A DNA stretch of 64,000 nt from a virus (lineage: Duplodnaviria > Caudoviricetes), in IMG/VR virus record IMGVR_UViG_3300028048_000042, one strand, 5' to 3'. Position numbers and translations under genes: made by a program. Positions 1 through 64,000 of this stretch are shown here, piece by piece. The number at the start of each line of letters is the position of its first letter. Within the stretch, counting starts at the first letter, position 1. The notes beneath the pieces are model-generated. The model was not told where the DNA came from and made no database searches. It saw only the letters and a list, made by a program, of their open reading frames with translations.

Positions 1-213
1 ATATGTCCTGTATTTGAAAATTATGTATTTATTAGAATGGATGGAAGATTGGAAGCTACAGGATGTGAGCAACCAATTATTTCAAATAAATCCATTTATG
101 ATGATGACTTTGATTTAGAAGAAGAAAAACGTCAATTAACACAGGTTTGTAAATGTAAAAGGCAACCAAATAACGGAATGTGTGACCACGTACATGGATT
201 ACCACCTGATTAA
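1..213 (+). CDS. 3' end of a gene truncated by the window edge; probable SPASM/twitch-like C-terminus of a radical SAM protein
   Basis: Frame 1 is open from base 1: ICPVFENYVFIRMDGRLEATGCEQ...VCKCKRQPNNGMCDHVHGLPPD*, TAA at 211-213. The C-x-FI-x-x-DG-x-C plus terminal Cys pattern resembles radical SAM C-terminal Fe-S domains. Not in the ORF track. Confidence 0.5.
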   Translation: MCPVFENYVFIRMDGRLEATGCEQPIISNKSIYDDDFDLEEEKRQLTQVCKCKRQPNNGMCDHVHGLPPD

Positions 214-224
214 GGAGTTTGATT

Positions 225-590
225 ATGAAAAGATTGATAAAAAGGACAGCAAGGTATGTACCGAAACAAGAATTTGAAGTAAAAAGTTTTATATCAAAGG
301 ATGGTTTGCAATACACATATAATGTACGTATTGTAGGTAATGAACCTAGATACTCCATAGTTATCAATAGTGCTTATGATAGTTATTCTTTGTATGATGG
401 TGATGATTATGAAGGGTCGTTTAAAGTATTTTGTGAATTATCAATTGCATTGAAAGGCGTATCTTTTGCTGAAGATTTATATAGCACGAAAAAAGAAATT
501 GAAGAAAAAATCAAAAAGATGACAGTACAGCCAAGGGATAGCTATTTGAAATATAAACACTTATTCCTTGGAGATTCGGATATGGTGTAA
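225..590 (+). CDS. Hypothetical protein with MKRLIKRTA N-terminal tag (candidate inner-head protein)
   Basis: RBS AAGGAG at 212-217; start moved to ATG 225. Confidence 0.75.
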   Translation: MKRLIKRTARYVPKQEFEVKSFISKDGLQYTYNVRIVGNEPRYSIVINSAYDSYSLYDGDDYEGSFKVFCELSIALKGVSFAEDLYSTKKEIEEKIKKMTVQPRDSYLKYKHLFLGDSDMV

Positions 591-592
591 TT

Positions 593-793
593 ATGAAACG
601 ATTAGTAGCAGAAGAAATGACTCATAGAGATATAGTCATGCAATTTGGATTATCCAATCATACGTATAATGATTTAATTATTAATAATGGAGAAATTGAA
701 GATAGTAAATATACTCCTGAATATAAATTTGAAGAACCTTGTGATAATCCTGAATGGCGATTTAAAGACCAAAACAATTCACAAAAATTTTAA
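593..793 (+). CDS. Small hypothetical protein with MKRLVA tag
   Basis: Directly follows previous stop; shared N-terminal motif. Confidence 0.7.
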   Translation: MKRLVAEEMTHRDIVMQFGLSNHTYNDLIINNGEIEDSKYTPEYKFEEPCDNPEWRFKDQNNSQKF

Positions 794-878
794 AAAATAA
801 TATAATATTTTAAGGTTCTTTTATTTTTGTTATAGTGATATAATAAAAAATCTGTTATAAAAATTTAAATAGAAAAAG

Positions 879-2399
879 ATGGTGAATATTTTGAAAATTA
901 CTAAACAGAGTAATGGTCTGCCTGAATGGTTGTCCACGTTGGCAGACGTATTTAAGGAAAAGAAAAACGCCAAAGCAGAAATGCAGGTTGGCAACCTTCC
1001 AACAGTAGATTGGAACGATAACACATTTTATGTAGATGTTGTTGATGGTGAAGTAATTCTTTATAATCAGTATGGTAATGAAGTTCTTAAACTTATGGCT
1101 AATGAACTTGGTAAGACTGATGATGAAGATGTAGTAAGTGCTGTTGATAAATATTTGAATGAGCACTATGTAACTGCAAGCGTCAACTCTGAGGGTTCAA
1201 CAACTTTTGAAAAGAAAGTTATTGCTGAAGAGGGAGATATTGACGTTGACTTGGATGACAACGATACGAATCCTAATGATGAAATGGATATGGTCTTTGA
1301 GCAGGAACTTGAAAAAGTTGCTAGTATGGAAGACGGTATGCCTGAGGATGAAGGTTCAGGTGATTCAGAAGGTACTGATGGTGCTGAACAGCAGACAGCT
1401 ACAGCTTCTGTAGAAGAAGTTGAAGAAAACGTTGACGAAGAGCCTGTTGTAGAGGAAACTCCTGTAACAGAACCTGTGGCTTCTGATGAAGAACCTGCAA
1501 TTGCAACTGACCCTGTTGTTACTGAACAGCCTGAAGAAAAAGCAGGCGAACCTTCTCAGGGCGTTGAAGATGAAGCAGGAGAAATCTCTGAAGGTATTGA
1601 TGACGTAGCTACAAAAGGTGATGCAACACCTACTGATGATTTTGGTTTTGATGATGTAGATTCTGAACCTGTTGAAGAAGGTTGCGAATGCGAAGAATGT
1701 GCTTGTGAGGGTTGTGAAGAAGAATCTAAAGACAAAGAAGGTTTTGTAAGCCTTGCTTCTTATAATCGTCTTGTTGCACGTTTGAATGCTCTTGAAAAAA
1801 CAGTTAAGGCTTTTCAGGCAGAACAGAGAGCATATACAGACCCAGGTGATGTTTATGACCTCAATTGTCAGGAAGAAGAAGTAAAGAACTTTCAGAAAAG
1901 TGCTGCTGAAACACAGGCAGTAGTTGATGCAGAGCATGAATTGGATATGTCTAAGATGTCTGACCGTGCAAAGCTCAATGAAAATTTTGTAAATGAGGTT
2001 ATTAATAACAGTGCAGAACAGACAGAAGCAGTAAATGAAGTTGTTGCTCCTGCCGAAGTTCCTTCTGAAACTAATGAAGAAGTAACTGAAGAACCTGTTG
2101 CTACTGAAGAAGCAGTTGAGGGTGAAGTTGTAGAAGAACCAACAGAAGAAACATCTGAGGAAGCTACAGAAGAACCTGCAACTGATGAAGAAATTCCTGT
2201 TGAGGAAAATGCAACAGAAGCTGATTATGTTGCCCTTGATGAAGAACAGTTGAATAAATTTGCTAAAAAAATTTGTCCTTTCTGCGGTAAAGAACATTTG
2301 ACACCTGTTGATGAAGTAGGTGGTGTTATTGGTGTTCGTTGTGATGATTGCGGTAAGGAATTTGCCGTTAGTGATGACGAAGTATATACAAAAGAATAA
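879..2399 (+). CDS. Highly acidic low-complexity protein with C-terminal zinc ribbon; candidate prohead core/scaffold protein
   Basis: E/D/P/T-rich 506 aa, CPFC...CDDC at C-terminus, internal KVIA/KVAS motifs, high-expression codon usage, paralogous segments with 53975..54721. Confidence 0.6.
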   Translation: MVNILKITKQSNGLPEWLSTLADVFKEKKNAKAEMQVGNLPTVDWNDNTFYVDVVDGEVILYNQYGNEVLKLMANELGKTDDEDVVSAVDKYLNEHYVTASVNSEGSTTFEKKVIAEEGDIDVDLDDNDTNPNDEMDMVFEQELEKVASMEDGMPEDEGSGDSEGTDGAEQQTATASVEEVEENVDEEPVVEETPVTEPVASDEEPAIATDPVVTEQPEEKAGEPSQGVEDEAGEISEGIDDVATKGDATPTDDFGFDDVDSEPVEEGCECEECACEGCEEESKDKEGFVSLASYNRLVARLNALEKTVKAFQAEQRAYTDPGDVYDLNCQEEEVKNFQKSAAETQAVVDAEHELDMSKMSDRAKLNENFVNEVINNSAEQTEAVNEVVAPAEVPSETNEEVTEEPVATEEAVEGEVVEEPTEETSEEATEEPATDEEIPVEENATEADYVALDEEQLNKFAKKICPFCGKEHLTPVDEVGGVIGVRCDDCGKEFAVSDDEVYTKE

Positions 2400-2420
2400 T
2401 TAAAGGCAGGTAAAAATAAA

Positions 2421-2645
2421 ATGAGCATGATTCATGGTAAAACGATTACAGCAGGTCTTAATGTAAATAATACAAGTATTCAGGAAATGCTAACACTCAT
2501 GGGTGTTGAAGCTACTGATGAAATGACCAACAATGCAATGAATTATTTCTTGCAGAAAAAGGAAGGTATTACAATGGCAGGTCTTTATGATTTCCTTCAG
2601 TCCGAAGGTGTTATGGGCGTTGCTAAAGTAGTAGATATTCGATAA
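2421..2645 (+). CDS. Small hypothetical protein
   Basis: RBS AGGCAGGT, followed by terminator. Confidence 0.7.
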   Translation: MSMIHGKTITAGLNVNNTSIQEMLTLMGVEATDEMTNNAMNYFLQKKEGITMAGLYDFLQSEGVMGVAKVVDIR

Positions 2646-2654
2646 GAAATTTTG

Positions 2655-2683
2655 AAAGAGGAAGAAAATTCTTCCTCTTTTTT
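2655..2683 (+). terminator. Intrinsic terminator
   Basis: AAAGAGGAAGAA-aa-TTCTTCCTCTTT followed by T run. Confidence 0.85.
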
Positions 2684-2749
2684 GTTATATTTTTTTGTTT
2701 TAAAGTTATATTTTTGTTGAAAATTTTGAACGATAAGGATTGAAAAAAT

Positions 2750-3169
2750 ATGATTTTGAAAAAAGAGAGAATGCGCAATTATATCAACTATGATTACAAT
2801 GAAGACGAATACGAAGAAAGTCCTGTATATACATATAAACTCAATGAGGAAGAAGACGATGAATATGATGAAGAAAAAAATAAAGATTTTGGTGCTAGTG
2901 ATGACTCTATCATTGACAATTTGGATAAAGATATTCCAATGCAACCTCACCCAACTGTTAGAAAACACAGAAAACAACGTGCCACAACAATGAATAAGCG
3001 TAAGAAATTAGATGTTGTTTATGAAGTAGGAACGGAAGTTATTTACAAAAAGAAAAAAGCCAAAGTTATTTTTGGGCCTTATGAAAAAAATTATAAATTT
3101 GTTTACGAATTGCAAATGGAAGATGGCAGTATTACAAGTGCAATTGCAACCTCTGTAAAAAAAGCATAA
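2750..3169 (+). CDS. Hypothetical protein: acidic N-terminus, KOW/SH3-like C-terminal domain
   Basis: C-terminal YEVGTEVIYKKKKAKVIFGPYEK resembles a KOW motif (GxxVxVxxGPF). Confidence 0.55.
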   Translation: MILKKERMRNYINYDYNEDEYEESPVYTYKLNEEEDDEYDEEKNKDFGASDDSIIDNLDKDIPMQPHPTVRKHRKQRATTMNKRKKLDVVYEVGTEVIYKKKKAKVIFGPYEKNYKFVYELQMEDGSITSAIATSVKKA

Positions 3170-3173
3170 AATT

Positions 3174-3206
3174 AAAGGATAACTATATAGTTATCCTTTT
3201 TTTTTT
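3174..3206 (+). terminator. Intrinsic terminator
   Basis: AAAGGATAAC-tatata-GTTATCCTTT plus T run. Confidence 0.85.
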
Positions 3207-3333
3207 AATTGTGCGGTTTTTGTCAGAATATGTATGTAAAGCAATAGAAATATTAAGCAATTTAAAAAAAATATTTAATGATTAGGTACTTGAAATAAGT
3301 ATTTTATATCGTAAATAAAATGAGGTGATATTT

Positions 3334-5811
3334 ATGAATAAACCTGTAGCAGGTAGCGAATACCGCGAAATGGGCGCATGGGGGCAGGAATTAAAAGTTT
3401 CTGCTCAGAAAGACCCAAATATGACGGTTGACGTAAATGCAGGTATTTTTTATACTGAGGGTATGAAACTTGTAGAATATGAAGGTGGCGTATCTCCTGT
3501 AATTAAAAAACCTTCTCAGTATAATGAATGGGTTGTTGTTTGCTTAAACAAACAGGGTACTCTTTATGTATTAGAAGGTGCTCCTGCACAGAAACCTGAA
3601 TTACCTGTTCTTGAAAAGAATTATCTTCCATTGGCTGCTATTTATTTAACTGCCAATACTACAAAAATCACAAGCGATATGATTTTTGATGTTCGTCCTC
3701 GCTTTGTAGCAGGTGGATATGCAGTTGACCATGCTAATGTAGAAAATACTAAGCAGGAAAATTGCCATCCTATTGATGCTATTACAAACCTTCGTGAAAC
3801 ATTGGATTCAAAAGCAACTCTGCTTGACCTTGATAAGTTAGATGAAAAGATTGATAATGTACATGGTACAAATGCAGCTACATTCGTACTTAATCAGGCT
3901 CAAACAGGTGTTCCTTTTGCTAATGTAGGTATTGCAGTTAAACGTGGTGAAGAAAACACCGTAGGTATTCGTTTTAACGAACATAAAGGTGCTTGGGAAT
4001 TCACAAATGATGGTTCTGTATGGAACGAATTCATTACTACTGTATCTTTGGATGGTAGTTTGCGTGAAGCAACTGCTAGTTCAAAAGGTGTTTCTCAGCT
4101 TTCTTGTGAACCTGTAGATGCATTCAAACCAATTGCTGTTGGTGATAATGACCCACGTATTTTGGCTGTAGCTAACAAAGCTGATAAAGTAGATGTTTAC
4201 ACCAAAGACGAAGTGGATGCAAAAATTTCAGAAAAAATTGATGACAAATTTACCTATTCTCGTCAATCCATTGATGAAATGCTCAAAGGTAAAATGGATG
4301 TAGGCACAATTTATACCGAAGCTGAAATTGATGCAAAATTGATGGGTAAAGCCAATGTTGGTGACTCTTACGATAAGGCAGAGGTTGATGTTGCGCTTGA
4401 TAAGAAAGCAAATAAAGCCGATGTTTATAGCAAGGTAGATGCTGATGCTGAATTTGCCAAGAAAGTTGCTGTATATGACAAAGCTGAAGCTGATACATTG
4501 TTTGCCAATAAAGCAAATGTAGCTGATGTTTATGACCGTTCTCAGGTAGACCTTATGCTTGCTGATAAAGCAGATGTTAATAATGTCTATGACCGAGCAC
4601 AGGTAGATGGAGCATTGCTTTTAAAAGCAGATAAAACTGATGTATATACTCAGGGTGAAGTAGACGCTGCACTTGCTCTTAAAGCAAATACTGAAAGTGT
4701 ATATAGCAAAACTGATGCAGATAACTTGCTCTTATTAAAAGCAGATAAATCAGATGTTTATGGTAAAGCTGACGCTGATTCTACATTTGCAACAAAAACT
4801 GAAGTATATAATAAAAACGAAGCAGATGCATTACTCGCAGATAAGGCAAATGCAGTTGATGTTTATAGCAAAACAGATGCTGATGTTAAGTTTGATGAAA
4901 AAGCAAATGTACTTGATGTTTATAATAAAACTCAGGCAGATGCATTGCTTGACACAAAAGCAGATAAAGCTAGTGTTTTCACAAAAGTAGAAATCGCTGA
5001 TGAATTGCTTCCTTATGCTAAAACTGATGATGTAATTACTCGTCTTGGTGATTATGCAAAAGCAAAAGTAACATATACAAAAGCTGAAGTTGACAATAAA
5101 CTTACTGAAAAAGCTAACGTTGCAGATGTTAAAGCTGCTCTCGAAATCAAAGCCGATGCTGCTCAGTATGATACAACTGCTGTTGTTAATGCTAAACTCG
5201 AAAACTATGTACGTAAGTCTGATTTCAATGTTCTTAACACAGAAGCGGCACGTTTGGCTGATGTATATACAAAAGCTGATATTGATGCTAAATTGAAAGA
5301 TAAAGGCAATAAGGCAGAATTGGTAGATTTGATTTCTACAAAAGTTGATGATGCTGATTTGCTTGAATATGTTAAGAAAGATGAACTTGATACAAAACTT
5401 AACAAATATGCTACAGTTAGTGTTGTAAACGCAAAAGCAGATGCTATTGATGTTTATACTAAAGATGAAGCTGATGCTAAGTATGAAACAACAAAACATT
5501 TAGCATCAACTCTTGCATTGTATGCAAAGAAATCCGAAATTGTTACTGCTGTTGACCTTAGTGATGAATTGTTGAAATATGCTACAACAGTTAGTGTTTC
5601 TGCAAAAGCTGACAAAACAGAAGTTGCAAAAGTTCAAAAAGATGTAGATGATTTGGCAGACATTGTTGGTCAGAAAGCTGAAATGTCACAGTTGAATATG
5701 TATATGAAAAAATCAGATTCCGTAGATAACGTTGTTCTTGAATCTGCTGATGGAAGCAAATTCCGTCTTACAGTTGATAATGACGGTAATCTCTCTGCGG
5801 TAAAACTCTAA
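3334..5811 (+). CDS. Fibre-like virion protein (head/collar/tail fibre) with long coiled-coil repeat shaft
   Basis: RBS GAGGTG then ATG 3334; many KA(D/N)xxDVYxKxExD repeats; C-terminal VLESADGSKFRLTVDNDGNL beta-hairpin typical of trimeric fibre ends. Confidence 0.7.
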   Translation: MNKPVAGSEYREMGAWGQELKVSAQKDPNMTVDVNAGIFYTEGMKLVEYEGGVSPVIKKPSQYNEWVVVCLNKQGTLYVLEGAPAQKPELPVLEKNYLPLAAIYLTANTTKITSDMIFDVRPRFVAGGYAVDHANVENTKQENCHPIDAITNLRETLDSKATLLDLDKLDEKIDNVHGTNAATFVLNQAQTGVPFANVGIAVKRGEENTVGIRFNEHKGAWEFTNDGSVWNEFITTVSLDGSLREATASSKGVSQLSCEPVDAFKPIAVGDNDPRILAVANKADKVDVYTKDEVDAKISEKIDDKFTYSRQSIDEMLKGKMDVGTIYTEAEIDAKLMGKANVGDSYDKAEVDVALDKKANKADVYSKVDADAEFAKKVAVYDKAEADTLFANKANVADVYDRSQVDLMLADKADVNNVYDRAQVDGALLLKADKTDVYTQGEVDAALALKANTESVYSKTDADNLLLLKADKSDVYGKADADSTFATKTEVYNKNEADALLADKANAVDVYSKTDADVKFDEKANVLDVYNKTQADALLDTKADKASVFTKVEIADELLPYAKTDDVITRLGDYAKAKVTYTKAEVDNKLTEKANVADVKAALEIKADAAQYDTTAVVNAKLENYVRKSDFNVLNTEAARLADVYTKADIDAKLKDKGNKAELVDLISTKVDDADLLEYVKKDELDTKLNKYATVSVVNAKADAIDVYTKDEADAKYETTKHLASTLALYAKKSEIVTAVDLSDELLKYATTVSVSAKADKTEVAKVQKDVDDLADIVGQKAEMSQLNMYMKKSDSVDNVVLESADGSKFRLTVDNDGNLSAVKL
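4171..5700 (+). repeat. Degenerate coding repeats of ~19 aa (57 bp), some 15 aa, consensus KADKxDVYxKxExDxxL
   Basis: e.g. KADKVDVYTKDEVDAKISE, KANVGDSYDKAEVDVALDK, KADKTDVYTQGEVDAALAL. Confidence 0.85.
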
Positions 5812-5816
5812 TATTG

Positions 5817-5853
5817 AAAAAGGGATAGGAAATTAATCCTATCTCTTTTTTTT
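5817..5853 (+). terminator. Intrinsic terminator
   Basis: AAAAAGGGATAGGA-aattaa-TCCTATCTCTTTTT. Confidence 0.8.
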
Positions 5854-5881
5854 TAACTATAATAAAAGGTAAGGTATTTAC

Positions 5882-5896
5882 TATATTTTTTTTAGA
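5882..5896 (+). promoter_or_regulatory. Candidate late promoter TATATT-N5-TAGA upstream of portal
   Basis: Recurrent TAT-N8-TAGA motif found upstream of about 11 transcription units. Confidence 0.5.
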
Positions 5897-5922
5897 ATAA
5901 TAAGCAGAAGGATGGTAAGATA

Positions 5923-7680
5923 ATGAAAAGAAACCATAGAACTGCTGTTGCTAATAGAACAAATAATTTGGCTATGAATAGCATTATTGATAAAAGTGAT
6001 TTGCCTAAGAGTATTCAGCGACAAATGAAGCGCAATTCAAAAATGGCAAAAGCTTCAGGTGTAGATATTAGAATGTCAAACCCTGTATTTTATCAGCCAC
6101 TATTTCAAAGCACAAATATGTTGTTGCCTAGAGATAGGCGTGAAAGAAATGAGTGGTGTCGCCACTTTTATCGAACAGAACCTATCATTGCAACGGCATT
6201 AGATTTACATACAGAATTTCCAATATCTGATTTGAATAATGTGTGCTCGGATAGCTATATCAGGAAGTTTTTTGATTATATGGCATTTGAAAAGCTAGAT
6301 TTAGTCAATCTTTTGTTGGATATTGGTCTTGAATATTGGAAAATTGGTGATGTTTTCCCATTTGGTCAGTTTAATGAATCTGAAGGTATGTGGGAAAAGT
6401 TCACGTTGTTAAATCCTGATTTTGTCAATATTAATTCTTCTATTTTTGCAGGTCAGGAACAGATTGAAATGATTCCTGATGATACCATGACAAGTATTAT
6501 TGCAAATGGCCCTTCAGGTTCATTAGGTGATTTGTATAGACAATTCCCTGAAGATATTATTATGCAGGTTAGACAAGGTAAAAATATTGCGTTGGATAAT
6601 CGTTTAGTATCTCATATTACCCATAAAGCTAGTTCCTATGAAACTTGGGGAACACCATTAATGATGCGTTGTTTTAAAACGTTGATTTATAAAGATAAAT
6701 TGAGACAAGCACAGGATGCTATTGCAAATAGACATATTATGCCTTTGCGTGTAGCAAAAATTGGTACACCTGGTGAGCCTATGCCATCACAGGCTGATAT
6801 TGATGATTTTCGCGATACATTGCTTGAAGGTGAGGGCGACCCAAACTATTTCCTTGTTTATCATTATGGTTTGTCTTTTGAGTATGTTGGTTCAACAGGA
6901 AAAATCCTTCCTTTGAATACAGAATTTGATTTTATTCAGCAAGAACTTATGACAGGTCTTGGTATTACACAGGCAATGCTTAATGGTGATGGTTCGGGTT
7001 ATACACAAGCACAGGTTGGTGCAGAAGCGTTAGCTAGACGTTATGCGGCTTATCGTTTGAGGTTGGAACGTTGGATTAGAGAACATGTTTATAAACCTGT
7101 TGCAGAAACACAGGGTTTTTATAAACCGAAAAATGGTTCAGGTGCTATTGCTACAAAATATATGACAGCTAGTGAAAGAAAACGTGCTGTAGCAAATAAA
7201 GAGATGGATTTGATTGTTCCGAAACTTTTGTGGCAGAAGCAAGATTTGACTTCAAATCAGACAGCAATGACATTTATTCAGAATTTACGTGATAAGGGAT
7301 TAATCTCCATGACTACAGTATTACCGTTGTTGTCGCTTGACCCTGAAACAGAAAAACGAAATCTTGAAGCAGAACGTGGTACTGTATTTGATGAAAATGC
7401 ACCTAAAACAGGGCCTTTGCCAAAAGAAGGTCAATTGCTTAATGATGAATTTGAGACAGGTTATACTATGCGTGAAATTTCACCTGAAAGTCAATTTGAA
7501 GAGGTAGATTACACATTTGATGAAAGTGGAAATGCTGTTTCTACAGGTAATAATCCTGCTGACTTTGGGTTAGAAAGACACGATTCAATTGGTCAGAATT
7601 CAGCAAAACAAGCTTTAGATGTAAATAAATTTTTTAATAAGAAAGAACCTGTGGATAAGATTTTAATTAAAAAGAAATGA
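5923..7680 (+). CDS. Portal protein
   Basis: 585 aa; W(C)RHFYxxEPIIATALDLHTEFP, EYWKIGDVF, LLNPDFV and WGTPLMMR...YKDKLRQAQ patterns of large-phage portals; position upstream of protease and capsid. Confidence 0.85.
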   Translation: MKRNHRTAVANRTNNLAMNSIIDKSDLPKSIQRQMKRNSKMAKASGVDIRMSNPVFYQPLFQSTNMLLPRDRRERNEWCRHFYRTEPIIATALDLHTEFPISDLNNVCSDSYIRKFFDYMAFEKLDLVNLLLDIGLEYWKIGDVFPFGQFNESEGMWEKFTLLNPDFVNINSSIFAGQEQIEMIPDDTMTSIIANGPSGSLGDLYRQFPEDIIMQVRQGKNIALDNRLVSHITHKASSYETWGTPLMMRCFKTLIYKDKLRQAQDAIANRHIMPLRVAKIGTPGEPMPSQADIDDFRDTLLEGEGDPNYFLVYHYGLSFEYVGSTGKILPLNTEFDFIQQELMTGLGITQAMLNGDGSGYTQAQVGAEALARRYAAYRLRLERWIREHVYKPVAETQGFYKPKNGSGAIATKYMTASERKRAVANKEMDLIVPKLLWQKQDLTSNQTAMTFIQNLRDKGLISMTTVLPLLSLDPETEKRNLEAERGTVFDENAPKTGPLPKEGQLLNDEFETGYTMREISPESQFEEVDYTFDESGNAVSTGNNPADFGLERHDSIGQNSAKQALDVNKFFNKKEPVDKILIKKK

Positions 7681-7685
7681 TGTAA

Positions 7686-7721
7686 AAAATAATGGCATAT
7701 AATAAATATGCCATTATTTTT
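7686..7721 (+). terminator. Intrinsic terminator
   Basis: AAAAATAATGGCATAT-aataa-ATATGCCATTATTTTT. Confidence 0.8.
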
Positions 7722-7731
7722 GTGAAGGAGG

Positions 7732-8748
7732 ATGTTGCTTTTGGAAATGTCAGTTAAATGTATTTCAGATGATGTTATGGCAGGAGCTATTGAAACATTA
7801 AATGTAGATACAGATTTAAATTCTAAAGCAAATACGATAGCAGAAATTTTAGTGAACGGAATTTTATTGACTACAGAACAGGCTGTAAAAAATACAGATG
7901 AAAATTATTATGTTTCTACTAATTTCCAAAAAATGCAATCTGAACACATTGAAGAAATTCATACAATGTGGGCTAGACAGATGTATTTGTTTTTGGAGAA
8001 AAAATATGGAAAAATTAAACAAGGTGAATTTTTGGATGGATTGAAAAAAATTCTTTGTGGCGAAATTTCCAATTGGTATAAAAAAGCACAATATCAGATT
8101 ATCAAAGAAGAGAATCTTTGTATGGATTTTGTTTGTCATGATTCTGCTTGTGCTATTTGTAAATGTATGGAACAGAATGAATATGTAGAAGAAAAACTCC
8201 TTTTTGGTGATACTTGTGATTCATATTTTGTAAAACCTGTAAATATGATGGAAGTGGATAATTTGATTAGTGGGGCAATTAAATTCTACGATGTTCCAAA
8301 AAAATATAAGAAATCTGTCGCTAGTTTTTATAAATTGACGAAAATTAAATTCGATAGATTTATGAAAAAATCTATAAAAATCAAGTTTGTTTCAGAATTC
8401 GATTATGGAGATGAATACAAAGATATTACAGATATGATTAACTTTGTATATGATTCTGAAAAAAATCAGTTTGAAATTAAATTTGACGATAGAACTTATC
8501 AGCATGATATTTTAAAAGCGTTTTTTCATGATGTAAAACCGACAGAAAAAATGACGGAGTTGTATTATGCCAAAACTTCAAAAGATGTGATTTTTCCAAA
8601 AGGTAATTTTATTACATATTTAGCAGGACAAAATGAATATGAATACATGAAGGAATCGCTCATTGCTTATGTATTAACCCCTTGGAAATTGAAAGTTGTG
8701 GACAATGAAATGTTTCAACTGATTCAGTCGGAGGTGGAGAAGCGTTGA
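7732..8748 (+). CDS. Putative head morphogenesis (MuF/SPP1 gp7-like) protein with degenerate zincin-like C-terminus
   Basis: Directly after portal; CxxC (CAIC)...C; C-terminal EYMKESLIAYVLTPWKLK resembles ExFAE motif tail of anthrax-LF-like peptidases but there is no HExxH. Confidence 0.4.
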   Translation: MLLLEMSVKCISDDVMAGAIETLNVDTDLNSKANTIAEILVNGILLTTEQAVKNTDENYYVSTNFQKMQSEHIEEIHTMWARQMYLFLEKKYGKIKQGEFLDGLKKILCGEISNWYKKAQYQIIKEENLCMDFVCHDSACAICKCMEQNEYVEEKLLFGDTCDSYFVKPVNMMEVDNLISGAIKFYDVPKKYKKSVASFYKLTKIKFDRFMKKSIKIKFVSEFDYGDEYKDITDMINFVYDSEKNQFEIKFDDRTYQHDILKAFFHDVKPTEKMTELYYAKTSKDVIFPKGNFITYLAGQNEYEYMKESLIAYVLTPWKLKVVDNEMFQLIQSEVEKR

Positions 8749-9071
8749 TGTATTCGTTTGAAATTTGGTTTGCAAATCAGAAAAGGGCAAAGGTTTGCAT
8801 TGATACTGAAGAAATGGTAATGGGATTTAAAGGCGGTAAAGATGATACTTTAAATTCATTGTTAACTATTATTGTAAATGCCCCATATTTAACAACCAAT
8901 ACAGGAGGTTTCAAAAATTCTTCATATATTGGATTGAAAGAAAAAATTACGATAAAAGACGAACGATTTGTTGACGTTTTAAAAACGCAATTGTTTCCAT
9001 ATGAGATAAAAAATCGTTCAGAAGTAAAAGATTTGACAATTGAAGAAGTTTTAAATACTGAAATCTCCTAA
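8745..9071 (+). CDS. Hypothetical protein
   Basis: RBS GGAGG, overlaps previous stop. Confidence 0.7.
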   Translation: MMYSFEIWFANQKRAKVCIDTEEMVMGFKGGKDDTLNSLLTIIVNAPYLTTNTGGFKNSSYIGLKEKITIKDERFVDVLKTQLFPYEIKNRSEVKDLTIEEVLNTEIS

Positions 9072-9100
9072 CGTATATAAGAATTGAAGGAGAGAATTGT

Positions 9101-9403
9101 ATGTTAAAAAGACTCTGTAATCATGTTTCTCCATTTACACATAATGTAGTTACTGATATTGTAAAGAAAAGTTCTAGCAATGAGATTGCTAGTAGTTATG
9201 CTCATGTGTTAGCAAAACAAATTTTGGCAGACTTGCCATTAATTCCGACAGGACATTTGGTTTATAATTTGACTCAGCAGATTCAGTTTGGTTTGCTTGA
9301 TTCTGTTTGTCCTTTGGAAGATGTAAAAAATCATTGGCAGGAATGCTTAGATGTTGCAGGTCAGTATTTAAAAGATATGGGTATTTGGTGTGAAGCGAAA
9401 TGA
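9101..9403 (+). CDS. Hypothetical head-region protein (MLKRL start)
   Basis: RBS AAGGAG; ATGA overlap with protease gene. Confidence 0.7.
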   Translation: MLKRLCNHVSPFTHNVVTDIVKKSSSNEIASSYAHVLAKQILADLPLIPTGHLVYNLTQQIQFGLLDSVCPLEDVKNHWQECLDVAGQYLKDMGIWCEAK

Positions 9404-10323
9404 TTATTATTAACAATACAGAAGGTAGGATTGAAGATTACGTTGAAAGTAATGATGGTGTCGTTTTATTTGGTAATAAAAAAGTTGACATTAACGTATT
9501 GAAAGATAGTCCTACGTTAAATAAAGTTGGGAAGAAAATTGCTACAGCGAAGTTGGTTAAGTTAGTCCCTAAAGAAAAAGATTTTTTGTATATTCGAAAT
9601 CGTGCAGTTTCAGCAGGTAATGTTATTGAAAAAGAAGATGGCACATGTGATTTAGTTCCGATTGAGGAATTTCACAATAATTTTGGCAAATATGCTTTTA
9701 TTTGCCGTGGTGCAAATGATAACGGTGATTTCTTTTCTCATGAAGAATTAGAGAAAAAATATAAGACCTTTATTGGTAAGGCTGTTTTCTATGAGCATGA
9801 TGATGATAACATTAATAAAGCTCGTGGTATTATTCTTGATTCCATTTATAATACAAATGGTTATTACGTTGAATTATTTGAAGCAATTGACGCAAAAGCT
9901 TATCCACAGTTAGCAACTGCTGTAAAAAATGGTCATTTGACAGATACTTCTATGGGATGCTATATTGGAAAAGCAATTTGTTCCATTTGTGGCAATGTTT
10001 CCAAAGAAGTAAATCCTGAAGAGGGAATGGATGACCGTTGCGAACACATTAAACGTTATAAAGGTTTAACTTATAATGGTTTGCCTGTTTTTGAAGATAA
10101 TCGTGATGTTGTTTTCTTTGAAGATAGTATCGTTGGTACAGGTGCGGATTCGCAAGCAAAGATTATGGAACGTGTTGCAAGCAAGAAAAATCAATCAGGT
10201 ATTATTCTTCCTCAGTATTATCAGAAGAAAAACGATGTTTTCGCAAAAGAACAGAATCAGCGTACATTCCAAGGTCGTGTGCACAATCTTGAAAATAAAT
10301 TCAGTGAATTGCCTTGGTCATAA
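9400..10323 (+). CDS. Prohead (capsid maturation) protease
   Basis: NxNGDFF..EL...Y.TFIGK.VF.EH....ARGIILD, TSMGC...CSICG...CEHI, F.E.S.V..GAD..A motifs of herpes/HK97-fold (S78-like) prohead proteases of large phages; between portal and capsid. Confidence 0.8.
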   Translation: MIIINNTEGRIEDYVESNDGVVLFGNKKVDINVLKDSPTLNKVGKKIATAKLVKLVPKEKDFLYIRNRAVSAGNVIEKEDGTCDLVPIEEFHNNFGKYAFICRGANDNGDFFSHEELEKKYKTFIGKAVFYEHDDDNINKARGIILDSIYNTNGYYVELFEAIDAKAYPQLATAVKNGHLTDTSMGCYIGKAICSICGNVSKEVNPEEGMDDRCEHIKRYKGLTYNGLPVFEDNRDVVFFEDSIVGTGADSQAKIMERVASKKNQSGIILPQYYQKKNDVFAKEQNQRTFQGRVHNLENKFSELPWS

Positions 10324-10352
10324 AAAAAGGAGCAGATTAATCTGCTCCTTTT
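10324..10352. terminator. Bidirectional intrinsic terminator
   Basis: AAAAAAGGAGCAGA-ttaa-TCTGCTCCTTTTT between convergent genes. Confidence 0.85.
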
Positions 10353-10669
10353 TCATATATAAGTTCTAATTGTGTTTGAGATGTGCGTAAAAAGATTCTA
10401 TTTGCACCTTGTTTTTTAAATGCATTAATAATGTCATCTTTCATCATATTGTTAAGTATACGTAAATTTTCAACAATGAAGTCGTTATTAATCTGATGAA
10501 AAAAACAAAAATGATATTGGAAGGGGTTGTAATAAAATTTTCTTAGTGCAAGAGTATGTGTTTTTCCTTTGTATATTTTCCCTTTTGAAAATACACCTGC
10601 ACAATCTCTTGTATTTAAATCAAGAATATCAATATTGAATTCTTTTTGTATTGTTGTCATTATAATCAC
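10337..10669 (-). CDS. Stand-alone RD...TH...FxH domain protein (paralogue of domains in 10754 and 19403 genes)
   Basis: Own sigma-A promoter and RBS (GAGGAG on - strand); motif similarity to two + strand genes. Confidence 0.7.
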   Translation of the reverse strand: MIIMTTIQKEFNIDILDLNTRDCAGVFSKGKIYKGKTHTLALRKFYYNPFQYHFCFFHQINNDFIVENLRILNNMMKDDIINAFKKQGANRIFLRTSQTQLELIYEKGAD

Positions 10670-10685
10670 TCCTCACTCTATTTAG

Positions 10686-10714
10686 ATTTTAGCATAGAAG
10701 ATAAAATTTGTCAA
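10686..10714 (-). promoter_or_regulatory. Sigma-A/sigma70-type promoter
   Basis: Minus strand TTGACA-17 bp-TAAAAT with extended -10 TG. Confidence 0.8.
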
Positions 10715-10753
10715 CATTTTTTTAATATAAAAAATAAAAGGCGGTATGATTAA

Positions 10754-11821
10754 ATGAATAAGAGATTGATTGCGGATAGAGCAGATATTCTTAAAAATGG
10801 ATATGAAGATTTAGTTGATGTAATTAATGATTCTTCAGAAGATGCAGTTAAAGAAGATTTTTTCAGTGTTATTAAAAAGAATTTCCCTGCAAAAACTTTT
10901 GTAGAAGCTACTTTAAAGCAGGGTGCGGCAACGCAGAATGAAATCAATAAAGAAACACTGATGAATAAGTTACCACAGTATTTGAAAGATACAGCGCATT
11001 TATATTATCAGAAATTCTACAAAAAACGTTTAATTGATGACGAAATCGCTTGTGAACCAAAAGATAAAATCTTTAAGCAAGCTGTTGAAAAGTTTTCTTC
11101 GGAAATTGTATTGAACGAAGAGTTGGGTAAAATGGTAGAAGATGCCATTAATGACGAAAGTGTTCAAGAACGTTATTTTAAACATGAAGAAAAGCCAAAA
11201 GAAAAAGAAAAATCAAAGGACAAAAAGCAAAACAATGAAGAGTTATCTTATGAGGAAGAAATTGAACAAACTGTCAAAAAACGAGGGGTTATACCATTTG
11301 GTGTTTTAAAAGATTTAGATGAACCTGTTGGAACAACAGGCATTCCAATTATGCCTGTTGATGTTGGGCGTAGAGATTATCCTTTTATTGTTATGGACAA
11401 TTCTATTTTCGTTAAAGGAACGTCAAAAGATAGCCATTCAACTGCATTGCATGAATGGGCAGAAAAACATAAAAATGACAAAACGGAATTAGGAAAAAAA
11501 CTTAAAGAAATTTATGATAAAAATGATGATGATTGGTATCGTGAGAATGCAATAGCTGCTCTTGCAAAAGCAGGAGTGACTAAATTAGCTTTCGGTCACG
11601 TTCGTGAAGATATGGCTTTTGTTGATACATGTGATGGATGTACAGCCGATGATGTAAAAAGTGTTGTAAAAAGTGGCACAGGAGTTTCCAAGGTTTATGA
11701 TGTAACAAAACATATGTCTTACGGTGCTTGGAGTGGAGTTCGTGTAGCTAGATTAATTCCTAATTACAATAAAGAAATGCATAATTCGGCTATTGAAGAA
11801 ATGAAAAAATTTAAGCATTAA
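10754..11821 (+). CDS. MNKRLIA-tagged protein with C-terminal RD...SH...FGH domain
   Basis: RBS AGGCGGT; tag; domain shared with 19403..20569. Confidence 0.75.
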   Translation: MNKRLIADRADILKNGYEDLVDVINDSSEDAVKEDFFSVIKKNFPAKTFVEATLKQGAATQNEINKETLMNKLPQYLKDTAHLYYQKFYKKRLIDDEIACEPKDKIFKQAVEKFSSEIVLNEELGKMVEDAINDESVQERYFKHEEKPKEKEKSKDKKQNNEELSYEEEIEQTVKKRGVIPFGVLKDLDEPVGTTGIPIMPVDVGRRDYPFIVMDNSIFVKGTSKDSHSTALHEWAEKHKNDKTELGKKLKEIYDKNDDDWYRENAIAALAKAGVTKLAFGHVREDMAFVDTCDGCTADDVKSVVKSGTGVSKVYDVTKHMSYGAWSGVRVARLIPNYNKEMHNSAIEEMKKFKH

Positions 11822-11853
11822 AAAAAAAGAAGTGGAATATTCCACTTCTTTTT
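11822..11853 (+). terminator. Intrinsic terminator
   Basis: AAAAAGAAGTGG-aatatt-CCACTTCTTTTT. Confidence 0.85.
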
Positions 11854-11915
11854 CAAAAAATGTGATTAAAACGAATTGTAAAGTTATATTTATTTAGTAA
11901 GGCGGTGACAAAATA

Positions 11916-12404
11916 ATGAAACGATTAATCGCAGATAATAGCAAATCAATTGAACAGATGATTAAGAGTACGGCTGTTGAAGGTCGTGAGATTTTGAAAT
12001 CTTTGGAACAATTTAAATTTGAATTGGAACAATGTGTAAAGATTTCGGTAAATGAAGATATTAATAGTAAAATACATCAACATTATGATATGGTAGATAA
12101 ATTAATGTCAGGTTTATATACTATTTGTTATGATATGGAAAACGTTGATTTAGTGCCTGTTTATGATAATGACCAAATTGATATGAGTAATCAAGATTCT
12201 CCTGATAGTGATAATGCAGGTTATAAATTGGGTGAGGAATATCCACTACCTGAAGATGAAAACGCTGACGAAGAAACTAATAATGAATCTTCAGAAAATG
12301 AATCTAGTGACGAAGAATCATCAGATACAGAGACAGATGAAAATGATTCTGAAAATGAAAGTGAGGAAAAAGGAGAAGAAAGTTCCGACACTGAAGAAGA
12401 GTAA
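11916..12404 (+). CDS. MKRLIA-tagged helical protein with acidic tail (candidate core/internal protein)
   Basis: RBS AAGGCGGTGA; tag; E/S/D-rich C-terminus. Confidence 0.75.
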   Translation: MKRLIADNSKSIEQMIKSTAVEGREILKSLEQFKFELEQCVKISVNEDINSKIHQHYDMVDKLMSGLYTICYDMENVDLVPVYDNDQIDMSNQDSPDSDNAGYKLGEEYPLPEDENADEETNNESSENESSDEESSDTETDENDSENESEEKGEESSDTEEE

Positions 12405-12429
12405 TTGATACATAGGAAGGATTGATAAC

Positions 12430-13164
12430 ATGAAATTGAAGGTTGTAAAACCTAAACCAAAATATTATAAGATTTCATATGCTATGTTGAGTTATCATTT
12501 GGAAAAAGAAACGCCACAGGAAGAAGAACAAGATGTTGTGGAGAAACCTGTGGTAAAAAAAGCGACCACACAATTTGCTACAAAATATGAAAAATTAGTG
12601 GATATGGCAATTACTAAAGGCTTGGTGGAGGAAGATGAACGAGAAACAAAAGTCTTAGAATTGCAATGTTTATCCGAAGAAGATTTTGATGAATATGCAA
12701 AAGAGGTTGAAGATGCAGTTTCTGCGAAAGTTGGTAGTATTACTGACAAAGAACCTGAGTTTGAAGAAGGTATGACAGAAGCAGAAAAAACTTTAGCGAA
12801 AATTCGTGCTACAGGTTCAGCACCAATTATGACAGATTTTTCAGGTGCTAGTGAAGATATGTTATTGGGTGATGAATCATCAGGCTCACGTTCGTTGGCA
12901 GATATTAAGCAAGATAGATTGATGGCGCAAGCTATGGAATCAATGACGATTAAAAACGATACTCAATTACTTCAAGATGCAATGGGAGATTTGGCTGACA
13001 AATTACATAAAAATAAAGCAACGGCAAATGCTAAATCTCCAATGTCAGGTTTAAAAGGATTGACTAAACCAATTGTTGTTCCACAACAACAGCAATTTGG
13101 GTATAGAGGTAATTCTTGGGCAGATAAATTAGCAGGCTTGAATTGGTCTTCAGGAAGTAGGTAA
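12430..13164 (+). CDS. Putative scaffolding protein
   Basis: Acidic, helical, between protease and capsid genes; C-terminal KLAGLNWS similar to protease C-terminal KFSELPWS. Confidence 0.55.
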   Translation: MKLKVVKPKPKYYKISYAMLSYHLEKETPQEEEQDVVEKPVVKKATTQFATKYEKLVDMAITKGLVEEDERETKVLELQCLSEEDFDEYAKEVEDAVSAKVGSITDKEPEFEEGMTEAEKTLAKIRATGSAPIMTDFSGASEDMLLGDESSGSRSLADIKQDRLMAQAMESMTIKNDTQLLQDAMGDLADKLHKNKATANAKSPMSGLKGLTKPIVVPQQQQFGYRGNSWADKLAGLNWSSGSR

Positions 13165-13167
13165 ATA

Positions 13168-14247
13168 ATGATTAAATATTTTTCAAATAAGGTTGATTGG
13201 CTTAGTGTAAGACGTAATGTTATTAAATGGGTTGAAGAAAATCTTGATAGCAATGCTTTTTTACATGGCAAAGCGTCAAGAGAATTTGCAGATAGAATTA
13301 AAAACTTTATCGGTAGTAAATATTGTGTTTTGACGAAATCAGGCACTCAGGCTTTAGCTGTAGCATTAAAAAGTTGTGGCGTTGGACAAGGTGACTATGT
13401 TATTACAACTCCATTTACTTTCATTGCTACAATTAATGCAATTAAATTGGTTGGAGCAGAACCAATCTTTGTAGATATTAAAGAAGATACTTTTAATATT
13501 GATGAAAATAAGATTGAGGAAAAAATTACTGATAAAGTAAAGGCAATTATGCCTGTGGATATTTTTGGTAATCCTTGCAATTATGATGCAATTTTGGCTA
13601 TTGCAAAGAAGCATAATCTGAAAGTTATTGATGATATGTGTCAGGCAATGACAGCAGAATATAATGGTAAAAAGTTAGGTAGTTTTTGTGATGCTTCATG
13701 TGTATCATTCTATCCAACTAAACCTTTTGGTGGGTTTGGCGAAGGTGGAGCAATATTCACCAATGATGATGAAATCTATAAAATGGCAAATTCTTATTTA
13801 GACCACGGTTCAGATGGTAATGCTAATTGCGTAATTGATGGAACAAATGGCGCATTTGATATGATACATGGTGTTTTCTTAAATGAAAAAGCAAAAATGA
13901 TGTTACCACAAGTATTGAAAAAGAGAAATGAATTAGCCCAAATTTATCATCAAATGGAAGGTGTAACTTGGCAAAAACAAGAACCAAATGCTGTAAGTGC
14001 TTGGTGTAGAATGCAGGGTGCTTTCGATTGCGAAGAAAATTTTGAATTAGCAAAGACTATATTTGAATTTGATGATTGTTATTCAAGAGATATTTGTGAT
14101 AATACTTTATATGCTCAATATCGAGAAGAAAATCCTGTATCTGCAAAAATCGCACATACATATGTTAGTTTTCCTATGTATACCTATCTTGCTGTCAAAG
14201 ATTTAAAAGATGCAGTGGAAAAATTTAACTCTTTGAGAAAAAAATAA
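13168..14247 (+). CDS. DegT/DnrJ/EryC1/StrS PLP-dependent nucleotide-sugar aminotransferase
   Basis: SGTQAL, GDYVITTPFTFIAT, GAEPIFVDI, VIDDMCQA, SFYPTKPFGGFGEGGA (catalytic Lys). Confidence 0.95.
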   Translation: MIKYFSNKVDWLSVRRNVIKWVEENLDSNAFLHGKASREFADRIKNFIGSKYCVLTKSGTQALAVALKSCGVGQGDYVITTPFTFIATINAIKLVGAEPIFVDIKEDTFNIDENKIEEKITDKVKAIMPVDIFGNPCNYDAILAIAKKHNLKVIDDMCQAMTAEYNGKKLGSFCDASCVSFYPTKPFGGFGEGGAIFTNDDEIYKMANSYLDHGSDGNANCVIDGTNGAFDMIHGVFLNEKAKMMLPQVLKKRNELAQIYHQMEGVTWQKQEPNAVSAWCRMQGAFDCEENFELAKTIFEFDDCYSRDICDNTLYAQYREENPVSAKIAHTYVSFPMYTYLAVKDLKDAVEKFNSLRKK

Positions 14248-14256
14248 AAATTTTTA

Positions 14257-14294
14257 AAAATACGCAAATATTTATTAATTTTTTGCGTATTTTT
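14257..14294 (+). terminator. Intrinsic terminator
   Basis: AAAATACGCAAA...TTTGCGTATTTT. Confidence 0.75.
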
Positions 14295-14523
14295 AATTTA
14301 GAAAGCGTTAAGAAAAACGTTCAAAAAAAATGTGCGTAGGTGTAATAAACGACATTTTTGAGTGTATTTTTTTAATGTCAAAGAAGAAAAAAGAAAGTGT
14401 CAGTCAGACAAAACAACTTATTATAATTTATTAACGTTTACAGCAATTATCACGTTTTGTGGGCTACACTTCTTATAATACAAAAAATTTAGTTTAAAGA
14501 AAATTATGGAGGTGTATCTTCTA

Positions 14524-15030
14524 ATGGCAGGTGGAAATTTTATTTTTAAGCCAACTGCGGATTCTACAGAGTATGTCCGTGCTGCTTATGAAGGTGTAAT
14601 TAATGGTCTTTATGACGTAAATGTTGCAAAGGCAAAAGAAGTTAAAGGCGAACTCGCAGGTAAATTTGCTGCAATCGCTGCTGATGGTACTGTAACTCTT
14701 GCAGGTGATAAGGGTAAAGGTGCTGTTGGTCTTATTCGTGAAGATTTGATTGATATGGAAAACGCTTCTGCTAAAGCATCATTCTATATGCTTGGCATGG
14801 GCGGTGAATATCACGTTTCTGCAAAACGTCTTGGTGCAGATATTTCTACTTTCAAAGTTGGTGAGGAAATCACTACAAATGCTGACGGTGCTATTGTTCC
14901 TGCAGCTGCAGGCGATAAGGTACTTGGCACTGTGGTTTCTGTTGGTGAGTTCCGTATGGGTAATATGAAGGAATGGGCAGGCACAGAAGCTAACGGCGGT
15001 CTTTTCCTTGGTTTCATTATGCATGTTTAA
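14524..15030 (+). CDS. Capsid cement/decoration protein
   Basis: RBS GGAGGTG, start moved to ATG 14524; small G/A/V-rich beta protein immediately upstream of major capsid, highly biased codons. Confidence 0.7.
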   Translation: MAGGNFIFKPTADSTEYVRAAYEGVINGLYDVNVAKAKEVKGELAGKFAAIAADGTVTLAGDKGKGAVGLIREDLIDMENASAKASFYMLGMGGEYHVSAKRLGADISTFKVGEEITTNADGAIVPAAAGDKVLGTVVSVGEFRMGNMKEWAGTEANGGLFLGFIMHV

Positions 15031-15052
15031 TTAGTAGGAGGTAAAAAGAATT

Positions 15053-15898
15053 ATGGCTATGACTCAAGAAGAACAGGAATTCCTTATCTCCGAAGCATTG
15101 GAGACAAGTGAAGGTCGTGCGGCATTGGCTTCCTCAATGGCTAACCCAATCCGTACATCATTGGATTATCAGGGTATCGCTCGTAAATTGCTCGTAGTAG
15201 ATGCTCTCCCACAGGGTGCTCTCCCTGTTTATGACCGTGATGTTGATGCGAAAGCATTCATCATCTCTAAGCGTGGTCAAGCTCCTGACCAGCTCATTGA
15301 AGGCGAACGTGTTCAGGTTCCAACCTTTGAGATTGTTTCTCACCCACTCGTTCGTTTCTCTCAGATTAAGGAGCGTCGTTTCAACATCATTGACCGTGCA
15401 CAGCAGCGTGCTAAGTCTGATATTATGGCTGTTGAGGATGAAACTGTATTCTCCCTTATCGACAGTGCAGCTTCTGCTGTTAATACTGTAACGGTTTCTA
15501 AAGGTGCTCTTACTCGTGATGCTCTTACAACTGCTTTTAAAGAAGTTGAAAAGCATGACCTCCCTGTTACAAAGATTGTTATGAACGCTCAGGCTTTTGC
15601 TGACATCCGTAAATGGGGTCAGAATGAGTTTGACCCTGTTACTCAGCACGAAGTTCTTCAGACTGGTAACTTCGGTCATCTTTGGACAGCAGAAATTCTT
15701 ATTTCTAAGAAAGTTCCTGCAAATACAGTCTATGTTATGTCCGACCCTGAGTTCGTAGGCGTTATGCCTGTTCGTCAGGATATTCAGGTAATTCCTGCTG
15801 ACGAGCCTGAAAAACTTCGTGTAGGTTGGGTTGTATACGAGGAAATCGGTATGTCTGTACTCAATGCACAGGCAGTTGCTAAGATTGAAATTCAGTAA
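15053..15898 (+). CDS. Major capsid protein (HK97 fold)
   Basis: RBS AGGAGGT; LASSMANPIRTSLDYQGIARKLLVVDALPQGALPVYD, PTFEI, G.LWTAEI, GWVVYEEIG patterns; strongest codon bias in the window. Confidence 0.9.
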   Translation: MAMTQEEQEFLISEALETSEGRAALASSMANPIRTSLDYQGIARKLLVVDALPQGALPVYDRDVDAKAFIISKRGQAPDQLIEGERVQVPTFEIVSHPLVRFSQIKERRFNIIDRAQQRAKSDIMAVEDETVFSLIDSAASAVNTVTVSKGALTRDALTTAFKEVEKHDLPVTKIVMNAQAFADIRKWGQNEFDPVTQHEVLQTGNFGHLWTAEILISKKVPANTVYVMSDPEFVGVMPVRQDIQVIPADEPEKLRVGWVVYEEIGMSVLNAQAVAKIEIQ

Positions 15899-15918
15899 TT
15901 GATTTCTATATAAAATAA

Positions 15919-15953
15919 AAAAAAGACTAGAAATGTTTCTAGTCTTTTTTTTT
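15919..15953 (+). terminator. Intrinsic terminator after major capsid gene
   Basis: AAAAAGACTAGAAA-tg-TTTCTAGTCTTTTTTT. Confidence 0.85.
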
Positions 15954-15996
15954 GTCGTTTCTATATATAATATGTGTAAAAAAAAGGAAGATAAAC

Positions 15997-17259
15997 ATGG
16001 GAAAAAGTATATGCGTTGTCGGTTGTGGATATGTTGGTTTGCAATTGGCATTAGCTTTTCAAAAGCACATTCAGGTATATTGTGTAGATATTAACGAAGC
16101 AAGGATTGAAGCTTTCAAAAAAGGCATTGATAATACAGGTACAGTAGCTTTTTGTAATGCAGAAGAAGAATTTAAAAATATTAAATTTGAAACGGATATT
16201 AAGGCTGTGCCAACAAATATTGATACATTTATTGTATGTGTGCCAACTCCTGTTGATGAAACACATACGCCAAATTTAACTGCTACAAAAAGTGCTTCAA
16301 GTAGTGTGGCGAATGTCTTAAAAAAAGGTGATTTGGTTGTATTTGAATCGACAGTAGCTCCATTTACAACTGAAAAGATTTGTGTTCCTATTTTGGAAAA
16401 AGAATCAGGATTAAAATGTGGTGATGATTTTTGTGTAGGGTATTCACCTGAACGTTTACAACCTGGCACAAAAGGTAAAGGAATTTTGGAGATTGTAAAA
16501 CTTGTATCAGGTTACGATAAAACATCATTAGAACGAGTGTATAAGTTGTATAATACTATTTTGCCTGATGATATGTTGTGTTGTTGCAATACAATGGCTG
16601 AAGCAGAATTGTCAAAAATAATGGAGAACGTTAATCGTGATGTAAATATTGCATTAATGAATTATTTTAAGTTGGTTTGCGATAGATACGGTATTGATTA
16701 TGAAAATGTATTTAATGCCGCCGCCACAAAATTCAATTTTAATCAAAATGTTACGTATGGTATGGTTGGTGGACATTGTATTGGTGTTGACCCATATTAT
16801 TTAATTGATTTTTGTCAGAAAGACAAAGACTTTTATGATGAACAAAAAGACATTTTGCTAACTGCAAGAAGAATTAATGAATATATGCCTTATTATTTAG
16901 CAAAGAAAGTTCACAAAGCACTTGGCGAAACAGGTGAAGGAAAAGTAACAATTGTTGGTTTTACATTTAAAGAGTATTGCAGTGATACACGCAATACTAA
17001 AGCATATGATTTATATAAACACTTGCTTGATTTCGGATATGATGTTGCTATTTATGACCCTAAAGCAGATGCAACCGAAGCAAAAATTTTGTATAATGTT
17101 GATATTTTGCAAGAAGAAATGCCGAATAACAATGATTGCATTGTATTTACTTTGAATGATATTGAATTAGTTGATTTTGATGTAGATAAAAAATTGGCTA
17201 ATGGTGGAGTAATTGTTGATTTTAAAAATGTTTTAACAAAGAAAAAAAGTATTAATTAA
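15997..17259 (+). CDS. UDP-glucose/GDP-mannose dehydrogenase family nucleotide-sugar dehydrogenase (UDP-HexNAc 6-dehydrogenase-like)
   Basis: VVGCGYVG Rossmann, ICVPTP, FESTVAP, YSPER, AELSKIMENVNRDVNIA, GGHCIGVDPYYL, GFTFKE..D.RN; start moved to ATG 15997. Confidence 0.95.
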   Translation: MGKSICVVGCGYVGLQLALAFQKHIQVYCVDINEARIEAFKKGIDNTGTVAFCNAEEEFKNIKFETDIKAVPTNIDTFIVCVPTPVDETHTPNLTATKSASSSVANVLKKGDLVVFESTVAPFTTEKICVPILEKESGLKCGDDFCVGYSPERLQPGTKGKGILEIVKLVSGYDKTSLERVYKLYNTILPDDMLCCCNTMAEAELSKIMENVNRDVNIALMNYFKLVCDRYGIDYENVFNAAATKFNFNQNVTYGMVGGHCIGVDPYYLIDFCQKDKDFYDEQKDILLTARRINEYMPYYLAKKVHKALGETGEGKVTIVGFTFKEYCSDTRNTKAYDLYKHLLDFGYDVAIYDPKADATEAKILYNVDILQEEMPNNNDCIVFTLNDIELVDFDVDKKLANGGVIVDFKNVLTKKKSIN

Positions 17260-17336
17260 TATCTCTGAGAAAATATGAATAGCTAAGAACAATCTGTATA
17301 TTTAATATATAGAAAAATTTAATGGTGGTGAATCAA

Positions 17337-17876
17337 ATGCCAATTATATTGCAATCCTCTGAGGACAGCCTGATAACCCCTCTGAGCGATTCAGAGAGGG
17401 ATTTGGTACATAAGTTAAGGGCAATGCTAAAAGACGTTCCTGACGAGCAATTTCGCAGTTTAAATACGCTTGTAGAAAAACAAAGAGGGCAGCGTTGGTC
17501 AGATGAATTATTGCTTGTGTATTTGCAAACAGCAATTGCAGATATAAATGCAGAACCACCTTTCACAGCCTATACATTAACAGGTGTTCCTGTTAGTTGG
17601 CATGGCTGTATTCTTACAGGTGCTTTCATTATGACTCTTATGGGTGAAGCAGTTGTACAGAATGGTGAATCATTTAGTTATTCTGACAATGGTATATCTT
17701 TGAATATCAATCAAGCGGCAGGTTACTTATCCATTGCACAAGCAATGCTTAGTGCATATGCAACTCAGAAGAAAAATCTTAAAACAGCGATTCGTCCTCA
17801 TGCAGCAGGTATTATTGGAAGTCCTGCTCCTGTTAGAATTAGGTCTTATGCACCAAGAATGTGGGTATATCGCTAA
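17337..17876 (+). CDS. Putative head-tail adaptor (head completion) protein
   Basis: Helical, LRAML.D...WSDE.L..YL..AIADIN..PP.T and FSYSDNGISL patterns of adaptor proteins; downstream of capsid. Confidence 0.6.
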   Translation: MPIILQSSEDSLITPLSDSERDLVHKLRAMLKDVPDEQFRSLNTLVEKQRGQRWSDELLLVYLQTAIADINAEPPFTAYTLTGVPVSWHGCILTGAFIMTLMGEAVVQNGESFSYSDNGISLNINQAAGYLSIAQAMLSAYATQKKNLKTAIRPHAAGIIGSPAPVRIRSYAPRMWVYR

Positions 17877-17885
17877 ATTTTTTAC

Positions 17886-17916
17886 AAAAGACATGATTTA
17901 TTTCATGTCTTTTTTT
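17886..17916 (+). terminator. Intrinsic terminator
   Basis: AAAAGACATGA-tttatt-TCATGTCTTTT. Confidence 0.75.
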
Positions 17917-17945
17917 ATACTTTATTTAGAAAGGATTTGATTTGT

Positions 17946-18794
17946 ATGGTTCAAGTGTTGATTTATTATCCTTATTTAGATGGGACTTCAACATCTTTAA
18001 TTGATACTTATTATAATTTGAAAAGTTTTGGTGTAGATATTGAATGTTACGTGGCGGTAGATACTTCAGATATGAAACGTAATCTTGAATATATTCAAAC
18101 ATTGAAAAAGAGTGCGCCGAAAGATTTTTATTATAAAACTATACCTTTAAAAGAAATTTATAATAAAAATTTTGATAATTTGATTATGTCTTTTGGTATA
18201 TTCAGATTTGTTGATAAATTACCAACCAATTATAATCATTTATTTTTATTAGATGCAGGTAGAGTTGCATATGACCATTTTGTAGGAAAATCACAATGTG
18301 CAAATTATGTAAAAAAAATGCAAAATGTCAGTATTTATGGTGGAAAAGCAAATGGTAATTTTTTAAATATTGATAATTATAAAATTTGGTATCACAAATT
18401 TAGTAAGGAACGTTTTGAAGTATTGAAGCATTTACCTCAAAATGAAAATATTACAACAACACAAGACAGAGAAAAGACAGGGAACATTAAATATGATTAT
18501 TTGCTGACTAGCGAATATCATTATAATCGTTATAAACGTTGGGGAGAATTTGTCGGTGGTTATTGGGAAAATATTGGTAAAATGGTTTTTGAATTCCCTG
18601 CTTTAGGCAAAAAGGTTTTTTATTCTCCAAAAAATAAAAATTGTGATGATGGATTAACGGAATATTTGGCTTTGTTTGGAATAAATGATGAAGTAGAACA
18701 AGAAATAAAAATTTCTGAAGAACAATTGTTTAAAGTTTTGGGAATGCATGAAGATGACGTTTTGTTAAACGATATAAGGAATTACGAAAAATGA
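17946..18794 (+). CDS. Hypothetical protein, possible glycosyltransferase-fold; paralogue of 42156..43055
   Basis: Shared L.G..TS..D..YNLK.F and ENIGK..FEF..LGK...YSPKNK...DGL.E motifs. Confidence 0.55.
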   Translation: MVQVLIYYPYLDGTSTSLIDTYYNLKSFGVDIECYVAVDTSDMKRNLEYIQTLKKSAPKDFYYKTIPLKEIYNKNFDNLIMSFGIFRFVDKLPTNYNHLFLLDAGRVAYDHFVGKSQCANYVKKMQNVSIYGGKANGNFLNIDNYKIWYHKFSKERFEVLKHLPQNENITTTQDREKTGNIKYDYLLTSEYHYNRYKRWGEFVGGYWENIGKMVFEFPALGKKVFYSPKNKNCDDGLTEYLALFGINDEVEQEIKISEEQLFKVLGMHEDDVLLNDIRNYEK

Positions 18795-19228
18795 TTGATA
18801 GTGTAAGGTTAAAAACAAGAGTTCAGCGAGTGATGGATAAAATTTTTGAATTCGCTGATGGAAAAGATATAACATTCTATTCTTATAAAGGGAAGTATTT
18901 TATTCCTTTGAAAGATTTTTGTGATGGTTTGGTAGACTCTTTTGAGGTTGACAAAACAAACGTAAAACATATTGTTTATTTTAAGAATTATAAAAAACGT
19001 GATGCATGTGTAATGTTTACATTGCTTTTAAATGATGAACAGATTAATGATGTGAATTATCAATATGATAACATGAGTAATTACGTTAGTAGTTCAAATA
19101 ATAATGTGGATGCTTTGAAAATTGTTTTAAATTGTCAATATACAAATTATTCAGAGTTTTTAAAAATAATTTTATCTATGATAGGTGACTATTTGAAATT
19201 GAAAAATAATAATGGAAGGGGCTTCTAA
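18791..19228 (+). CDS. Hypothetical protein
   Basis: ATGA overlap with upstream gene. Confidence 0.65.
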   Translation: MIDSVRLKTRVQRVMDKIFEFADGKDITFYSYKGKYFIPLKDFCDGLVDSFEVDKTNVKHIVYFKNYKKRDACVMFTLLLNDEQINDVNYQYDNMSNYVSSSNNNVDALKIVLNCQYTNYSEFLKIILSMIGDYLKLKNNNGRGF

Positions 19229-19229
19229 T

Positions 19230-19415
19230 ATGGAAACTGCAATAGCTTTACTTTTAGTTTTTGCTGTTTTTGTAACAGCAGTAAACTTTTTGGTTGAAGT
19301 GGTTATGCCGATTGCAATTTTTGTTTTTCTCTTTTATGCAATTGGTGGAGTTGATTATATTCGAGAATTGATTAAATATTGCAAAGCAAGGTGGGGTTAT
19401 AAATGGAAAGATTAA
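19230..19415 (+). CDS. Small membrane protein
   Basis: Long hydrophobic stretch IALLLVFAVFVTAVNFLVEVVMPIAIFVFLFYAIGG; start moved to ATG 19230. Confidence 0.6.
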   Translation: METAIALLLVFAVFVTAVNFLVEVVMPIAIFVFLFYAIGGVDYIRELIKYCKARWGYKWKD

Positions 19416-20569
19416 AAAAAGTATTGGCAGAGGAAGAAACAGAAAACGAAGAGCAAGAAATTGTTTGTGAAGATTTGAATGATATTAAACAGTATGTTGA
19501 AGATATTGATGGCTACGCATGTTCACCATATGTATTTACAGAATCAGGAATGGAAGAATACCTTGAATCTTTATTTCCTATTGATGTATCTGAAATATAT
19601 GATGATGGTGCGGAAACTTTTATTGAAAAATTAGAAGAATATACTTTTGAAGATTATTGTAATGATATTGATACCGAATCATTGAAAAGTGAATATGAAG
19701 ATAATTGGGACAGTTATGTTGCTGATGATGATTTGAATTATGATGTGTATTCGTTTGATTGGGACAATATCACAAGTGATTTGTGGGAACTTGCTTCAGA
19801 AAATGACGAGTTGGAAGATTTGTATGATTCTGTTGTTGAAAATTATATAGCAAAAGTTCCAAACACCGATTCTTCTGAACGTGTTGATGATGACGAGGAT
19901 AATTATGAGGTAAAATCTCTTGATGAAGTTGCTGAATCTGATGATAAAGTTGGTGATGTTTTCTCTTTGGAAGATTCAATTGATTATGATACAAGAGATA
20001 ATGCGTTCATTTATATTGATGGAGAGATTGTTGAAAGTAATAACGGAGAAACACATTCGCAATTATTACAGAGATATTTAGAAGAGAATGATAAAAATGT
20101 TCCTCAAGATTTGCGTGACCGTGACCAATATCGCGCTTCACGACCAAGTGTTAAGCAGACAAAAAAAATGACAAATGCAGATGATGTAGCATTTGGTCAT
20201 ATTGTTGATGATTGTGCTTTTATTGAGGTTATTTCAGGCGGTGCTACGATTGATGATGTCGCAAATGCTTGTAAAAAAGACTATTCAAAAGTATATCAAT
20301 ATGACGGAGATAATATCAAACGTGTAGCTAGTAGTAAGAAAATGGAAGATGTAATTCGTGGATTTGGTTTTCGTCCATTTGTTGTAGAAAATTTAGGTAC
20401 AGCATTAATGGGTAAGTACAGCATGATTACTATGGAAAATGGCTATCCACGTATTGATGTGGCTTTAAATGCTGACGTTGAAAATATTGACCAAGAAGAA
20501 TTTGATGATGAATTTGCAAAAGCTCTTATGCTTTGTAAGACATTGGGTAAATTGAAGTTGTATAAATGA
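19403..20569 (+). CDS. Acidic multi-module protein with MERLKKVLA tag, RD...TH...FGH domain and internal KRVAS site
   Basis: Motifs read from translation. Confidence 0.75.
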   Translation: MERLKKVLAEEETENEEQEIVCEDLNDIKQYVEDIDGYACSPYVFTESGMEEYLESLFPIDVSEIYDDGAETFIEKLEEYTFEDYCNDIDTESLKSEYEDNWDSYVADDDLNYDVYSFDWDNITSDLWELASENDELEDLYDSVVENYIAKVPNTDSSERVDDDEDNYEVKSLDEVAESDDKVGDVFSLEDSIDYDTRDNAFIYIDGEIVESNNGETHSQLLQRYLEENDKNVPQDLRDRDQYRASRPSVKQTKKMTNADDVAFGHIVDDCAFIEVISGGATIDDVANACKKDYSKVYQYDGDNIKRVASSKKMEDVIRGFGFRPFVVENLGTALMGKYSMITMENGYPRIDVALNADVENIDQEEFDDEFAKALMLCKTLGKLKLYK

Positions 20570-20648
20570 ACAAGGGAGCTAGGTACAAAAAGTGCCTAGC
20601 TTTGCTATAATATATAATAAAAGAAAATTTGAAATGAAGTGATATAAG

Positions 20649-21821
20649 ATGAAAAGACTTGCTAGTACAGAATTGACAGTTGTACACAGTCGTGAAGATA
20701 TTCCATCAACGGAAATGAAAAGTCTTTTTCTTGCAGGCCCTACTCCAAGAAAAAAGCATAATCTTGAATGGCGTTCGGAAGCAATTAAAATTCTTAAAGA
20801 ACTAGGCTATAATGGTATTGTATATACACCAACTGAACGTAAAGGTGAATTTGACCGTAATGTTCTGAAAGAGCAGTGTGCATGGGAATACAAGACAATG
20901 ATGGCTTGTGATGCTATTGTTTTTTGGATTCCTCGACAAAAACGACAAGATTTTGAAATGATTGCATTAACTACTAATGTGGAATTTGGTCGTTTCTTTG
21001 AGTCAAATAAAATGTTCTGTGGTGCTCCTAATGACGCAAAATCAATCGAATATTTGAAAATTATTTCTGAAAATAGATATGAATGGACAAATACTTTGCG
21101 AGATACACTTAAACGAGCTGTAGATTATCTTGGTGAAGGTGTATATCGTGAGGGAGCAGAGTGTTTAGTTCCTAAACATATTTTTGAATCTGCTCAATTT
21201 CAAAATTGGTATAAATCTCATAAGCAGAATGGAAATCAATTAACTGATTTTAAGACTTTGTTTGAATTCATTGCTCCTTATTCAAAGAAAATGTTTATGA
21301 CGATTTTTAAACCTGATGTGTTCATTGAAAAAGAAAATCGCACAAAAAATAATGAATTTGTAGTTGCAAGAACAGATGTATCATATATCTGTGCTTACCA
21401 TAAGACCAAAAAGGAAACTAAAATTCTTTTATGTGAAGAATTTAGAAGTCCTGTTGTAAATGATGATTCAATGGTTTATGAACTTGTGGGCGGTAGTAGT
21501 GATAATCCAAATGACGATGAATTGCAAGTTGCCGCAAATGAGTTTGAAGAAGAAACAGGCGTGAAATTAAAAAAGAGCAGATTCAAGAAGGTTGATATTA
21601 AACAGTCTGCAGCAACGCTTTGCTCTCATAGGATTACACTTTACTCTGTTGAATTAACGGATGAAGAAATTAAACATTTTGAGGAAGATAAAGATATTCA
21701 CGGAGTGACGGAAGCAACAGAACAGATTCATCTTCATGTCATGACTTTGGAAGATGCATTAAAGAAAGTAGATTGGACAAACGCAGGTATGATTTTTGCC
21801 GCAATGAAAGGAAAAGAATGA
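20649..21821 (+). CDS. Nucleoside 2-deoxyribosyltransferase-like (TIR-like fold) + Nudix hydrolase fusion with MKRLA tag
   Basis: N-term SLFLAGPT...WR...QCAWEY...CDAIVFW...TTNVEFG; C-term Nudix box ELVGGSSD...AANEFEEETG preceded by EEFRSPV (ADP-ribose pyrophosphatase-like). Confidence 0.85.
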   Translation: MKRLASTELTVVHSREDIPSTEMKSLFLAGPTPRKKHNLEWRSEAIKILKELGYNGIVYTPTERKGEFDRNVLKEQCAWEYKTMMACDAIVFWIPRQKRQDFEMIALTTNVEFGRFFESNKMFCGAPNDAKSIEYLKIISENRYEWTNTLRDTLKRAVDYLGEGVYREGAECLVPKHIFESAQFQNWYKSHKQNGNQLTDFKTLFEFIAPYSKKMFMTIFKPDVFIEKENRTKNNEFVVARTDVSYICAYHKTKKETKILLCEEFRSPVVNDDSMVYELVGGSSDNPNDDELQVAANEFEEETGVKLKKSRFKKVDIKQSAATLCSHRITLYSVELTDEEIKHFEEDKDIHGVTEATEQIHLHVMTLEDALKKVDWTNAGMIFAAMKGKE

Positions 21822-22921
21822 GTAATTATTTAAGAAAAGACATTTCTACAATTTTTGTTATGTTGGGTCATGAATGTAATTTACAATGTAAATATTGTTT
21901 GCAACATGACGTAGTAAATATTGCTTTGGATAAGCAGGTTAATCCTGATATTTATAATTTTATTTGTGAAACAGCTCGTAATCAGTCAACGCCGTTAGGA
22001 ATTCAGTTCTATGGTGGTGAACCATTAGTATTTTGGAATAAAATTGTGGAAATTGTAACAGAATTGGAAAGTAGAAATACAGGTAATAATATTTATTTCT
22101 CTATGATTACAAACGGTAAGTTGTTTGATGAAGAAAAGGTAAATTTTGTTAATGAACACAATATTGGTGTTTGCATTAGTTGGGATGGTAGAAATTCTAA
22201 CATTACACGAGGATATAATGTGTTTGAAACAAATAAAGAAAACATTTTTAAGATTAAAAACTTTTCCATATCAGGTGTAATGTCTTCTTATAATTATATT
22301 GGTGATTATTTGGAAGATGCAATTAATTTGAATCTTGATTACGTTAAAAATTATAATGGGCATACCATTCATGTAAACGTAGATGATTTGCTTGATATTA
22401 ATCTTCCAAATCCTGATTTAAAAGACTTTGATTATAATAAAGCATATGAACAAATGGAAGCATTATGCGATGAATATTATAATTATGTAAAGAATGGCGA
22501 ACGGTTAGAAGTAATTAAGGTTGAATATTTTGAAAGAAAAATCAATCAAATTCGAGGTGCAATTACTAGCAAACATTATCAACCATTGAGAGATAGATGT
22601 GGTAATGGTTGTGAAGTTATCAATATGGATTTGAATGGCAATCTGTACAAATGTCATAATACAGATGCTAAAGTCGGTACAATTTATGACAATGGATTTG
22701 ATGTTTTAAAACGAGTTTTTGATTTGGATATGGTAAATCATACAGCAGAAAAGTGCAATGAATGTCCTGTACAAATTATGTGTATGAATGGTTGTCCATT
22801 AGTAAAAGAAGCACCAAGGGAAGAGTTCTACTGCGCCATGATTAATATTATGAATTATCCTATAATGAAATTGGTTACTAGGTTGGGTGACGGAGTTGAA
22901 CGGAAAGATAACGAAAACTAA
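21818..22921 (+). CDS. Radical SAM/SPASM protein (putative peptide/protein maturase)
   Basis: CNLQCKYC, FYGGEPL, TNG, SWDG; SPASM CGNG...GNLYKCH...CNECPVQIMCMNGC...C; start at ATGA overlap 21818. Confidence 0.95.
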   Translation: MSNYLRKDISTIFVMLGHECNLQCKYCLQHDVVNIALDKQVNPDIYNFICETARNQSTPLGIQFYGGEPLVFWNKIVEIVTELESRNTGNNIYFSMITNGKLFDEEKVNFVNEHNIGVCISWDGRNSNITRGYNVFETNKENIFKIKNFSISGVMSSYNYIGDYLEDAINLNLDYVKNYNGHTIHVNVDDLLDINLPNPDLKDFDYNKAYEQMEALCDEYYNYVKNGERLEVIKVEYFERKINQIRGAITSKHYQPLRDRCGNGCEVINMDLNGNLYKCHNTDAKVGTIYDNGFDVLKRVFDLDMVNHTAEKCNECPVQIMCMNGCPLVKEAPREEFYCAMINIMNYPIMKLVTRLGDGVERKDNEN

Positions 22922-23420
22922 ATTCTCAGCATTTGACATTGAAAATATAACAAAAAAACAATTGTTGAATGAATTGGATAGTGCTTTAACAAAACTAGAA
23001 GGTTATGCAACAAAAGTCAACAATTGTGATTGTGCACAAATTTATTCTTGTCAAGAAATGAGATGCCAAATTAAAGGCAAGGGTACAGGAAATTGTAATT
23101 GGCATCCATGTCAATCAGCAAAAAATTGTATTGATATTGTTGGATGTCAAAAAATGAGTTGTCAGTATTTTACTTGTCAAAAAATAATTTGTCAGCAAGG
23201 TACAAGTTGTCAAACATGTCAGGCTTGTGAAAAATGCCAAGTGTGTGAAACTTGTGAAAGTCAATGCTTATGCCAAACATGTCAAGTATGTCAAAAACAA
23301 ACCTATGATGTTTATTCTTGTCAGCAGGTTAAGTGTCAGTCGTGTCAGACTTGCCAAGTGTTGTTATGTGAGAATGTTTCTTGCCAAGCTAGAAAATCTG
23401 ATGGTAGAGACTTAGAGTAA
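22887..23420 (+). CDS. Cys/Gln-rich repeat protein, candidate substrate of adjacent radical SAM
   Basis: 27 Cys by my count, 22 followed by Q/E, CQxCQxC runs; Cys-free ~45 aa N-terminal leader; overlaps radical SAM gene end. Confidence 0.8.
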   Translation: MTELNGKITKTKFSAFDIENITKKQLLNELDSALTKLEGYATKVNNCDCAQIYSCQEMRCQIKGKGTGNCNWHPCQSAKNCIDIVGCQKMSCQYFTCQKIICQQGTSCQTCQACEKCQVCETCESQCLCQTCQVCQKQTYDVYSCQQVKCQSCQTCQVLLCENVSCQARKSDGRDLE

Positions 23421-23487
23421 CAACGTCAAGATAAAAATCCTCATTTTTCTTATGACATTTTTGTAGTAGAATAAATGAGGTGATATT

Positions 23488-23805
23488 ATGGAAAAGTTTA
23501 AGAATGGTTTTTTTCATAATATAATGTCTGTAGACGAAACAAGAGTGTCAGTGCTAATGATAAGTCTTATTGGCGCATTGGTATTTGGCGGTTATATGTA
23601 CCTTTTAACAGGTGCTCTTAGTGTAGTTTGGGCAGATATTATTACTACTTTGATTTTGGCAGTTGCAGGTATTAATGCAGTAAACTCCATTACAACTAGC
23701 GGTATTTTTAGAAAAAATACTAATGAAATGGTAGAAATTGGGACAAGAGTTCCACAAGAAATTAAAAATACCACATCTGCTCAGAGTCAGCAATTAAAAA
23801 AATAA
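23488..23805 (+). CDS. Two-TM membrane protein, holin-like
   Basis: Two hydrophobic helices, polar C-terminus, RBS GAGGTGA. Confidence 0.5.
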   Translation: MEKFKNGFFHNIMSVDETRVSVLMISLIGALVFGGYMYLLTGALSVVWADIITTLILAVAGINAVNSITTSGIFRKNTNEMVEIGTRVPQEIKNTTSAQSQQLKK

Positions 23806-23811
23806 TTGATT

Positions 23812-23844
23812 GACAAAATGGGAGAATACTATCTCCCATTTTGT
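23812..23844 (+). terminator. Intrinsic terminator
   Basis: GACAAAATGGGAGA-atacta-TCTCCCATTTTGTT. Confidence 0.75.
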
Positions 23845-23870
23845 TATAATTGAAAGGATTTGCTTTAGAA

Positions 23871-24653
23871 ATGAATCATAATTGTCCCTATCTTGAAATG
23901 CAGTGTCAGAATTTAAAATGTGATTGTCCAAAATATAAAGCATATATTGATGCTAAAAATCCTGAAATTTTTCGTAGGGTAATGGAAGAAAATAAATTTG
24001 ACGTAACGTTACCTGCTTTTGATTTGCTTATGAAAATGCAATATTCGTTTGCAAGTAGAGTAAGAAAAGTGGATAATTTATCTAAAGAAGAAAAAGATAA
24101 ATGGATTGACCGTTATTTGGTTTGCATTGAAGATGAAATTCGTGAAGTCCGAGAACACCTTAATTTGTATGGTGAGGAAAACACAAAAAAAGAAGACCAA
24201 AATCTCGAATTGAAAAAAGAAGTTATTGATATTCTTCATTTTATGATGGAATTGTTTTTGGTCGGTGGTGCAAATCAAGATACAATTAAAAATTATTATT
24301 CTGCAATGTATGGTTCTGAATTAAATGGAGATTTGATTGATGTTGCTTACGCAGAACAGAAAAATTTCATTGATGAATATCTTGATTGCGAATATGATAA
24401 ATATGATATTGCCGTTTTAAAAGCAAGCTGTAGATTGTCAGATTCTTGTGCTTTGGTAAGACAGCAAATCTCTTGGAAACATTGGAAAAAACCAAATGCC
24501 CAAATTGATTATGAAAAGTTATATAGTGCTTTTGCTAAATTATTCCATGAGTTTATAAATTTGTGTATTCTTACAATGGAAGTAAATGAAGTAAAAGATA
24601 TTTATATTAATAAAAATGTAGAAAATATCCTTAGACAGGAATATGGATATTAA
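23871..24653 (+). CDS. Dimeric (all-alpha, dUTPase_2/MazG-like) dUTP/dNTP pyrophosphatase
   Basis: EDEIREVREHL, KEVIDILHF, SWKHWK and terminal Y..KN.EN..RQ..GY motifs; start probably ATG 23871. Confidence 0.85.
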   Translation: MNHNCPYLEMQCQNLKCDCPKYKAYIDAKNPEIFRRVMEENKFDVTLPAFDLLMKMQYSFASRVRKVDNLSKEEKDKWIDRYLVCIEDEIREVREHLNLYGEENTKKEDQNLELKKEVIDILHFMMELFLVGGANQDTIKNYYSAMYGSELNGDLIDVAYAEQKNFIDEYLDCEYDKYDIAVLKASCRLSDSCALVRQQISWKHWKKPNAQIDYEKLYSAFAKLFHEFINLCILTMEVNEVKDIYINKNVENILRQEYGY

Positions 24654-24687
24654 AAAAAAGACAGGCTCATTAAAAGCCTGTCTTTTC
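24654..24687. terminator. Bidirectional intrinsic terminator
   Basis: AAAAGACAGGCT-cattaaa-AGCCTGTCTTTT. Confidence 0.8.
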
Positions 24688-24921
24688 TAATTCTTTTGTT
24701 GCCATTGAAATAAGTCTTCGACCAATGCAATTCATATAGATTTGACCTTTGTTATCATACATAGAATATGGTGAATATTGATGATGTTCGTAAATGTCAG
24801 AATCTTTAGAAGTTTGTGTGTTTTGTTTGTCATCTTTTTTCTTTTTGTTAAACTGCGTTTCTTGGTCATTGTATTGTGTGAACGCAGGATTTACAGGTGA
24901 AATCTTTTCCATTTTTATCAC
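24670..24921 (-). CDS. Small hypothetical protein
   Basis: Fills gap between terminator and divergent promoter; RBS AGGAAGTGA. Confidence 0.6.
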   Translation of the reverse strand: MIKMEKISPVNPAFTQYNDQETQFNKKKKDDKQNTQTSKDSDIYEHHQYSPYSMYDNKGQIYMNCIGRRLISMATKELEKTGF

Positions 24922-24966
24922 TTCCTACATATATAATAGTGAAAAAAACAATATTTTAAAACTTTG

Positions 24967-24995
24967 TTGACAAATAAGATAGATTTTGCTATGAT
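24967..24995 (+). promoter_or_regulatory. Sigma-A/sigma70-type promoter for helicase
   Basis: TTGACA-17 bp-TATGAT with extended -10 TG. Confidence 0.85.
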
Positions 24996-25027
24996 ATATG
25001 TACGAGATAAAAAAGGAGGTCTATAAG

Positions 25028-26743
25028 ATGTTTAAAAAACACTTTCCGTATAAAAATATACGTCCCACACAAGAGGATATATTGGAAAGCTTGGATAAGA
25101 TTTACAATTCACCAAAGAAATATCGTTATATTGTAATTGAAGCAGGTACAGGTATTGGTAAAAGTGCTCTTGCTAAGAGTATTTCAAATAAAGAGGGTTC
25201 AGCATATCTTCTGACAGCCACAAAACAGTTACAAGACCAATACGTTGATGACTTTGGTATGATGGGTGCTAGTGCTGTAAAAGGTGCTGACAACTATCGC
25301 TGTGGTGTTACAGAGAACATGACCTGTGGACATGGTGAGTGTGTATATGATGGAAGTCTTCGCAGAGATTGTTACTCTAAGAAAATTTGTCCTTACAAGG
25401 TTGCTAAAGAAAAAGCTGAAGCAAGCGAACTGTATGTGACTTCCTATGCTTATTTTATGAAAGCAAGTCGGCAACAGCGAATTGATGAAGAAGGTATTGC
25501 ACACAAGTTGATGAAAAAGCGTAATGCTATGATTGTTGACGAATGTCATATGCTCGAAGATATGCTGATTAATTTCGCAGGGTTTACAATTGTGCCTAGC
25601 GACCTAATTAAAAAGTATGATTTGGCAAATCTTCTTGATTTCAGAGAACTTGTTCTTTTTAAGAAACTTCCTAATCAAGATAATCAATCTGAATTTGATA
25701 AATGGGTAACTTTTATTAAAGGTAAACTTGAACAAAAAGTTGCCATTATGGAACAACAAATTCATAATTTTAAATTTGGAGATAGAAGTAATTTATCGGC
25801 AGATGAATTGACTGATATGAGCGATTTTGATATAACGAAAGAGTTACGTAAGGAAAATGTACTCACTTCGTTAATTGAAAAAATTAGTGCATATCTCCGT
25901 ATGACTGAAGAACAACGACAAGATTGGGTTCTTGATGTGAAGAAAGACTCTATTAGTGCAAAGCCAATTGATGTAGATAACTTATTTCAGAAATACATTA
26001 ATGATTTCGCTAACAACGTAGTAGTTTTTATGTCGGCAACTATTCTCGATAAAGAAACGTTCTGTAAAGACATGGGGCTTGACAAAAACAATACGGCATT
26101 TATTATGCGTGATGGAGTGTTTGAGCCTGACAAATCACCAATTGTATATATTCCTGTGGGTTCTATGAGTTATGCTAAACAGGCAGATACAATGCCAAAA
26201 ATGATTAAAGAAATCAAAGCATTGTTGGCACAGCATCCAAATGAAAAAGGAATTATTCATACTTCTACTTATGCCATTGCACAGAAGATTGTGGAAGAAA
26301 TTGATTCTGATAGGTTGTTGTACAAAAGTGATTTGAGTTCTAATGAAGTTCTGCTGAAAGAACATGAATTGAGTGAAAAACCGACAGTTTTGGTTTCTCC
26401 GTCTTTGATGGCAGGCGTAGACCTTCATGATGACCTTAGTCGTTTTCAAATTGTTGTTAAAATGCCGTATGTATCTTTGTCTGACGAACGAGTTAAGAAA
26501 AAGATGAAGAAGAACAATCGGTGGTATACTTGCAAAATGTTGAGAAACCTTGTGCAGGAATGCGGTAGAAGTACGCGAAATGAGAATGATTGGGCTGTTA
26601 CGTATATTCTTGATGAAACATTTACCAATGTCTTGAAGTACAACAAAAAATATTTACCACCATCCTTCTTAAAACGTGTAAGGGATATTGGTAATTTTGA
26701 CTTAGATTCATATTATGCAAAATATAAGGAGCAATCGAAATAA
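25028..26743 (+). CDS. DinG/Rad3/XPD-family SF2 helicase
   Basis: Q motif FPY..IRPTQ, Walker A EAGTGIGKS, Cys cluster, DECH, MSAT, GVD, Q.CGR..R...D; RBS AAGGAGG, start ATG 25028. Confidence 0.95.
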   Translation: MFKKHFPYKNIRPTQEDILESLDKIYNSPKKYRYIVIEAGTGIGKSALAKSISNKEGSAYLLTATKQLQDQYVDDFGMMGASAVKGADNYRCGVTENMTCGHGECVYDGSLRRDCYSKKICPYKVAKEKAEASELYVTSYAYFMKASRQQRIDEEGIAHKLMKKRNAMIVDECHMLEDMLINFAGFTIVPSDLIKKYDLANLLDFRELVLFKKLPNQDNQSEFDKWVTFIKGKLEQKVAIMEQQIHNFKFGDRSNLSADELTDMSDFDITKELRKENVLTSLIEKISAYLRMTEEQRQDWVLDVKKDSISAKPIDVDNLFQKYINDFANNVVVFMSATILDKETFCKDMGLDKNNTAFIMRDGVFEPDKSPIVYIPVGSMSYAKQADTMPKMIKEIKALLAQHPNEKGIIHTSTYAIAQKIVEEIDSDRLLYKSDLSSNEVLLKEHELSEKPTVLVSPSLMAGVDLHDDLSRFQIVVKMPYVSLSDERVKKKMKKNNRWYTCKMLRNLVQECGRSTRNENDWAVTYILDETFTNVLKYNKKYLPPSFLKRVRDIGNFDLDSYYAKYKEQSK

Positions 26744-26994
26744 TGTATATTTGTTCTATCACAGAGTATAAACAGGATGAAAAAAGTTGTGTTTATCGGT
26801 TGGAAATGTTGGAGTTGGGAGATAATGGGTTTAATCATAACCATGAATTGAAATTTGATTTTTATATCTCAGACAATAACAAATTGGATTGGGAAAAAGA
26901 ACAAGTACGGCATTACTTCGAATATGATAAAGAAAAACCGAATATTGTTTGTAATAATATGGATGTACTGAAAATTCTTTATCAAAATGAATGA
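26743..26994 (+). CDS. Small hypothetical protein
   Basis: TAATG overlap, RBS AAGGAG. Confidence 0.65.
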   Translation: MYICSITEYKQDEKSCVYRLEMLELGDNGFNHNHELKFDFYISDNNKLDWEKEQVRHYFEYDKEKPNIVCNNMDVLKILYQNE

Positions 26995-26997
26995 TGA

Positions 26998-27035
26998 AAA
27001 AATAAGCACTTTTTGAAAAAGTGCTTATTTTTTTT
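26998..27035 (+). terminator. Intrinsic terminator
   Basis: AAAAATAAGCACTTT-ttgaa-AAAGTGCTTATTTTT. Confidence 0.85.
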
Positions 27036-27099
27036 ATGTAAAATTTTATATTGTTTGTAGATTAAAAAATAACAAATAATGAAAAGAGGATAAATATAA

Positions 27100-28254
27100 A
27101 TGAGAAATATTATTTTGGCTCGTTTGCGCAGAGCTTTAGCAAAAATGGATATTACTACAAAATGTCCTGCCACTCCATTTAAGGTTGGCGACCCTATTGG
27201 TGATACCGAAGTTGTTAACGCAAGTGCTTTGAAATCGGCAGGAGCACTTAGTAAAAATCTTATTGATTTTGAGGATAAGGCAGATAACAGCAAACTTTAT
27301 ACAAAACAATATATTGATACAACAGGAGAAATTACCGCAGTTGAATTGGCAAAAGTTCTTGGTGATAAAGGCCCTTGGATTGGTCAAGAACAAGATAAAT
27401 TGTATAAAAAGCTGATTGATTACATTGGTGGCAATGAATTTACTGCAAAAGTAAAGGGTAAAGAATATGAATTTAAAACTTCTACAGACCAAAAAATTTA
27501 TACAAAAAGTACAAATGCACATGACGAAAACGCATTCTTTATCAAAGTAGTTCGTGCTGATGATGAATCATTGAAATACAATTGTTTCTTTAGTTTCACA
27601 GCAAAAATTTATTATCTTGGTGTAGCAGATGCCAAAACAAAAACTTGGACAAATGAAGTTTATCCTATGGTTGATTTGGAAGGTGTTAACTTCAATGGCT
27701 ATAAAGTTGTAGGTAAAAATCAGGTTGTAAAAAAAGAACAAATGGATTCTGCTAATACAGTTGGAGAACTTGCAAAACATTTTACTGAACGAGATGCAGA
27801 AGAACTTTCCACAAAGAATTATAGCAAACTTTGTCAGAAACTAAAGAAGGGTAATCCTGTAGCAAATATTCGTAACTATTTTAAAGATTTTCTTGGATAT
27901 AAGAGTGGTAAAGATATTCCTGATGAAGCATTTGTGAAAATGATGGAAGATGCAGAACCTGCTAAGAAAGCGGTGCGTCAGGCAATGGTAGAATATGCTA
28001 AATCTGTAAGCAATCGTGCAAGAGAGAATGCAGAAGCACCACTCACAGAAGAGGATGAAAAGGCTCTTGGTGTTCTTGGGGCATTCGCAAGGTCTAATAC
28101 AGATGTTGGCGTTAATGAAGATTTTAAAGTTGGTACAACCTCACCATCAGGTAATGATTTGATGAAGCTGTATGCTAGTGGAAGTGCTGTTGGCGATGTG
28201 ATTCCATTCTCAGTAGATGATATTGTATCAATTCTTAAAACAGCAACAAAATAA
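27100..28254 (+). CDS. Hypothetical protein with basic-hydrophobic N-terminal tag (RLRRALA); candidate virion cargo
   Basis: Single-gene unit with TAT-N8-TAGA motif, RBS AGAGGA and terminator. Confidence 0.75.
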   Translation: MRNIILARLRRALAKMDITTKCPATPFKVGDPIGDTEVVNASALKSAGALSKNLIDFEDKADNSKLYTKQYIDTTGEITAVELAKVLGDKGPWIGQEQDKLYKKLIDYIGGNEFTAKVKGKEYEFKTSTDQKIYTKSTNAHDENAFFIKVVRADDESLKYNCFFSFTAKIYYLGVADAKTKTWTNEVYPMVDLEGVNFNGYKVVGKNQVVKKEQMDSANTVGELAKHFTERDAEELSTKNYSKLCQKLKKGNPVANIRNYFKDFLGYKSGKDIPDEAFVKMMEDAEPAKKAVRQAMVEYAKSVSNRARENAEAPLTEEDEKALGVLGAFARSNTDVGVNEDFKVGTTSPSGNDLMKLYASGSAVGDVIPFSVDDIVSILKTATK

Positions 28255-28260
28255 AATAAT

Positions 28261-28291
28261 AAAAAAGAGAGGTATTTACCTCTCTTTTTTT
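28261..28291. terminator. Bidirectional intrinsic terminator
   Basis: AAAAAAGAGAGGTA-tt-TACCTCTCTTTTTT. Confidence 0.85.
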
Positions 28292-28295
28292 ATTG

Positions 28296-29030
28296 TCAAT
28301 GCCATAAAGTTTGTACTTTATCTATATCACTTGTTTTGTAATAAATAATTTTCCATATATTTGAATTTTTCATTTTGATTGTAGTTAATTCACAATCGTC
28401 AGGATTATAATCGTATTTTTCGTCTTCCGCTAATTTGTCAACCAATTCACTGATAACAGTATCAAAGTTTTCTTGCGATTCAATTTTTCGACTAACAAGA
28501 TAATTGTTTTTGTCTATACAGTTACGATACTTAAAGGTAATTTTTGTAAGTGTTTCACACTGTTTTTTGTTTAGTTCACATTCAAATAGACGTTCTTTTA
28601 TATGTTCTAACATGAATTTGATTTTCTTTTTGGTGTTATTTACGTTTTCATCAATTTCTGAACTAAAATCAAAATCATCGTTGAAAAGTTCTTCAAGCTC
28701 TTGTTCAATTGAATCGCTATCATTAGCACCAATTTCATCATACAATGCATTAATTTCTTTAAATTCTTCTTGTGAAAAAATCACAATTTTTTGTGGAGAA
28801 TCTTCAGTCATAAGAAAACTATGTTTTTTCACATTATATTTATCCCAAAATTCATTTTTAATATATAGTTGCAACCTAGTATAATGTTGGTCAACTTTAT
28901 CTTTAATTTTTTTGATATGAGATTGGATTAAATTTGTTTCATTCTGAAAAAACATTAGGTCTGCAGCATAGCTATCATATTCTTCGTCCAAAACAGTATA
29001 TAAGTCTTCGTATTTAAATTCTTGTTCCAT
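28296..29030 (-). CDS. Hypothetical coiled-coil/acidic protein
   Basis: 244 aa ORF, RBS AAAGGT on - strand, converges on terminator. Confidence 0.75.
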   Translation of the reverse strand: MEQEFKYEDLYTVLDEEYDSYAADLMFFQNETNLIQSHIKKIKDKVDQHYTRLQLYIKNEFWDKYNVKKHSFLMTEDSPQKIVIFSQEEFKEINALYDEIGANDSDSIEQELEELFNDDFDFSSEIDENVNNTKKKIKFMLEHIKERLFECELNKKQCETLTKITFKYRNCIDKNNYLVSRKIESQENFDTVISELVDKLAEDEKYDYNPDDCELTTIKMKNSNIWKIIYYKTSDIDKVQTLWH

Positions 29031-29182
29031 ATTTTTGTTACCTTTCTTTAGCTTACCTTTATTATAGTTAAACTTAGAAAAAATTTCTTAAAACTATTAT
29101 TTAATGATTTTGTCTTGATATTTGATTTGTAGAAGATTAACTTGTCGAATTACAATTCATAAAATAAATACAAGAAAAATTA

Positions 29183-29734
29183 ATGAAAAACATAGGTAGG
29201 TGTAAAAAATTGGACAAATTTAATTATGTCTTGGACGTTTTGGAACAGCAAAACAACCCACTTTATAAGCATTGTGAGCGAGTTGCAATGCTTTGTTATG
29301 AATTTGGTCGCAATTTGGAATTGGACGCAAAAGCTCTTGAAGTATTATATAAATCGGCATTTTTACATGAAATTGGTAGATGTGATTTCCCTGAAGTTAT
29401 AACTATTGAAGGGCATGAATTAAAACTAAGCGATATTTATCCTTTATTCTCAAAAGCTGTTGTTTATAGCATTGGGGATAAATATATCGCAGATATTGTT
29501 GCGCAGCACTTGGAAAAAGTCGATGGTACAGGTCATCCTTGTGGAATTAAGGATGAAGTTCATCTGTTCGCTACAATTATTCGCATTTGTGATATGTATG
29601 ATAATTTCCGTTCTGAAGGAGATAATCATAATACAGCAACTGCAAGAATTCGCAAAGAGGGAGATTTCCCCAAAAAGTTAATCACTTCATTTATTAAGAC
29701 TTTGCTTGATAATGAAGATTTAGAATTGTGGTGA
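29183..29734 (+). CDS. Degenerate HD-GYP domain protein
   Basis: HCERVA, AFLHEIGR (HD to HE), QHLEKVDGTGHPCGI (HHExxDGxGYP variant), IIRICDMYD. Confidence 0.8.
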   Translation: MKNIGRCKKLDKFNYVLDVLEQQNNPLYKHCERVAMLCYEFGRNLELDAKALEVLYKSAFLHEIGRCDFPEVITIEGHELKLSDIYPLFSKAVVYSIGDKYIADIVAQHLEKVDGTGHPCGIKDEVHLFATIIRICDMYDNFRSEGDNHNTATARIRKEGDFPKKLITSFIKTLLDNEDLELW

Positions 29735-29740
29735 TTTAAA

Positions 29741-29974
29741 ATGACAGGAAAAATCATTGGTCATATGAAGAAATTGGGGTACAAATATCATAAAGATGCC
29801 CTTGGTCATTACTTTGACAAAAATGACACACGCCTTTCTGTAATGATTTGTGGGCCTGTATATAATTGCTTTTGTAACAAAATTATCAATGGTCAGTTTC
29901 AACTACAAGATAAGCAGATTAATTTGCTAAATGATGATTTTGTCTACAAATGGTTGATGTTACATATTAACTAA
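29741..29974 (+). CDS. Small hypothetical protein
   Basis: RBS GGTGA, followed by terminator. Confidence 0.6.
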   Translation: MTGKIIGHMKKLGYKYHKDALGHYFDKNDTRLSVMICGPVYNCFCNKIINGQFQLQDKQINLLNDDFVYKWLMLHIN

Positions 29975-29977
29975 AAT

Positions 29978-30016
29978 GATAGTACGCATTTTTCAAGTAG
30001 TGCGTACTATTTTTTT
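29978..30016 (+). terminator. Intrinsic terminator
   Basis: ATAGTACGCA...TGCGTACTAT plus T run. Confidence 0.75.
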
Positions 30017-30036
30017 GGTAGAAAGGAAATAACAAT

Positions 30037-30330
30037 ATGAGTGAAATAGATTTTAAAGTATTGAAAGACCAATATGGATATTATGTTGTTGGTTATATTA
30101 TGAGAGGAAATGTAGAAAGTCAATACCAAACTAATACAGCTTTGGGAATTCTTTTAAATCTCAACAAGGAAGACGTTAAATTTTTCTTGCATGATAAATT
30201 TGGTTCGGAAGAAGAATCAAAGAATGACAAAATGCATTTTGCTGATTATCAAACGGCATCAGATTGTGTAGATGGATTGCGAGATTTAATACCTATGGCA
30301 AAAGAAACAGGTAATTTATTTATTGTTTAG
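30037..30330 (+). CDS. Small hypothetical protein
   Basis: RBS AAAGGA. Confidence 0.7.
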   Translation: MSEIDFKVLKDQYGYYVVGYIMRGNVESQYQTNTALGILLNLNKEDVKFFLHDKFGSEEESKNDKMHFADYQTASDCVDGLRDLIPMAKETGNLFIV

Positions 30331-30341
30331 AGGTGAAGTAA

Positions 30342-33038
30342 ATGGTAAATCGTGATATAGTATTCTCCCTTGATAGAGAATTCAGACACGAATTTTATGA
30401 TTTAAAAGATGTTTTCTATACAAGAGAATATATTTATAATTTTGAATTTAGTTTCCATATTAACAATAATGATGTGCCTGTAAATTCAATTAATATATAT
30501 AAGAATGGAATTTTGTATAAAGATTGTCAGGTATTTCAGAATTCAAATAATGATTATCAAGTAAAAGACGATAATTGGATAAAATATGGTAATAATAATT
30601 TTGCTGTCGAAATTATTTTGGAGGGCGGCAGAATTTATAAGAATGATTTTTATTTGAAAGTCCTAAATGGTTATTCGCAGGATGATTTAGATATTGAAAG
30701 TTTCTCTACTTATGGACTACATGAGAATTTTTCTCCATTAAATGTTATTCTTAGAGTAAACACACAACAAACGATAGACCGTGTTTTATTATACTACCAC
30801 ATATCACCAAATACGCAGATAAATGGTAAATCATATATATCTCCTGAATCGGCAACAGCAGAGCATTATGATAGCAAGGATATAAAATGGAGTTATCTTG
30901 GTCAGATGGAATTAAAGAATCAGCAATATCAATTTACCCATCTAATCTTTGATACTACTATGCAGGAACAAAAATCATACTTATATAAAGCAGTAATTGT
31001 AACCAACAGCGAATTCAAGAAGCAAGTATCAATGAATACTGTAATCAAGCCGAATTCGTTTTCACTAAACACCATACAATATAGAGATGCCGAAACAAAA
31101 CAAAAAGGCTATGATATATATGGTGGAATTGTGGGAAGAATAATGACATCATTAGATGACCCAAATGGATTAAACCCCATGTTTAATGATAAGTTGTTTG
31201 AAATGGTTATAGATAAGACAGATACATGTAGCTATTTGACAATAGATATTGATGGGTGCTATCATTTCATTGCAGAGAAGTATCACGTAGATTATATGCG
31301 TAGGGTATATACTAAAAATCAAACAGACCGTGACCCAAATTATTTTGAGATTTATGGTGATGGGATGGCTACTTACGTGATAGACGAAAATAGAAATATC
31401 TATCAGAAAGATAATTGCCGATTTACAATGAAGCTTATATGTGGTGATAATATATATGTATCTTTTGATATTAAACCATTGAATGATGCTTCATTGGCTG
31501 TAAGGACAGAAAAGACGGCAAACAATGTTATTAGGTATAAGGCTGAAGATAAGGTTGAATATTTGGATAGCGTAGCTGAAGATAAAACTGTTTCGGCTAA
31601 TTCAACAGAAGGACATTTTAAGTATTCTAAAGACGATAAAAGATTACTTTTTGTTGATTCAAAAACCGAGCAAGAAACGAATGTAGCAATTACCATGTAT
31701 CAGAAATATTTTGATGAATGTGATTATTGTCTGTATAATAGTGAGAATTTTTACTTTATACGTTTTAATGAATATGGAATTAATGTTGTTAAGTATGATG
31801 GTATTAATTTTGATGAAGTTAAATATAAAACGTCACTTACAAATCAGACATTAAATTTTGTCAAGAAGAATAACGTAGTTTGTTTTGATAAAGACGATAA
31901 TTTATTTATTAGATTTATCAATACTGATGGAACGAACGTTTTAGAAAAAGTCATTGTAGAAAAAAATGAATTGAAAGTAATTGACTGTTCAGAAATGGTT
32001 GTTATGGCATACAACGATTTGAGAAAGAAGATTTTTGGCTATATAAATAACATTGAGTATGTAAAACAAGGTACAATCAATTATTTTATCACATCGGACA
32101 GCAATGATTATTCTACAATAGAAAGAGTTTTTGATAGTTGTGGGTATGATGATTACAATCTAAAATTCAGTGTGCAGGAATTAACATTTAAGTTGAGTGT
32201 GCCAATTAAGGTGCAATTTAGAGAACCTGCAAGTAATGTAATTATTACATTCAGAACAGATATGAATATAGATTGCAAAAGTGATGTATTATTCTATGAT
32301 GATAACTATGTTATTGGAAATCCTCGAATTAATTACAATATTGATTGTGATACATTGAAATATAGCTATACTGATAAAGGCTTAAATTTGATTGCGCAGA
32401 CAGGTTATGAAAAGCTAAATGGAAAATGGTTTTTGAGATTTAGTAATGCAATGAAGAGCTACACCAAAGATGACTATGCAGATTTCAAACAATGTACATT
32501 GTATTTAAATTCTTCTAGGATATACAACCTTAAACCTGAAGATGTATATGGAAAAGGAACAAAGAGAACCACATTTATGTATCGTGACCTTTGTAGAATG
32601 AGAGCAATAAGGGTAGAATATAACCTTGTAGATTTAATGTTGTATAAAGACGGAGAACTGTTGATAACAAGAATTAATACAGAACTAAAACAACAGGTAT
32701 CTCAAAAGACCGAGAAAACACATTTGTTTTATGAAAAGTATAATGCATATACAGCAGAACAGTTGATGACGTTTGAAACTTTGTTGATGCAAGCACATCA
32801 GTACAAAAAAACAGAAAGGACAATGTATATCTATACAATTAGTGATAGAGATAGTGTAAGTGTAGGTGGCATTACGAGCAAATGGAGAGAAATGCAACCC
32901 ATTACAAGTATTAGTAGTACCCCTGATAAAGTAAGGAATAGTTTCATGCTGAGTTATACGTATCAATATCCATTGAACATAAAAAATAGGCAGAATTATT
33001 TGAAAGATTTGTATATACGTGACCAAAGTGGGGAATAA
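30342..33038 (+). CDS. Large hypothetical beta-rich protein, possibly virion-associated
   Basis: 898 aa ORF, RBS GAGGTGA, Y/N/D/I-rich, no motif recognised. Confidence 0.7.
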   Translation: MVNRDIVFSLDREFRHEFYDLKDVFYTREYIYNFEFSFHINNNDVPVNSINIYKNGILYKDCQVFQNSNNDYQVKDDNWIKYGNNNFAVEIILEGGRIYKNDFYLKVLNGYSQDDLDIESFSTYGLHENFSPLNVILRVNTQQTIDRVLLYYHISPNTQINGKSYISPESATAEHYDSKDIKWSYLGQMELKNQQYQFTHLIFDTTMQEQKSYLYKAVIVTNSEFKKQVSMNTVIKPNSFSLNTIQYRDAETKQKGYDIYGGIVGRIMTSLDDPNGLNPMFNDKLFEMVIDKTDTCSYLTIDIDGCYHFIAEKYHVDYMRRVYTKNQTDRDPNYFEIYGDGMATYVIDENRNIYQKDNCRFTMKLICGDNIYVSFDIKPLNDASLAVRTEKTANNVIRYKAEDKVEYLDSVAEDKTVSANSTEGHFKYSKDDKRLLFVDSKTEQETNVAITMYQKYFDECDYCLYNSENFYFIRFNEYGINVVKYDGINFDEVKYKTSLTNQTLNFVKKNNVVCFDKDDNLFIRFINTDGTNVLEKVIVEKNELKVIDCSEMVVMAYNDLRKKIFGYINNIEYVKQGTINYFITSDSNDYSTIERVFDSCGYDDYNLKFSVQELTFKLSVPIKVQFREPASNVIITFRTDMNIDCKSDVLFYDDNYVIGNPRINYNIDCDTLKYSYTDKGLNLIAQTGYEKLNGKWFLRFSNAMKSYTKDDYADFKQCTLYLNSSRIYNLKPEDVYGKGTKRTTFMYRDLCRMRAIRVEYNLVDLMLYKDGELLITRINTELKQQVSQKTEKTHLFYEKYNAYTAEQLMTFETLLMQAHQYKKTERTMYIYTISDRDSVSVGGITSKWREMQPITSISSTPDKVRNSFMLSYTYQYPLNIKNRQNYLKDLYIRDQSGE

Positions 33039-33041
33039 ACG

Positions 33042-33081
33042 AAAAAGAGGTATGTCATATTTTCAAGACACACCTCTTTTT
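33042..33081 (+). terminator. Intrinsic terminator
   Basis: AAAAGAGGT...ACCTCTTTTT. Confidence 0.7.
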
Positions 33082-33091
33082 GTTAAAAGTG

Positions 33092-33120
33092 TTGACAGGA
33101 GAGAGGTTTTTTGGTATATT
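33092..33120 (+). promoter_or_regulatory. Sigma-A/sigma70-type promoter
   Basis: TTGACA-17 bp-TATATT with extended -10 TG. Confidence 0.8.
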
Positions 33121-33151
33121 ATATGTGAAGTAAAAAAAGAAAGGAATTGAA

Positions 33152-34699
33152 TTGAAAATGGAAAACAAACAATTTGGTCAGAGTAAATCATGTGTACTTT
33201 TTCTTTTTGATACTCCAATTCAGTTGTCGGCAGAAAAGGATGAAGCGACAAAAAGAGAAAAACTTCAGGAGTTAATTAATTTATCTCCAAAGCACATTAG
33301 TTTTAAATCTATTTCAGAATTAGCACGTTTTATGGCTACAATTGACAATGCTATACACGCAAATTCTGCATGGAATATTATCACAAGAAAATTCGATGAT
33401 GACATTAAATGTTACTTGGAATATGAAAATAGTGATTTTGCTGTAAAGAAATTTGTCAGCAGAAAGCATAACCGTGAAGACATACCGTATACAGTGGCAG
33501 GATATAACTACTATATTGTTGTGAGCGATTGTGAAGCTTTTTCTATTGAAGAAGAAAAAGGTGTTGTTGATGAAGCACATAAAATTGTAAGAACTAAATC
33601 TAAACATATTGCGGCAATTAAGAATGATTTGGATTATCACACTGTAGATGGGAAAGAAATCAATTATTATCAGGTAAGAAAAGTATTGAGAGAGGAATAT
33701 CCTGATTTGTTCCTTTGGAAGATTGGAATTCGTGCTTTAAAAAATATGAAGCGTGATATGCCAAAGCAGATTAGCGAAAGCGTTTTTGTACGTGATGAAA
33801 ATGCAAAAATCCTCAACAATATTAGATACTATGAAATGAACCATCGAGGGAAAAAATATAAATGGTATGATTTGGATGATTTCTTCGAAAGAATGAATAT
33901 TAAGCAACAGAAGAGAAAATCTTTTCTTCGAGTTATGGGATTGCATACAACACCTCACGGCGAAAATTATATATTTGTAGTTGGAAAAAATGCAAAAGCC
34001 GAAACTCTGTTGATTGAAGAAACCCAATTATATGCTGTCTGTGTTAATTGGAATGAAACTTTCCGCAATATGGTGTGCGGTAAAATTCTTCCTTCCATCA
34101 ATAAGACAGGAAAATTTGATGTACAGCAGTTGAAACAGGAACAAGAGACTACTGATGCAGTTCCTGTAGATGCTGTTACAGTACCTGTTGAAGTAAATTC
34201 AGCTAATACACTGCCTGATATTGCCAACAATACAATGATTTCTGCTGAAATTGTCAATAAGCAGGCTGCTAAAATCACATCAATTCTCAATCGCTATCAT
34301 GATTATCATGGCTGTTTGACTCCTGTTGATATGGATTATTTGAATGCAACCAAACCTGCATTGCACGATATAATTATTGACACTGTTGTTGTGGCAAAAG
34401 GGCTGAAACTACGTAAAAATGAAGATTGTGTCAATATTTATGAAAAATATCATGAGTTTGTTGAAGGAATGTTTGATTGTGATGATGATTACTTCAATCA
34501 CTTGGTAGATGTTATTATGACATATACTTGTCTTGGAGCACTAAACTTTGACAATCAAATGAGTCTGAATGAAAAGGTCAATTTGATTAACAAAAAATCG
34601 TCTTCTTTTTCTATTCAGAACAAAAAATGCATTTTGAGTAGACAGGCTATTTGGGATGATGTTTTAAAGAAATTTGAGAAAAATGTATTAGATGTATAA
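33152..34699 (+). CDS. Protein with internal Bro-N (antirepressor-like DNA-binding) domain
   Basis: LIEETQLY...FRNMVCGKILPSINKTGKF matches Bro-N consensus I.ESGLY...F..WV..EVLPSIRKTG.Y. Confidence 0.7.
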   Translation: MKMENKQFGQSKSCVLFLFDTPIQLSAEKDEATKREKLQELINLSPKHISFKSISELARFMATIDNAIHANSAWNIITRKFDDDIKCYLEYENSDFAVKKFVSRKHNREDIPYTVAGYNYYIVVSDCEAFSIEEEKGVVDEAHKIVRTKSKHIAAIKNDLDYHTVDGKEINYYQVRKVLREEYPDLFLWKIGIRALKNMKRDMPKQISESVFVRDENAKILNNIRYYEMNHRGKKYKWYDLDDFFERMNIKQQKRKSFLRVMGLHTTPHGENYIFVVGKNAKAETLLIEETQLYAVCVNWNETFRNMVCGKILPSINKTGKFDVQQLKQEQETTDAVPVDAVTVPVEVNSANTLPDIANNTMISAEIVNKQAAKITSILNRYHDYHGCLTPVDMDYLNATKPALHDIIIDTVVVAKGLKLRKNEDCVNIYEKYHEFVEGMFDCDDDYFNHLVDVIMTYTCLGALNFDNQMSLNEKVNLINKKSSSFSIQNKKCILSRQAIWDDVLKKFEKNVLDV

Positions 34700-34704
34700 A
34701 AAAG

Positions 34705-34735
34705 AAAAAGCGTCACGTTTCGTGACGCTTTTTTT
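34705..34735 (+). terminator. Intrinsic terminator
   Basis: AAAAAGCGTCACG-ttt-CGTGACGCTTTTT. Confidence 0.9.
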
Positions 34736-34794
34736 GTATGAATGTTATATGGTTGAGTGGGAAAAAGTATATTTTTCTTAGAGGTGACAGGGAC

Positions 34795-35832
34795 TTGAAA
34801 CATACAATACAGGTACATATGACAAATTCATGCAATTTAAAGTGTGAGTATTGTTACATAAAACAAAATTCATTATCGTTAACGCAAGATGTTCTTGAAC
34901 AACAGTTGGCAAAGGTCAAGGAATTGTCATATATGCTGAGTGGTTGTGATTGCGAATATGATGTTACTTATTTTGGTGGAGAGCCTTTATTGAAAATTGA
35001 CAATGTGTTAAAGTTTGATGAATATATTTGTGATAATTTTGATGTATGTCACAAATTTATGCAAACGAATGGTATGTTGTTGACAAAAGCAATCAAAGAA
35101 AAATTGGACGATAGAAAAATAAATATAGGAATTAGTTGTGATGGTTGCAATGACCCAAATCATAAAGAGGTCGAAAGATTATATCGAGAAAAAATAATCC
35201 ATATGCATCCTAAAATGATGGTTGATGGTTATAACGTTGGTTCGTTGATGGAAAATATAAAATATTTTTTTGATATGGCGATAAGAACTCAGTGCAGAGA
35301 TTTTTATATAGATGCTTCATTTGTTAAGGATAAAGTTTGGAATAAAAAATCATTAGAAATTCTTAAAACCCAATTAGACGAGTTAAATGATTTTATATTG
35401 TGGGTATATAAAAATTATAATTATTACTTAAAAATTGGATTTTTAGACAGAGTATTGCAAAACATTATCAAAGGGAAACGTGATTTTATTTGCTTCGCAG
35501 GCAGTACAGGATTTAGTATTACGCCAACAGGAGTGATATATCCATGTTCTAGGTTTTACAGTGCAAATGAATACCCTTTATATGATAGTAATAGAAATGA
35601 ATTTTTTTATGACAACATAGATTTCATTAAAAAGAATAATATAACAAAGAATGAAAAGTGTAATGAATGTGCGATAAACAAATATTGTAATCAAGGTTGT
35701 TATTATTCACAAATAAAAAATGGTGGCATTATTGACGAATATTGTGAAGTGCAAAAGATAGCTTTCCATAAAGTGACAGAGTTATACAAAAAATTCAGAA
35801 AATTCTATAATATAGATATAACGAGGATGTAA
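34795..35832 (+). CDS. Radical SAM/SPASM protein
   Basis: CNLKCEYC, YFGGEPL, QTNG; SPASM CFAG...G.IYPCSRF...CNECAINKYCNQGC...C; start moved to TTG 34795 after RBS GAGGTG. Confidence 0.95.
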   Translation: MKHTIQVHMTNSCNLKCEYCYIKQNSLSLTQDVLEQQLAKVKELSYMLSGCDCEYDVTYFGGEPLLKIDNVLKFDEYICDNFDVCHKFMQTNGMLLTKAIKEKLDDRKINIGISCDGCNDPNHKEVERLYREKIIHMHPKMMVDGYNVGSLMENIKYFFDMAIRTQCRDFYIDASFVKDKVWNKKSLEILKTQLDELNDFILWVYKNYNYYLKIGFLDRVLQNIIKGKRDFICFAGSTGFSITPTGVIYPCSRFYSANEYPLYDSNRNEFFYDNIDFIKKNNITKNEKCNECAINKYCNQGCYYSQIKNGGIIDEYCEVQKIAFHKVTELYKKFRKFYNIDITRM

Positions 35833-35834
35833 AT

Positions 35835-36275
35835 ATGCAAATTTTTAAACAGAATTCATCAATGCGTTCGAAAAAATTTAGAATTGACGATAGAGTTGTG
35901 AGGATTTGCGAAGCGAAATGGCGATACGATATTATTATTAATAATATTATTGCCATAAGTGATAATCAAAAATTAAAAAAGTATTTGCCAAAACGTATAG
36001 TATGTAATAGCAACAAAATAGAATATGATTATGTAGAAGGTAGAGATTTGGTAAAAAATTTCAACATCAAAGATAATTTTTTGTATGCTAAAATGCTATA
36101 TAATTTGTATGCAGAAAAAGTTTTTATTGCAGATATGCGAAGGGAAAACGTTATTGTTAATGAAGATGGGATTTGCATAATAGATTTAGATAGGCAACCA
36201 ATCTCTCGAAAAGAATTTTTGTTGTTTCATATTTGGGAGTTTGTTACTTTTGGATTTTTGGAAAATTTTAAGTAG
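35835..36275 (+). CDS. Minimal protein-kinase-like fold protein; paralogue of 41674..42165
   Basis: YDYVEGRDL hinge, D.RRENVI catalytic loop, IIDLD. Confidence 0.65.
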   Translation: MQIFKQNSSMRSKKFRIDDRVVRICEAKWRYDIIINNIIAISDNQKLKKYLPKRIVCNSNKIEYDYVEGRDLVKNFNIKDNFLYAKMLYNLYAEKVFIADMRRENVIVNEDGICIIDLDRQPISRKEFLLFHIWEFVTFGFLENFK

Positions 36276-36286
36276 GTGAGATATTT

Positions 36287-37345
36287 TTGAGAACGCCAAT
36301 GAGTGTATCAATCAATATGGGTAGTGGCTGTAATTTCCGTTGCAAATATTGTTTTGAGGTGAAAAACGGCGCAGTTAATCATCCAAAATCATTAACTGCA
36401 AAAACAAAAGAAAGAACAATTGAGGTTTTGCATTTGTTGCAAGAACTCCACGATTTGCGAATTGAATTTTGGGGTGGAGAACCGTCTGTATATTTCAAAG
36501 ATATAAAAGAAATCATTGATGAATTTACACCTTATGAAAATGTATCATTCTTTATGTATACAAATGGCTCTTTGGTAAGTCAGTATGCGGATGAATTGCT
36601 GGAAATTCATAAGAATGTTGGTCATAGATTTGAAGTGCAGGTATCTTATGATTATCAGAATTTGAGTAACAATCAGAGATTGCAATTAAATAAAACTGTT
36701 GAAGAAACAGATGAAATGGTTCGAGATGCAATTAAATTCTTCGATAGAAATGGATTCAAGTTTGGAACAAAAACGACTTGTACAATGAAGGACTTGGAAG
36801 AAAACATTTATGATATGTATCTAAATTATGAACAGTTAAATTCTGAATTGAAACATAAAGTTCCATTTGTTTGTACTCCTGATACTTTAGGTTCAGGTAG
36901 TATTGATTATGAAAAAATGCACGAACAGTTTGTAAAACTGATTAGATATTTTTTGAAGAATAAGAAATTCAAGCAAACAGGATTTTTGTGGTTTGACCAA
37001 AATGGTAATAAAGATTGTATGGGTGGAGCAAATTCATTCCAAATTGATATAGATGGCAGAGTAACGTATTGTCATGGATGTTTGTATATGAATGATAAGA
37101 TGTTTTATACAAATATTTTTGAGGATAATTTTTTGCATAAAATTGACCATAATTACCTTGTTGCAAATTCAAAATTTACAAAACCTGAACAATGCTTAAA
37201 TTGCAATTCGCAATTTTGCTTCAGATGTAATGCAATTAATAGTAAGGGAAATCCTGATAATTGGGATAAACCAAATTCACCTGAGGTATGCAAGCTGTAT
37301 CGAAAAATTTCTGAATATATAGAAGCATATTTAAGAATGAAATGA
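36287..37345 (+). CDS. Radical SAM/SPASM protein
   Basis: CNFRCKYC, FWGGEP, YTNG; CMGG...DG.VTYCHGC...CLNC.SQFCFRC...C. Confidence 0.95.
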   Translation: MRTPMSVSINMGSGCNFRCKYCFEVKNGAVNHPKSLTAKTKERTIEVLHLLQELHDLRIEFWGGEPSVYFKDIKEIIDEFTPYENVSFFMYTNGSLVSQYADELLEIHKNVGHRFEVQVSYDYQNLSNNQRLQLNKTVEETDEMVRDAIKFFDRNGFKFGTKTTCTMKDLEENIYDMYLNYEQLNSELKHKVPFVCTPDTLGSGSIDYEKMHEQFVKLIRYFLKNKKFKQTGFLWFDQNGNKDCMGGANSFQIDIDGRVTYCHGCLYMNDKMFYTNIFEDNFLHKIDHNYLVANSKFTKPEQCLNCNSQFCFRCNAINSKGNPDNWDKPNSPEVCKLYRKISEYIEAYLRMK

Positions 37346-37448
37346 ATAATTTTTTAGCTGTAGCACTTTGTTATTTGTTTTTGTGTTTTTTGTATTAAAT
37401 GGATAGAGTGCAATAAAATAAAAAAATAATAATGGAAGTGATACAAAA

Positions 37449-38810
37449 ATGTCAATGACAGCAACTAAGTACATTTCAGCATTTTATCAAATCATAAAAG
37501 ACCCAACAGGCACTTTCCCTATTTGTAGACCATATGGTACAAGCGGAAACGATAAAGGGTATGATTTTGGTACTGCATTTTGGGATGGTACTTATTACAA
37601 AGCAAATGCAGATAATGCTAAAGGATTAGCAGGATTTAATAGACGAGATAAAATGTTGAGAGAGACATTTAGTACGGCTGAACCTATTACTAATGTGGAA
37701 TGGAATCAGTTGATTACGAAACTGAGACAGGAATTCGCAATTCGTTGCGAATTTAATGGTTCATATGTTCCATCTGTAAAAACTGTTGGTGTTACAGAAA
37801 CAGGTGATAGAACAAAATCAGGCTCTGACAATCATCAATTCTTTAGTCCAAAAGATGAAATCCTAAGAGAAGATTATAAGAATATCTATCGTGATATTAT
37901 GAGTTTGCTTGTATATGAAATTCCTGTTGAAGATGCCGTAAATAATCCTCGTCTTCCTATGGATAATTTCTCATTCAACCGCAAAAATACCGCAGGTGGA
38001 TATGGCGGTGATTCATCTAACTTGGATGTTAATCCTAACGCAGAAGCCATTAATGAAGGTACTCGTGTGGGGAATAACTGGTGGACAGGACAGAAAATGC
38101 GTGAATATATGTATAGACACGCAACAGGTGCTACTGCAAATAAGGTTATTACAAGTAATGCTAATAACGGTATTTTGTTGACTATGGGATTACCAAGTGA
38201 CATTTTAACTAATAAGGAATATGGTTATACTACATTTGGTAGCCGTAATGTTGCAGCATATATTCCTGGTTCTGATATGAATACAACAAAAACAGTAAGA
38301 AGTAGCAAAAGACCTTATGGTAATACAGACTATCTTGCAAAAACAGTTGATGAAAATGGCACAACTCATATTTTGAAAAATTCAAATGGATTTTATCAGG
38401 TTTCTCAGGAATTTAAGGATATGGTTGCAAAACGTAAACAGTTCTTGGGTGGTAATGTTAAGGTTAAGTGTACACGTACTGTTTTAACAGGTAAAGATGA
38501 ATATGGTATGCCAAAATATGTAACAGAAAAAGAAGAGCGTGAAATGCCACTTGTAACAGCGTTGACATCTGTTACTGTTTCAGGTAACTATACTGTAGAT
38601 ATTAGCGCAGATAGCGTAGGAAGATATTACATGGCTATGGTAAATCAGTTAGCAAGAACTTGTGTATGTAACTGTAATTATTGCTCTTGCTTTGGTCATG
38701 AAGCTAGTTGTATTTGTTATGTTGTAAAAGTTTCAGGTTGGTGCTATTCTTATCAGTATGATTTTGATGCAAACAGAGGTTGGATTTCACCTGAAACTGT
38801 TGCAAAATAA
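37449..38810 (+). CDS. Fibre-like virion protein with Cys-rich C-terminal tip (candidate radical SAM substrate)
   Basis: G/T/N-rich body; C-terminal RTCVCNCNYCSCFGHEASCICY...WCY; follows two SPASM genes. Confidence 0.65.
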   Translation: MSMTATKYISAFYQIIKDPTGTFPICRPYGTSGNDKGYDFGTAFWDGTYYKANADNAKGLAGFNRRDKMLRETFSTAEPITNVEWNQLITKLRQEFAIRCEFNGSYVPSVKTVGVTETGDRTKSGSDNHQFFSPKDEILREDYKNIYRDIMSLLVYEIPVEDAVNNPRLPMDNFSFNRKNTAGGYGGDSSNLDVNPNAEAINEGTRVGNNWWTGQKMREYMYRHATGATANKVITSNANNGILLTMGLPSDILTNKEYGYTTFGSRNVAAYIPGSDMNTTKTVRSSKRPYGNTDYLAKTVDENGTTHILKNSNGFYQVSQEFKDMVAKRKQFLGGNVKVKCTRTVLTGKDEYGMPKYVTEKEEREMPLVTALTSVTVSGNYTVDISADSVGRYYMAMVNQLARTCVCNCNYCSCFGHEASCICYVVKVSGWCYSYQYDFDANRGWISPETVAK

Positions 38811-38825
38811 GAAAGGATTATTTTC

Positions 38826-39098
38826 GTGGAAAAACAGATTACAGAAAAAGAAACAAAAGAATTGGAAACGCAGATTAGACTCTTGTGCGAGTATATGAGT
38901 ATGACAGAAGAGTTTATTAAGCCTATTGATGAAATTGCTTGCAAAGCAATTGATAATATCATTAGCATGACAATGATTAGCCTTGGACGAAAGCATGGGT
39001 TGGATTATACATCTAGTGATAAGTCAAAAATTGATGAAAAGAAAGAAAAATCAATTGATGACATTATGAAAGATATAAATGAAGGGACGAAAGATTAA
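38826..39098 (+). CDS. Small hypothetical protein
   Basis: RBS AAAGGA, GTG start. Confidence 0.65.
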   Translation: MEKQITEKETKELETQIRLLCEYMSMTEEFIKPIDEIACKAIDNIISMTMISLGRKHGLDYTSSDKSKIDEKKEKSIDDIMKDINEGTKD

Positions 39099-39730
39099 TG
39101 GCACAGATGTTATTTTATTCAGGTATTATGAAACAGGGGGAGAAAAATTTCCTTGTTAATCCTTTTGAAAAAATTGTTGGTGAGCCTATTTGCTTGCAGA
39201 AAGATGAATATGTTAGTTTGACAGCAGAAGCATATGACAAATTGGTTAATGTTCTTGATTTAAAGTATCGTGAACCAATGTGCATTGTTTATGTTGAAGG
39301 TACAGTTGATGCTGATACGATGGTTAAACTTGAAGACTTGAAGTTCGTAGAGCAGAAACTTGATGCGACAGAGGAAGAAAAGTTGGATATGTACAAAGAA
39401 AAATCCATTCGCATTATGAATGAAATTATTTCAAGTCAGATGATGATTTCCAACTTTGAATTGTTCCATTTCTTTAAATTGAATCATTATCTTGAAGCAA
39501 AAGGCATTTTCATCATTGATGAAAATCGAGAGGAAGAATACATGAAGGTAATTGAAAGTGGCGATGCAGATACATTGCAGGTTCTTTCTGAATATCTTGA
39601 TGCGCTCGATGAATTTAATGTTATTGATGAAAAATATACAAAATATAAAGAGTATAAGGATAAGGTAAAAGCTGCTCAGACCGCAAAGGAAGTTGAGGAA
39701 GTATTTTATGAGTTTACAGCCAAACTATAA
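39098..39730 (+). CDS. Putative fibre assembly/chaperone protein
   Basis: C-terminal KVKAAQTAKEVEEV resembles the I.AA.T.EEV ending of tail-fibre assembly (DUF4376-like) proteins. Confidence 0.45.
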   Translation: MAQMLFYSGIMKQGEKNFLVNPFEKIVGEPICLQKDEYVSLTAEAYDKLVNVLDLKYREPMCIVYVEGTVDADTMVKLEDLKFVEQKLDATEEEKLDMYKEKSIRIMNEIISSQMMISNFELFHFFKLNHYLEAKGIFIIDENREEEYMKVIESGDADTLQVLSEYLDALDEFNVIDEKYTKYKEYKDKVKAAQTAKEVEEVFYEFTAKL

Positions 39731-40532
39731 AAATATAGTTTATATGACTGATAAATCTTATCTTTTTCAAACTTACGTTTCAATGTTATCTTTGAAACAA
39801 AATAAACGCTGTAATGTGAGTTACAGCGTTTATTTATTATGTATTGAATTTGATGATTTGGGTAAGATTGAGTCATTAAACAGTGAAGATTTTCAAATCA
39901 AACCAATTTATATCAAAAAAAACATATTCAAAAGACCTGATAATGCAGGTGTTGTGTATTATAAGTTGTTATTGCATGAGTTGTTGGATTGCGATGTTGT
40001 TTTTCACATTGATTCTGATACGGTGGTCGTAGATGATGTATCGGATATTTTTGATATAGATATATCTGATTATTATTGTGGTGCAGTAAGAGACAAGATA
40101 AAAGGGTTTAGATATTTTAACGCAGGGAACGTGTTGTTTAATTTGAAAAAAATTAGAGAAGATGTTGTAAATGATACAGACACAATGTATGTTTATTATG
40201 ACAGGTTAAATAAACAGTTGCAAGATGAAAAATGTTTTCTTTGGGAACAAGATGTTTTAAATGAAGCATTTAAAGGGAAAATTAAATATATTCATTATGG
40301 ATATAACTTTTTAGTAAACACATATAGCAAATATGGATTTAATGAATTGGTGAGATTGTATGGAGAACCTGTAAAATCAGAAAATTTAAAAATTTTGCAT
40401 TATGCAAGTTTCCCAAAACCTTGGAAAAGACCCAATTTGTTTGGGCAAATTTGGAAGATGTATGCAGAAGAAACTGCAAATAAGGAAAAAGAAAAAATGA
40501 TATTGAAGGTGGCTTGTCGTGAATTTAAATGA
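39708..40532 (+). CDS. Glycosyltransferase family 8
   Basis: IVYMTDKSY, HIDSDTVV, YFNAGNVLFNL, EQDVLN, ILHYASFPKPW; start moved to ATG 39708. Confidence 0.93.
   Translation: MSLQPNYKNIVYMTDKSYLFQTYVSMLSLKQNKRCNVSYSVYLLCIEFDDLGKIESLNSEDFQIKPIYIKKNIFKRPDNAGVVYYKLLLHELLDCDVVFHIDSDTVVVDDVSDIFDIDISDYYCGAVRDKIKGFRYFNAGNVLFNLKKIREDVVNDTDTMYVYYDRLNKQLQDEKCFLWEQDVLNEAFKGKIKYIHYGYNFLVNTYSKYGFNELVRLYGEPVKSENLKILHYASFPKPWKRPNLFGQIWKMYAEETANKEKEKMILKVACREFK
39800..39835 (+). terminator. Terminator-like 15-bp perfect hairpin inside the GT8 coding sequence
   Basis: AAATAAACGCTGTAA-tgtgag-TTACAGCGTTTATTT. Confidence 0.6.
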
Positions 40533-41661
40533 TAATAATATGTTTTTGTATCAGTTTATCTTGGGGACTGATATGAAAGTAAAAACTCGAAACCAAGACA
40601 CTATTTTAGTTACTTGCAATATTGTATCAAGGGAAGACAAAAATTATTTGTGGGGAGCAGAGAAGTATTGCGTTAAAATTTGTAAAGCGTTGTCAAAAAA
40701 ATACAAAGTGCATTTGTTTCAACATGCAAAGGATTTTCTTGAATTGGATAATGTAGTTGTGCATTCTAATATAGATAATTTCTTTTCAAAGGAAAGAATG
40801 AAAGTAACTGCAAATAAAGTTAAGGCAGTTGCACCAAAATGTATTCTTTGTAATGCAGGCAGTGGACAGCAAGCATTGTATTGGACTATTATTGCAAAGA
40901 TGGTAAATGTACCAATTATAATGTTCTTTCATAATGAACCTGAATATATGTTAAAAACAATTAGCAATATATGGGGCATGAATTACATTAAGAACCAAAA
41001 AGTTGTAAAAAACTCGCAAAAACTGTATGATATGGTCTTGGAAAATTGCAACAAATTAGCATTTTTGTTACCTCAGTATATTGATAAACGATATGAGAAG
41101 AAATCATATGTTTTTTACAATTGTGTAGAATTACCTGAACACGTTGATGTTGAACAAGAAAGACAGAACATCTTGTATGTTGGTCGTATAAATTCGGATG
41201 TTAAACGTACAGATTTACTAATAGATGCAGTAAAAGATACGGAATATCCATGTTATATTTGTGGATATAATTATTATGGTCAAGGCTATATAGACATGAG
41301 TTGGTATGAAGATACAAATATCCATTATGAAGGGTATCAGGAAAATGTAGCTGATTATTATAAAAATGCTAAAGTTCTTGTAATCCCATCTTTATTGGAA
41401 GGTTTGCCAACAGTTGCTTTAGAAGCTATGTCATATGGTGTTCCTGTGCTTGGATTCAAAGAATGTAAATCAATAAATGATATAGTAAAAGATGGATATA
41501 ATGGTTGGGTAATTGAAAATGATTTGAAGGGGAAAATATCTGAAATTATGTCCATTGAAGATATGACAGAAATTAGAAAAAATTGTATAGAAGAATCAAA
41601 AAAATATAGCATAGAAAAAATCATGGTTGAAATTGAAAAAGCGATAAAATCATGTCGGTAA
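40519..41661 (+). CDS. Glycosyltransferase family 4 (GT-B)
   Basis: WGAE, ILYVGRI...KR, PS..EGLPTVALEAMSYGVPV, VKDGYNG. Confidence 0.93.
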   Translation: MNLNDNNMFLYQFILGTDMKVKTRNQDTILVTCNIVSREDKNYLWGAEKYCVKICKALSKKYKVHLFQHAKDFLELDNVVVHSNIDNFFSKERMKVTANKVKAVAPKCILCNAGSGQQALYWTIIAKMVNVPIIMFFHNEPEYMLKTISNIWGMNYIKNQKVVKNSQKLYDMVLENCNKLAFLLPQYIDKRYEKKSYVFYNCVELPEHVDVEQERQNILYVGRINSDVKRTDLLIDAVKDTEYPCYICGYNYYGQGYIDMSWYEDTNIHYEGYQENVADYYKNAKVLVIPSLLEGLPTVALEAMSYGVPVLGFKECKSINDIVKDGYNGWVIENDLKGKISEIMSIEDMTEIRKNCIEESKKYSIEKIMVEIEKAIKSCR

Positions 41662-41673
41662 AGGGATATTGAT

Positions 41674-42165
41674 ATGAAAATTTTAACAACTGATAAAAAT
41701 AAAAATTTATTAAGTAAAGACACTGACTTTAAATTTGTTAGTAATGGGTGTGTTTATAGGTTTGTCAGTGAAACAGTTAAACAAGATATATTGATAAATT
41801 ATCATAATATTGTTGATAAAAATTTACAAAAATATTTACCGAAAAATATTTGTATTAATCGCAATATGGTTACTTATCAATATGTGGAAGGTAGAGATTT
41901 GGAATATTGCTATTCAATAAGAATGAATTATTTATATGCAAAAATGTTGTTCGAGCTTTGGAAATCAAATTGTTATATTTTTGACCTTTCTCGAAGAAAC
42001 GTTATTTTTGATGGAGAAAAAATTGTCATTATAGATTTGGATTGTAAGCCAAAAGCAAATTGTACAAAATGGCAATATGCAAAAGAATGTTTGTATCGTT
42101 TTAGAGATACAATGGTAAATTGTGGGACTATGATAAAAAGATTGGAAAGATTTTTATGCGAGTGA
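41674..42165 (+). CDS. Minimal protein-kinase-like fold protein
   Basis: YQYVEGRDL, DLSRRNVI, IIDLD. Confidence 0.65.
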   Translation: MKILTTDKNKNLLSKDTDFKFVSNGCVYRFVSETVKQDILINYHNIVDKNLQKYLPKNICINRNMVTYQYVEGRDLEYCYSIRMNYLYAKMLFELWKSNCYIFDLSRRNVIFDGEKIVIIDLDCKPKANCTKWQYAKECLYRFRDTMVNCGTMIKRLERFLCE

Positions 42166-43055
42166 ATTTAATTTATTTTTTGTATGAGTTAAATGGAGCT
42201 TATACTTCATTTGAAGACTTGTTCTACAATTTGAAGCGTTTTACAGATAATGATGTTCGATTTATTATTTTATATGAAGATAAGGATGTGCTTGTTCGAT
42301 TTAAAGAATATTTGGCTTTCGGAACAGGTATTTGCTATTTACAAATTGAAAAAGAAGGGTATCATAATATGAAATTTCCTATCAAATACGATATTAAGGG
42401 AGATATAAATGTTATTAGTACCGAAATTATTCAGTTGGAATGGCATGACAGATTTGTACAACATTCAAACAAAACATATTTGCTATATCCTGCCTTTGTA
42501 TATAAAGATGAAGGACTAGACCACAGCATTTTTGAGTATCAAATGAATTATATTAAAGAACATAATGTTTTGACAATTTGTAATGAATTTAATGCAAAGT
42601 ATGTGGATAATAGTTTTGTTTGGTATATGAAGTTTTCACCTGAACGAATTGAAAAAATAAAAAAGCTTGTTAGTTTTGAAAATGATACTTTGGTAGCAGA
42701 AGATTATTACAAGAATAAAATGGAAGGTAGAAATATAAAACCTTTTTCGTATAAAAAATATGAATATTATAGATATGACAAGAAAAATGATTTCAACAAC
42801 TATACTGATAATGGAGCAAGATATTATGAAAATATCGGTAAATTAATGTTTGAATTTGTTTTTCTTGGCAAAGAATCGACATATTCACCAAAGAATAAAA
42901 AGTTCTTTGATGGATTGAGTGAATTTATGAGATATATTGGATATGATGACGAAAAGGAATATACTTTTACTAAAGATGATATGCCATTGTTAAAAAAGAA
43001 ACTGTATATGGATAAAGATGATGAAATATTAAAACTCTTTAGAGAAGAAGGTTAA
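42156..43055 (+). CDS. Hypothetical protein, possible glycosyltransferase-fold; paralogue of 17946..18794
   Basis: Shared motifs; start moved to ATG 42156. Confidence 0.55.
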   Translation: MRVNLIYFLYELNGAYTSFEDLFYNLKRFTDNDVRFIILYEDKDVLVRFKEYLAFGTGICYLQIEKEGYHNMKFPIKYDIKGDINVISTEIIQLEWHDRFVQHSNKTYLLYPAFVYKDEGLDHSIFEYQMNYIKEHNVLTICNEFNAKYVDNSFVWYMKFSPERIEKIKKLVSFENDTLVAEDYYKNKMEGRNIKPFSYKKYEYYRYDKKNDFNNYTDNGARYYENIGKLMFEFVFLGKESTYSPKNKKFFDGLSEFMRYIGYDDEKEYTFTKDDMPLLKKKLYMDKDDEILKLFREEG

Positions 43056-43058
43056 AAA

Positions 43059-44651
43059 ATGAAAATTTTAGGTATTCAGTGTTATCAGGATTATAATGTT
43101 TGTTATTATGATACAGAAACAAAAGAGTTAAAATATATTGAGTTAGAGAAATTGTTGAAGAGAAAACATTTTTCTTTTCATAGTGAAAAACTCGATTATA
43201 TGCATGAAATTGATAGGATATATAATGACAACCTTAGAAATAATCTTTATAAGACGCAGAAAATTATTCACAAAGAATTGGGCGTTGATAGATTTGACCT
43301 AATTTGTTGGAATTATACACGATTTGAAGATGGATATTTGAAAAAAGAATCTTTTGATTTTATTAAAATGTTGGAAAAATGTGATATTCAAAAGTTCCAC
43401 CATCAAGAAAACCATGTATTACCTGCAATTGTGGAAAATCATTTACAAGAAGCATTGTGTGTCTCCGTTGATGGTAAAGGTGATGGAAACCATGCAATTT
43501 ATACTTGGAAAGATGGCAAATTGACAAAGTTGTTTCAGGAGCATAGATTTTCTTATGGTATGTTCTATGAAGTCCTTTCTGCATATTTCTTAACAGATGA
43601 CCATGTGTACTATCAAGGTGCAGAAGGTAAATTCATGGCGTATGCAGGGTTATCTAATAACTTTGTAAAAATTGTGGATATAGATTATTTTATGGATAAG
43701 ATTAAAAATACTGATTGGAATAATTGGGAAGAAAAAGTAAAAATTCAAAATTATATTTTTAATTTTTTAGATACACAATCTCAGTATTTTGATAAAAAAG
43801 ATTTAGCATATACCATGCAAAAATTGTGGTTGGATTCTTTGATTCGTGATATTGCAAAATATCGTCACGGACAAAGGAATTTAGTTATTTCAGGCGGTTG
43901 TGCTCTTAATTGTATGCTTAATTATTTGTTGATAAAAACAGGTTGGTTTGAAAATGTATACTTCACACCAATTGCTTCTGATGTTGGTCAGTCGTATGGA
44001 GCTGTATTGAATTACTTGCTGAGATATAAGCCTGAAGAAATCAAACATATTAATACGAGACAATATTCTGTTACCGAAATGTATAGAGATAAAGATTATT
44101 TTAAATCAATTGAATCTAATTTTGCAGATATTAATGTAAATAAAATTGTTGATGCTTTGGCTGATGGGAAAGTAATTGGTGTTTGTCGTGGCAACATTGA
44201 GATGGGGCCTCGTGCTTTGGGCAATCGTAGTATTTTAGCGGCACCATTTAAGGCAGAAATGAAAACGAAGCTAAATGAATTAAAAGGAAGAGAACAATAT
44301 CGACCTTATGGTATTCTTGTCCCTCGTGAAGAAATGGGCAAATATTTTGATATTGATGTAGATGCAACATATATGAATGTTTTAGCTTATTGCAATGATT
44401 CAAAATTATTACTTGGTGCGCAACATCATGATAAAACAGTTCGTGTGCAGACTGTGGATAAAAAGAATAATCCGTGGCTTTATAATTTATTAATGGCGTT
44501 TAAGAAAAGAACAGGTGTACCTATTCTTATCAATACTTCATTCAATGATAGTGGTTTGCCTATTTTTAATTATGTTGAAGATATGTATAGAATGTATCAA
44601 GAAAAATTAGATGGATTGGTTATTGATGAAAAAATGATTATGAAGGATTGA
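43059..44651 (+). CDS. Carbamoyltransferase (NodU/CmcH family)
   Basis: HHQENH, VDGKGD, EGKFMAYA, SGGCALNC, SDVGQSYGA, EMGPRALGNRSILA, RVQTV, INTSFN. Confidence 0.95.
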   Translation: MKILGIQCYQDYNVCYYDTETKELKYIELEKLLKRKHFSFHSEKLDYMHEIDRIYNDNLRNNLYKTQKIIHKELGVDRFDLICWNYTRFEDGYLKKESFDFIKMLEKCDIQKFHHQENHVLPAIVENHLQEALCVSVDGKGDGNHAIYTWKDGKLTKLFQEHRFSYGMFYEVLSAYFLTDDHVYYQGAEGKFMAYAGLSNNFVKIVDIDYFMDKIKNTDWNNWEEKVKIQNYIFNFLDTQSQYFDKKDLAYTMQKLWLDSLIRDIAKYRHGQRNLVISGGCALNCMLNYLLIKTGWFENVYFTPIASDVGQSYGAVLNYLLRYKPEEIKHINTRQYSVTEMYRDKDYFKSIESNFADINVNKIVDALADGKVIGVCRGNIEMGPRALGNRSILAAPFKAEMKTKLNELKGREQYRPYGILVPREEMGKYFDIDVDATYMNVLAYCNDSKLLLGAQHHDKTVRVQTVDKKNNPWLYNLLMAFKKRTGVPILINTSFNDSGLPIFNYVEDMYRMYQEKLDGLVIDEKMIMKD

Positions 44652-44657
44652 TATTAA

Positions 44658-45416
44658 TTGAAACATATACCTTTGATTGAATATCACCTAACAAACCATT
44701 GCAATTTAAACTGTAAGGGGTGTGCTCATTTTGCACCTCTTGCAGAGCCTTGGTTTGCAGATGTAAAGCAATTTGAAAAAGATTTAAACAAATTAACAGA
44801 TAAAGTAATTATTGATGAATTGATTATGTTTGGTGGAGAACCATTATTGCATCCAACAATATGTGATTTCTTTGAAATGGCAAGAAAAATTTTACCACAT
44901 GCAAAAATTTGTGTTTTAACGAATGGAGTTAATTTATTGAAAGAGTTGCCTAAATTAAAGGATTCTCTTGTTAAGAATGAAATTATTGTTGATATAACAA
45001 GTTATCCGATTAACGTTAATTATAAAATGACATTGAAAATGTTAAAAGCATTTGGAGTAAAATATAAAATTTATAATGATTTAGAACCAATAAAAACATT
45101 AAGAAAACATAAATTATCTCATGAAAAGAAAGAAAATACATGGGATTGCTTAATGATAAATTCTAAATCTGTGCAGTTGAAAGATGGGAAATTGTATATT
45201 TGTCCAATACAAGCGTATATTGATATTTTTAACAAATATTTTAATGAGAATTATGAGGTTGACGAATCGGATATTTTGACTCTTACAGATGATACAACAG
45301 ATGATGAAATCTTAAATATGTATTATCACAAAAATGAATTTTGCAAATTTTGTAGAGAACCAATTGTAGGAAATAAATATTCTACATCAAAAAGAGATAA
45401 GCAAGAATGGACGTAA
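44658..45416 (+). CDS. Radical SAM protein (CxxxCxxCxHFAP subtype)
   Basis: CNLNCKGCAHFAP, GGEPLLHP, TNG, GKLYICP, C-terminal CKFC...EW. Confidence 0.93.
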   Translation: MKHIPLIEYHLTNHCNLNCKGCAHFAPLAEPWFADVKQFEKDLNKLTDKVIIDELIMFGGEPLLHPTICDFFEMARKILPHAKICVLTNGVNLLKELPKLKDSLVKNEIIVDITSYPINVNYKMTLKMLKAFGVKYKIYNDLEPIKTLRKHKLSHEKKENTWDCLMINSKSVQLKDGKLYICPIQAYIDIFNKYFNENYEVDESDILTLTDDTTDDEILNMYYHKNEFCKFCREPIVGNKYSTSKRDKQEWT

Positions 45417-45431
45417 AATTAAAAAAGTGTT

Positions 45432-46271
45432 ATGATTAGAGAGAATTATGCAATGGATATAAAATATTGTTTTAAGACTCAAATCGTGGATGAATGTAAC
45501 TTGAATTGCTGTGGGTGCGACCATTTTGCACCCATAGCTGATTCTTGGCATCAACCGTTGGGAGATTTTATTAAAATGATGAAAACTCTTAAAAATACAG
45601 TTGGTGATAGCATAAAAGAAATTGAGTTATACGGTGGTGAACCATTATTACATAAGGATTTATATAGAATGCTTATGGCGTGTGAAATTATATTTCCTCA
45701 AACGGTAATATTATCAATAGAAAGTAATGGTTTATTGCTTGATAGTTTTTTACAAAAGAATAAATCTTTGCAAAAAGATACGAGAATTGAATATCAGATT
45801 ACAGAATATGCAACAACACAAGGAATTGTGGATAGATTAAAAAATAAATATCCTAATTTAGTGATTTTTAGGTCTAAGCATACACCTTTAGAATTAAACA
45901 CAAATAAAAGCTGTTGGAAAGATTGTATGTTTAATATAAATCTTCAGTATGAGGAAAATGAAGAAAGACAATGGGAAATATATAAGCATTGTTACTGTAA
46001 AAGCTTTGAAGAACATAGCGTTTGTTTGCGAAATTGGAAAATTTCTCCATGTCCTTTAGTTATGTGTATAGATATATTTGATGGTTACTTTGGCGAACAT
46101 TTTTATAATGAGGAAAATTATGTCAAAGTGACAGAATCATTAAATAAAGATGATTTGTATAAAATGGCGCATGTTCCTTGTGAACATTGTAAACGCTGTG
46201 GGAATGTAGTATATGGATTTCCTTATAAAATGTCAGAGAAGAAAAAATCTGAATGGGTGGTAGAAAAGTGA
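45432..46271 (+). CDS. Radical SAM protein (CxxxCxxCxHFAP subtype)
   Basis: CNLNCCGCDHFAP, GGEPLLH, SNG, CEHCKRC...SEW. Confidence 0.93.
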   Translation: MIRENYAMDIKYCFKTQIVDECNLNCCGCDHFAPIADSWHQPLGDFIKMMKTLKNTVGDSIKEIELYGGEPLLHKDLYRMLMACEIIFPQTVILSIESNGLLLDSFLQKNKSLQKDTRIEYQITEYATTQGIVDRLKNKYPNLVIFRSKHTPLELNTNKSCWKDCMFNINLQYEENEERQWEIYKHCYCKSFEEHSVCLRNWKISPCPLVMCIDIFDGYFGEHFYNEENYVKVTESLNKDDLYKMAHVPCEHCKRCGNVVYGFPYKMSEKKKSEWVVEK

Positions 46272-47581
46272 TAAAGGATTTAATAACAAAACAAGGAATT
46301 ATGATTGATATAACCAATGCTTGTGTTAATCAGTGCGGTAATTGTATGCGATTTTGTGGTTATCATGATGACCCATTTTTTATGGAATTTGAATATTTTA
46401 AAAAAGTTGTTGATAGCTTGCACGATTTTGATGGGCAAATAGGTATAATTGGCGGTGAGCCAACATTACATCCTGATTTTGTTAAAATGGTTGAGTATAT
46501 AAGAGATACATATCCGCATAAAAAAGAAAAAGGATTTGTAAGACAACCAATCTCTGATGTTAATGGATATATTTTTAATAATAATGTGGATGATGTTGGC
46601 AAATTCAAGTTGTTTACTTGTGCAAAGACGCAACAATTTTATGATAATTTTGAGTTAATAGATGATGTATTCGAATCATTTAGATTTAATGACCACAGTC
46701 AAGGAACAAGACATTTTACAACCTTGGTTGATTATAAAGATTTGGGGTTGTCTGATGGCGAATTTAAAATGTTGGAAAATGATTGTTGGGTACAAAATTA
46801 TTGTTTTGCTACGGTAACGCCTAAAGGTGGTTTCTTCTGCGAAATGGCAGGAGCTTTAGATATGCTTTATGGTGGAGATGGCGGTTTCGAAATTAAAGAT
46901 GGTTGGTGGAAACGTTATCGTAAAGATTTCGAGTGTCAAGAACAATGGTGTGCACATTGTGGTGCAAGATTAGGTTTGCCAATGAGATTGGATTCAGAAA
47001 ATAAAGACTACGTTTCTAAAAGCGTTGTCGATAATTTAAAGCATACCAAACGCATACGTAATAATGATTATAAAATAATAACCAAAGAAGAATATCAAAA
47101 AAATTGGATGAAATGGCGAGAAGAAAAATCTAAAAAATTAGATTTAGTTGATGAAATTTGTGTTGATAATAATAATCCATTTTTTAGACCTCAACACATA
47201 TCATTTGTTAATAAGTATGATGATATATTGAAGCAAGATGATTGGGTTATATGTGGGGATTATGCAGGTAAAGAAAAATATGTTCTTGATTTTATGAATA
47301 ATCATTTTTTTAATATAGGGTGTTTGTACTATATGGAAGATGAACCGATATTTGCGGTTAATGTAAAATCTAATGCATTGAAGGATTTAACGAAGATTGA
47401 TATGAATCCTTGGGGATATTATGATTTACAAAAAATAGTGAAAATAAATAATTTTGAAGATGATGTATTAAAAGCAACAGATGAAGTTATGTCTGTTAGG
47501 GGAATTATGGATGTAAGTGTTGCAAAGCAAAAAGCAGAATTAATGAAAAAGATAAGGGATAAAATGAAATGTTCGACATAA
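46268..47581 (+). CDS. Radical SAM protein with extra C-terminal domain
   Basis: CVNQCGNC.RFCG, GGEPTLHP, CWVQNYC, FFCEMA, CAHC; GTG start 46268. Confidence 0.9.
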   Translation: MIKDLITKQGIMIDITNACVNQCGNCMRFCGYHDDPFFMEFEYFKKVVDSLHDFDGQIGIIGGEPTLHPDFVKMVEYIRDTYPHKKEKGFVRQPISDVNGYIFNNNVDDVGKFKLFTCAKTQQFYDNFELIDDVFESFRFNDHSQGTRHFTTLVDYKDLGLSDGEFKMLENDCWVQNYCFATVTPKGGFFCEMAGALDMLYGGDGGFEIKDGWWKRYRKDFECQEQWCAHCGARLGLPMRLDSENKDYVSKSVVDNLKHTKRIRNNDYKIITKEEYQKNWMKWREEKSKKLDLVDEICVDNNNPFFRPQHISFVNKYDDILKQDDWVICGDYAGKEKYVLDFMNNHFFNIGCLYYMEDEPIFAVNVKSNALKDLTKIDMNPWGYYDLQKIVKINNFEDDVLKATDEVMSVRGIMDVSVAKQKAELMKKIRDKMKCST

Positions 47582-48378
47582 AAACCATTTTAAAAAGCAA
47601 AATTTGGATGAAAGAAAATCTTGGCGAAATAGATATTCCTGTTGTGAATCATTGTAATCTTAATTGTGCAAGCTGTGACCATTTTGCTCCATTAGCGGAA
47701 AAGCATTTTTATAAATTGGAAAACTATATTAAAAATCTTGATAGACTTAAAGCCTTGTTAAAAGATAAAAAAATATATAGAATTAATTTGATGGGTGGAG
47801 AGCCGTTGTTACATCCTCAATTAATTGATTTTTGTAGAGTAACAAGAGAAAAATTTTCAGATACAAATATATTCATTACAACCAATGGCATTTTATTGCC
47901 ACAGTGGGAGAAAGAAAATGGGCATATTTTAAAAAAGCTAAATATAAGAATTTTGGTTACAGAATACAACAAAGATAAAAATTTCTATAAAATGAATTTG
48001 CTGAAAGAAAAAAGCAGTCAAAAAAGTTATCAGTATTGCAATAATCGTAATATAAATGTACTTGAAATAATTGATAATGTCGATGAAGAGTTTCACGAGT
48101 TTTATTCCGATTTCCCATGTACGCAGTTAAATGAAAATGGAGATTATTTTTCATGTATTATTCCTGCAAATATTGAAATCTTTAATAAACATTTTAAAAC
48201 AAAATATGAACTGATAGAAGGTCAAGACTTTGTTAACATTTTTAACATTGATGATTTGTCAGAAATGATTAGGATTACGCAATGCAAAAAAATACCATTT
48301 TGTGATTATTGTGGGAAGAAAACTGTCGTGAAATGGAAAGGAAGTAAAAATGATGAACAAGAATGGGTTGAACAGTAA
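47569..48378 (+). CDS. Radical SAM protein (CxxxCxxCxHFAP subtype)
   Basis: CNLNCASCDHFAP, GGEPLLHP, TNG, CDYC...EW. Confidence 0.93.
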   Translation: MFDIKTILKSKIWMKENLGEIDIPVVNHCNLNCASCDHFAPLAEKHFYKLENYIKNLDRLKALLKDKKIYRINLMGGEPLLHPQLIDFCRVTREKFSDTNIFITTNGILLPQWEKENGHILKKLNIRILVTEYNKDKNFYKMNLLKEKSSQKSYQYCNNRNINVLEIIDNVDEEFHEFYSDFPCTQLNENGDYFSCIIPANIEIFNKHFKTKYELIEGQDFVNIFNIDDLSEMIRITQCKKIPFCDYCGKKTVVKWKGSKNDEQEWVEQ

Positions 48379-50191
48379 TAATCCATTAAATTTGATGAAT
48401 AATATTTATAAATTTGTAAAAGGACGAAGAGCAGAATTGTTGTTGGTTGAGTTACCGACTGTCAATGAATTGTCAAGAAAAACAGAATTGCAAGTTATAA
48501 GTAGTATGATTTGTGGAGATATGGTATATAAAGATTTGTCCACGCATAATAATGAATGTGAAATGTTCTTTGATGAATATAACAAAAAGATGTTTAGAAA
48601 GGTTATTTATGATAATAAAGACCTATACGAAAAGTGTTTTGATGATTTTTCTTCAGATTATATTGATAAAATTTGTGCATGTGACCCTGATTTAATTCAA
48701 AATAATAATTATTTTTGTATGGAAGACTACGAATCTGATTTTATGAATATTAAGGATGGAGTTCGAAAAACAGCAAATCAAATTGATGATAATAATCATA
48801 ATATTTTTGTGTTTGGTAACTCAACAACTTTTGGTTATTATGTTGCTGACAATGAAACTATTGCAAGTTTTTTACAAAAATATGTTGCACCATATAAATA
48901 CAATGTTTACAATTATGCTACAATTAATGATACGTTGTTAAATATTTATAACCGTGTTATTAATACAGGTATTTGTGATAATGATATTGTGGTTATTGGT
49001 ATTCCAAAGGGATTTCTTGGGAAAGATGCGTTTTTGTTTCCTCATGTTGATACAACAGATGGATTTTATATTCATACTGAAAAAGAAAACTTGATTGACC
49101 GTGCACATTTGACAGCTTATTGTCATGATTGGATTGCTGAAATGATTTTCAACAATATTAAAAAAGATATAGATTGTTTCGATGTGAAAGATGAAACTGT
49201 AGAATCGCAGGTAAAAATGCTTATTTCAGATTTCAGAAGAGAATGTGAAATGTTTGATGATTCTTTGCAGGTGGGTGCTTCTGTAATGAGTTGTAACCCA
49301 TTTACATCAGGTCATAGGCATCTTGTGGAAATTGGCAGTAAAATGTTTGATTATTTTGTCGTGTTTTTGATGCAAGAAGGAATGAATCTTGTTTTCGATA
49401 AAGCAGAATGTGAAAATTTGGTTCGCGTAGGAGTAGAAGATTTAGACAATGTAATTGTTGTACCAATGTCCGATATGTTTACTTATCAAACATTTTGGCC
49501 TGAATACAATGATGTTGCACTTAGACATAGTAAAAATTATATAGGATTGAATACTTATAATCTTTTAAATGTTGTAGGTAAAGCATTCAAAAGGCTTAAT
49601 ATCAAACATTTTCTTTGCGGTATCGAAACAGATGATAACATCACAAGACAACATATTGTTCAAGCAAAAACGGTATTTCCACAAAATGACATTAATGTTA
49701 TTTGTATTCCTCGCAAACAAATGAAAAATAATAAATTGAGCATTAGTGGTACGGAATGTCGTAAGATGTTAGCACAAGGTGAATATGATAAATTAAACGG
49801 ATTTCTTCAACCACAAATTGTTGATTATATTCGAGAAAATAAATTGACTGTTCAGCAACCAAAATTTCCAACTAAGATGATTGTGGAGTTGCTTGAAAAA
49901 GAATCAAAGAGAATTTTAACAAAAAACAAAAAAGATTTGAATTTGCTTATTGTTGATAAAGAAGATTGCTTGAAGAATATTAAAGCTTTGAGAAAAATTG
50001 TAAAAGGTTGTTCGAAAGAGGAATTACTGTCAATTGTTCAATTACATATTCAAGCATCTGTTTGGGCAGGTTACTTATATTTAATAAATGTAGAAATGGA
50101 TGAAGACCTGTACAATATTATTATGAGTAAATTGAAAGATGATGAATATAAGCAGAAATTGAGGGATAAACATGATGGAGTTGCAAACTAA
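48350..50191 (+). CDS. Fusion of SGNH/GDSL-like domain and CitC (citrate-lyase ligase)-like nucleotidyltransferase domain
   Basis: IFVFGNSTTFG and DRAHLT (SGNH blocks I and V); MSCNPFTSGHRHL (CitC MNANPFTxGH) and ISGTECR. Confidence 0.75.
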   Translation: MMNKNGLNSNNPLNLMNNIYKFVKGRRAELLLVELPTVNELSRKTELQVISSMICGDMVYKDLSTHNNECEMFFDEYNKKMFRKVIYDNKDLYEKCFDDFSSDYIDKICACDPDLIQNNNYFCMEDYESDFMNIKDGVRKTANQIDDNNHNIFVFGNSTTFGYYVADNETIASFLQKYVAPYKYNVYNYATINDTLLNIYNRVINTGICDNDIVVIGIPKGFLGKDAFLFPHVDTTDGFYIHTEKENLIDRAHLTAYCHDWIAEMIFNNIKKDIDCFDVKDETVESQVKMLISDFRRECEMFDDSLQVGASVMSCNPFTSGHRHLVEIGSKMFDYFVVFLMQEGMNLVFDKAECENLVRVGVEDLDNVIVVPMSDMFTYQTFWPEYNDVALRHSKNYIGLNTYNLLNVVGKAFKRLNIKHFLCGIETDDNITRQHIVQAKTVFPQNDINVICIPRKQMKNNKLSISGTECRKMLAQGEYDKLNGFLQPQIVDYIRENKLTVQQPKFPTKMIVELLEKESKRILTKNKKDLNLLIVDKEDCLKNIKALRKIVKGCSKEELLSIVQLHIQASVWAGYLYLINVEMDEDLYNIIMSKLKDDEYKQKLRDKHDGVAN

Positions 50192-51083
50192 ATTTGCAAT
50201 AATTATACCAACATATAATCGCCCTGACAAAATTAAAAAAGCTATAAGGTCTGTCAAACAACAGACCTTTTTTAATTGGGAGATATATATAGTGGATGAT
50301 TGTTCAGATGTACAATATTCTTCTGAAATTTGGGAAGACATAAAAGATAAAGTTAAATATTATAGATTAGATAAAAACAGAGGGCATTGTTATGCAAGAA
50401 ATTTCGCATTACAACAAATTGAAGATGAAGTTTGGGTGAAATATCTTGACGATGATGACGAAATTTTACCAACATGTTTGGAAAATTTGAATAATTTCAT
50501 TGTTAGAAATCCAAACGTTAATGTAATATCGACAAATTATATTAAGCGGTTTGATACATATGAGAAGATTTGTGAGACAAATTATCATAAATACAGTGTG
50601 TTTTCAGGGAAGTTAGATACTTGTGCTATATGTCATAAGAAAGATTTGTATGAGCAAATTGGTGGTTGGGATGAAAGACTTTATCGTATGGCAGATGATG
50701 ATTTTTTCTTTAATTACATTTCAAATGGTAATTATGGCTATTGTAATGTTGTGACTTCAGTGTTTTATGATACGTCAGATGAAGATAGAGTAACCAATAT
50801 ATGTTCAAATTTAAAATATTGTAACATTATTGCCGAAAAATATGATTATTTTAAAAATAATCGTTGCTTGATTTTAACAAACAATGAGGGTAATATAATG
50901 GACGAGAATTATAATATAGAATCTTTCATGCCTTTTGATGTATCGAATACTATAAAGAAAGGATATAAATACATTATAAAGTATGATAAAAATGATTCTT
51001 TAAATGATATTTTTCAAAAAAAATATCATTTAGAAAAATTACCTATACGTGTTGGCAATAGCATTCTTATAAAAGGAGTTTGA
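50172..51083 (+). CDS. Glycosyltransferase family 2
   Basis: IIIPTYNR, QT..NWEIYIVDDCSD, N.G..YARN, LDDDD, IGGWDE, ADDDF. Confidence 0.93.
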   Translation: MMELQTKFAIIIPTYNRPDKIKKAIRSVKQQTFFNWEIYIVDDCSDVQYSSEIWEDIKDKVKYYRLDKNRGHCYARNFALQQIEDEVWVKYLDDDDEILPTCLENLNNFIVRNPNVNVISTNYIKRFDTYEKICETNYHKYSVFSGKLDTCAICHKKDLYEQIGGWDERLYRMADDDFFFNYISNGNYGYCNVVTSVFYDTSDEDRVTNICSNLKYCNIIAEKYDYFKNNRCLILTNNEGNIMDENYNIESFMPFDVSNTIKKGYKYIIKYDKNDSLNDIFQKKYHLEKLPIRVGNSILIKGV

Positions 51084-51086
51084 AGT

Positions 51087-52124
51087 ATGAATGTTTTTAT
51101 GCTTAATTATAAAAGCAAAGAAAGGTCAATAGCAATACATCATAATTATACTTTTCAATTAAAGGATATGAATGATGTTGAAGATATGAAGAAAAAAGCA
51201 AGTGAATATAAAGAATATTTGTTTTATTGCATTAAAAATAAAGATAAATGGTGGTATAGATTCTTCAAAAAGAAACGACCTGAATGGTTGGTAATCAAGA
51301 AAAAATATTGGAATACAGACATAAAATATTTTATTAAAGAAGTAATTTCGGCGTTGAGGATTTATGAAAAGAAAATTCCGTATATCAATTTGATGGCTAC
51401 TCAATATTGCAACTTGAATTGTAAAGGGTGTGGAGCGTTGATGCCTTTATACAATAAAAGTAAAGAACGTAAATTTTGGGAAGTAGAACAATTAGATAAA
51501 GTTCTAAAACGTTATAGTGAGATTTTTAATGGTGAGGATGAATATTTAAATACAATTGATATTGTAGGTGGAGAACCATTATTACATCCAAACATTTGTG
51601 AGTTTTGTTCGACTGTAAGAAAATATAATCCTAAATCTAAAATTGTTATTATAACAAACGGTTTGTTGCTAGATAAAATGCCAAAAGAATTTTATGAAAT
51701 GGTTTTAGAAAATGATATTAATATAGCATTATCTGTATATGGTGATGATATTTATTTTGAAAAATACAATATAGGGTATAATAAGGAAAACTGTGACGAA
51801 GTTCGTTGCGATAAATGTAGTGGACACTTGCCAATTGTTGATTATAAGAAGAGAACTGTTTCTTTTGGTGGTGTGCAATTATTACCTGATGGGAAATTAT
51901 GTTATTGTGCTTGCGCAGGTGTAGATAAGCTTAATGAATGTTTTGGTACTGATTTCAAAACTGTTGAAAATTCCGATTGGATTGATATTTTTACTCATAC
52001 AAAAGAAGATATATTGGAAATGTTTCAAAAACCGTATTGTGAATTTTCAAAATATTGTAATAAACGTGATTTGTTCCCTTGGGATATTTCTAAATGTAAA
52101 AGTGACGAATGGTTATTTTTGTAA
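51087..52124 (+). CDS. Radical SAM protein
   Basis: CNLNCKGC, GGEPLLHP, ITNG, GKLCYC, terminal SDEW. Confidence 0.93.
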   Translation: MNVFMLNYKSKERSIAIHHNYTFQLKDMNDVEDMKKKASEYKEYLFYCIKNKDKWWYRFFKKKRPEWLVIKKKYWNTDIKYFIKEVISALRIYEKKIPYINLMATQYCNLNCKGCGALMPLYNKSKERKFWEVEQLDKVLKRYSEIFNGEDEYLNTIDIVGGEPLLHPNICEFCSTVRKYNPKSKIVIITNGLLLDKMPKEFYEMVLENDINIALSVYGDDIYFEKYNIGYNKENCDEVRCDKCSGHLPIVDYKKRTVSFGGVQLLPDGKLCYCACAGVDKLNECFGTDFKTVENSDWIDIFTHTKEDILEMFQKPYCEFSKYCNKRDLFPWDISKCKSDEWLFL

Positions 52125-52172
52125 TATAATATTGATGTAAAAATTTTCAAGTTAAAAGAAAGAAGGATTAAC

Positions 52173-52400
52173 ATGGAAGAATTGAAAACTGACGAGCAGA
52201 ACATTGACCCAACTGTAAATGATGGTGTCATGACTAATCAGCAGTGGGAGACTTTTGCAAAGGGCGACCTTATTAATTTCCTTATTGGTCATAAGCTTCA
52301 GAAGGTAACTGTTGATGATGGTTGTGGCAAGAAAGCAACTGTAAAGATTAAGTCTAATGGTGAATATTCTGTTTCTTACACATCTAGCGAAGTAATGTAA
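52173..52400 (+). CDS. Small hypothetical protein
   Basis: RBS AAGGA, core-type codon usage. Confidence 0.7.
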   Translation: MEELKTDEQNIDPTVNDGVMTNQQWETFAKGDLINFLIGHKLQKVTVDDGCGKKATVKIKSNGEYSVSYTSSEVM

Positions 52401-52412
52401 GAAGGTTCTGCT

Positions 52413-52715
52413 ATGAACGATGACATTCGTTCTTCCTTCCAAGCTGTTTTGGAAGGAGAAATTAAAATTATGAGTTCTCTTGATGCGTTGACGATGAAAT
52501 TTGAACGGATTCAAAATCAATTGGCTAGGATTGAGCAACGGATGGCAAAAATCGAGCAAAAAACCGCTGATACAATGATTATTAGTAATAACGCTTTGAA
52601 TGAAACGGAAGAAATTAGAAGTGAATTGAATAGCGTTTCTGATAAAATTGATACAGTTGGTGCAAGCGTTGATAATATAAAAATTTATCGTAATGTGTCA
52701 AATTTTGAAGTGTGA
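52413..52715 (+). CDS. Coiled-coil protein
   Basis: Heptad pattern FERIQNQLARIEQRMAKIEQK. Confidence 0.7.
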   Translation: MNDDIRSSFQAVLEGEIKIMSSLDALTMKFERIQNQLARIEQRMAKIEQKTADTMIISNNALNETEEIRSELNSVSDKIDTVGASVDNIKIYRNVSNFEV

Positions 52716-52717
52716 TG

Positions 52718-52742
52718 GTAGAGGGCTAATTAGCCCTCTATT
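52718..52742 (+). terminator. Hairpin, probable terminator
   Basis: TAGAGGGCTA-at-TAGCCCTCTA. Confidence 0.65.
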
Positions 52743-52763
52743 GTTGTGTTTAGGAGAAAAATT

Positions 52764-53225
52764 ATGGAAAAAGAAATTAATATTGGATTTGTTGGATATT
52801 CTGATGTACCTAACAGTGCAGTAGAAAAAGAAATGCGTGATGAAATTTCAAGAATTTTCTCAATTATTGAAAGAAAATATTGCAATGAACAACATCAAGA
52901 CGTTGAAATTAATATTATTACAGGTGCAACAAATTGTGGAATTTCAAAATATGTTTATGAAACCGCAACAAAATTTAACAATGAATATGGGCAATGGTTT
53001 ACTCTTGTTGGAGTTATGGCAAAAGAAGGGTATAAATATGAACTTTATCCTTGCGATGTAATTTATGCATTGGGTGAAAAATTCGGTGATGAAAGTGAAT
53101 TTTTCATTAAAATTGTTGATGAATTATATAAGATTGGTGGAGGGAATCAGTCTCAAAGAGAATTTGCAATGGCACAAGAAAAAGGTATTCCTTGCTATGA
53201 ATATTCTGTAAAAAGCGTCAAATAA
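52764..53225 (+). CDS. SLOG-superfamily (LOG/DprA/YpsA-like) nucleotide-binding protein
   Basis: IGFVGYS, IITGATNCGI, IGGGNQSQREF..A...GIP pattern of the SLOG Rossmannoid fold; start ATG 52764. Confidence 0.7.
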   Translation: MEKEINIGFVGYSDVPNSAVEKEMRDEISRIFSIIERKYCNEQHQDVEINIITGATNCGISKYVYETATKFNNEYGQWFTLVGVMAKEGYKYELYPCDVIYALGEKFGDESEFFIKIVDELYKIGGGNQSQREFAMAQEKGIPCYEYSVKSVK

Positions 53226-53450
53226 TTTTCAAAAAATGGTTATAAAAAAATGTTTGGTGTATATTTTTTTAACAGAAGAAAGAAAATTACAATTGTTTTG
53301 ATAGGCAAATATTAAGAAAGGATTGGAGTCACCAAATGTTGATTTTTGGCTTGTCGCCGTATAAATTAAGCTAAAATTGACGAATAGAATTTGTTTTTCG
53401 TGATATATTTTTTTTAGATTCACAAAACAATGGTTTGGTGACTGATAAAT

Positions 53451-53945
53451 ATGGTTAAAGTTACATTAAAAGGGAACTATAATGTTCCAATTGATGATTT
53501 GGGATTGCAGTTTGGCCCTGAAAAAAATGAGGTAGTCATTTCAAAAGCAGATTATGAATCATCTGCCGATTTCAAATATTTTGCTAAGTTCTTTGATGTT
53601 AAATCTGCAAGCAAAAAAACGGTGGTAGATTCTGAGAAGAAGGAAACACAAAAACCTGATGTTAAGGAAGTTCCACCTGCTAAGAAAATTGATGAACCTG
53701 AAATTGTAGATGCGACAGATGCTTCGCTTTCTGAAGGTGCAAAAGCAACTAAAGAACGAGTTGAAGCAAAACAGGATAAAGATGTTGTCGATGCTACAGG
53801 TGCTTCACAAAACACCAAATCAGAAAAAGAAACAAAAGTTGTTGAAAAGAAATCTGAGCCTGTTGAAGATAAAACAACAGCAAAGAAATCTGAAACAAAA
53901 ACAACTGAGAAGAAAAAAGCAGGTAGACCTAAAAAGGTTAAATAA
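53451..53945 (+). CDS. Lys/Glu-rich protein ending in AT-hook-like KKAGRPKK
   Basis: Low-complexity tail with GRP motif. Confidence 0.7.
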   Translation: MVKVTLKGNYNVPIDDLGLQFGPEKNEVVISKADYESSADFKYFAKFFDVKSASKKTVVDSEKKETQKPDVKEVPPAKKIDEPEIVDATDASLSEGAKATKERVEAKQDKDVVDATGASQNTKSEKETKVVEKKSEPVEDKTTAKKSETKTTEKKKAGRPKKVK

Positions 53946-53974
53946 TAAAGAATAAGGATAGGTGTAAATATAAA

Positions 53975-54721
53975 ATGAATAAAATGAGTTGGTTAAAAGA
54001 ATTCGCTGAAAGCCGTAAAGCAAGCAAGCAGGCTCAGAAAAAGGCTGTAGCTTCTAAGAAAGCCATTGAGCTTAATGAGGAAGAATTTGAAGATGGCATG
54101 ATGATGATTGTCAATAACGCTAAGTTGTCTACTGCCGCTGTTGGTAGTAAGATTCGTTATAAAGGTAATATTTGGTCTTTGGTTAAGGTTGATTATTCTG
54201 ATGCAAAAGGTCACGGCTTTGTATTGAAACGTGTTGCTGCTATTGATACTAAACCTGTAACTGCTCCTGCTGAACGTGCTTGCACAGACCCAGGTAATGT
54301 TTATGATTATGATGTTCGCGCAACCGAGCAGGCTAAGTTTGAGGGTGAAGCTAACGAAACTGCACAGGAAATTGCTCGTGAGGATGCTGTTGACCATTCC
54401 ACAACTCCTGCAGCTCGTACAGTTGAGTCTCCAATGGCAGGTGCTTCTGAGACTGTTGAGGCTGTTGAAACTACTGAACCTGCTGAACCTGTTGTTGAGG
54501 ATGAAGTTGCTCCTGTTGAGGATGAAGCTCCTGCTGAAGAAGAGGTTGCAACAGAGGATGATGAATTTAATTTTGATGATGTAGATGCTGAACCTGTTGA
54601 GACAGAGGAAGAAGAAGCTCCTGCTGAAGATGAAAAAGACGATGATGAAAAAGAGGAAGATAAGAAAGCAACTGCTTCCATTCATAAAAATCGCATCATT
54701 GCCGCTATGTTAAAGAAGTAA
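53975..54721 (+). CDS. Acidic low-complexity protein, paralogue of 879..2399; candidate prohead core protein
   Basis: TDPG.VYD module, FDDVD.EPVE motif, KRVAA and KNRIIAA sites. Confidence 0.75.
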   Translation: MNKMSWLKEFAESRKASKQAQKKAVASKKAIELNEEEFEDGMMMIVNNAKLSTAAVGSKIRYKGNIWSLVKVDYSDAKGHGFVLKRVAAIDTKPVTAPAERACTDPGNVYDYDVRATEQAKFEGEANETAQEIAREDAVDHSTTPAARTVESPMAGASETVEAVETTEPAEPVVEDEVAPVEDEAPAEEEVATEDDEFNFDDVDAEPVETEEEEAPAEDEKDDDEKEEDKKATASIHKNRIIAAMLKK

Positions 54722-54747
54722 TTTTTTTTGAAGGAGTTTTGTGAATT

Positions 54748-55227
54748 ATGGATGCAAAAATGAAGAAAGTTATCGCTAGTGAAACTAATGTTTATAGCAA
54801 ACGTTTCGCTGCTAAGTTAGATGCTCGTATGGAGCGTATTCTTGAAGATGCTGAGAATCTTGTAAAATCTTATTTCCCTGCAAAACAGGTATCTGCTTCT
54901 CTTACTAAGTTGCAGGCTGCACTTGTAGCAGAAGGTATCAATTGTGTTTTTGATAAGACTGTTACAAAAGAAGCTATTGCAAGCACTGCTGATAGCGATA
55001 TTAGCGAGAAAGAATGCAATGAAGCCGTTCGTTATATTGCGAATGCTGTAGTTGATGAAACAGAAGATACTCTTGAAGCATGTGATAAAGCTATTAAGGC
55101 TCTTGCTAAAAAGCATTATCCAAAGAATCGTATCTCCACTGCTAAGAAAATGCGTAAATCTGTTGCTGAGATTATGAATAAGCAGGGATTGCATTTTGAT
55201 TTTGACGGTTCTGAAAAAAAAAATTAA
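54748..55227 (+). CDS. Helical protein with MKKVIAS tag, ending in an A10 run
   Basis: RBS AAGGAG; ends ...GSEKKN*. Confidence 0.8.
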   Translation: MDAKMKKVIASETNVYSKRFAAKLDARMERILEDAENLVKSYFPAKQVSASLTKLQAALVAEGINCVFDKTVTKEAIASTADSDISEKECNEAVRYIANAVVDETEDTLEACDKAIKALAKKHYPKNRISTAKKMRKSVAEIMNKQGLHFDFDGSEKKN

Positions 55228-55418
55228 GTTACGAAGAAGCTAAAGAGTTTGCGTTACAGCACTATAATGAAGGTGGGGACGTTTTCTATGAATGTGTTGA
55301 AAAAAAGGAATACGTTCCACAAACAAAAGAAGAACTTCTTGAAGATTTTAAATTTCAGAAAGACTTGGATGGCGAGGAATCTGCTGCTTACGAGTGGATG
55401 ACAGGTTATTCTAAATAA
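55224..55418 (+). CDS. Start-less -1 frame extension of the 54748 gene (64 aa)
   Basis: Open frame LSYEEAKEFALQHYNEGGDVFYECVEKKEYVPQTKEELLEDFKFQKDLDGEESAAYEWMTGYSK* begins right after A10 (55214-55223) and ends at terminator. Confidence 0.65.
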   Translation, partial: LSYEEAKEFALQHYNEGGDVFYECVEKKEYVPQTKEELLEDFKFQKDLDGEESAAYEWMTGYSK

Positions 55419-55419
55419 T

Positions 55420-55457
55420 AAAAAACCTCTAACTTTATTACGGTTAGAGGTTTTTTT
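55420..55457 (+). terminator. Intrinsic terminator
   Basis: AAAAAACCTCTAAC...GTTAGAGGTTTTTT. Confidence 0.85.
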
Positions 55458-55499
55458 ATATCATAAAATAAAAGTAAAATCATATTTTTTAATTGTAAG

Positions 55500-56621
55500 G
55501 TGGTGACTGAATTGAACCTGTATCAAGGTGATAAAAAGATTTTGTATTGTGATTTTAAGGTCGATGGAAAAATTGTTCAAGTTGAAAACCCACAGGTTAG
55601 AATTCTACATGAATTTGAGGATAACGTTTATGAAGATTTGCCTTGGCAAACAATGACACCTATGGATGAAGGTTATGTTTATAATTTTGATACAAATGTA
55701 TGCCAAACAGATGGTAAATATGTTATTGTTTATAAAGCACAATATCAAGGTGAAACTTTAAATCAGCTAGAAGAATTCAATATCATTCCGAATAATCTTG
55801 AAGGGAACAATACAATTTATATTTATGGGTTTGTTAATGATATAAATAACAATCATTTGATTAAAAATGTAAAAATTAAAGTTGTAGATTGTGAAAACGG
55901 TTCAACAATTTATCAAACCACTACTGACGAAGACGGTAAATGGGAAGTATATATTCCTCCTAGTGACTATGAGTTTAAATTTGAATTAGATGGTTACAAT
56001 GAGCGTTCTGTACGTGTTCAAATTGGTGATGAAAACAAAGAAATACAGTTCAACAATATAAGCTTAGAAAAACAATCTGATTGTGCTCTTGGTAACGGAC
56101 TGTATAAGATAGAAGAAGAGTTTACAACTAAGAATGATATGGGTATTCCAAATGTTGAAATTGAAATATTTTCTAGTGAAAATGTAAATGAATGCTTAGT
56201 TTCAACTAGGACAGATGATAAAGGAAAGTGGAAAGCTTTCTTGGATGATGGCAGTTATTTGTTGAAAATACAGTTACCTAGTGGTGTAAAAAAGAAGTTT
56301 CAATTGACTGTTTATAATGATGGTTCGAAAGCGATAGATGAAATTGTTTCAAGAGAATCTACAATTATTCATAAACAGGTTGATAATGGACACGGTGATT
56401 GTCCCCTTACAGATTATGTTTTGGATGCTCATGGGAATGGTATAGAAAATGTTTTAGTACGAGCTTTCGCATATAATATAGATACAGATTCTTATGAGTT
56501 GGAATGCCAAACAACAACCACTTCAGAAGGACAATTTGAATTGAATTTAAATCATGGCAAATATAAATTGGTTGTCCAAGGAGAAGGTTTTAAAAGAGTT
56601 GAACAGACTATCAATGTGTAA
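55500..56621 (+). CDS. Virion protein with tandem carboxypeptidase-regulatory-like (prealbumin/Ig-like) domains
   Basis: Three repeats of I.NV.I...TTD..G.W/F...L..G.Y... Confidence 0.75.
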   Translation: MVTELNLYQGDKKILYCDFKVDGKIVQVENPQVRILHEFEDNVYEDLPWQTMTPMDEGYVYNFDTNVCQTDGKYVIVYKAQYQGETLNQLEEFNIIPNNLEGNNTIYIYGFVNDINNNHLIKNVKIKVVDCENGSTIYQTTTDEDGKWEVYIPPSDYEFKFELDGYNERSVRVQIGDENKEIQFNNISLEKQSDCALGNGLYKIEEEFTTKNDMGIPNVEIEIFSSENVNECLVSTRTDDKGKWKAFLDDGSYLLKIQLPSGVKKKFQLTVYNDGSKAIDEIVSRESTIIHKQVDNGHGDCPLTDYVLDAHGNGIENVLVRAFAYNIDTDSYELECQTTTTSEGQFELNLNHGKYKLVVQGEGFKRVEQTINV

Positions 56622-56637
56622 AAGGAAGGTATATAAA

Positions 56638-57033
56638 GTGAAGAAAAGATTGATTAAAGCAGATACTACAAGCGATGCAAAAATGAGATGGTTGGCAGAA
56701 GAGTTAAAACAAGAAGACGTTGATAAGGTTTTAGATACAGCAAGAGAAATGGGATGTCAGTGGGCGCATGATATTTATGAGTTCACTGAAGATAATCTCA
56801 ATGAAGTTCTGAAAACTCTGTGCTCGGATTTTAAAGATGCTTTTGCAAAGGGTTGGGCTTCAGAAGTAAATTATAGCGATAAATATTTTGCAGTAGAAAC
56901 AGACGAAAACATTTCAAGCTTTAATGATTTATCTAGTGCGATTGATTATCTTGATACTGCGGCAAAATTACTTGAACAGCCTGAAATGGCAATTAATATT
57001 TCACAACATATTGATGAAGCTGTTAAAGAGTAA
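56638..57033 (+). CDS. MKKRLIKA-tagged hypothetical protein
   Basis: RBS AAGGAAGGT then GTG 56638. Confidence 0.7.
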   Translation: MKKRLIKADTTSDAKMRWLAEELKQEDVDKVLDTAREMGCQWAHDIYEFTEDNLNEVLKTLCSDFKDAFAKGWASEVNYSDKYFAVETDENISSFNDLSSAIDYLDTAAKLLEQPEMAINISQHIDEAVKE

Positions 57034-57044
57034 GGATTGATATA

Positions 57045-57281
57045 ATGAAACGTTTGGTCGCAATCACAAATGGTGATTTAAAATATATGGATTTAGATGT
57101 TGATGTAACTAAAGCTGAAGACATGATGTTGCTAAAAACTCTTGATTCGACAAATGTTAAAACAGGCACTTGCCCACAATGTAATTATTCTCCTTTGGAA
57201 AAAAAAGATGGGTATAAGATTTGTAAAAATTGTGGTGCTGTATATAAGATTTTTGATAATGAAGTTTATTTGGTAAAATAA
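57045..57281 (+). CDS. MKRLVA-tagged zinc-ribbon protein
   Basis: CPQC...CKNC. Confidence 0.75.
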   Translation: MKRLVAITNGDLKYMDLDVDVTKAEDMMLLKTLDSTNVKTGTCPQCNYSPLEKKDGYKICKNCGAVYKIFDNEVYLVK

Positions 57282-57297
57282 GAAAGGTGTGCTTCTT

Positions 57298-58110
57298 TTG
57301 AAAAGATTGATTAAACGTGTGGCTGATAGATATAAAACTTATATGGATTGGCTGAATTCTGCTGATGAAAACGAACTTGGCGGTTATTATTCAGACCGTT
57401 ATAAAGATGAATTTGGTTGTCGCCCTAGCGGTAAAGAAGCGAAATTTGATTCTGCGGATGATTTAAAAAATGCTATTTTGAATCTTGACCAAGATTTTAT
57501 CGAAGAGTGTAAAAAAAGAAATGAACTGCTTGAACAATTGAACACCCTTTATACTGCTGTACATGGAGAAAGCTTGCCTTGGGATGAAAAAAAATGTGAT
57601 TATTGTTCTTTTGATGAAATTTATAAAGAAATGGAAAAGCTTGATAAAGAAGTCGCGGAAGATGAAAAAAACAGATATGCAAGCAAAGCTGTTGGCAAAC
57701 GTTTGAAAAAAGTAGCAAAAAGTCTTGAAGAACTTACAGATGAAGAGTATGAAGATTTGAAAAAAAATCCTCCTGTGTCTGCGGAAGAATTTAAATCTGT
57801 AATGCAGAAAAATGTAGAAGAAAATATTAGTCATCTTCAGGAAGAGTTTGAGAAGAAAATTAAAGAAGCAATTGCAAACGTTGTTGATAGTAATTGTGAT
57901 AAAATTTATGATGATGCATATTTTGATGCAATTGAACAGTTTGCTCCAAAAACAGATTTTTCTGAACAGGATTTGAATGAAATTATGCAAGGTACTCAGG
58001 TTTACAAAGATTGGAAAAATTGGACACCTGAGAAAATTATGGCTATGAAATCTACAATTGAAAGTGCAACGAAGGTTGCTTTGGAAGATTATTTTAGCGA
58101 ACAGAAATAA
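57298..58110 (+). CDS. MKRLIKRVA-tagged two-module protein with internal KRLKKVA site
   Basis: RBS AAAGGTG then TTG 57298. Confidence 0.75.
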   Translation: MKRLIKRVADRYKTYMDWLNSADENELGGYYSDRYKDEFGCRPSGKEAKFDSADDLKNAILNLDQDFIEECKKRNELLEQLNTLYTAVHGESLPWDEKKCDYCSFDEIYKEMEKLDKEVAEDEKNRYASKAVGKRLKKVAKSLEELTDEEYEDLKKNPPVSAEEFKSVMQKNVEENISHLQEEFEKKIKEAIANVVDSNCDKIYDDAYFDAIEQFAPKTDFSEQDLNEIMQGTQVYKDWKNWTPEKIMAMKSTIESATKVALEDYFSEQK

Positions 58111-58131
58111 AAATTAGAAAGGTGAGTCAAA

Positions 58132-58635
58132 ATGGCATATCCACGCATGACTTACTACTCTAGGTTACTCAGTAATGAAGATGGTAGACAGTTGCTTAAT
58201 TATGCTAGTACAGTGCATAATAAGCAATTGTATTATGGTAGAGTTAATGGACTAAAGGGTGGCGAATCCGACTATATCGTTGAATTCGACATTTGGAATA
58301 ATGAACCTGCATGGGATGGCGGTACGCCACAAGTTATTGCTCAAAATGCCATGAATTGTAGGTTGAGAATTAATATTCCTCCTGAAAGTCGAGATATTAA
58401 TCCATTTTTCTATGCACGTTGTACAACCTATGATGTAGAAAGTGAATTCGAAGAAGTTAGCATGAAACGTAGAGAGTTTAAGAACATTCAGGGTTCTGCT
58501 AGTGACCGATACGGTACAATTCTCGGAGTGTCTGACCATGCTACAATTGAAACAAAAATTAAGTTACGCCCCAATTCAATGATTAAACACCCTCAATATA
58601 ATTTTACGTTGGATTTTTTGTATAATTATGAATAA
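58132..58635 (+). CDS. Hypothetical protein, probably structural
   Basis: RBS AAGGTGAG; in neck region. Confidence 0.7.
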   Translation: MAYPRMTYYSRLLSNEDGRQLLNYASTVHNKQLYYGRVNGLKGGESDYIVEFDIWNNEPAWDGGTPQVIAQNAMNCRLRINIPPESRDINPFFYARCTTYDVESEFEEVSMKRREFKNIQGSASDRYGTILGVSDHATIETKIKLRPNSMIKHPQYNFTLDFLYNYE

Positions 58636-59032
58636 CTTAATTTGGAACATTGAAACAAAGAGTGGTATTTTAATTTCTGAGGGACAGGGCGTTCTGAGAA
58701 ATATAGCTCCTTCAGAAATTAAATGTATTTATTATGAAAATGAAAAATGTTGTTATGGAGTTAAAGATAATTTGCATTTCTTCATCAATAACCAAGAATT
58801 TGATTTTAAGTTGAATCAAAAAATACTTAATTATTTTCAATATAAAACAGCGACACATAATTTGATGTTGGACACTGATGGTATTGAATATAATATTGGT
58901 ATTGAAACAGAAGATGGCAATTACAAATACAAATATACAATGGTTATAAAATCTCCAAAGAATGTTGTATTTACTGCTCAAAAATTTGAGGGTGAAAAAG
59001 AAATAGCGCACAGGAATGTGAGGTTGAGATAA
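58628..59032 (+). CDS. Hypothetical protein
   Basis: Overlapping operon gene. Confidence 0.65.
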   Translation: MNNLIWNIETKSGILISEGQGVLRNIAPSEIKCIYYENEKCCYGVKDNLHFFINNQEFDFKLNQKILNYFQYKTATHNLMLDTDGIEYNIGIETEDGNYKYKYTMVIKSPKNVVFTAQKFEGEKEIAHRNVRLR

Positions 59033-59805
59033 TGGCACAAAAGATTCTAAAAATACAAGGTTATTTTGATGTTATTGGTCGTGTGTCTACTCATACTCAC
59101 CATTGTTATTTTGGTGTTACAGACGAAGAAAAAAATGAAATTATTTTATATACAAATAATAAAGAATATCGTCATGCAACAGAAATAGATATGGTTCGTT
59201 ATAGACCGAAACCTGTAGTTGGTACTTTAAAAAATAAAGACAAAACGTATATTAATACCAAATTGGAATTTGTTAAAACAAATGAAAAAACATCAACCTT
59301 TGGAGATGTTGTTCAGGAAGTTTGTTATACAGATAAAGGTGGCAAATATACGGCTTATATTGAAAGTGGTACTTACAATATAGATATTTATATTAATAAC
59401 AAACGACAAACTAAGCGTAATGTTGAAATTAATAAAGGTTTAAAATGTCAATATTACAAAAAAGTTCGTGGGTTAATTGCAAAAAAATATAAAGATGTGG
59501 TTGAGTATCATGGTACAGACTACAAGATGGTTTTTGGACAATTGATTGATAACAAATCTACGCCAATTGAACAAGCAGAAATAATTATTCTTGATTCGGA
59601 TGGTGTGTTAGATACTTATATAAAAACTGATGAAGATGGTAAATATAATTTTGCTATCAAAAATGGAGATTATACGGTAAAAATTAGAGCAAAGAATTCT
59701 CCAATGAAAAGCACAAAAATTACAATTGATGATGTTCACGGCTTCGCAGAACAATTAACTTCACAGGAAATTTTGTGGAATAAGCAACAAATGCTAAAAA
59801 TGTAA
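59032..59805 (+). CDS. Virion protein with carboxypeptidase-regulatory-like domains
   Basis: TDKGGKY...SGTY and KTDEDGKYNF...GDYTV repeats similar to 55500 gene. Confidence 0.7.
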   Translation: MAQKILKIQGYFDVIGRVSTHTHHCYFGVTDEEKNEIILYTNNKEYRHATEIDMVRYRPKPVVGTLKNKDKTYINTKLEFVKTNEKTSTFGDVVQEVCYTDKGGKYTAYIESGTYNIDIYINNKRQTKRNVEINKGLKCQYYKKVRGLIAKKYKDVVEYHGTDYKMVFGQLIDNKSTPIEQAEIIILDSDGVLDTYIKTDEDGKYNFAIKNGDYTVKIRAKNSPMKSTKITIDDVHGFAEQLTSQEILWNKQQMLKM

Positions 59806-59836
59806 AAGAGTCTGCCTATATTGGCAGACCTTTTTT
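59805..59836 (+). terminator. Intrinsic terminator
   Basis: AAAAGAGTCTGCC-tatatt-GGCAGACCTTTTT. Confidence 0.75.
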
Positions 59837-59861
59837 GTATTATTTTTTTGAGGTGATTTTG

Positions 59862-60692
59862 GTGAACATAGAGTTAAAAAAATCTTTAATGCCACCAACA
59901 CATATTGACATTTCTTACCCAAGAGATAATAGTCATATTGTTGTTACATGGAATGAAGTAAAAAAACCTAAAGGCGTTTCTAAAAACGATAATTCTGCAA
60001 TAAAATATAATGTGTATAAGGGTTTAACACAGAATGGTATTTTTTATAAGATAAATGGAAAACCTTTAAATTCAAATAGATTTGAAGATTATGATTTATC
60101 AAGAAATCCAAATGTTCAAAATTGGTATAAGGTATCTACAGTATATGAAAATGAGGGAGAATTGATTGAAGGTGCATTGTCACAACCACGTTGCTTCCAA
60201 GTTCGAAATACCGATAGATGGTTTATGAAAATGAATGAGCGAAATTTGTGGATTCTAAAAAATACAGGTATGTTGTTTGACTTATATACGAGAAAATATG
60301 ATGGGGAACGTTGTCCTCGTTGTTTTGATGAAATTCGTGGTCGTGCAGGAACTCCTGATTGTGCTATTTGCTATGGTACAGGATATGTGGGCGGTTATGA
60401 CCCTGCATATCAATTGTACGTGCGTTTAAAACCCTTCCAAACATCTATGGATGTAACTCCTAACCAAATGATGATTCAAAATGCTCCTACAGGTGCATGG
60501 ACGATTTCAGATACAAAGATTATGAATAGAGATATTTTGATTTCACCAACAGGTACAATGTATCAAGTAATTAATTCTATGATTAATCAAGCAGGAGGTT
60601 ATTTATTCCATCAAGAACTAAATTTGAAGCCTTTTGACCCTAATGACCCAATTTATATGATGAAAAGGACAACTTTATATCCGAGATTATGA
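59862..60692 (+). CDS. Putative neck/head-closure protein with N-terminal fibronectin-III-like domain and Zn finger
   Basis: V.W...YNVY...F.D...WYKV (Fn3); CPRC...CAICYGTGYVGGY; RDILI...MYQV; start estimated after RBS GAGGTGA. Confidence 0.65.
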   Translation: MNIELKKSLMPPTHIDISYPRDNSHIVVTWNEVKKPKGVSKNDNSAIKYNVYKGLTQNGIFYKINGKPLNSNRFEDYDLSRNPNVQNWYKVSTVYENEGELIEGALSQPRCFQVRNTDRWFMKMNERNLWILKNTGMLFDLYTRKYDGERCPRCFDEIRGRAGTPDCAICYGTGYVGGYDPAYQLYVRLKPFQTSMDVTPNQMMIQNAPTGAWTISDTKIMNRDILISPTGTMYQVINSMINQAGGYLFHQELNLKPFDPNDPIYMMKRTTLYPRL

Positions 60693-60746
60693 TAATAATG
60701 AATAAAAAATTTATATTTTTTATATAAAATGAAAGGAAGTTGACAC

Positions 60747-61874
60747 ATGAAATATTTAATTAAACGTGTTGCTGAAGAAATTGAAAAGTCTGAATCTGAA
60801 TTACAAGACGCTGTTGATAAAGAACTTCATGATTATGTAGAAAATCCGAATTCTACAAATAGCGAAGAATTAAAAGAAGCTGTACAGGAATATGATTCTG
60901 CTGATACTTCTTTAAATCAAATTCCTGCGTTGTTTAAAAAATTATTGGAGCAGGGTAAGTTCTGTGGAGATAATTTTGATAATGGCGGTGGTAAATATGA
61001 TAAAGCTACTGAATGGTTGAAAGAAAATGGCTATGGTAACTTTGTTTATGATAAATACAATCGAAGTGAAGAACATAACAAGGCGGTAGAAGATAAAAAC
61101 GACTATAAAACATCTACTATCTCCAACGTTTTGAATGTTATTAAAGAAGATGATGTTATTCTTGACGTTCTTCGTAAATCAAAACAAAAAGCTCCTATTA
61201 CATATATCTCTGTGTATGAAGGAGATAAAAGCGGTAAAGGTCGTATGACAAAGGATAAAAATGGCAAGAAATGTTGGCAAAGAAATCAGCGTTTGAAAGA
61301 TTATGTTCCTTTGGTAGAACAGGTCTTTGACCACGTAGAATGTAAAAATGGCATTATTACTGCTTATGATGATGAAGATTTGAAAAAGGAAGGAAAAGCA
61401 AGTATGAAAAGATTGGCTAGTATGTATGGTGAAACACGTACAGAAGAAGATTTAAATTATTATTTCCCTAAGAAATTTGAAGATGTTGGGATTGAAGGTG
61501 TAAAGTGCGAATATGATGGTGGCGTGAGAGTTGATTTTTCAGGTAAGCCAATGACAGATAAATTGTTAAAAGCACTTACTGCAAAAGATGGCGACCCATA
61601 TGAAGAAATTTTGAGCACTCATTTTGCAGGCAGTAAAGAAGAATATCAGAATTTCAAACAGCAGTTTATTGATGGAACTACTTTTGGTTTTCATGGTGAT
61701 TTTGTTGGTGATGTTGAAGTTGCTATCAATTACAATACAAATTTCGATTGGATTGAAGACTTGAAAGATGAAATTGCTGATGGTTTAAGTTATCTGATTT
61801 CCGATATGCTTGAAGATATGAATAGTGAATTTGAAAAAGATTTCTACGAAGAACAGAAATCAGAAGAAGAATAA
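60747..61874 (+). CDS. MKYLIKRVA-tagged polyprotein: SAM-dependent methyltransferase-like domain plus second module after internal MKRLAS
   Basis: FDNGGGKYD (motif I), YDKYNR, SNVLNVI, YISVYEGD, WQRN. Confidence 0.7.
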   Translation: MKYLIKRVAEEIEKSESELQDAVDKELHDYVENPNSTNSEELKEAVQEYDSADTSLNQIPALFKKLLEQGKFCGDNFDNGGGKYDKATEWLKENGYGNFVYDKYNRSEEHNKAVEDKNDYKTSTISNVLNVIKEDDVILDVLRKSKQKAPITYISVYEGDKSGKGRMTKDKNGKKCWQRNQRLKDYVPLVEQVFDHVECKNGIITAYDDEDLKKEGKASMKRLASMYGETRTEEDLNYYFPKKFEDVGIEGVKCEYDGGVRVDFSGKPMTDKLLKALTAKDGDPYEEILSTHFAGSKEEYQNFKQQFIDGTTFGFHGDFVGDVEVAINYNTNFDWIEDLKDEIADGLSYLISDMLEDMNSEFEKDFYEEQKSEEE

Positions 61875-61877
61875 ATA

Positions 61878-61909
61878 CAAAAAACACTAGGAAAAACCTA
61901 GTGTTTTTT
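61878..61909 (+). terminator. Intrinsic terminator
   Basis: AAAAAACACTAGG-aaaaa-CCTAGTGTTTTT. Confidence 0.85.
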
Positions 61910-62042
61910 ATTTGTCAAAATTTAAAATGTATTGATATTCAACGGACACTAAAGAATTGTTATGGTAGTGAACAAAAAAATAAAGTAAATAAACATAAAT
62001 ATTTAATTTCTAGGAAGAACATCAATAGCAAAGGGTGATTTT

Positions 62043-62705
62043 ATGCTGATGGAAAATGCACTCAAACACACAAAAGATGTTTTCATCCAATTTTTGAGAT
62101 TGTATTTAAACAATCCTAAAAATTATCAGAAGAAACTACCTCAACAGATTAGTGATAATCATTTCACTGAATGTGATGTATATGATTCTCAACCTGAAGA
62201 ATTGAGAAGATTTCCCACAATCATTATTACGGCAGGTTCAGGAAACATGATTACTAGCGGTTTGGGGGATATGTGTTCTGAGGTGTTAGACCCACGTACA
62301 GGGTCGGTTATAGCTTATCGTTATCAGGGTATTTATGAATTCTCTATAACGGTAGATATAGGTTGCAAAAATCCTCTTGATAGTGAAGTTCTTACTGATA
62401 TTGTAGCAAAGGCTTTACGTTTTTCTCTAAGGAGAGCAATTCAAAATCAAGGGATTATAGTAAAAGATGCTTCGTATGTTGGGCAATCAACATTGGAGTA
62501 TAATTCAGATTTGATTTATGTCACGCAATTAAAATTTAATACATGGTCTACATGGATTGAAGACGTTGACTTGCTTGACCCAGATGAATTTAATTTGGAT
62601 TTGTCTATGAGTACGAGATTGTCTAGTGGCGAAAAGTCTGAACCTATAAGAGTTAAACCAAATAAAAATAACAAAGGTAATGGAGAAGAAAGTTCTGATG
62701 AATGA
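62043..62705 (+). CDS. Putative tail terminator/tail completion protein
   Basis: FPTIII, Y.FSITVDI pattern; immediately upstream of sheath. Confidence 0.55.
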   Translation: MLMENALKHTKDVFIQFLRLYLNNPKNYQKKLPQQISDNHFTECDVYDSQPEELRRFPTIIITAGSGNMITSGLGDMCSEVLDPRTGSVIAYRYQGIYEFSITVDIGCKNPLDSEVLTDIVAKALRFSLRRAIQNQGIIVKDASYVGQSTLEYNSDLIYVTQLKFNTWSTWIEDVDLLDPDEFNLDLSMSTRLSSGEKSEPIRVKPNKNNKGNGEESSDE

Positions 62706-62734
62706 CCATTATCTTGGAAATGGAGGTATTAAGT

Positions 62735-64000
62735 ATGCCATACAGAGTTCCTGGGGCGTATGCTCGATTTGTAAAAACTGCTAGTCAGGTCAATAATGTC
62801 GGTGCGACACGAGTTTTGGGTTTGATTGGTACAGGCGCAAATTACTTTGAAGTTTATAATGAAGCTGTTAAAAAGAGCGATAGTCAGTCCTATGATAAAT
62901 TGAAGTACAATAACGTATTTGAAATTATTTCAGTTACTGATAAGGCTTTGAAAGATGGTGCTATCGTAAGAGGTTCTGCTGTTTATACCGAAGGTGAAAC
63001 AGAAGCATTTACATTGAAAGATGGAAATAAAATTGCTTGGAATACTATTACAGATGGTGAATATAAAATTCATGCTTTGGCAAATGAACGTAGTTTACAG
63101 CTTCGCGACCAAATCACTGTTATTGTAAACGACAATAAAGAATATGAAATTGTTGATGGTTCATATACTTTGGAAATTACTTATTTGGAAGATGCATTTG
63201 ACCATGCAGATACAGCTCATGTTAATTGCGGTTGCTATCGTGTAACAGATAATTCTTCTAAGAAAATCCTCGGTGAATGGGGCGTAAGTGAAGAGTTTAA
63301 TACTGAAGCAATTCCTGGTCTTAAAATTAAAATTACAGACTTGTTTGTACCTGATGTAAATGGTGATTCAATTACTCATGTCGGTGATAGTGTAACAATT
63401 ACAACTAAAGCACCAAAAACTGAAATTGAAGCACAGATTGCTTGGGATGATTCAATTGTTCAGTATTCACAGAAACTTCGTGAATCTTTAATGCCATTGA
63501 ATGCTACAGAAACAGATGATGAATCTAAATATGAATATTTCATGTTCACAGATTCTTCTAAAGTAATTGATGGTAAATTCGTTATTCAGGTAACTGACCC
63601 ACTTACAAAAGAAATTAAAATTTATCAGGAAGATGAACTTGGCGGTGAAATTACACCTGCTCTTTATGAAGGCCCAATCGGTAAGATTGATGAATTCCTT
63701 GATGTAATTCCTGGTTATACTTTCATCTTGAAAGATTTTGATTCTTCCGCTATTACTACAGGCGATTGTGTACGTCTTGTAACAAAAGCTAGTGTATATG
63801 GTAAAGCAATTCCTGAAGATAAAGTATACTATGTTTCTTATAAATATAAGAAAGATGAAAAGGATTATGAACCAAAAATCTTCTATGATTATGAAGACGT
63901 TATTAATGAATACGGTAACTATGATGTAACTGCTTCTTCAATCGTAACAAATTCCTTGACACTTGGTGCGGAATTAGCCTTTAAAGCAGGCGTTGCTCCT
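62735..64000 (+). CDS. Tail sheath protein (3' truncated by window edge)
   Basis: RBS GGAGGT; MPYRVPGAYARFVKTAS...RVLGLIGTG N-terminus and ...YGNY...SLTLGAELAFKAG sheath patterns; frame appears open to base 64000; not in ORF track. Confidence 0.85.
   Translation, partial: MPYRVPGAYARFVKTASQVNNVGATRVLGLIGTGANYFEVYNEAVKKSDSQSYDKLKYNNVFEIISVTDKALKDGAIVRGSAVYTEGETEAFTLKDGNKIAWNTITDGEYKIHALANERSLQLRDQITVIVNDNKEYEIVDGSYTLEITYLEDAFDHADTAHVNCGCYRVTDNSSKKILGEWGVSEEFNTEAIPGLKIKITDLFVPDVNGDSITHVGDSVTITTKAPKTEIEAQIAWDDSIVQYSQKLRESLMPLNATETDDESKYEYFMFTDSSKVIDGKFVIQVTDPLTKEIKIYQEDELGGEITPALYEGPIGKIDEFLDVIPGYTFILKDFDSSAITTGDCVRLVTKASVYGKAIPEDKVYYVSYKYKKDEKDYEPKIFYDYEDVINEYGNYDVTASSIVTNSLTLGAELAFKAGVAP

Follow-up and report, generated by a model that had tools for sequence, protein, structure and literature searches.

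A short K-R-L leader in the head and neck module of a phage G-like phage

The window, a 64,000-nucleotide stretch of viral DNA, comes from a phage G-like (Donellivirus) phage of ~318 kb, whose head and neck module it is, and we compared it with phage G and related contigs. A preliminary description of this stretch had noted that about ten of its proteins share a short MKRL(I/V)A-like start, here called the tag. All twelve of the starts quoted (12/12) were confirmed by translation, including those that use GTG (56638) and TTG (57298) start codons, and each tagged start has either a plausible ribosome-binding site (RBS) or an abutting upstream gene. The tags, internal copies and related features are as follows.

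225–251, + strand: tag MKRLIKRTA, 121-aa protein (gene 225–590); orthologs in two relatives also begin KRL
593–610, + strand: tag MKRLVA, 66-aa protein (gene 593–793); orthologs tagged
9101–9115, + strand: shortened tag (KRL, no Ala), 100-aa protein directly before the protease gene; orthologous to G gp17
10337–10669, − strand: probably the 10754/19403 domain as a separate, untagged paralog (weak HMM match, E 6.5e-5)
10754–10774, + strand: tag MNKRLIA, 355-aa protein; paralog of 19403
11916–11933, + strand: tag MKRLIA, 162-aa acidic head-module protein; ortholog of G gp20
19403–19429, + strand: tag MERLKKVLA, 388-aa acidic protein; from translation
20315–20332, + strand: internal copy IKRVAS, directly after the shared domain of 19403
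20649–20666, + strand: tag MKRLAS before a nucleoside-deoxyribosyltransferase-like/NUDIX enzyme; ortholog of G gp334
27100–27141, + strand: longer variant tag, 384-aa orphan; RL at residues 8–9, Ala at 12 and 14
54748–54777, + strand: K-V-I-Ala site without RL, on a gene for the C-terminal half of a split gp159-like core protein
56638–56661, + strand: tag KKRLIKA (GTG start), 131-aa protein; from translation
57045–57062, + strand: tag MKRLVA, 78-aa zinc-ribbon protein; ortholog of G gp172
57298–57324, + strand: tag KRLIKRVA (TTG start), 270-aa acidic protein; from translation
57697–57717, + strand: internal copy KRLKKVA, midway through 57298
60747–60773, + strand: variant tag MKYLIKRVA, 375-aa acidic protein; from translation
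61404–61421, + strand: MKRLAS inside 60747 (residue 220), preceded by a purine-rich stretch

This set differs from the earlier one. The protein at 9101 had been missed, its tag being shortened here and complete in its ortholog G gp17. The start at 54748 had been counted as a tag; it has no RL, the protein is similar to the C-terminal half of gp159, a core protein of G, and its K-V-I-Ala is probably a cleavage site and not the tag of a passenger. The orphan at 27100 is a weaker case, and similar long forms occur in relatives. An S-R-L-L at residues 10–13 of the gene at 58132 was rejected: the gene encodes a conserved protein of the neck region, and the pattern in its G ortholog is different.

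The domains behind the tags are mostly unrelated, as first described, except that 10754 and 19403 are paralogs with a common domain of ~120 aa. The gene at 10337, which sits behind an 11/12 sigma-A-type promoter, probably encodes a further paralog of this domain and would then be a natural negative control. Among orthologs of 11916, RL is invariant (20/20) with 0–3 residues inserted before Ala, and 57045 still has its tag in 23 of 35 distant relatives. The internal MKRLAS of 60747 could be either a fusion joint or an internal start; when the C-terminal half was searched for as a separate protein, one short near-identical contig alone came up. Most tagged bodies could not be named with Pfam, PHROG or Atlas, and we found no description of this motif for this lineage in the literature, most subscription papers lying outside our coverage.

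The tag is enriched, modular and conserved as a peptide

The tag is real. Starts matching M[KR]R[LI] are present on 6 of 70 genes in the window, against 0.56 expected from column-shuffled N-termini (maximum 4 in 2000) and 0.04 at random internal positions of the window. In phage G, 21 of 699 genes have such a start (3.1 expected, shuffled maximum 10), and a wider form of the motif has about 35 carriers there. The motif search against shuffled controls that had been proposed earlier thus found enrichment in both. Five related contigs each contain 7–26 places where an RBS precedes MKRL; this DNA pattern gave 2–3 places genome-wide in each of AR9, K and SPO1 and no match in the whole c-st genome, and the tag was found on 0 of 61 genes in the AR9 control. 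The three places in SPO1 comprise one that is intragenic, one in a lipoprotein-type signal peptide and one without a small residue. Because SPO1 has bare MKRL starts on ~1% of genes, such a start is not specific by itself.

The constant part of the tag is K-R-L, followed 0–5 residues later by Ala, Ser or Gly, in a basic leader of 5–14 residues. Ala lies within 7 residues after RL in 48 of 82 tags (background 144/722; p 9e-13), and Ala, Ser or Gly in 78 of 82 (background 440/722; p 6e-12). Ala is missing from about 40% of tags and is therefore not invariant, and the single code K/R-x-hydrophobic-Ala proposed at first is better replaced by two parts, a K-R-L anchor and a small-residue site, separated by an elastic spacer. 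The supposed restriction to N-termini also has to be given up, since copies are found at domain junctions and C-termini, and two paralogs without an N-terminal tag have R-L-A-K at the C-terminus.

The conserved unit is the peptide and not the DNA, which the differing codons had already indicated. Tag codons match genome-wide usage, with Arg and Leu codons drawn from both codon families, and DNA upstream of tagged genes is no more alike than that of other genes (likeness 0.33 vs 0.33). Word enrichment upstream of tagged G genes returned A/T-rich words alone and no shared late-promoter motif.

Orthologs bear out the idea of a modular tag. Distant homologs of 20649 start at M-x-V/I-V-Y; in the G-like versions the tag precedes this ancestral start and the old Met is often still visible. 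Sequence comparison indicates that the tag was added before the ancestral Met of a borrowed enzyme. Similarly, G gp345 is tagged whereas its ortholog in the window, 52764, is not.

Tagged genes are enriched in the head module of phage G

In phage G, 7 of 25 head-module genes are tagged (p 1.6e-4), compared with 0 of 41 neck, tail and decoration genes. The comparison with replication genes, which could have refuted the earlier proposal, spoke for it: the motif is on 0 of 89 core replication and expression genes, in hand-picked classes that omit the tagged annotated enzymes gp334, gp284 and gp346, whose inclusion gives 3/92. Most tagged genes of G are not located in the structural operons. Tagged proteins of G include gp13, 17, 20, 38, 53, 123, 141, 172, 233, 251, 334, 336, 345–347, 351, 508, 610 and 675. 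The tagged bodies are acidic (p 6e-13) and include ADP-ribosyltransferase-like, ferritin-like (gp346) and ParB-like proteins. Tagged gp346 was reported from particle proteomics (PMC12484599); this detection weighs little, because 55% of nucleic-acid-metabolism proteins were also found in particles in the same study.

A prohead protease and candidate sites ending in Ala

The window also encodes the protease and structural proteins, as follows.

891–2399, + strand: acidic core-like protein with internal K/R-x-Ala sites, in the position of G gp11
5923–7680, + strand: portal protein, basic N-terminus ending T-A-V-Ala
9400–10323, + strand: prohead protease, ortholog of G gp19, T4 gp21/herpesvirus protease fold
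9535–9549, + strand: predicted site of self-cleavage ahead of the core of the protease; family consensus K-T-Ala50↓K, with Ala in 91 of 93 homologs
10168–10179, + strand: predicted site of self-cleavage behind the core of the protease; E-K/R-V-Ala260↓S, with Ala in 93 of 93 homologs
12430–13164, + strand: probable scaffold, acidic, with K/R-x-Ala sites, in the position of G gp21
15053–15898, + strand: major capsid protein, 77% identity to phage G gp27
15113–15130, + strand: G-R-x-x-L-Ala26 in the capsid protein, equivalent to the deduced G gp27 maturation cut
53975–54721, + strand: core-like protein, acidic, corresponding to the N-terminal half of G gp159

Gene 9400 matches the PHROG head maturation protease (E 1.4e-15). 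Its top three folds among 48,161 chains, at middling scores, were the proteases of T4 (gp21; Z 7.7, rmsd 3.3, 119 aligned), VZV (Z 7.6, rmsd 4.9, 116 aligned) and HCMV (Z 5.7, rmsd 3.5, 115 aligned), and the KSHV protease was also among the matches; Foldseek alone gave nothing significant (best T4 gp21, E 0.19). His133 and Ser184 are invariant in 93 homologs and would be the catalytic residues.

The mature capsid protein of phage G has 255 of 282 residues, a mass of 28.2 kDa and a sequenced N-terminus (PMC5646251 Table 1). Cutting G gp27 after Ala27 gives a computed 28.17 kDa, which fits the published mature protein; we deduce the position of the cut from the published length and not from the sequencing data. 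The G, R, L and Ala of this site are invariant across 11 relatives, which may in part have structural reasons, and the site has no RL. The scaffold role of 12430 is assigned from position and composition. Core-like and tagged proteins have the greatest density of K/R-x-Ala sites, with 53975 ahead of all others in the window. The earlier proposal that the 9400 protease cleaves after Ala is thus supported indirectly, by the mature length of the G capsid protein and by the K/R-x-Ala sites that flank the protease core.

The tag is probably a two-part head-assembly signal

We propose that the peptide is probably a two-part signal for head assembly, in which an address like the T4 capsid-targeting sequence (CTS) is joined to a protease site, with different chemistry. 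A basic K-R-L-(I/V/K)-K/R anchor would dock mostly acidic proteins onto the forming prohead, at the inner shell face, the scaffold or the core; candidate receptors are the scaffold, the acidic propeptide of the capsid protein and the density below the five-fold vertices. The P1 residue would be the small residue 0–5 positions on (Ala, less often Ser or Gly), where the gene-9400 protease would remove the tag during maturation; K/R-x-Ala-type sites in the capsid protein, the scaffold, the core proteins and the protease itself would be cut by the same enzyme. That this enzyme also cuts the tags appears quite likely, and a location of the tagged proteins in the head only slightly less so. The preliminary description had taken all members for passengers. 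This may hold for most of them, such as the NUDIX enzyme in the window and the ADP-ribosyltransferase-like, ferritin-like and ParB-like proteins of G, which would be swappable, while a few would be conserved head-module components (11916/gp20, 9101/gp17 and 57045/gp172). Ejection of some tagged proteins into the host is possible, if rather doubtful.

Some properties of the tag would suit a K-R-L label for docking to the DNA factory, the membrane, a chaperone or packaged DNA, with the small residue serving just as linker or helix cap: RL varies less than Ala, there are C-terminal copies, the tag is basic and amphipathic, and most tagged G genes lie beyond the structural operons. Such a label is nevertheless unlikely given the enrichment in the head module, the absence from replication and tail genes, and a second half that resembles sites in the capsid protein, the protease and the core proteins. 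The ClpX N-motif 2 pattern is a Met-basic-hydrophobic N-terminus. The tag resembles it, and phage G encodes ClpP and ClpX, so a signal for degradation or processing by a host protease, for example a ClpXP N-terminal degron limiting protein lifetime, has to be weighed. We give this little credence: phage ClpP is absent from five relatives with the tag (at least 98% complete in two cases), internal and C-terminal copies do not fit a strictly N-terminal position, and the small residue is conserved at a variable distance in a set enriched in the head module.

Low-GC genomes commonly have Met-Lys starts and SPO1 has two MKRL starts, as might be expected if the motif were a nucleotide-level feature, whether an A-rich start enhancing late translation or a shared 5' cassette that recombination has spread. 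The use of both Arg and Leu codon families at genome-wide frequencies, the dissimilar upstream DNA, the retention of the tag in compositionally divergent relatives and the internal and C-terminal copies largely refute this, and we consider it very improbable. A Sec signal peptide would also begin with Met and a basic n-region and could have Ala at −1; this reading, the least probable of all, is refuted by the missing h-region. No hydrophobic stretch follows the basic part of the tags (hydropathy of the best 9 residues, median 0.7; above 2.0 in just 2 of 82), and the bodies are acidic and of cytoplasmic type.

If the peptide is such a head-assembly signal, it assigns a probable site of action to about 5% of phage G genes, mostly hypothetical, supplies a branch of prohead proteases that is so far uncharacterised with a rule for cleavage (Ala or another small residue at P1), and predicts both a short tag for capsid loading and pre-loaded effectors in Firmicute jumbo phages. 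Phage G is the only cultured megaphage, and its about 30 tagged proteins make the idea testable there. More tentatively still than ejection, loading could be open, such that any gene gaining a 5–9-residue K-R-L leader at either end would have its product enter the T=52 head, be released by the Ala-specific protease and be injected. If so, phage G would carry a set of about 30 ready-made, exchangeable effectors, including ADP-ribosyltransferase-like, NUDIX, ferritin-like and acidic DNA-mimic-like proteins, and the tag would be portable and could bring foreign proteins into a phage capsid larger than any other known.

Comparison with known capsid-targeting systems

The principle is already known from T4; what is new is the chemistry and the independence from either end. 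The T4 CTS is a short leader common to diverse, otherwise unrelated proteins (PMC3012670). In T4 it is carried by the internal proteins (IPI-III), from which gp21 removes it. The phage G-lineage tag is likewise a short conserved N-terminal leader on unrelated proteins; the protease again has the gp21 fold, and the end of the leader resembles candidate sites in shell and core proteins. T4 gp21 cuts after Glu in L/I-x-E, and the T4 leader is fixed at 10 residues. In contrast, G-lineage leaders end in Ala, Ser or Gly, which places them outside the T4 sequence family, and are basic, 5–14 residues long with an elastic spacer, and also internal or C-terminal. The capsid protein is G gp27-like, of the HK97 and not the gp23 family; carriers number about 35 in G against a handful in T4; and bodies are mostly acidic, unlike the basic T4 internal proteins. 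Packaging is proven in T4, whereas the G-lineage tag is known from sequence.

The prohead protease of SPN3US cuts many internal head proteins and itself at A-X-E (PMC10052503). The proteases of phiKZ (gp175) and SPN3US (gp245) resemble the proposed system in using one short motif for internal head proteins and the protease itself. They differ in having Glu at P1 and mostly long propeptides (111–254 residues), with no shared short leader described; moreover, the inner body of phiKZ was not seen in bubblegrams of G. Herpesvirus assemblin has Ala at P1, usually in Ala-Ser, and one release site lies directly behind the protease domain. Its R and M sites are similar to K/R-V-Ala260↓Ser after the 9400 core, and the fold (VZV, HCMV, KSHV) is the same; however, its substrates are the scaffold and itself, and we know of no dispersed family of tagged passengers for it. 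Short N- or C-terminal cargo-loading peptides bring unrelated cargo, including ferritin-like proteins, to the HK97-fold shell of encapsulins. These are non-viral, have no protease and follow another consensus; G gp346 is, like some of their cargo, a tagged ferritin-like protein.

The window is a phage G-like head and neck region

The window, with a GC content of 32% and almost every gene on the plus strand, covers the head and neck region of a jumbo phage, and the tail sheath gene begins at its right edge; gene 20649 (genes are named by start position) is carried on a contig of 318,451 bases. The order of portal (5923), protease (9400), decoration protein (14524) and capsid protein (15053) is that of cultured Bacillus phage G, and the capsid protein shares 77% identity with G gp27 but less than 40% with all else in the cultured-phage collection. 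We therefore chose the complete G genome and uncultured relatives as the test bed for the tag, a short N-terminal peptide of Lys-Arg-Leu (KRL) followed by a small residue.

KRL starts are enriched in the G lineage

The preliminary description had proposed that a MKRL(I/V)A start is a capsid-targeting and prohead-protease cleavage signal for packaged cargo. All tagged starts that it quoted are present, and a motif search shows an excess: M[KR]R[LI] opens 6 window genes out of 70, where shuffling the N-terminal columns predicts 0.56 (at most 4 in 2000 shuffles), and 21 G genes out of 699, where 3.1 are expected (at most 10; same shuffling). A wider pattern finds 37 G genes, a few of them false positives. 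A ribosome-binding site followed by MKRL occurs at 7-26 places in each of five related contigs and, genome-wide, at none in control phage c-st and two or three each in AR9, K and SPO1; none of 61 AR9 genes has a tag start. Those in SPO1 comprise a gene-internal match, a signal peptide of lipoprotein type and a start lacking the small residue, so the bare MKRL start is not unique to the G lineage; its frequency and continuation are.

The list of tagged genes itself changed. Gene 9101 had been missed, and 27100, named as a looser member, is indeed looser and a weaker case. Gene 54748, also named as looser, lacks RL; it aligns to G gp159 within that protein's C-terminal half (38% across 93 residues; E 9e-5). 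The N-terminal half is 53975, gp159 being split here into two adjacent genes (53975-55227). We class 54748 as a core-type protein carrying a K-V-I-Ala site. Not all domains behind the tag are unrelated: 10754 and 19403 are paralogs. Their domain has a conserved R-D, two His and D-D. On the minus strand, 10337-10714 holds an inverted small gene within the head module (10337-10669), downstream of a near-consensus (11/12) sigma-A-type promoter; it encodes a probable, weakly related stand-alone paralog (HMM E 6.5e-5) with neither an N- nor a C-terminal motif copy.

The tag has two anchors and is an add-on

The consensus over 82 distinct tagged starts is M-K-R-L-(I/K/V)-(K/R/A)-(K)-(S/A). Ala lies within seven residues after RL in 48 of the 82 (background 20%, p about 1e-12), and Ala, Ser or Gly follows RL in 78 (background 61%, p 6e-12). 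In an alignment of 20 orthologs of 11916, R and L never vary and at least 90% retain the Ala, with 0-3 inserted residues separating RL from Ala. These alignments depict a tag of two anchors and an elastic spacer.

Homolog comparisons show that the tag is an add-on to pre-existing proteins. Most of the distant homologs of the 20649 enzyme start directly at M-x-V/I-V-Y; G-like versions carry 8-12 extra residues beginning KRL, often with the old Met still there and in some cases with Gly instead of Ala. Window gene 52764-53225 is untagged and its ortholog, G gp345, is tagged, so individual genes gain or lose the tag. Within the 57045 family it persists in 23 of 35 representatives (32-59% identity), with linkers of very different lengths. 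Motif copies also occur inside genes (at 57697 in 57298, 61404 in 60747 and 20315 in 19403), and in phage G both gp141 and gp233 have one at the C-terminus. One relative has two 19403 paralogs that lack an N-terminal tag and end in R-L-A-K plus a few residues, and another has a 19403-family protein with the motif at both ends; in this family the C-terminal copy could instead be part of the domain.

Tagged genes are enriched in the head module

The motif is not equally common on replication genes. In G the tag is on 7 of 25 head-module genes, versus 0 of 89 genes for core replication, nucleotide supply and expression and 0 of 41 for neck, tail, fibre and decoration (p 1.6e-4); the remaining tagged genes are scattered singletons. 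These classes were hand-picked from annotation and left out the tagged gp334 (NUDIX), gp284 (ParB-like) and gp346 (ferritin-like), with which 0 of 89 becomes 3 of 92. In the window, neck genes are untagged, as are the roughly 18 radical-SAM-like, glycosyltransferase and related genes whose cluster (33158-52124) separates head from neck genes. The protein bodies behind the tag show a marked acidity (p 6e-13 in G, p 0.014 in the window).

Among the presumed passengers that could be named in G are a ferritin-like protein and a PARP/ART-like one (under the Pfam cut-off) with its paralogs. An ADP-ribosyltransferase-like family with H-G/H-T-S (gp53, 123, 141, 233, 251, 336, 531 and 610; L001:35181-36314 and paralogs) is tagged in 8 of 8 members, on two also C-terminally. 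The tagged ferritin-like gp346 (L021:5160-5879) parallels encapsulin cargo; it is reported in particles, in a dataset that also includes 55% of nucleic-acid-metabolism proteins.

The 9400 protease and a proposed K/R-x-Ala cleavage rule

Gene 9400 matches a head-maturation-protease PHROG (E 1.4e-15). Its structure model (pLDDT 77) aligned best to T4 gp21 (Z 7.7), VZV protease (Z 7.6) and HCMV protease (Z 5.7), middling scores, yet all of the top three among 48,161 chains are members of one clan. The homologs share an invariant His133 and Ser184, and the core (about residues 54-259) is flanked by K-T-Ala50|K and K/R-V-Ala260|S, with Ala50 in 91 and Ala260 in 93 of 93 homologs. The latter site recalls the herpes release site.

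Mature G gp27 comprises 255 of 282 residues (28.2 kDa), with N-terminal sequencing data (Hua et al., PMC5646251 Table 1). Removing 27 residues gives 28.17 kDa and places the cut after R-V-A-L-Ala27; from this published length, and presuming no C-terminal trimming, we deduce that Ala precedes the cut (P1). All of 11 relatives preserve the G, R, L and Ala of this site, which corresponds to Ala26 in the window capsid protein. K/R-x-Ala sites are densest in 53975/gp159, gp7, scaffold, protease and tagged proteins.

More distant phages with this capsid family also have K/R-x-Ala sites in head proteins. One, a 485-kb uncultured phage (L036) whose capsid protein is a distant relative, shows a shared leader of its own: about 28 residues, ending K-E-Ala, at the start of two head-region genes that are unrelated to each other (L036:14893-15948 and 23171-23575, minus strand). 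The different, longer leader and the common sites suggest an old cleavage rule with lineage-specific addresses.

A second shared motif provides candidate shell-binding helices. A Trp-containing amphipathic helix begins the large core-like proteins 891 and 53975 and G gp7, gp11 and gp159; a K-L/F-x-x-L-x-W-S end closes the protease, where 92 of 93 homologs have Trp306, and the probable scaffold.

Candidate shared helix motifs in the window
891-940, N-terminal Trp amphipathic helix
53975-54010, N-terminal Trp amphipathic helix
10280-10323, K-L/F-x-x-L-x-W-S end of the protease
13110-13164, K-L/F-x-x-L-x-W-S end of the scaffold

The tag as a probable prohead-binding signal

The K-R-L tag is a real feature, and our literature searches found no description of it. 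It is probably a prohead-binding signal: its basic K-R-L part would bind an acidic surface of the forming prohead, the putative receptor. The 9400 protease would next cleave behind the small residue, the way it processes shell, scaffold, core and its own chain, and the body would stay in the head, possibly available for ejection. This hypothesis is directly testable in phage G.

That K-R-L is a docking label for some other partner is a much less likely reading. A ClpXP degron is improbable, as no phage ClpP turned up in five tagged relatives, two of them at least 98% complete. We give still less weight to a nucleotide-level feature: as the preliminary description held, the peptide is conserved and not the DNA, with Arg encoded by AGR and CGN and Leu by TTR and CTN at genome-wide proportions, and the 40 bases upstream of tagged genes are no more alike than those upstream of other genes. 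Signal peptides are the least credible reading, since the tags lack an h-region.

By sequence the tag falls outside the T4-type leaders, in which P1 is Glu, and the T4 capsid family differs from that of the window phage. In its proposed working, the tag nevertheless resembles the capsid-targeting sequence of T4 (PMC3012670). The A-X-E propeptides of SPN3US (PMC10052503) are different again.

Sugar-pathway genes also flank the capsid gene (aminotransferase 13168 and UDP-glucose dehydrogenase 15997) and, with the 33158-52124 cluster, possibly serve virion or DNA modification. Adjoining the radical-SAM gene 21818, 22896-23420 encodes a 174-aa protein whose long repeat, rich in Cys and Gln, is built of C-x-x-C-Q units; the protein resembles a modified-peptide precursor or a metal-binding repeat.

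Follow-up and report, generated by a model that had tools for sequence, protein, structure and literature searches.

Introduction

That a radical SAM/SPASM enzyme can modify a Cys-rich substrate of protein size has already been published. In what appears to be the closest described system, CrpC/CrpA of Methanococcus voltae, the enzyme CrpC was shown by mass spectrometry to thioether-link a protein of 28.8 kDa (PMC13692751). The locus described here, found in a stretch of viral DNA of 64,000 nucleotides that was analysed as a whole (hereafter, the window), resembles CrpC/CrpA in placing a seven-Cys SPASM enzyme beside a protein-sized, putative Cys-repeat substrate, and CrpA also has a C-X-X-Q/D motif. 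In contrast, CrpC comes from an archaeal chromosome and carries an RRE in residues 1-92, whereas the window enzyme has no RRE; moreover, other motifs (e.g., CAVD and CPLVL) hold the mapped cross-links of CrpA, which has no viral or fibre link.

Other known systems share parts of this layout. CteB/SCIFF (5WGG, TIGR03974) and PapB/freyrasin (NF047865) show the same arrangement of SPASM cysteines, a His after the Cys of auxiliary cluster I (AuxI) and an acceptor-type residue after the substrate Cys, but the window enzyme, besides lacking an RRE, falls far below the cutoffs of both families, its putative substrate is 174 aa long and dominated by Gln rather than Asp/Glu, and no transporter or protease accompanies it. 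In the case of the CXXX-repeat system (TIGR04114/TIGR04115, PF27846), a regular Cys repeat is likewise found beside a radical SAM/SPASM enzyme, and one of the prophage type 2 chains described below gave a weak lead to it in Atlas (score 0.87, 19% of members); the repeat of the window, however, runs in periods of 3 and 5 and not 4 (one of 26 intervals) and has no TIGR04114 match, and its prophage relatives lie in a phage tail context. The enzyme anSME (TIGR03942, PDB 4K36-39) is also RRE-less, acts on a protein and is among the top Foldseek matches, although it differs in its fully ligated auxiliary clusters and in the Asp after the AuxI Cys, where the window family has an invariant His, and no sulfatase is encoded nearby. 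Classical RiPP clusters, finally, combine a short precursor with a protease and an exporter, whereas here the putative substrate is much longer than typical precursors (174-300 aa), as the initial annotation had pointed out, and neither of these genes is adjacent. A literature search, with most subscription journals outside its coverage, found no description of the phage cassette, which is real, conserved and undescribed.

Results

The window and its phage

Judged from its sequence, the window is part of a phage-G-like jumbo phage: portal, prohead protease and major capsid protein are all encoded within it, the last with 77% identity to gp27 of Bacillus phage G. The gene next to that of the portal (3325-5811) encodes 828 aa made up of KADK-type repeats, with weak matches to tail fibres. 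Close relatives of the window are found on contigs of 330-400 kb, and its DNA is present in bovine and pig gut metagenomes. A search of phage G for the enzyme gave no match, and no cultured phage carrying the cassette was found. In the enzyme tree, the jumbo-phage sequences group together with support and have a Sporomusaceae sequence as their sister, other relatives coming from Negativicutes prophages, a placement that suggests a Negativicutes-like anaerobe as the host of the window phage.

The radical SAM/SPASM enzyme

The enzyme, a putative thioether-forming maturase of 367 aa, is encoded intact on the plus strand (21818-22921) and is under purifying selection relative to three relatives. 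It has the SAM-cluster motif CxxxCxxC (C20, C24 and C27; 21875-21898, plus strand), in which C24 and C27 are present in all 79 aligned family members and C20 in 78, a GGEP motif, and a SPASM domain (22598-22834, plus strand) whose seven cysteines (261, 279, 313, 316, 322, 326 and 339) and His280 are invariant across the 79 relatives. The predicted structure (pLDDT 93) shows the radical SAM and SPASM folds, so that motif, GGE, SPASM cysteines and fold all place the protein in the radical SAM/SPASM superfamily. The SAM motif starts at residue 20 (within residues 5-33 across the family alignment, and in no member later than about residue 34), and the enzyme accordingly lacks an N-terminal RRE domain.

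Assignment within the superfamily is less direct. The best NCBIfam match is PapB NF047865, at 123 bits below a cutoff of 340, and the CteB/SCIFF model TIGR03974 gives 86 bits, below its cutoff of 425; TIGR04463, the CrpC model, is absent among the best 25 NCBIfam matches. Among PDB sequences, CteB 5WGG is the best match, and identity to characterised thioether formers amounts to ~20-25%. By cutoff, RRE or precursor type, the protein thus sits outside the PapB, CteB and CrpC families alike.

At the six positions defined by their proximity to the catalytic site (PMC10288494), the enzyme reads L/Y/I/S/H/N, CteB F/F/T/S/H/Q and anSME F/Q/Q/S/D/F; two residues are identical to those of CteB, three similar and one different, a profile clearly unlike that of anSME and one that favours thioether chemistry. 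C261-C326 and His280 also align with CteB, in which the seven-Cys SPASM layout leaves an open iron on AuxI (PMC6231123), as is predicted for CrpC (PMC13692751). About half of the family has an additional, non-invariant Cys at 259/260, and the window enzyme has C265; an open site on AuxI is therefore not certain, since these residues could fill it.

The Cys-Gln repeat protein

Directly overlapping the enzyme gene is the Cys-rich reading frame, as the initial annotation had stated. Read from GTG (22887-23420) it encodes 177 aa and overlaps by 35 nt; several homologues, however, have their start Met at the position of the in-frame TTG 22896, and therefore a protein of 174 aa (22896-23420, plus strand) with an overlap of 26 nt is more likely. 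We refer to this putative substrate and fibre-tip subunit as a type 1 chain. Its first segment (22896-23024, plus strand), an extended stretch followed by a helix predicted at residues 20-40, is free of Cys, in agreement with the earlier reading, up to residue 46 (177-aa numbering), and has homologues in the type 1 chains that tail modules of Negativicutes prophages encode. A profile built from the prophage N-termini alone matches the window protein with E=6e-11, its sole significant match in the window, so the homology is independent of the low-complexity repeat. The segment may be a retained structural part rather than a removable leader. The same profile does not match the window protein at 37449, and a helix shared with that protein is unsupported.

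The core (23025-23384, plus strand), as read from the sequence, contains 27 Cys, arranged in C-(Q/E) units of period 3 and period 5. Q follows the Cys in 18 cases and E in four, and the figure of 22 of 27 already given by the initial annotation is thus correct; it was reached by none of 100,000 shuffled cores, the maximum being 14. The spacings had been described as Cxx, Cxxx and Cxxxx, of which the first and third hold, while the second is marginal: the 26 intervals comprise period 3 nine times, 5 eight times, 6 four times, 2 and 10 twice each, and 4 (Cxxx) only once. Across the jumbo-phage chains, Q/E occupies position +1 for 82% of the cysteines whatever the spacing. We also considered a fixed, PapB-like i+4 rule and rejected it, Q/E being found at +4 for only 35% of the cysteines against 82% at +1.

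Close orthologues retain nearly every Cys, and some contain Cys-free inserts of 35-75 residues that bring them up to about 300 aa, a size more in keeping with a protein than with the core of a peptide. The gene is under purifying selection (pS about 0.7 vs pN 0.22-0.38, three relatives). The window protein has no family match in Pfam, PHROG, NCBIfam or PDB, known fibres included, and no usable match in Atlas; none of 32 type 1 chains matched NCBIfam. The monomer model is of low confidence (pLDDT 40), and a trimer prediction score of 0.01 carries no weight either way.

Relatives in prophage tail modules

A phage neighbourhood survey, which the initial annotation had put forward as a check, links the enzyme to Cys-rich partners well beyond the window. 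Counting Cys-Gln genes within 2.5 kb in 49 non-redundant enzyme loci, we found a Cys-tailed neighbour in 45, of which 31 have one or two Cys-Gln genes and 14 another Cys-tailed protein; four have none. The loci are related by descent, and these counts are thus not independent events. Some of the other Cys-tailed neighbours are real tail fibres.

Prophages with the cassette occur in Acidaminococcus, Megasphaera and Selenomonadaceae, and in temperate phages the genes run from a tail-fibre gene and the enzyme to chain 1 and chain 2, followed by a Hint-like gene, a second radical SAM gene between two accessory genes, and finally holin and endolysin. The 18 upstream fibre genes examined all have one C-terminal domain in common; 11 match a single PHROG tail-fibre family and seven the Peptidase_G2 chaperone domain. 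In the P2-like L138, and likewise in L143, the Cys-Gln chains come after a short fibre stub, and in Phascolarctobacterium (L027), with an enzyme of the same clade, free Cys-Gln genes are absent and a tail fibre of 463 aa has a Cys-Asn/Asp run at its end. Because relatives place the pair among tail-fibre genes, cross-linking of part of the virus fibre is the probable role of the enzyme. The idea that the enzyme clade is specific for Cys-Gln was rejected, as members also pair with Cys-Asp/Asn tails.

Two further observations concern these relatives. A stand-alone Hint-like gene with a weak Pfam Hint_2 match lies directly 3' of two Cys-Gln genes in L014 (9844-10254) and L025 (9822-10208). A chromosomal enzyme copy in Sporomusaceae (L011) occurs with a protein whose end consists of Cys-Asp repeats and a long Gly-Asp tail (8865-9350), with no clear tail genes.

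Jumbo-phage relatives and the second chain

In the G-like jumbo phages, only chain 1 adjoins the enzyme. The type 2 chain of G003, a genome that is 98% complete, lies at a distance of about 70 kb, counted across the ends of the contig, behind a 240-aa fibre-like gene with a weak tail-fibre match, and the same arrangement is seen in L185 and L186. No type 2 chain was found in the window, and a metagenome scan for it with P0140 gave no match; a second Cys-Gln chain would probably have to come from elsewhere in the genome of the window phage. Neither the prophage accessory genes nor a chaperone-ended fibre was found in the window or in G001-G003. In the 500-kb relative L009, the enzyme and the holin-like gene are retained with no Cys-Gln gene between them (11087-11202).

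L009 encodes, 9 kb away, a 230-aa CNCNYC-repeat protein whose neighbours include other radical SAM genes. Both L093 (6219-7328) and G003 have, upstream of the pair, a paralogue of the enzyme from the same clade, and in both the putative substrate is of the long type, with 300 aa. In phage G005, of 504 kb (L182, 7686-11772), a 193-aa protein with repeated CHxx units at its end lies between radical SAM genes and directly follows a chaperone-ended fibre gene. The window itself has a second cassette (34738-39730), which is conserved in G003 (L184) and no more than distantly related to the first enzyme; it combines two SPASM enzymes and a kinase-like gene with two further proteins, one of 453 aa with a terminal CxCNCNYC run and one of 210 aa that is helical. 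Five more radical SAM genes of the window lie in a long operon of lower GC (39693-52124), together with a carbamoyltransferase-like gene and several that resemble glycosyltransferases.

Flanking genes and expression signals

Upstream, a nucleoside-deoxyribosyltransferase-like/NUDIX fusion (20649-21821, plus strand) is translationally coupled (ATGA) to the enzyme gene; it is absent from L001-L003, which retain the enzyme/Cys-Gln pair, and is probably outside the system. Downstream lies a gene for a small holin-like membrane protein (23488-23805, plus strand; Pfam Phage_holin_4_1 E=0.0037, below cutoff), which every G-like relative examined has at the same place; it is retained even where the Cys-Gln gene is absent and may therefore lie outside the system. 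Farther downstream are dUTPase and helicase genes. Family searches of the flanks found no transporter, exporter or peptidase adjacent to the pair, consistent with what had been noted before. In the window and its G-like relatives, the pair sits among nucleotide-metabolism genes and not among fibre genes.

The motif TAT-N8-TAGA is unevenly spread over the two strands, with 21 forward copies and two reverse copies where about 10 would be expected. It stands ahead of the portal and capsid genes and is a putative late promoter. In L092 it is found 25 nt upstream of the NUDIX-enzyme-substrate unit; it is not directly upstream in the window, where late expression is thus only suggested. A sigma-70 scan gave matches at chance level. 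The RNA run X9 contains short contigs covering both genes, and contigs cannot show transcription. A perfect inverted repeat between the holin-like and dUTPase genes (23813-23841) is followed by an extended -10-like element, and a similar hairpin is found before the NUDIX gene (about 20573-20600).

Discussion

In this study, we have described an enzyme/Cys-Gln pair whose relatives belong to phage tail modules. Our leading reading, held tentatively and at a little under even chances, is that the enzyme is a dedicated maturase that would install Cys thioethers in a fibre-tip or similar appendage protein, and not in a secreted peptide. Its components differ in strength: the enzyme very probably acts on the adjacent Cys-Gln protein, the product can be expected with good reason to be fibre-associated, and the chemistry is likely to be thioether formation. 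The coupling of enzyme and substrate, and the choice of a fibre over a secreted peptide, which the initial annotation had raised as a possibility, gain support by comparison from the co-occurrence of the two genes, the prophage tail modules and the Cys tails fused to fibres, but a location beside fibre genes does not hold for the pair in the window. A more detailed version, possible although the balance lies against it, is that phages infecting anaerobes of the gut assemble their fibre tip out of two paralogous Cys-Gln chains, with the RRE-less enzyme linking some 20 Cys to neighbouring Gln/Glu side chains and Gln serving as a new acceptor; a virion component would then be stapled by an enzyme in the manner of a RiPP.

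The sequence of events would be as follows. The enzyme, having no RRE, would dock on the conserved N-terminal segment of the substrate. By analogy with CteB, PapB and CrpC, a 5'-deoxyadenosyl radical would take a hydrogen from the CH2 beside the Gln/Glu side-chain carbonyl, while the substrate Cys would be bound to the open iron of AuxI. Repetition of the C-S bond along the C-(Q/E) units would yield a poly-thioether (ranthionine-type) ladder, and the modified chain, as the gene order suggests, would then join the second, paralogous Cys-Gln chain and the fibre stub.

PapB takes Asp/Glu acceptors from i+1 to i+7, and its cross-linking is reportedly confined to acidic side chains (PMC12373016); since most residues here are Gln, a Gln acceptor would be new. 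It is conceivable, although unlikely, that the protein is indeed a fibre or appendage subunit whose cysteines bind metal (Zn, Fe or Fe-S, in a metallothionein- or zinc-ladder-like manner) or form disulfides, while the enzyme performs another chemistry, such as epimerisation, desaturation or C-C coupling, or alters only a few terminal residues. The many CxxC pairs of the core would fit such a protein, SPASM enzymes carry out many reactions, with anSME and ChlB both among the top fold matches, and sister loci with the same enzyme clade have only short Cys-Asn/Asp tails. Metal binding, however, does not need a fixed amide or acid residue after the Cys at every spacing, no metal-binding family matches the Cys-Gln protein, and the active-site profile of the enzyme is nearer to that of CteB.

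The metabolic surroundings of the pair, the missing prophage accessory genes, the loss of the Cys-Gln partner in L009 and a putative late-promoter motif that is not directly upstream of the unit in the window would fit a modified protein that is no virion part in this jumbo phage but an assembly helper, an intracellular factor or the displaced remnant of a prophage tail cassette. We consider this improbable in view of the purifying selection across a saturated synonymous distance, the retention of both chain types in G003, where type 2 lies next to a fibre-like gene, and the late-type motif close to the unit in L092. A conventional RiPP, with a leader cut off and a cross-linked peptide freed at lysis as an antibacterial or signal, is very improbable: the leader-plus-core layout, the holin-like neighbour and the Hint-like gene of the prophage cassettes, which could be a protease (a weak match), recall such a system, but the window locus has no peptidase or transporter, the chains reach 170-300 aa with large inserts, and the cassette is fixed in tail modules, with Cys tails fused to fibres.

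Maturation by thioether cross-linking in a fibre-tip protein, if true, would extend radical SAM chemistry of this type to virion proteins, having been known so far from bacterial peptides and a few cellular proteins. From a methodological point of view, the window locus is a minimal pair of one enzyme and one substrate and is easily tested, and it would provide a processive, RRE-independent cross-linking enzyme. Radical SAM genes of phages have been ascribed to host metabolism in a study of Campylobacter phage (PMC2853527); fibre maturation, if confirmed, would be one way to account for some of the load of such genes in phages that is otherwise unexplained. For the phage itself, the cross-links would mean a reduction-proof stiffening of the fibre in the anoxic gut.

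Follow-up and report, generated by a model that had tools for sequence, protein, structure and literature searches.

Within the 64,000-nucleotide window, which derives from a giant uncultured relative of Bacillus phage G (its capsid is 77% identical to that of G), positions 34795–39730 carry six ORFs on the + strand, in the order radical SAM enzyme (rSAM), 146-aa kinase-like ORF, rSAM, 453-aa ORF, 90-aa ORF and 210-aa ORF. The gene order given in a preliminary description proved to be correct, in that the genes are real and their coordinates and strand hold. The features of the locus are as follows:

34705..34733, + strand: hairpin with a 13-pair stem and a T run, probably the intrinsic terminator of an inserted 515-aa antirepressor-like gene
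34768..34782, + strand: TAT-N8-TAGA, a probable late promoter element, overlapping the rSAM1 ribosome-binding site
34795..35832, + strand: rSAM1, clade A, 345 aa, TTG start, with C13/17/20 and seven invariant SPASM Cys
35835..36275, + strand: 146-aa kinase-like ORF with RIO/WaaY-type C-lobe motifs; paralog at 41674
36287..37345, + strand: rSAM2, clade B, 352 aa, with C15/19/22, seven invariant SPASM Cys and an invariant His
37393..37407, + strand: TAT-N8-TAGA 5′ of the Cys-tail gene, found at −47 to −61 in 6/7 related loci
37449..38810, + strand: 453-aa putative substrate with three repeated amphipathic helices, variable insertions and a Cys tail
38661..38759, + strand: conserved tail, residues 405–437; eight Cys; N408 and N410 (CxxN) and the invariant E418 (Cx3E) as candidate acceptors
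38826..39098, + strand: 90-aa helical-looking partner, present in the G-like lineage only and kept in all narrow-family loci
39098..39730, + strand: 210-aa partner (phrog_25260), a core cassette member with homologs by 22/36 ladder genes

The cassette begins behind the hairpin, whose stem was scored on the − strand with its T run on the + side; the antirepressor-like gene is absent from related loci. Searched as a single sequence, the 898-aa upstream gene matched nothing in IMG/VR or in cultured phages. None of the genes adjoining the 453-aa gene is recognisable as a tail gene. Minus the kinase-like ORF, the cassette had the same order in all narrow-family loci with flank, and 3′ of it lay a glycosyltransferase/carbamoyltransferase/rSAM operon in all of those loci as well as in many distant ones.

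Both units are preceded by TAT-N8-TAGA (at 34768 and 37393), as had been claimed. The motif occurred upstream of genes in 10/55 regions, compared with 1.4 in shuffles (maximum 6), with a spacing peak at N8, and it is common to the cassette, the portal gene and other virion-region genes. Its copy 5′ of rSAM1 was seen in this genome only (0/7 related loci). Phage G itself showed 2 occurrences versus 2.2 expected, which ruled out the motif as a late promoter of that phage; because there was no excess, we consider it lineage-specific.

Two SPASM enzymes and their neighbours

Both enzymes contain CxxxCxxC and matched Radical_SAM and SPASM models, with PF04055 above its cut-off for each, TIGR04085 (SPASM) scoring 40 bits against a cut-off of 27 for rSAM1, and PF13186 matching both weakly, which bore out their initial identification as SPASM radical SAMs. 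Relatives of rSAM1 likewise begin with TTG. Neither enzyme has an N-terminal fused RRE, for which there is no room because the SAM motif begins at residue 13–15. In the enzyme tree, rSAM1 and rSAM2 belonged to two separate clades with support of 100/99 and 97/95, and the majority of cassettes combined one clade-A with one clade-B enzyme. Each clade has seven invariant SPASM Cys, the same number as CrpC (PMC13692751). The best NCBIfam model for both was NF047865 (PapB), at 107 bits for rSAM1 and 69 bits for rSAM2 against a cut-off of 340; TIGR03974 gave 78 and 28, respectively, against 425, and TIGR04463 (the CrpC family) gave rSAM2 34 bits against 525, such that scores for curated thioether/Cys-peptide maturase families were far under cut-off for both enzymes.

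The 146-aa ORF has DxxxxN and DLD, an Arg that by-eye sequence reading places where the β3 Lys is expected, and kinase-family scores under cut-off. This mini-kinase had been counted as part of the system; we rejected it as a core component because it is missing from every related locus, a distribution by which it is a strain-level insertion outside the core system. Profile and sequence comparison gave no support for the 90-aa ORF as a TIGR04116 partner or as the acidic 125-aa protein that accompanies T4-like cassettes, with which it has no detectable homology. The AF2 model of the 210-aa protein (pLDDT 89) matched only generic helical bundles and nothing PqqD-like that would point to a stand-alone RRE, and the sequence weakly resembles DUF4376-type tail-associated proteins and provides a weak lead to phrog_1348. 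Thus, of its description as an assembly-like member of the locus, the membership stands, and the assembly role has these two weak leads. A function as chaperone or adaptor is possible.

A conserved Cys tail linked to the enzyme pair

The eight Cys previously noted near the C terminus of the 453-aa protein lie at residues 405–432 (window 38661–38744), a concentration with a binomial p of about 3e-7 under an assumed background of 2.5% Cys. The protein had been said to end in CVCNCNYCSC, yet 39 more residues follow this motif, most of them within the conserved tail. Compared with relatives, the tail is 89% identical, versus 31–37% in the middle of the protein, and it includes the invariant aromatics Y411, Y424, W431, Y433, Y435 and Y437. 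The repeated amphipathic helices span about residues 82–99, 140–157 and 387–403, the last directly in front of the tail.

For the 453-aa protein we found no Pfam, PHROG, NCBIfam or PDB match and no S74 chaperone domain; the AF2 model (pLDDT 59, with the tail under 50) consisted of helices and hairpins, and a fold search with this low-confidence model (Foldseek, VIA) returned no significant match. These searches thus gave no support for the label fibre-like. A homotrimer prediction for the 255-aa ortholog scored 0.00, a value taken neither for nor against a trimer. The proposal that the tail is a receptor-binding tip fared no better, since the tail is the most conserved portion of the protein. 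Host-range tips are usually variable, and the near-invariance of the tail thus argues against such a role.

The tail is a short form of a ladder, C-x-C-(N/D/Q)-C-N-Y, that is widespread in phages. In the wider family the residue after CxC was N in 198 cases, D in 135 and Q in 22, in agreement with the C-X-X-Q/D motif of CrpA, and the ladder includes both C-X-X-Q/D-type and CX3D/E-type spacings. The ladder proteins are 150–530 aa long, many only 150–200 aa, and phages that differ widely in genome and habitat share this ladder on bodies that vary. The SDxRLK start of the Peptidase_S74 fibre chaperone domain was present in 23/51 wider-family members, with PF13884 confirmed in four. The 453-aa body had a weak link to the short ladder proteins (8.6 bits versus a decoy maximum of 8.3), although the 256-aa ortholog scored 22 bits.

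The linkage between ladder and enzymes was tight in both directions. Enzymes of these clades were nearby at 27/36 ladder loci versus 0/73 chance loci, and a strict ladder lay within 7 kb of 37/46 clade-A clusters versus 0/73 other phage rSAM loci, counts in which the loci are not phylogenetically independent. No ladder was seen at four clade-A loci with adequate flank (L250, L261, L288 and L311). The preliminary description had named co-occurrence of Cys-tailed proteins with rSAM pairs as a check and its absence as a refutation; because the two co-occur both ways, that refutation fails. The genomic pattern supports the view that the two enzymes form a unit with the Cys-tailed protein. Dozens of unrelated phages, cultured Campylobacter phages among them, have the same gene set, and at one T4-like locus a tail-fibre-like gene lies directly 5′ of the enzymes. 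No bacterial or archaeal origin emerged: the genome-collection matches included only one in-frame Cys-tail gene adjoining an rSAM (L221).

Relatives in cultured phages and in known maturation systems

In a set of 50,697 phage records, each of the two enzymes had its best matches in Campylobacter Firehammerviruses, and the partner matched Firehammerviruses only. These cultured phages have both enzyme clades, the 210-aa partner family and a ladder protein; they differ in that the genes lie at two genome sites and the ladder is internal and longer. In CP220 the members are CPT_0023, CPT_0184, CPT_0015 and CPT_0180 (PHROGs 1802, 25260 and 26958). CP220 and CPt10 carry 11–12 rSAM genes, a number termed highly unusual, and in Firehammervirus papers the rSAMs appear among unusual metabolic genes and a 21-bp repeat is mentioned, with no link drawn between them (PMC2853527). 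The ladder protein of IBB_35, 3-9, appears in a published mass spectrometry table of purified virions, weakly, at 2.6% coverage (60,317 Da computed versus 60,318 listed); 3-9 is a distant member of the ladder family, and the same list includes an ExsB homolog that is likely non-structural.

Among the closest known arrangements is that of CrpC/CrpA from Methanococcus voltae (TIGR04463), in which a seven-Cys SPASM rSAM likewise lies beside a full-size protein with C-terminal Cys repeats, and ranthionine cross-links have been demonstrated at a C-X-X-Q/D motif (PMC13692751, 2026). It is this protein motif that has been published, rather than the CxCxC that had been taken as the established target of SPASM enzymes, and the CrpC/CrpA paper makes no mention of phages (PMC13692751). 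CrpC is a single archaeal, cellular enzyme with a fused RRE, whereas the phage system has two RRE-less enzymes and mostly Asn at the acceptor position. Adjacent to the phage enzymes is a Cys protein of the ranthipeptide-substrate type, with CxxN twice and an invariant Cx3E. The peptide motif of PapB is CX3D/E, and the system resembles PapB/PapA (NF047865) both in its best-scoring enzyme model and in the C414–E418 spacing; it resembles QhpD/QhpC in that QhpD acts on a protein subunit. It differs from both in its RRE-less A/B pair and its 150–530-aa phage protein as putative substrate, and the PapB scores are under cut-off.

Two further systems were compared. In HXS (HxsABCD; PMC13128918, 2026), a protein with repeats is matured by two rSAMs together with a small protein, but HXS is a bacterial defence with His-x-Ser repeats and a periplasmic effector; the phage sequence has no His-x-Ser repeats, and TIGR03978 scored 37–39 bits against a cut-off of 370. 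The CXXX-repeat system (TIGR04114/04115/04119) also pairs an rSAM/SPASM with an adjoining Cys-repeat target, but the phage repeat has a heptad period and CxCxC spacing; the score with TIGR04115 was 47 bits against 350, and the CXXX-repeat target models (TIGR04114-type) had no match.

A proposed stapling pathway and its alternatives

Together, the genomic data suggest that a protein of the phage particle is probably cross-linked by phage-encoded enzymes, with chemistry of the peptide-antibiotic type. The reading that we favor, with a probability of roughly 0.55, is that a virion appendage protein is stapled enzymatically by Cys-to-Asn/Asp/Glu thioethers, possibly before glycosylation, and that the locus represents a diverged version of a four-part system widespread in phages, consisting of rSAM A, rSAM B, a helix-repeat Cys-ladder protein and the 210-aa partner. 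The proteins would be made late in infection, because the upstream motif is shared with virion-region genes. Both SPASM enzymes would probably recognise the helix that precedes the tail. By hydrogen abstraction at side-chain carbons they would link Cys of the tail to nearby Asn/Asp/Gln/Glu, here forming the ranthionine-type thioethers C405–N408, C407–N410 and C414–E418. The stapled protein would then join the virion as a small appendage in the tail or baseplate region with the help of the 210-aa partner, and the downstream operon may decorate it further. The broader proposal that several unrelated large-phage lineages use a dedicated two-rSAM pathway to equip a structural protein of the mature virion with thioether ladders of the Cys-Asn/Asp/Gln type, with glycosylation perhaps as a later step, is tentative, at somewhat less than even odds.

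A reading along the lines of the preliminary description instead envisages a receptor-binding fibre that is trimeric and touches the host with its stapled C-terminal tip; the mini-kinase and a chaperone for assembly would belong to the system. The S74 domains found 3′ of the ladder in wider-family members, the tail-fibre-like gene of the T4-like locus, and the DUF4376 and phrog_1348 leads are in its favor, but we consider it unlikely, as the kinase occurs in no related locus, the 453-aa protein has no fibre fold or family match, many members are very short, and a constant ladder on a variable body across diverse phages is the opposite of what host-range tips usually show. Alternatively, the tail Cys may bind metal or an Fe-S cluster, or form disulfides, while the enzymes act elsewhere; CxC pairs contributed by several chains would then work like the HxH metal sites of T4-type fibre needles. 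Such a role would fit a CxC spacing that sets Cys on one strand face and two rSAMs that score so far under every thioether-synthase cut-off; this idea too seems improbable, because it leaves unexplained both why ladder and enzyme pair are so tightly tied to each other in either direction and the interchange of N, D and Q at the acceptor position.

The protein could be the substrate of a different reaction, such as D/L-helix epimerisation, C-C cross-linking of Tyr/Trp, or creation of a glycosyltransferase handle. Retention of two different enzymes in most cassettes suggests two reactions, the tail Tyr/Trp are invariant, the glyco/rSAM operon follows so consistently, and HxsB/C give an unexplained +8 Da change (PMC13128918). 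The top models of both rSAMs, PapB first, are nonetheless thioether/Cys-peptide maturases, and a seven-Cys SPASM leaves an open site fit for a substrate thiol, leaving such chemistry with a low probability. Similarly low is that of a modified tail whose product is not in the virion but acts as an effector, inside the cell or after release, for example an exclusion factor of the HXS kind or a RiPP that is cleaved. Its architecture of two rSAMs, a small protein and a repeat protein matches that of the HXS anti-phage system (PMC13128918), helix plus Cys core resembles leader plus core, and virion evidence is thin; yet there is no obvious signal peptide, the cassette has neither protease nor exporter, S74 fusions occur in the wider family, the portal gene and further virion-region genes carry the upstream motif as well, and one family member was detected in particles.

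A search largely without subscription journals found no published description of radical-SAM modification of a phage structural protein. If the stapling pathway is correct, RiPP-type backbone stapling would be a step in virus particle assembly, and one that is oxygen-sensitive and enzymatic. Protein engineering would, moreover, gain new tools in enzyme pairs that lack an RRE and cross-link folded proteins. The pathway would also account for some of the many rSAM genes in Campylobacter group II phages that are so far without explanation, and it names CPT_0180 as the candidate substrate for two of the CP220 rSAM genes, which makes the puzzle of 2010 testable.

Gene content and conservation of the cassette

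The six ORFs of the cassette lie at the positions given in the preliminary description, with the TTG start of rSAM1 at 34795 borne out by relatives, and the two enzymes are, as claimed there, radical SAM (rSAM)/SPASM proteins, for which the top NCBIfam model was PapB in both cases, with scores below its cut-off of 340 bits (rSAM1, 107; rSAM2, 69).

Features of the window
21773-23420, third SPASM rSAM, outside clades A and B, with a 177-aa protein
33152-34733, 515-aa antirepressor-like gene between an 898-aa gene and rSAM1; sigma-A-type promoter (33092) and terminator of its own
34795-35832 (+), rSAM1 (clade A)
35835-36275 (+), mini-kinase
36287-37345 (+), rSAM2 (clade B)
37449-38810 (+), 453-aa protein with the conserved C-terminal Cys tail
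38826-39098 (+), 90-aa protein
39098-39730 (+), 210-aa partner
39693-52124, glyco/rSAM block 3′ of the cassette: GT8, GT4, carbamoyltransferase, GT2, citrate-lyase-ligase-like and several short rSAM genes
41674-42165, second mini-kinase, paralog of 35835-36275

Homologs of the 453-aa protein comprised twelve proteins of 348–525 aa and a 255-aa class, and all genomic contexts retrieved for this narrow family were uncultured phage-like contigs. Identity to the window protein was 89% in the tail and 31–37% in the middle. Every narrow-family locus with sufficient flank had the same gene order (900-aa gene, rSAM1, rSAM2, Cys-tail gene, 90-aa gene, 210-aa gene), followed by GT8, GT4, then a carbamoyltransferase and more rSAMs. 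The 210-aa protein is a core cassette member; its resemblance to DUF4376-type tail-associated proteins serves as a lead only. The mini-kinase, previously proposed as a component of the system, was found in none of the narrow-family loci, its slot being empty or occupied by a DNA methylase; its homologs were confined to close strains and the paralog at 41674, with neither copy in related loci, and it is a passenger. The 515-aa antirepressor-like gene is an insertion in this genome that relatives lack. Gaps within the cassette are insertion hot spots. Those of relatives were filled by DNA methylase genes and another insert (comparison loci L001:8122-8859, L006:5080-6282 and L128:9497-10726).

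Because the core of the glyco/rSAM block follows the cassette in all close relatives, and many distant loci of the wider family also have glycosyltransferase-like and rSAM genes downstream, its enzymes may modify the Cys-tail protein with sugars, or else decorate the virion.

The TAT-N8-TAGA motif, said to precede both units, is real and enriched (10 of 55 upstream regions, versus 1.4 in shuffles), and it preceded the Cys-tail gene in six of seven related loci but rSAM1 in none. Since it also lies upstream of the portal and other virion-region genes, it is likely a late promoter.

The source of the window is a jumbo phage. Its major capsid protein, encoded at 15053, has 77% identity to the Bacillus phage G counterpart, the portal gene is at 5923, and one of the window's proteins is carried on a 318,451-base contig. 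The cassette is missing from phage G, in which neither enzyme nor the 453-aa protein found a match. The capsid genes are flanked by ones for a DegT-type aminotransferase and a UDP-sugar dehydrogenase (13168-17259), pointing to sugars made by the phage.

Two-way linkage of enzymes and Cys ladder

Searching IMG/VR with a DNA pattern for CxCNCNYC yielded 109 loci, 36 of which contained real genes encoding repeated helices followed by a Cys-rich "ladder" of heptads, C-T-C-(N/D/Q)-C-N-Y. Uncorrected for relatedness, 27 of these 36 had an enzyme of this rSAM family within the fetched DNA and 22 had a gene homologous to that of the 210-aa partner; at seven of the nine enzyme-less loci, the upstream flank was shorter than 1.1 kb. 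No enzyme of this family occurred at any of the 73 chance loci from the same search. Conversely, when clade-A enzymes were clustered at 90% identity, a strict ladder lay ≤7 kb from the enzyme in 37 of 46 clusters (again uncorrected for relatedness); no ladder was present at any of 73 loci of other phage rSAMs. The nine remaining clusters comprised two with variant ladders, one Campylobacter phage with its ladder elsewhere in the genome, two truncated by contig ends and four unexplained. Co-occurrence, proposed in the preliminary description as a check on its idea, was thus found in both directions.

In the tree, rSAM1 and rSAM2 fell into two separate supported clades, and most cassettes hold one enzyme from each, so the pair is old and dedicated. 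Judged by its tail, enzymes and partner, the window protein belongs to the wide family; its first helix matched short wide-family members weakly, and its 256-aa ortholog matched them clearly.

Several cassettes differed in content. Tandem ladder paralogs, three or four per enzyme set, had variable bodies and constant tails (L053:4721-7285, L073:7386-9443). T4-like cassettes had, directly 5′ of the ladder gene, a third rSAM of ~290 aa without SPASM cysteines (L010:5914-6780, L030:3090-3983, L071:11005-11904) and a 125-aa acidic protein, both missing from the window's lineage. On a prokaryotic genome contig, the gene immediately 3′ of an rSAM encoded a protein of 142 aa whose Cys tail is similar (L221:1596-3339).

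Predicted chemistry of the Cys tail

The 453-aa protein has eight Cys within residues 405–432, and it extends 39 residues beyond the CVCNCNYCSC motif that had been taken for its end. Both enzyme clades retain seven SPASM cysteines. CrpC also has seven such cysteines; they leave one iron open, where the thiol of the substrate is proposed to bind, and the motif in that substrate reads C-X-X-Q/D (PMC13692751). The position after CxC in phage ladders was N (198), D (135) or Q (22); by C-X-X spacing, the candidate Cys–acceptor pairs in the window tail are C405–N408 and C407–N410, and E418, four residues past C414, is invariant. Neither enzyme has a fused RRE, so the substrate is probably recognized through the helix preceding the tail or a partner.

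We put the probability that the enzymes act on the Cys tail at roughly 80%. Thioether formation is the somewhat favored reaction, the presence of two enzymes may point to two reactions, and other cross-links may form, given the conserved Tyr and Trp. In action, the cassette would resemble CrpC/CrpA and QhpD/QhpC, which place thioethers on a protein, and in organization it resembles HxsABCD (two rSAMs, a small partner and a repeat protein), but by their membership tests it falls within none of these systems, nor within the CXXX-repeat system. The phage system is real and conserved, appears to be a variant of radical-SAM protein maturation, and is apparently unpublished: our literature search turned up no description of a comparable system in phages, and papers on Campylobacter phages called their rSAM load unusual and mentioned a 21-bp repeat in CPT_0180 but drew no connection between them.

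Elsewhere in the window, the 177-aa protein beside the third SPASM rSAM carries CQ-rich repeats containing 27 Cys, preceded by a similar helix; enzyme and protein would constitute a second, independent enzyme/substrate pair.

Location and role of the ladder protein

The preliminary description called the 453-aa protein a fibre, an identity that found no backing in the protein itself, which matched no family and no fold and was modelled, at low confidence, as helical. For the wide family, three indirect signs point to a virion protein. Many members continue directly into a Peptidase_S74 chaperone, a domain typical of trimeric fibres and spikes, and a tail-fibre-like gene lies directly upstream of one T4-like cassette. 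The best cultured-phage matches of both enzymes, and the only ones of the 210-aa partner, were Campylobacter Firehammerviruses, whose 534-aa ladder protein is encoded 2.2 kb upstream of the clade-B enzyme. The ladder copy in phage IBB_35, gene 3-9 (matched through gene order, length and mass), is listed in that phage's virion mass-spectrometry table, though with only 2.6% coverage. From the S74 fusions, the tail-fibre-like neighbor and the IBB_35 entry, the product is probably a virion part. The proposed receptor-binding tip is improbable, because within the protein the tail varies least and is common to very different phages.

In two loci the S74 chaperone was split, with its first dozen residues on the ladder protein and the remainder a separate ORF (L086:1117-1413, L116:3160-3459). 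The Cys-ladder protein of CP21 and WX1 (L118:6001-7605; IBB_35 gene 3-9; CP21_105) is annotated as N-acetylneuraminate pyruvate lyase, a name that looks wrong, because L118:6001-7605 had no match in Pfam or NCBIfam.
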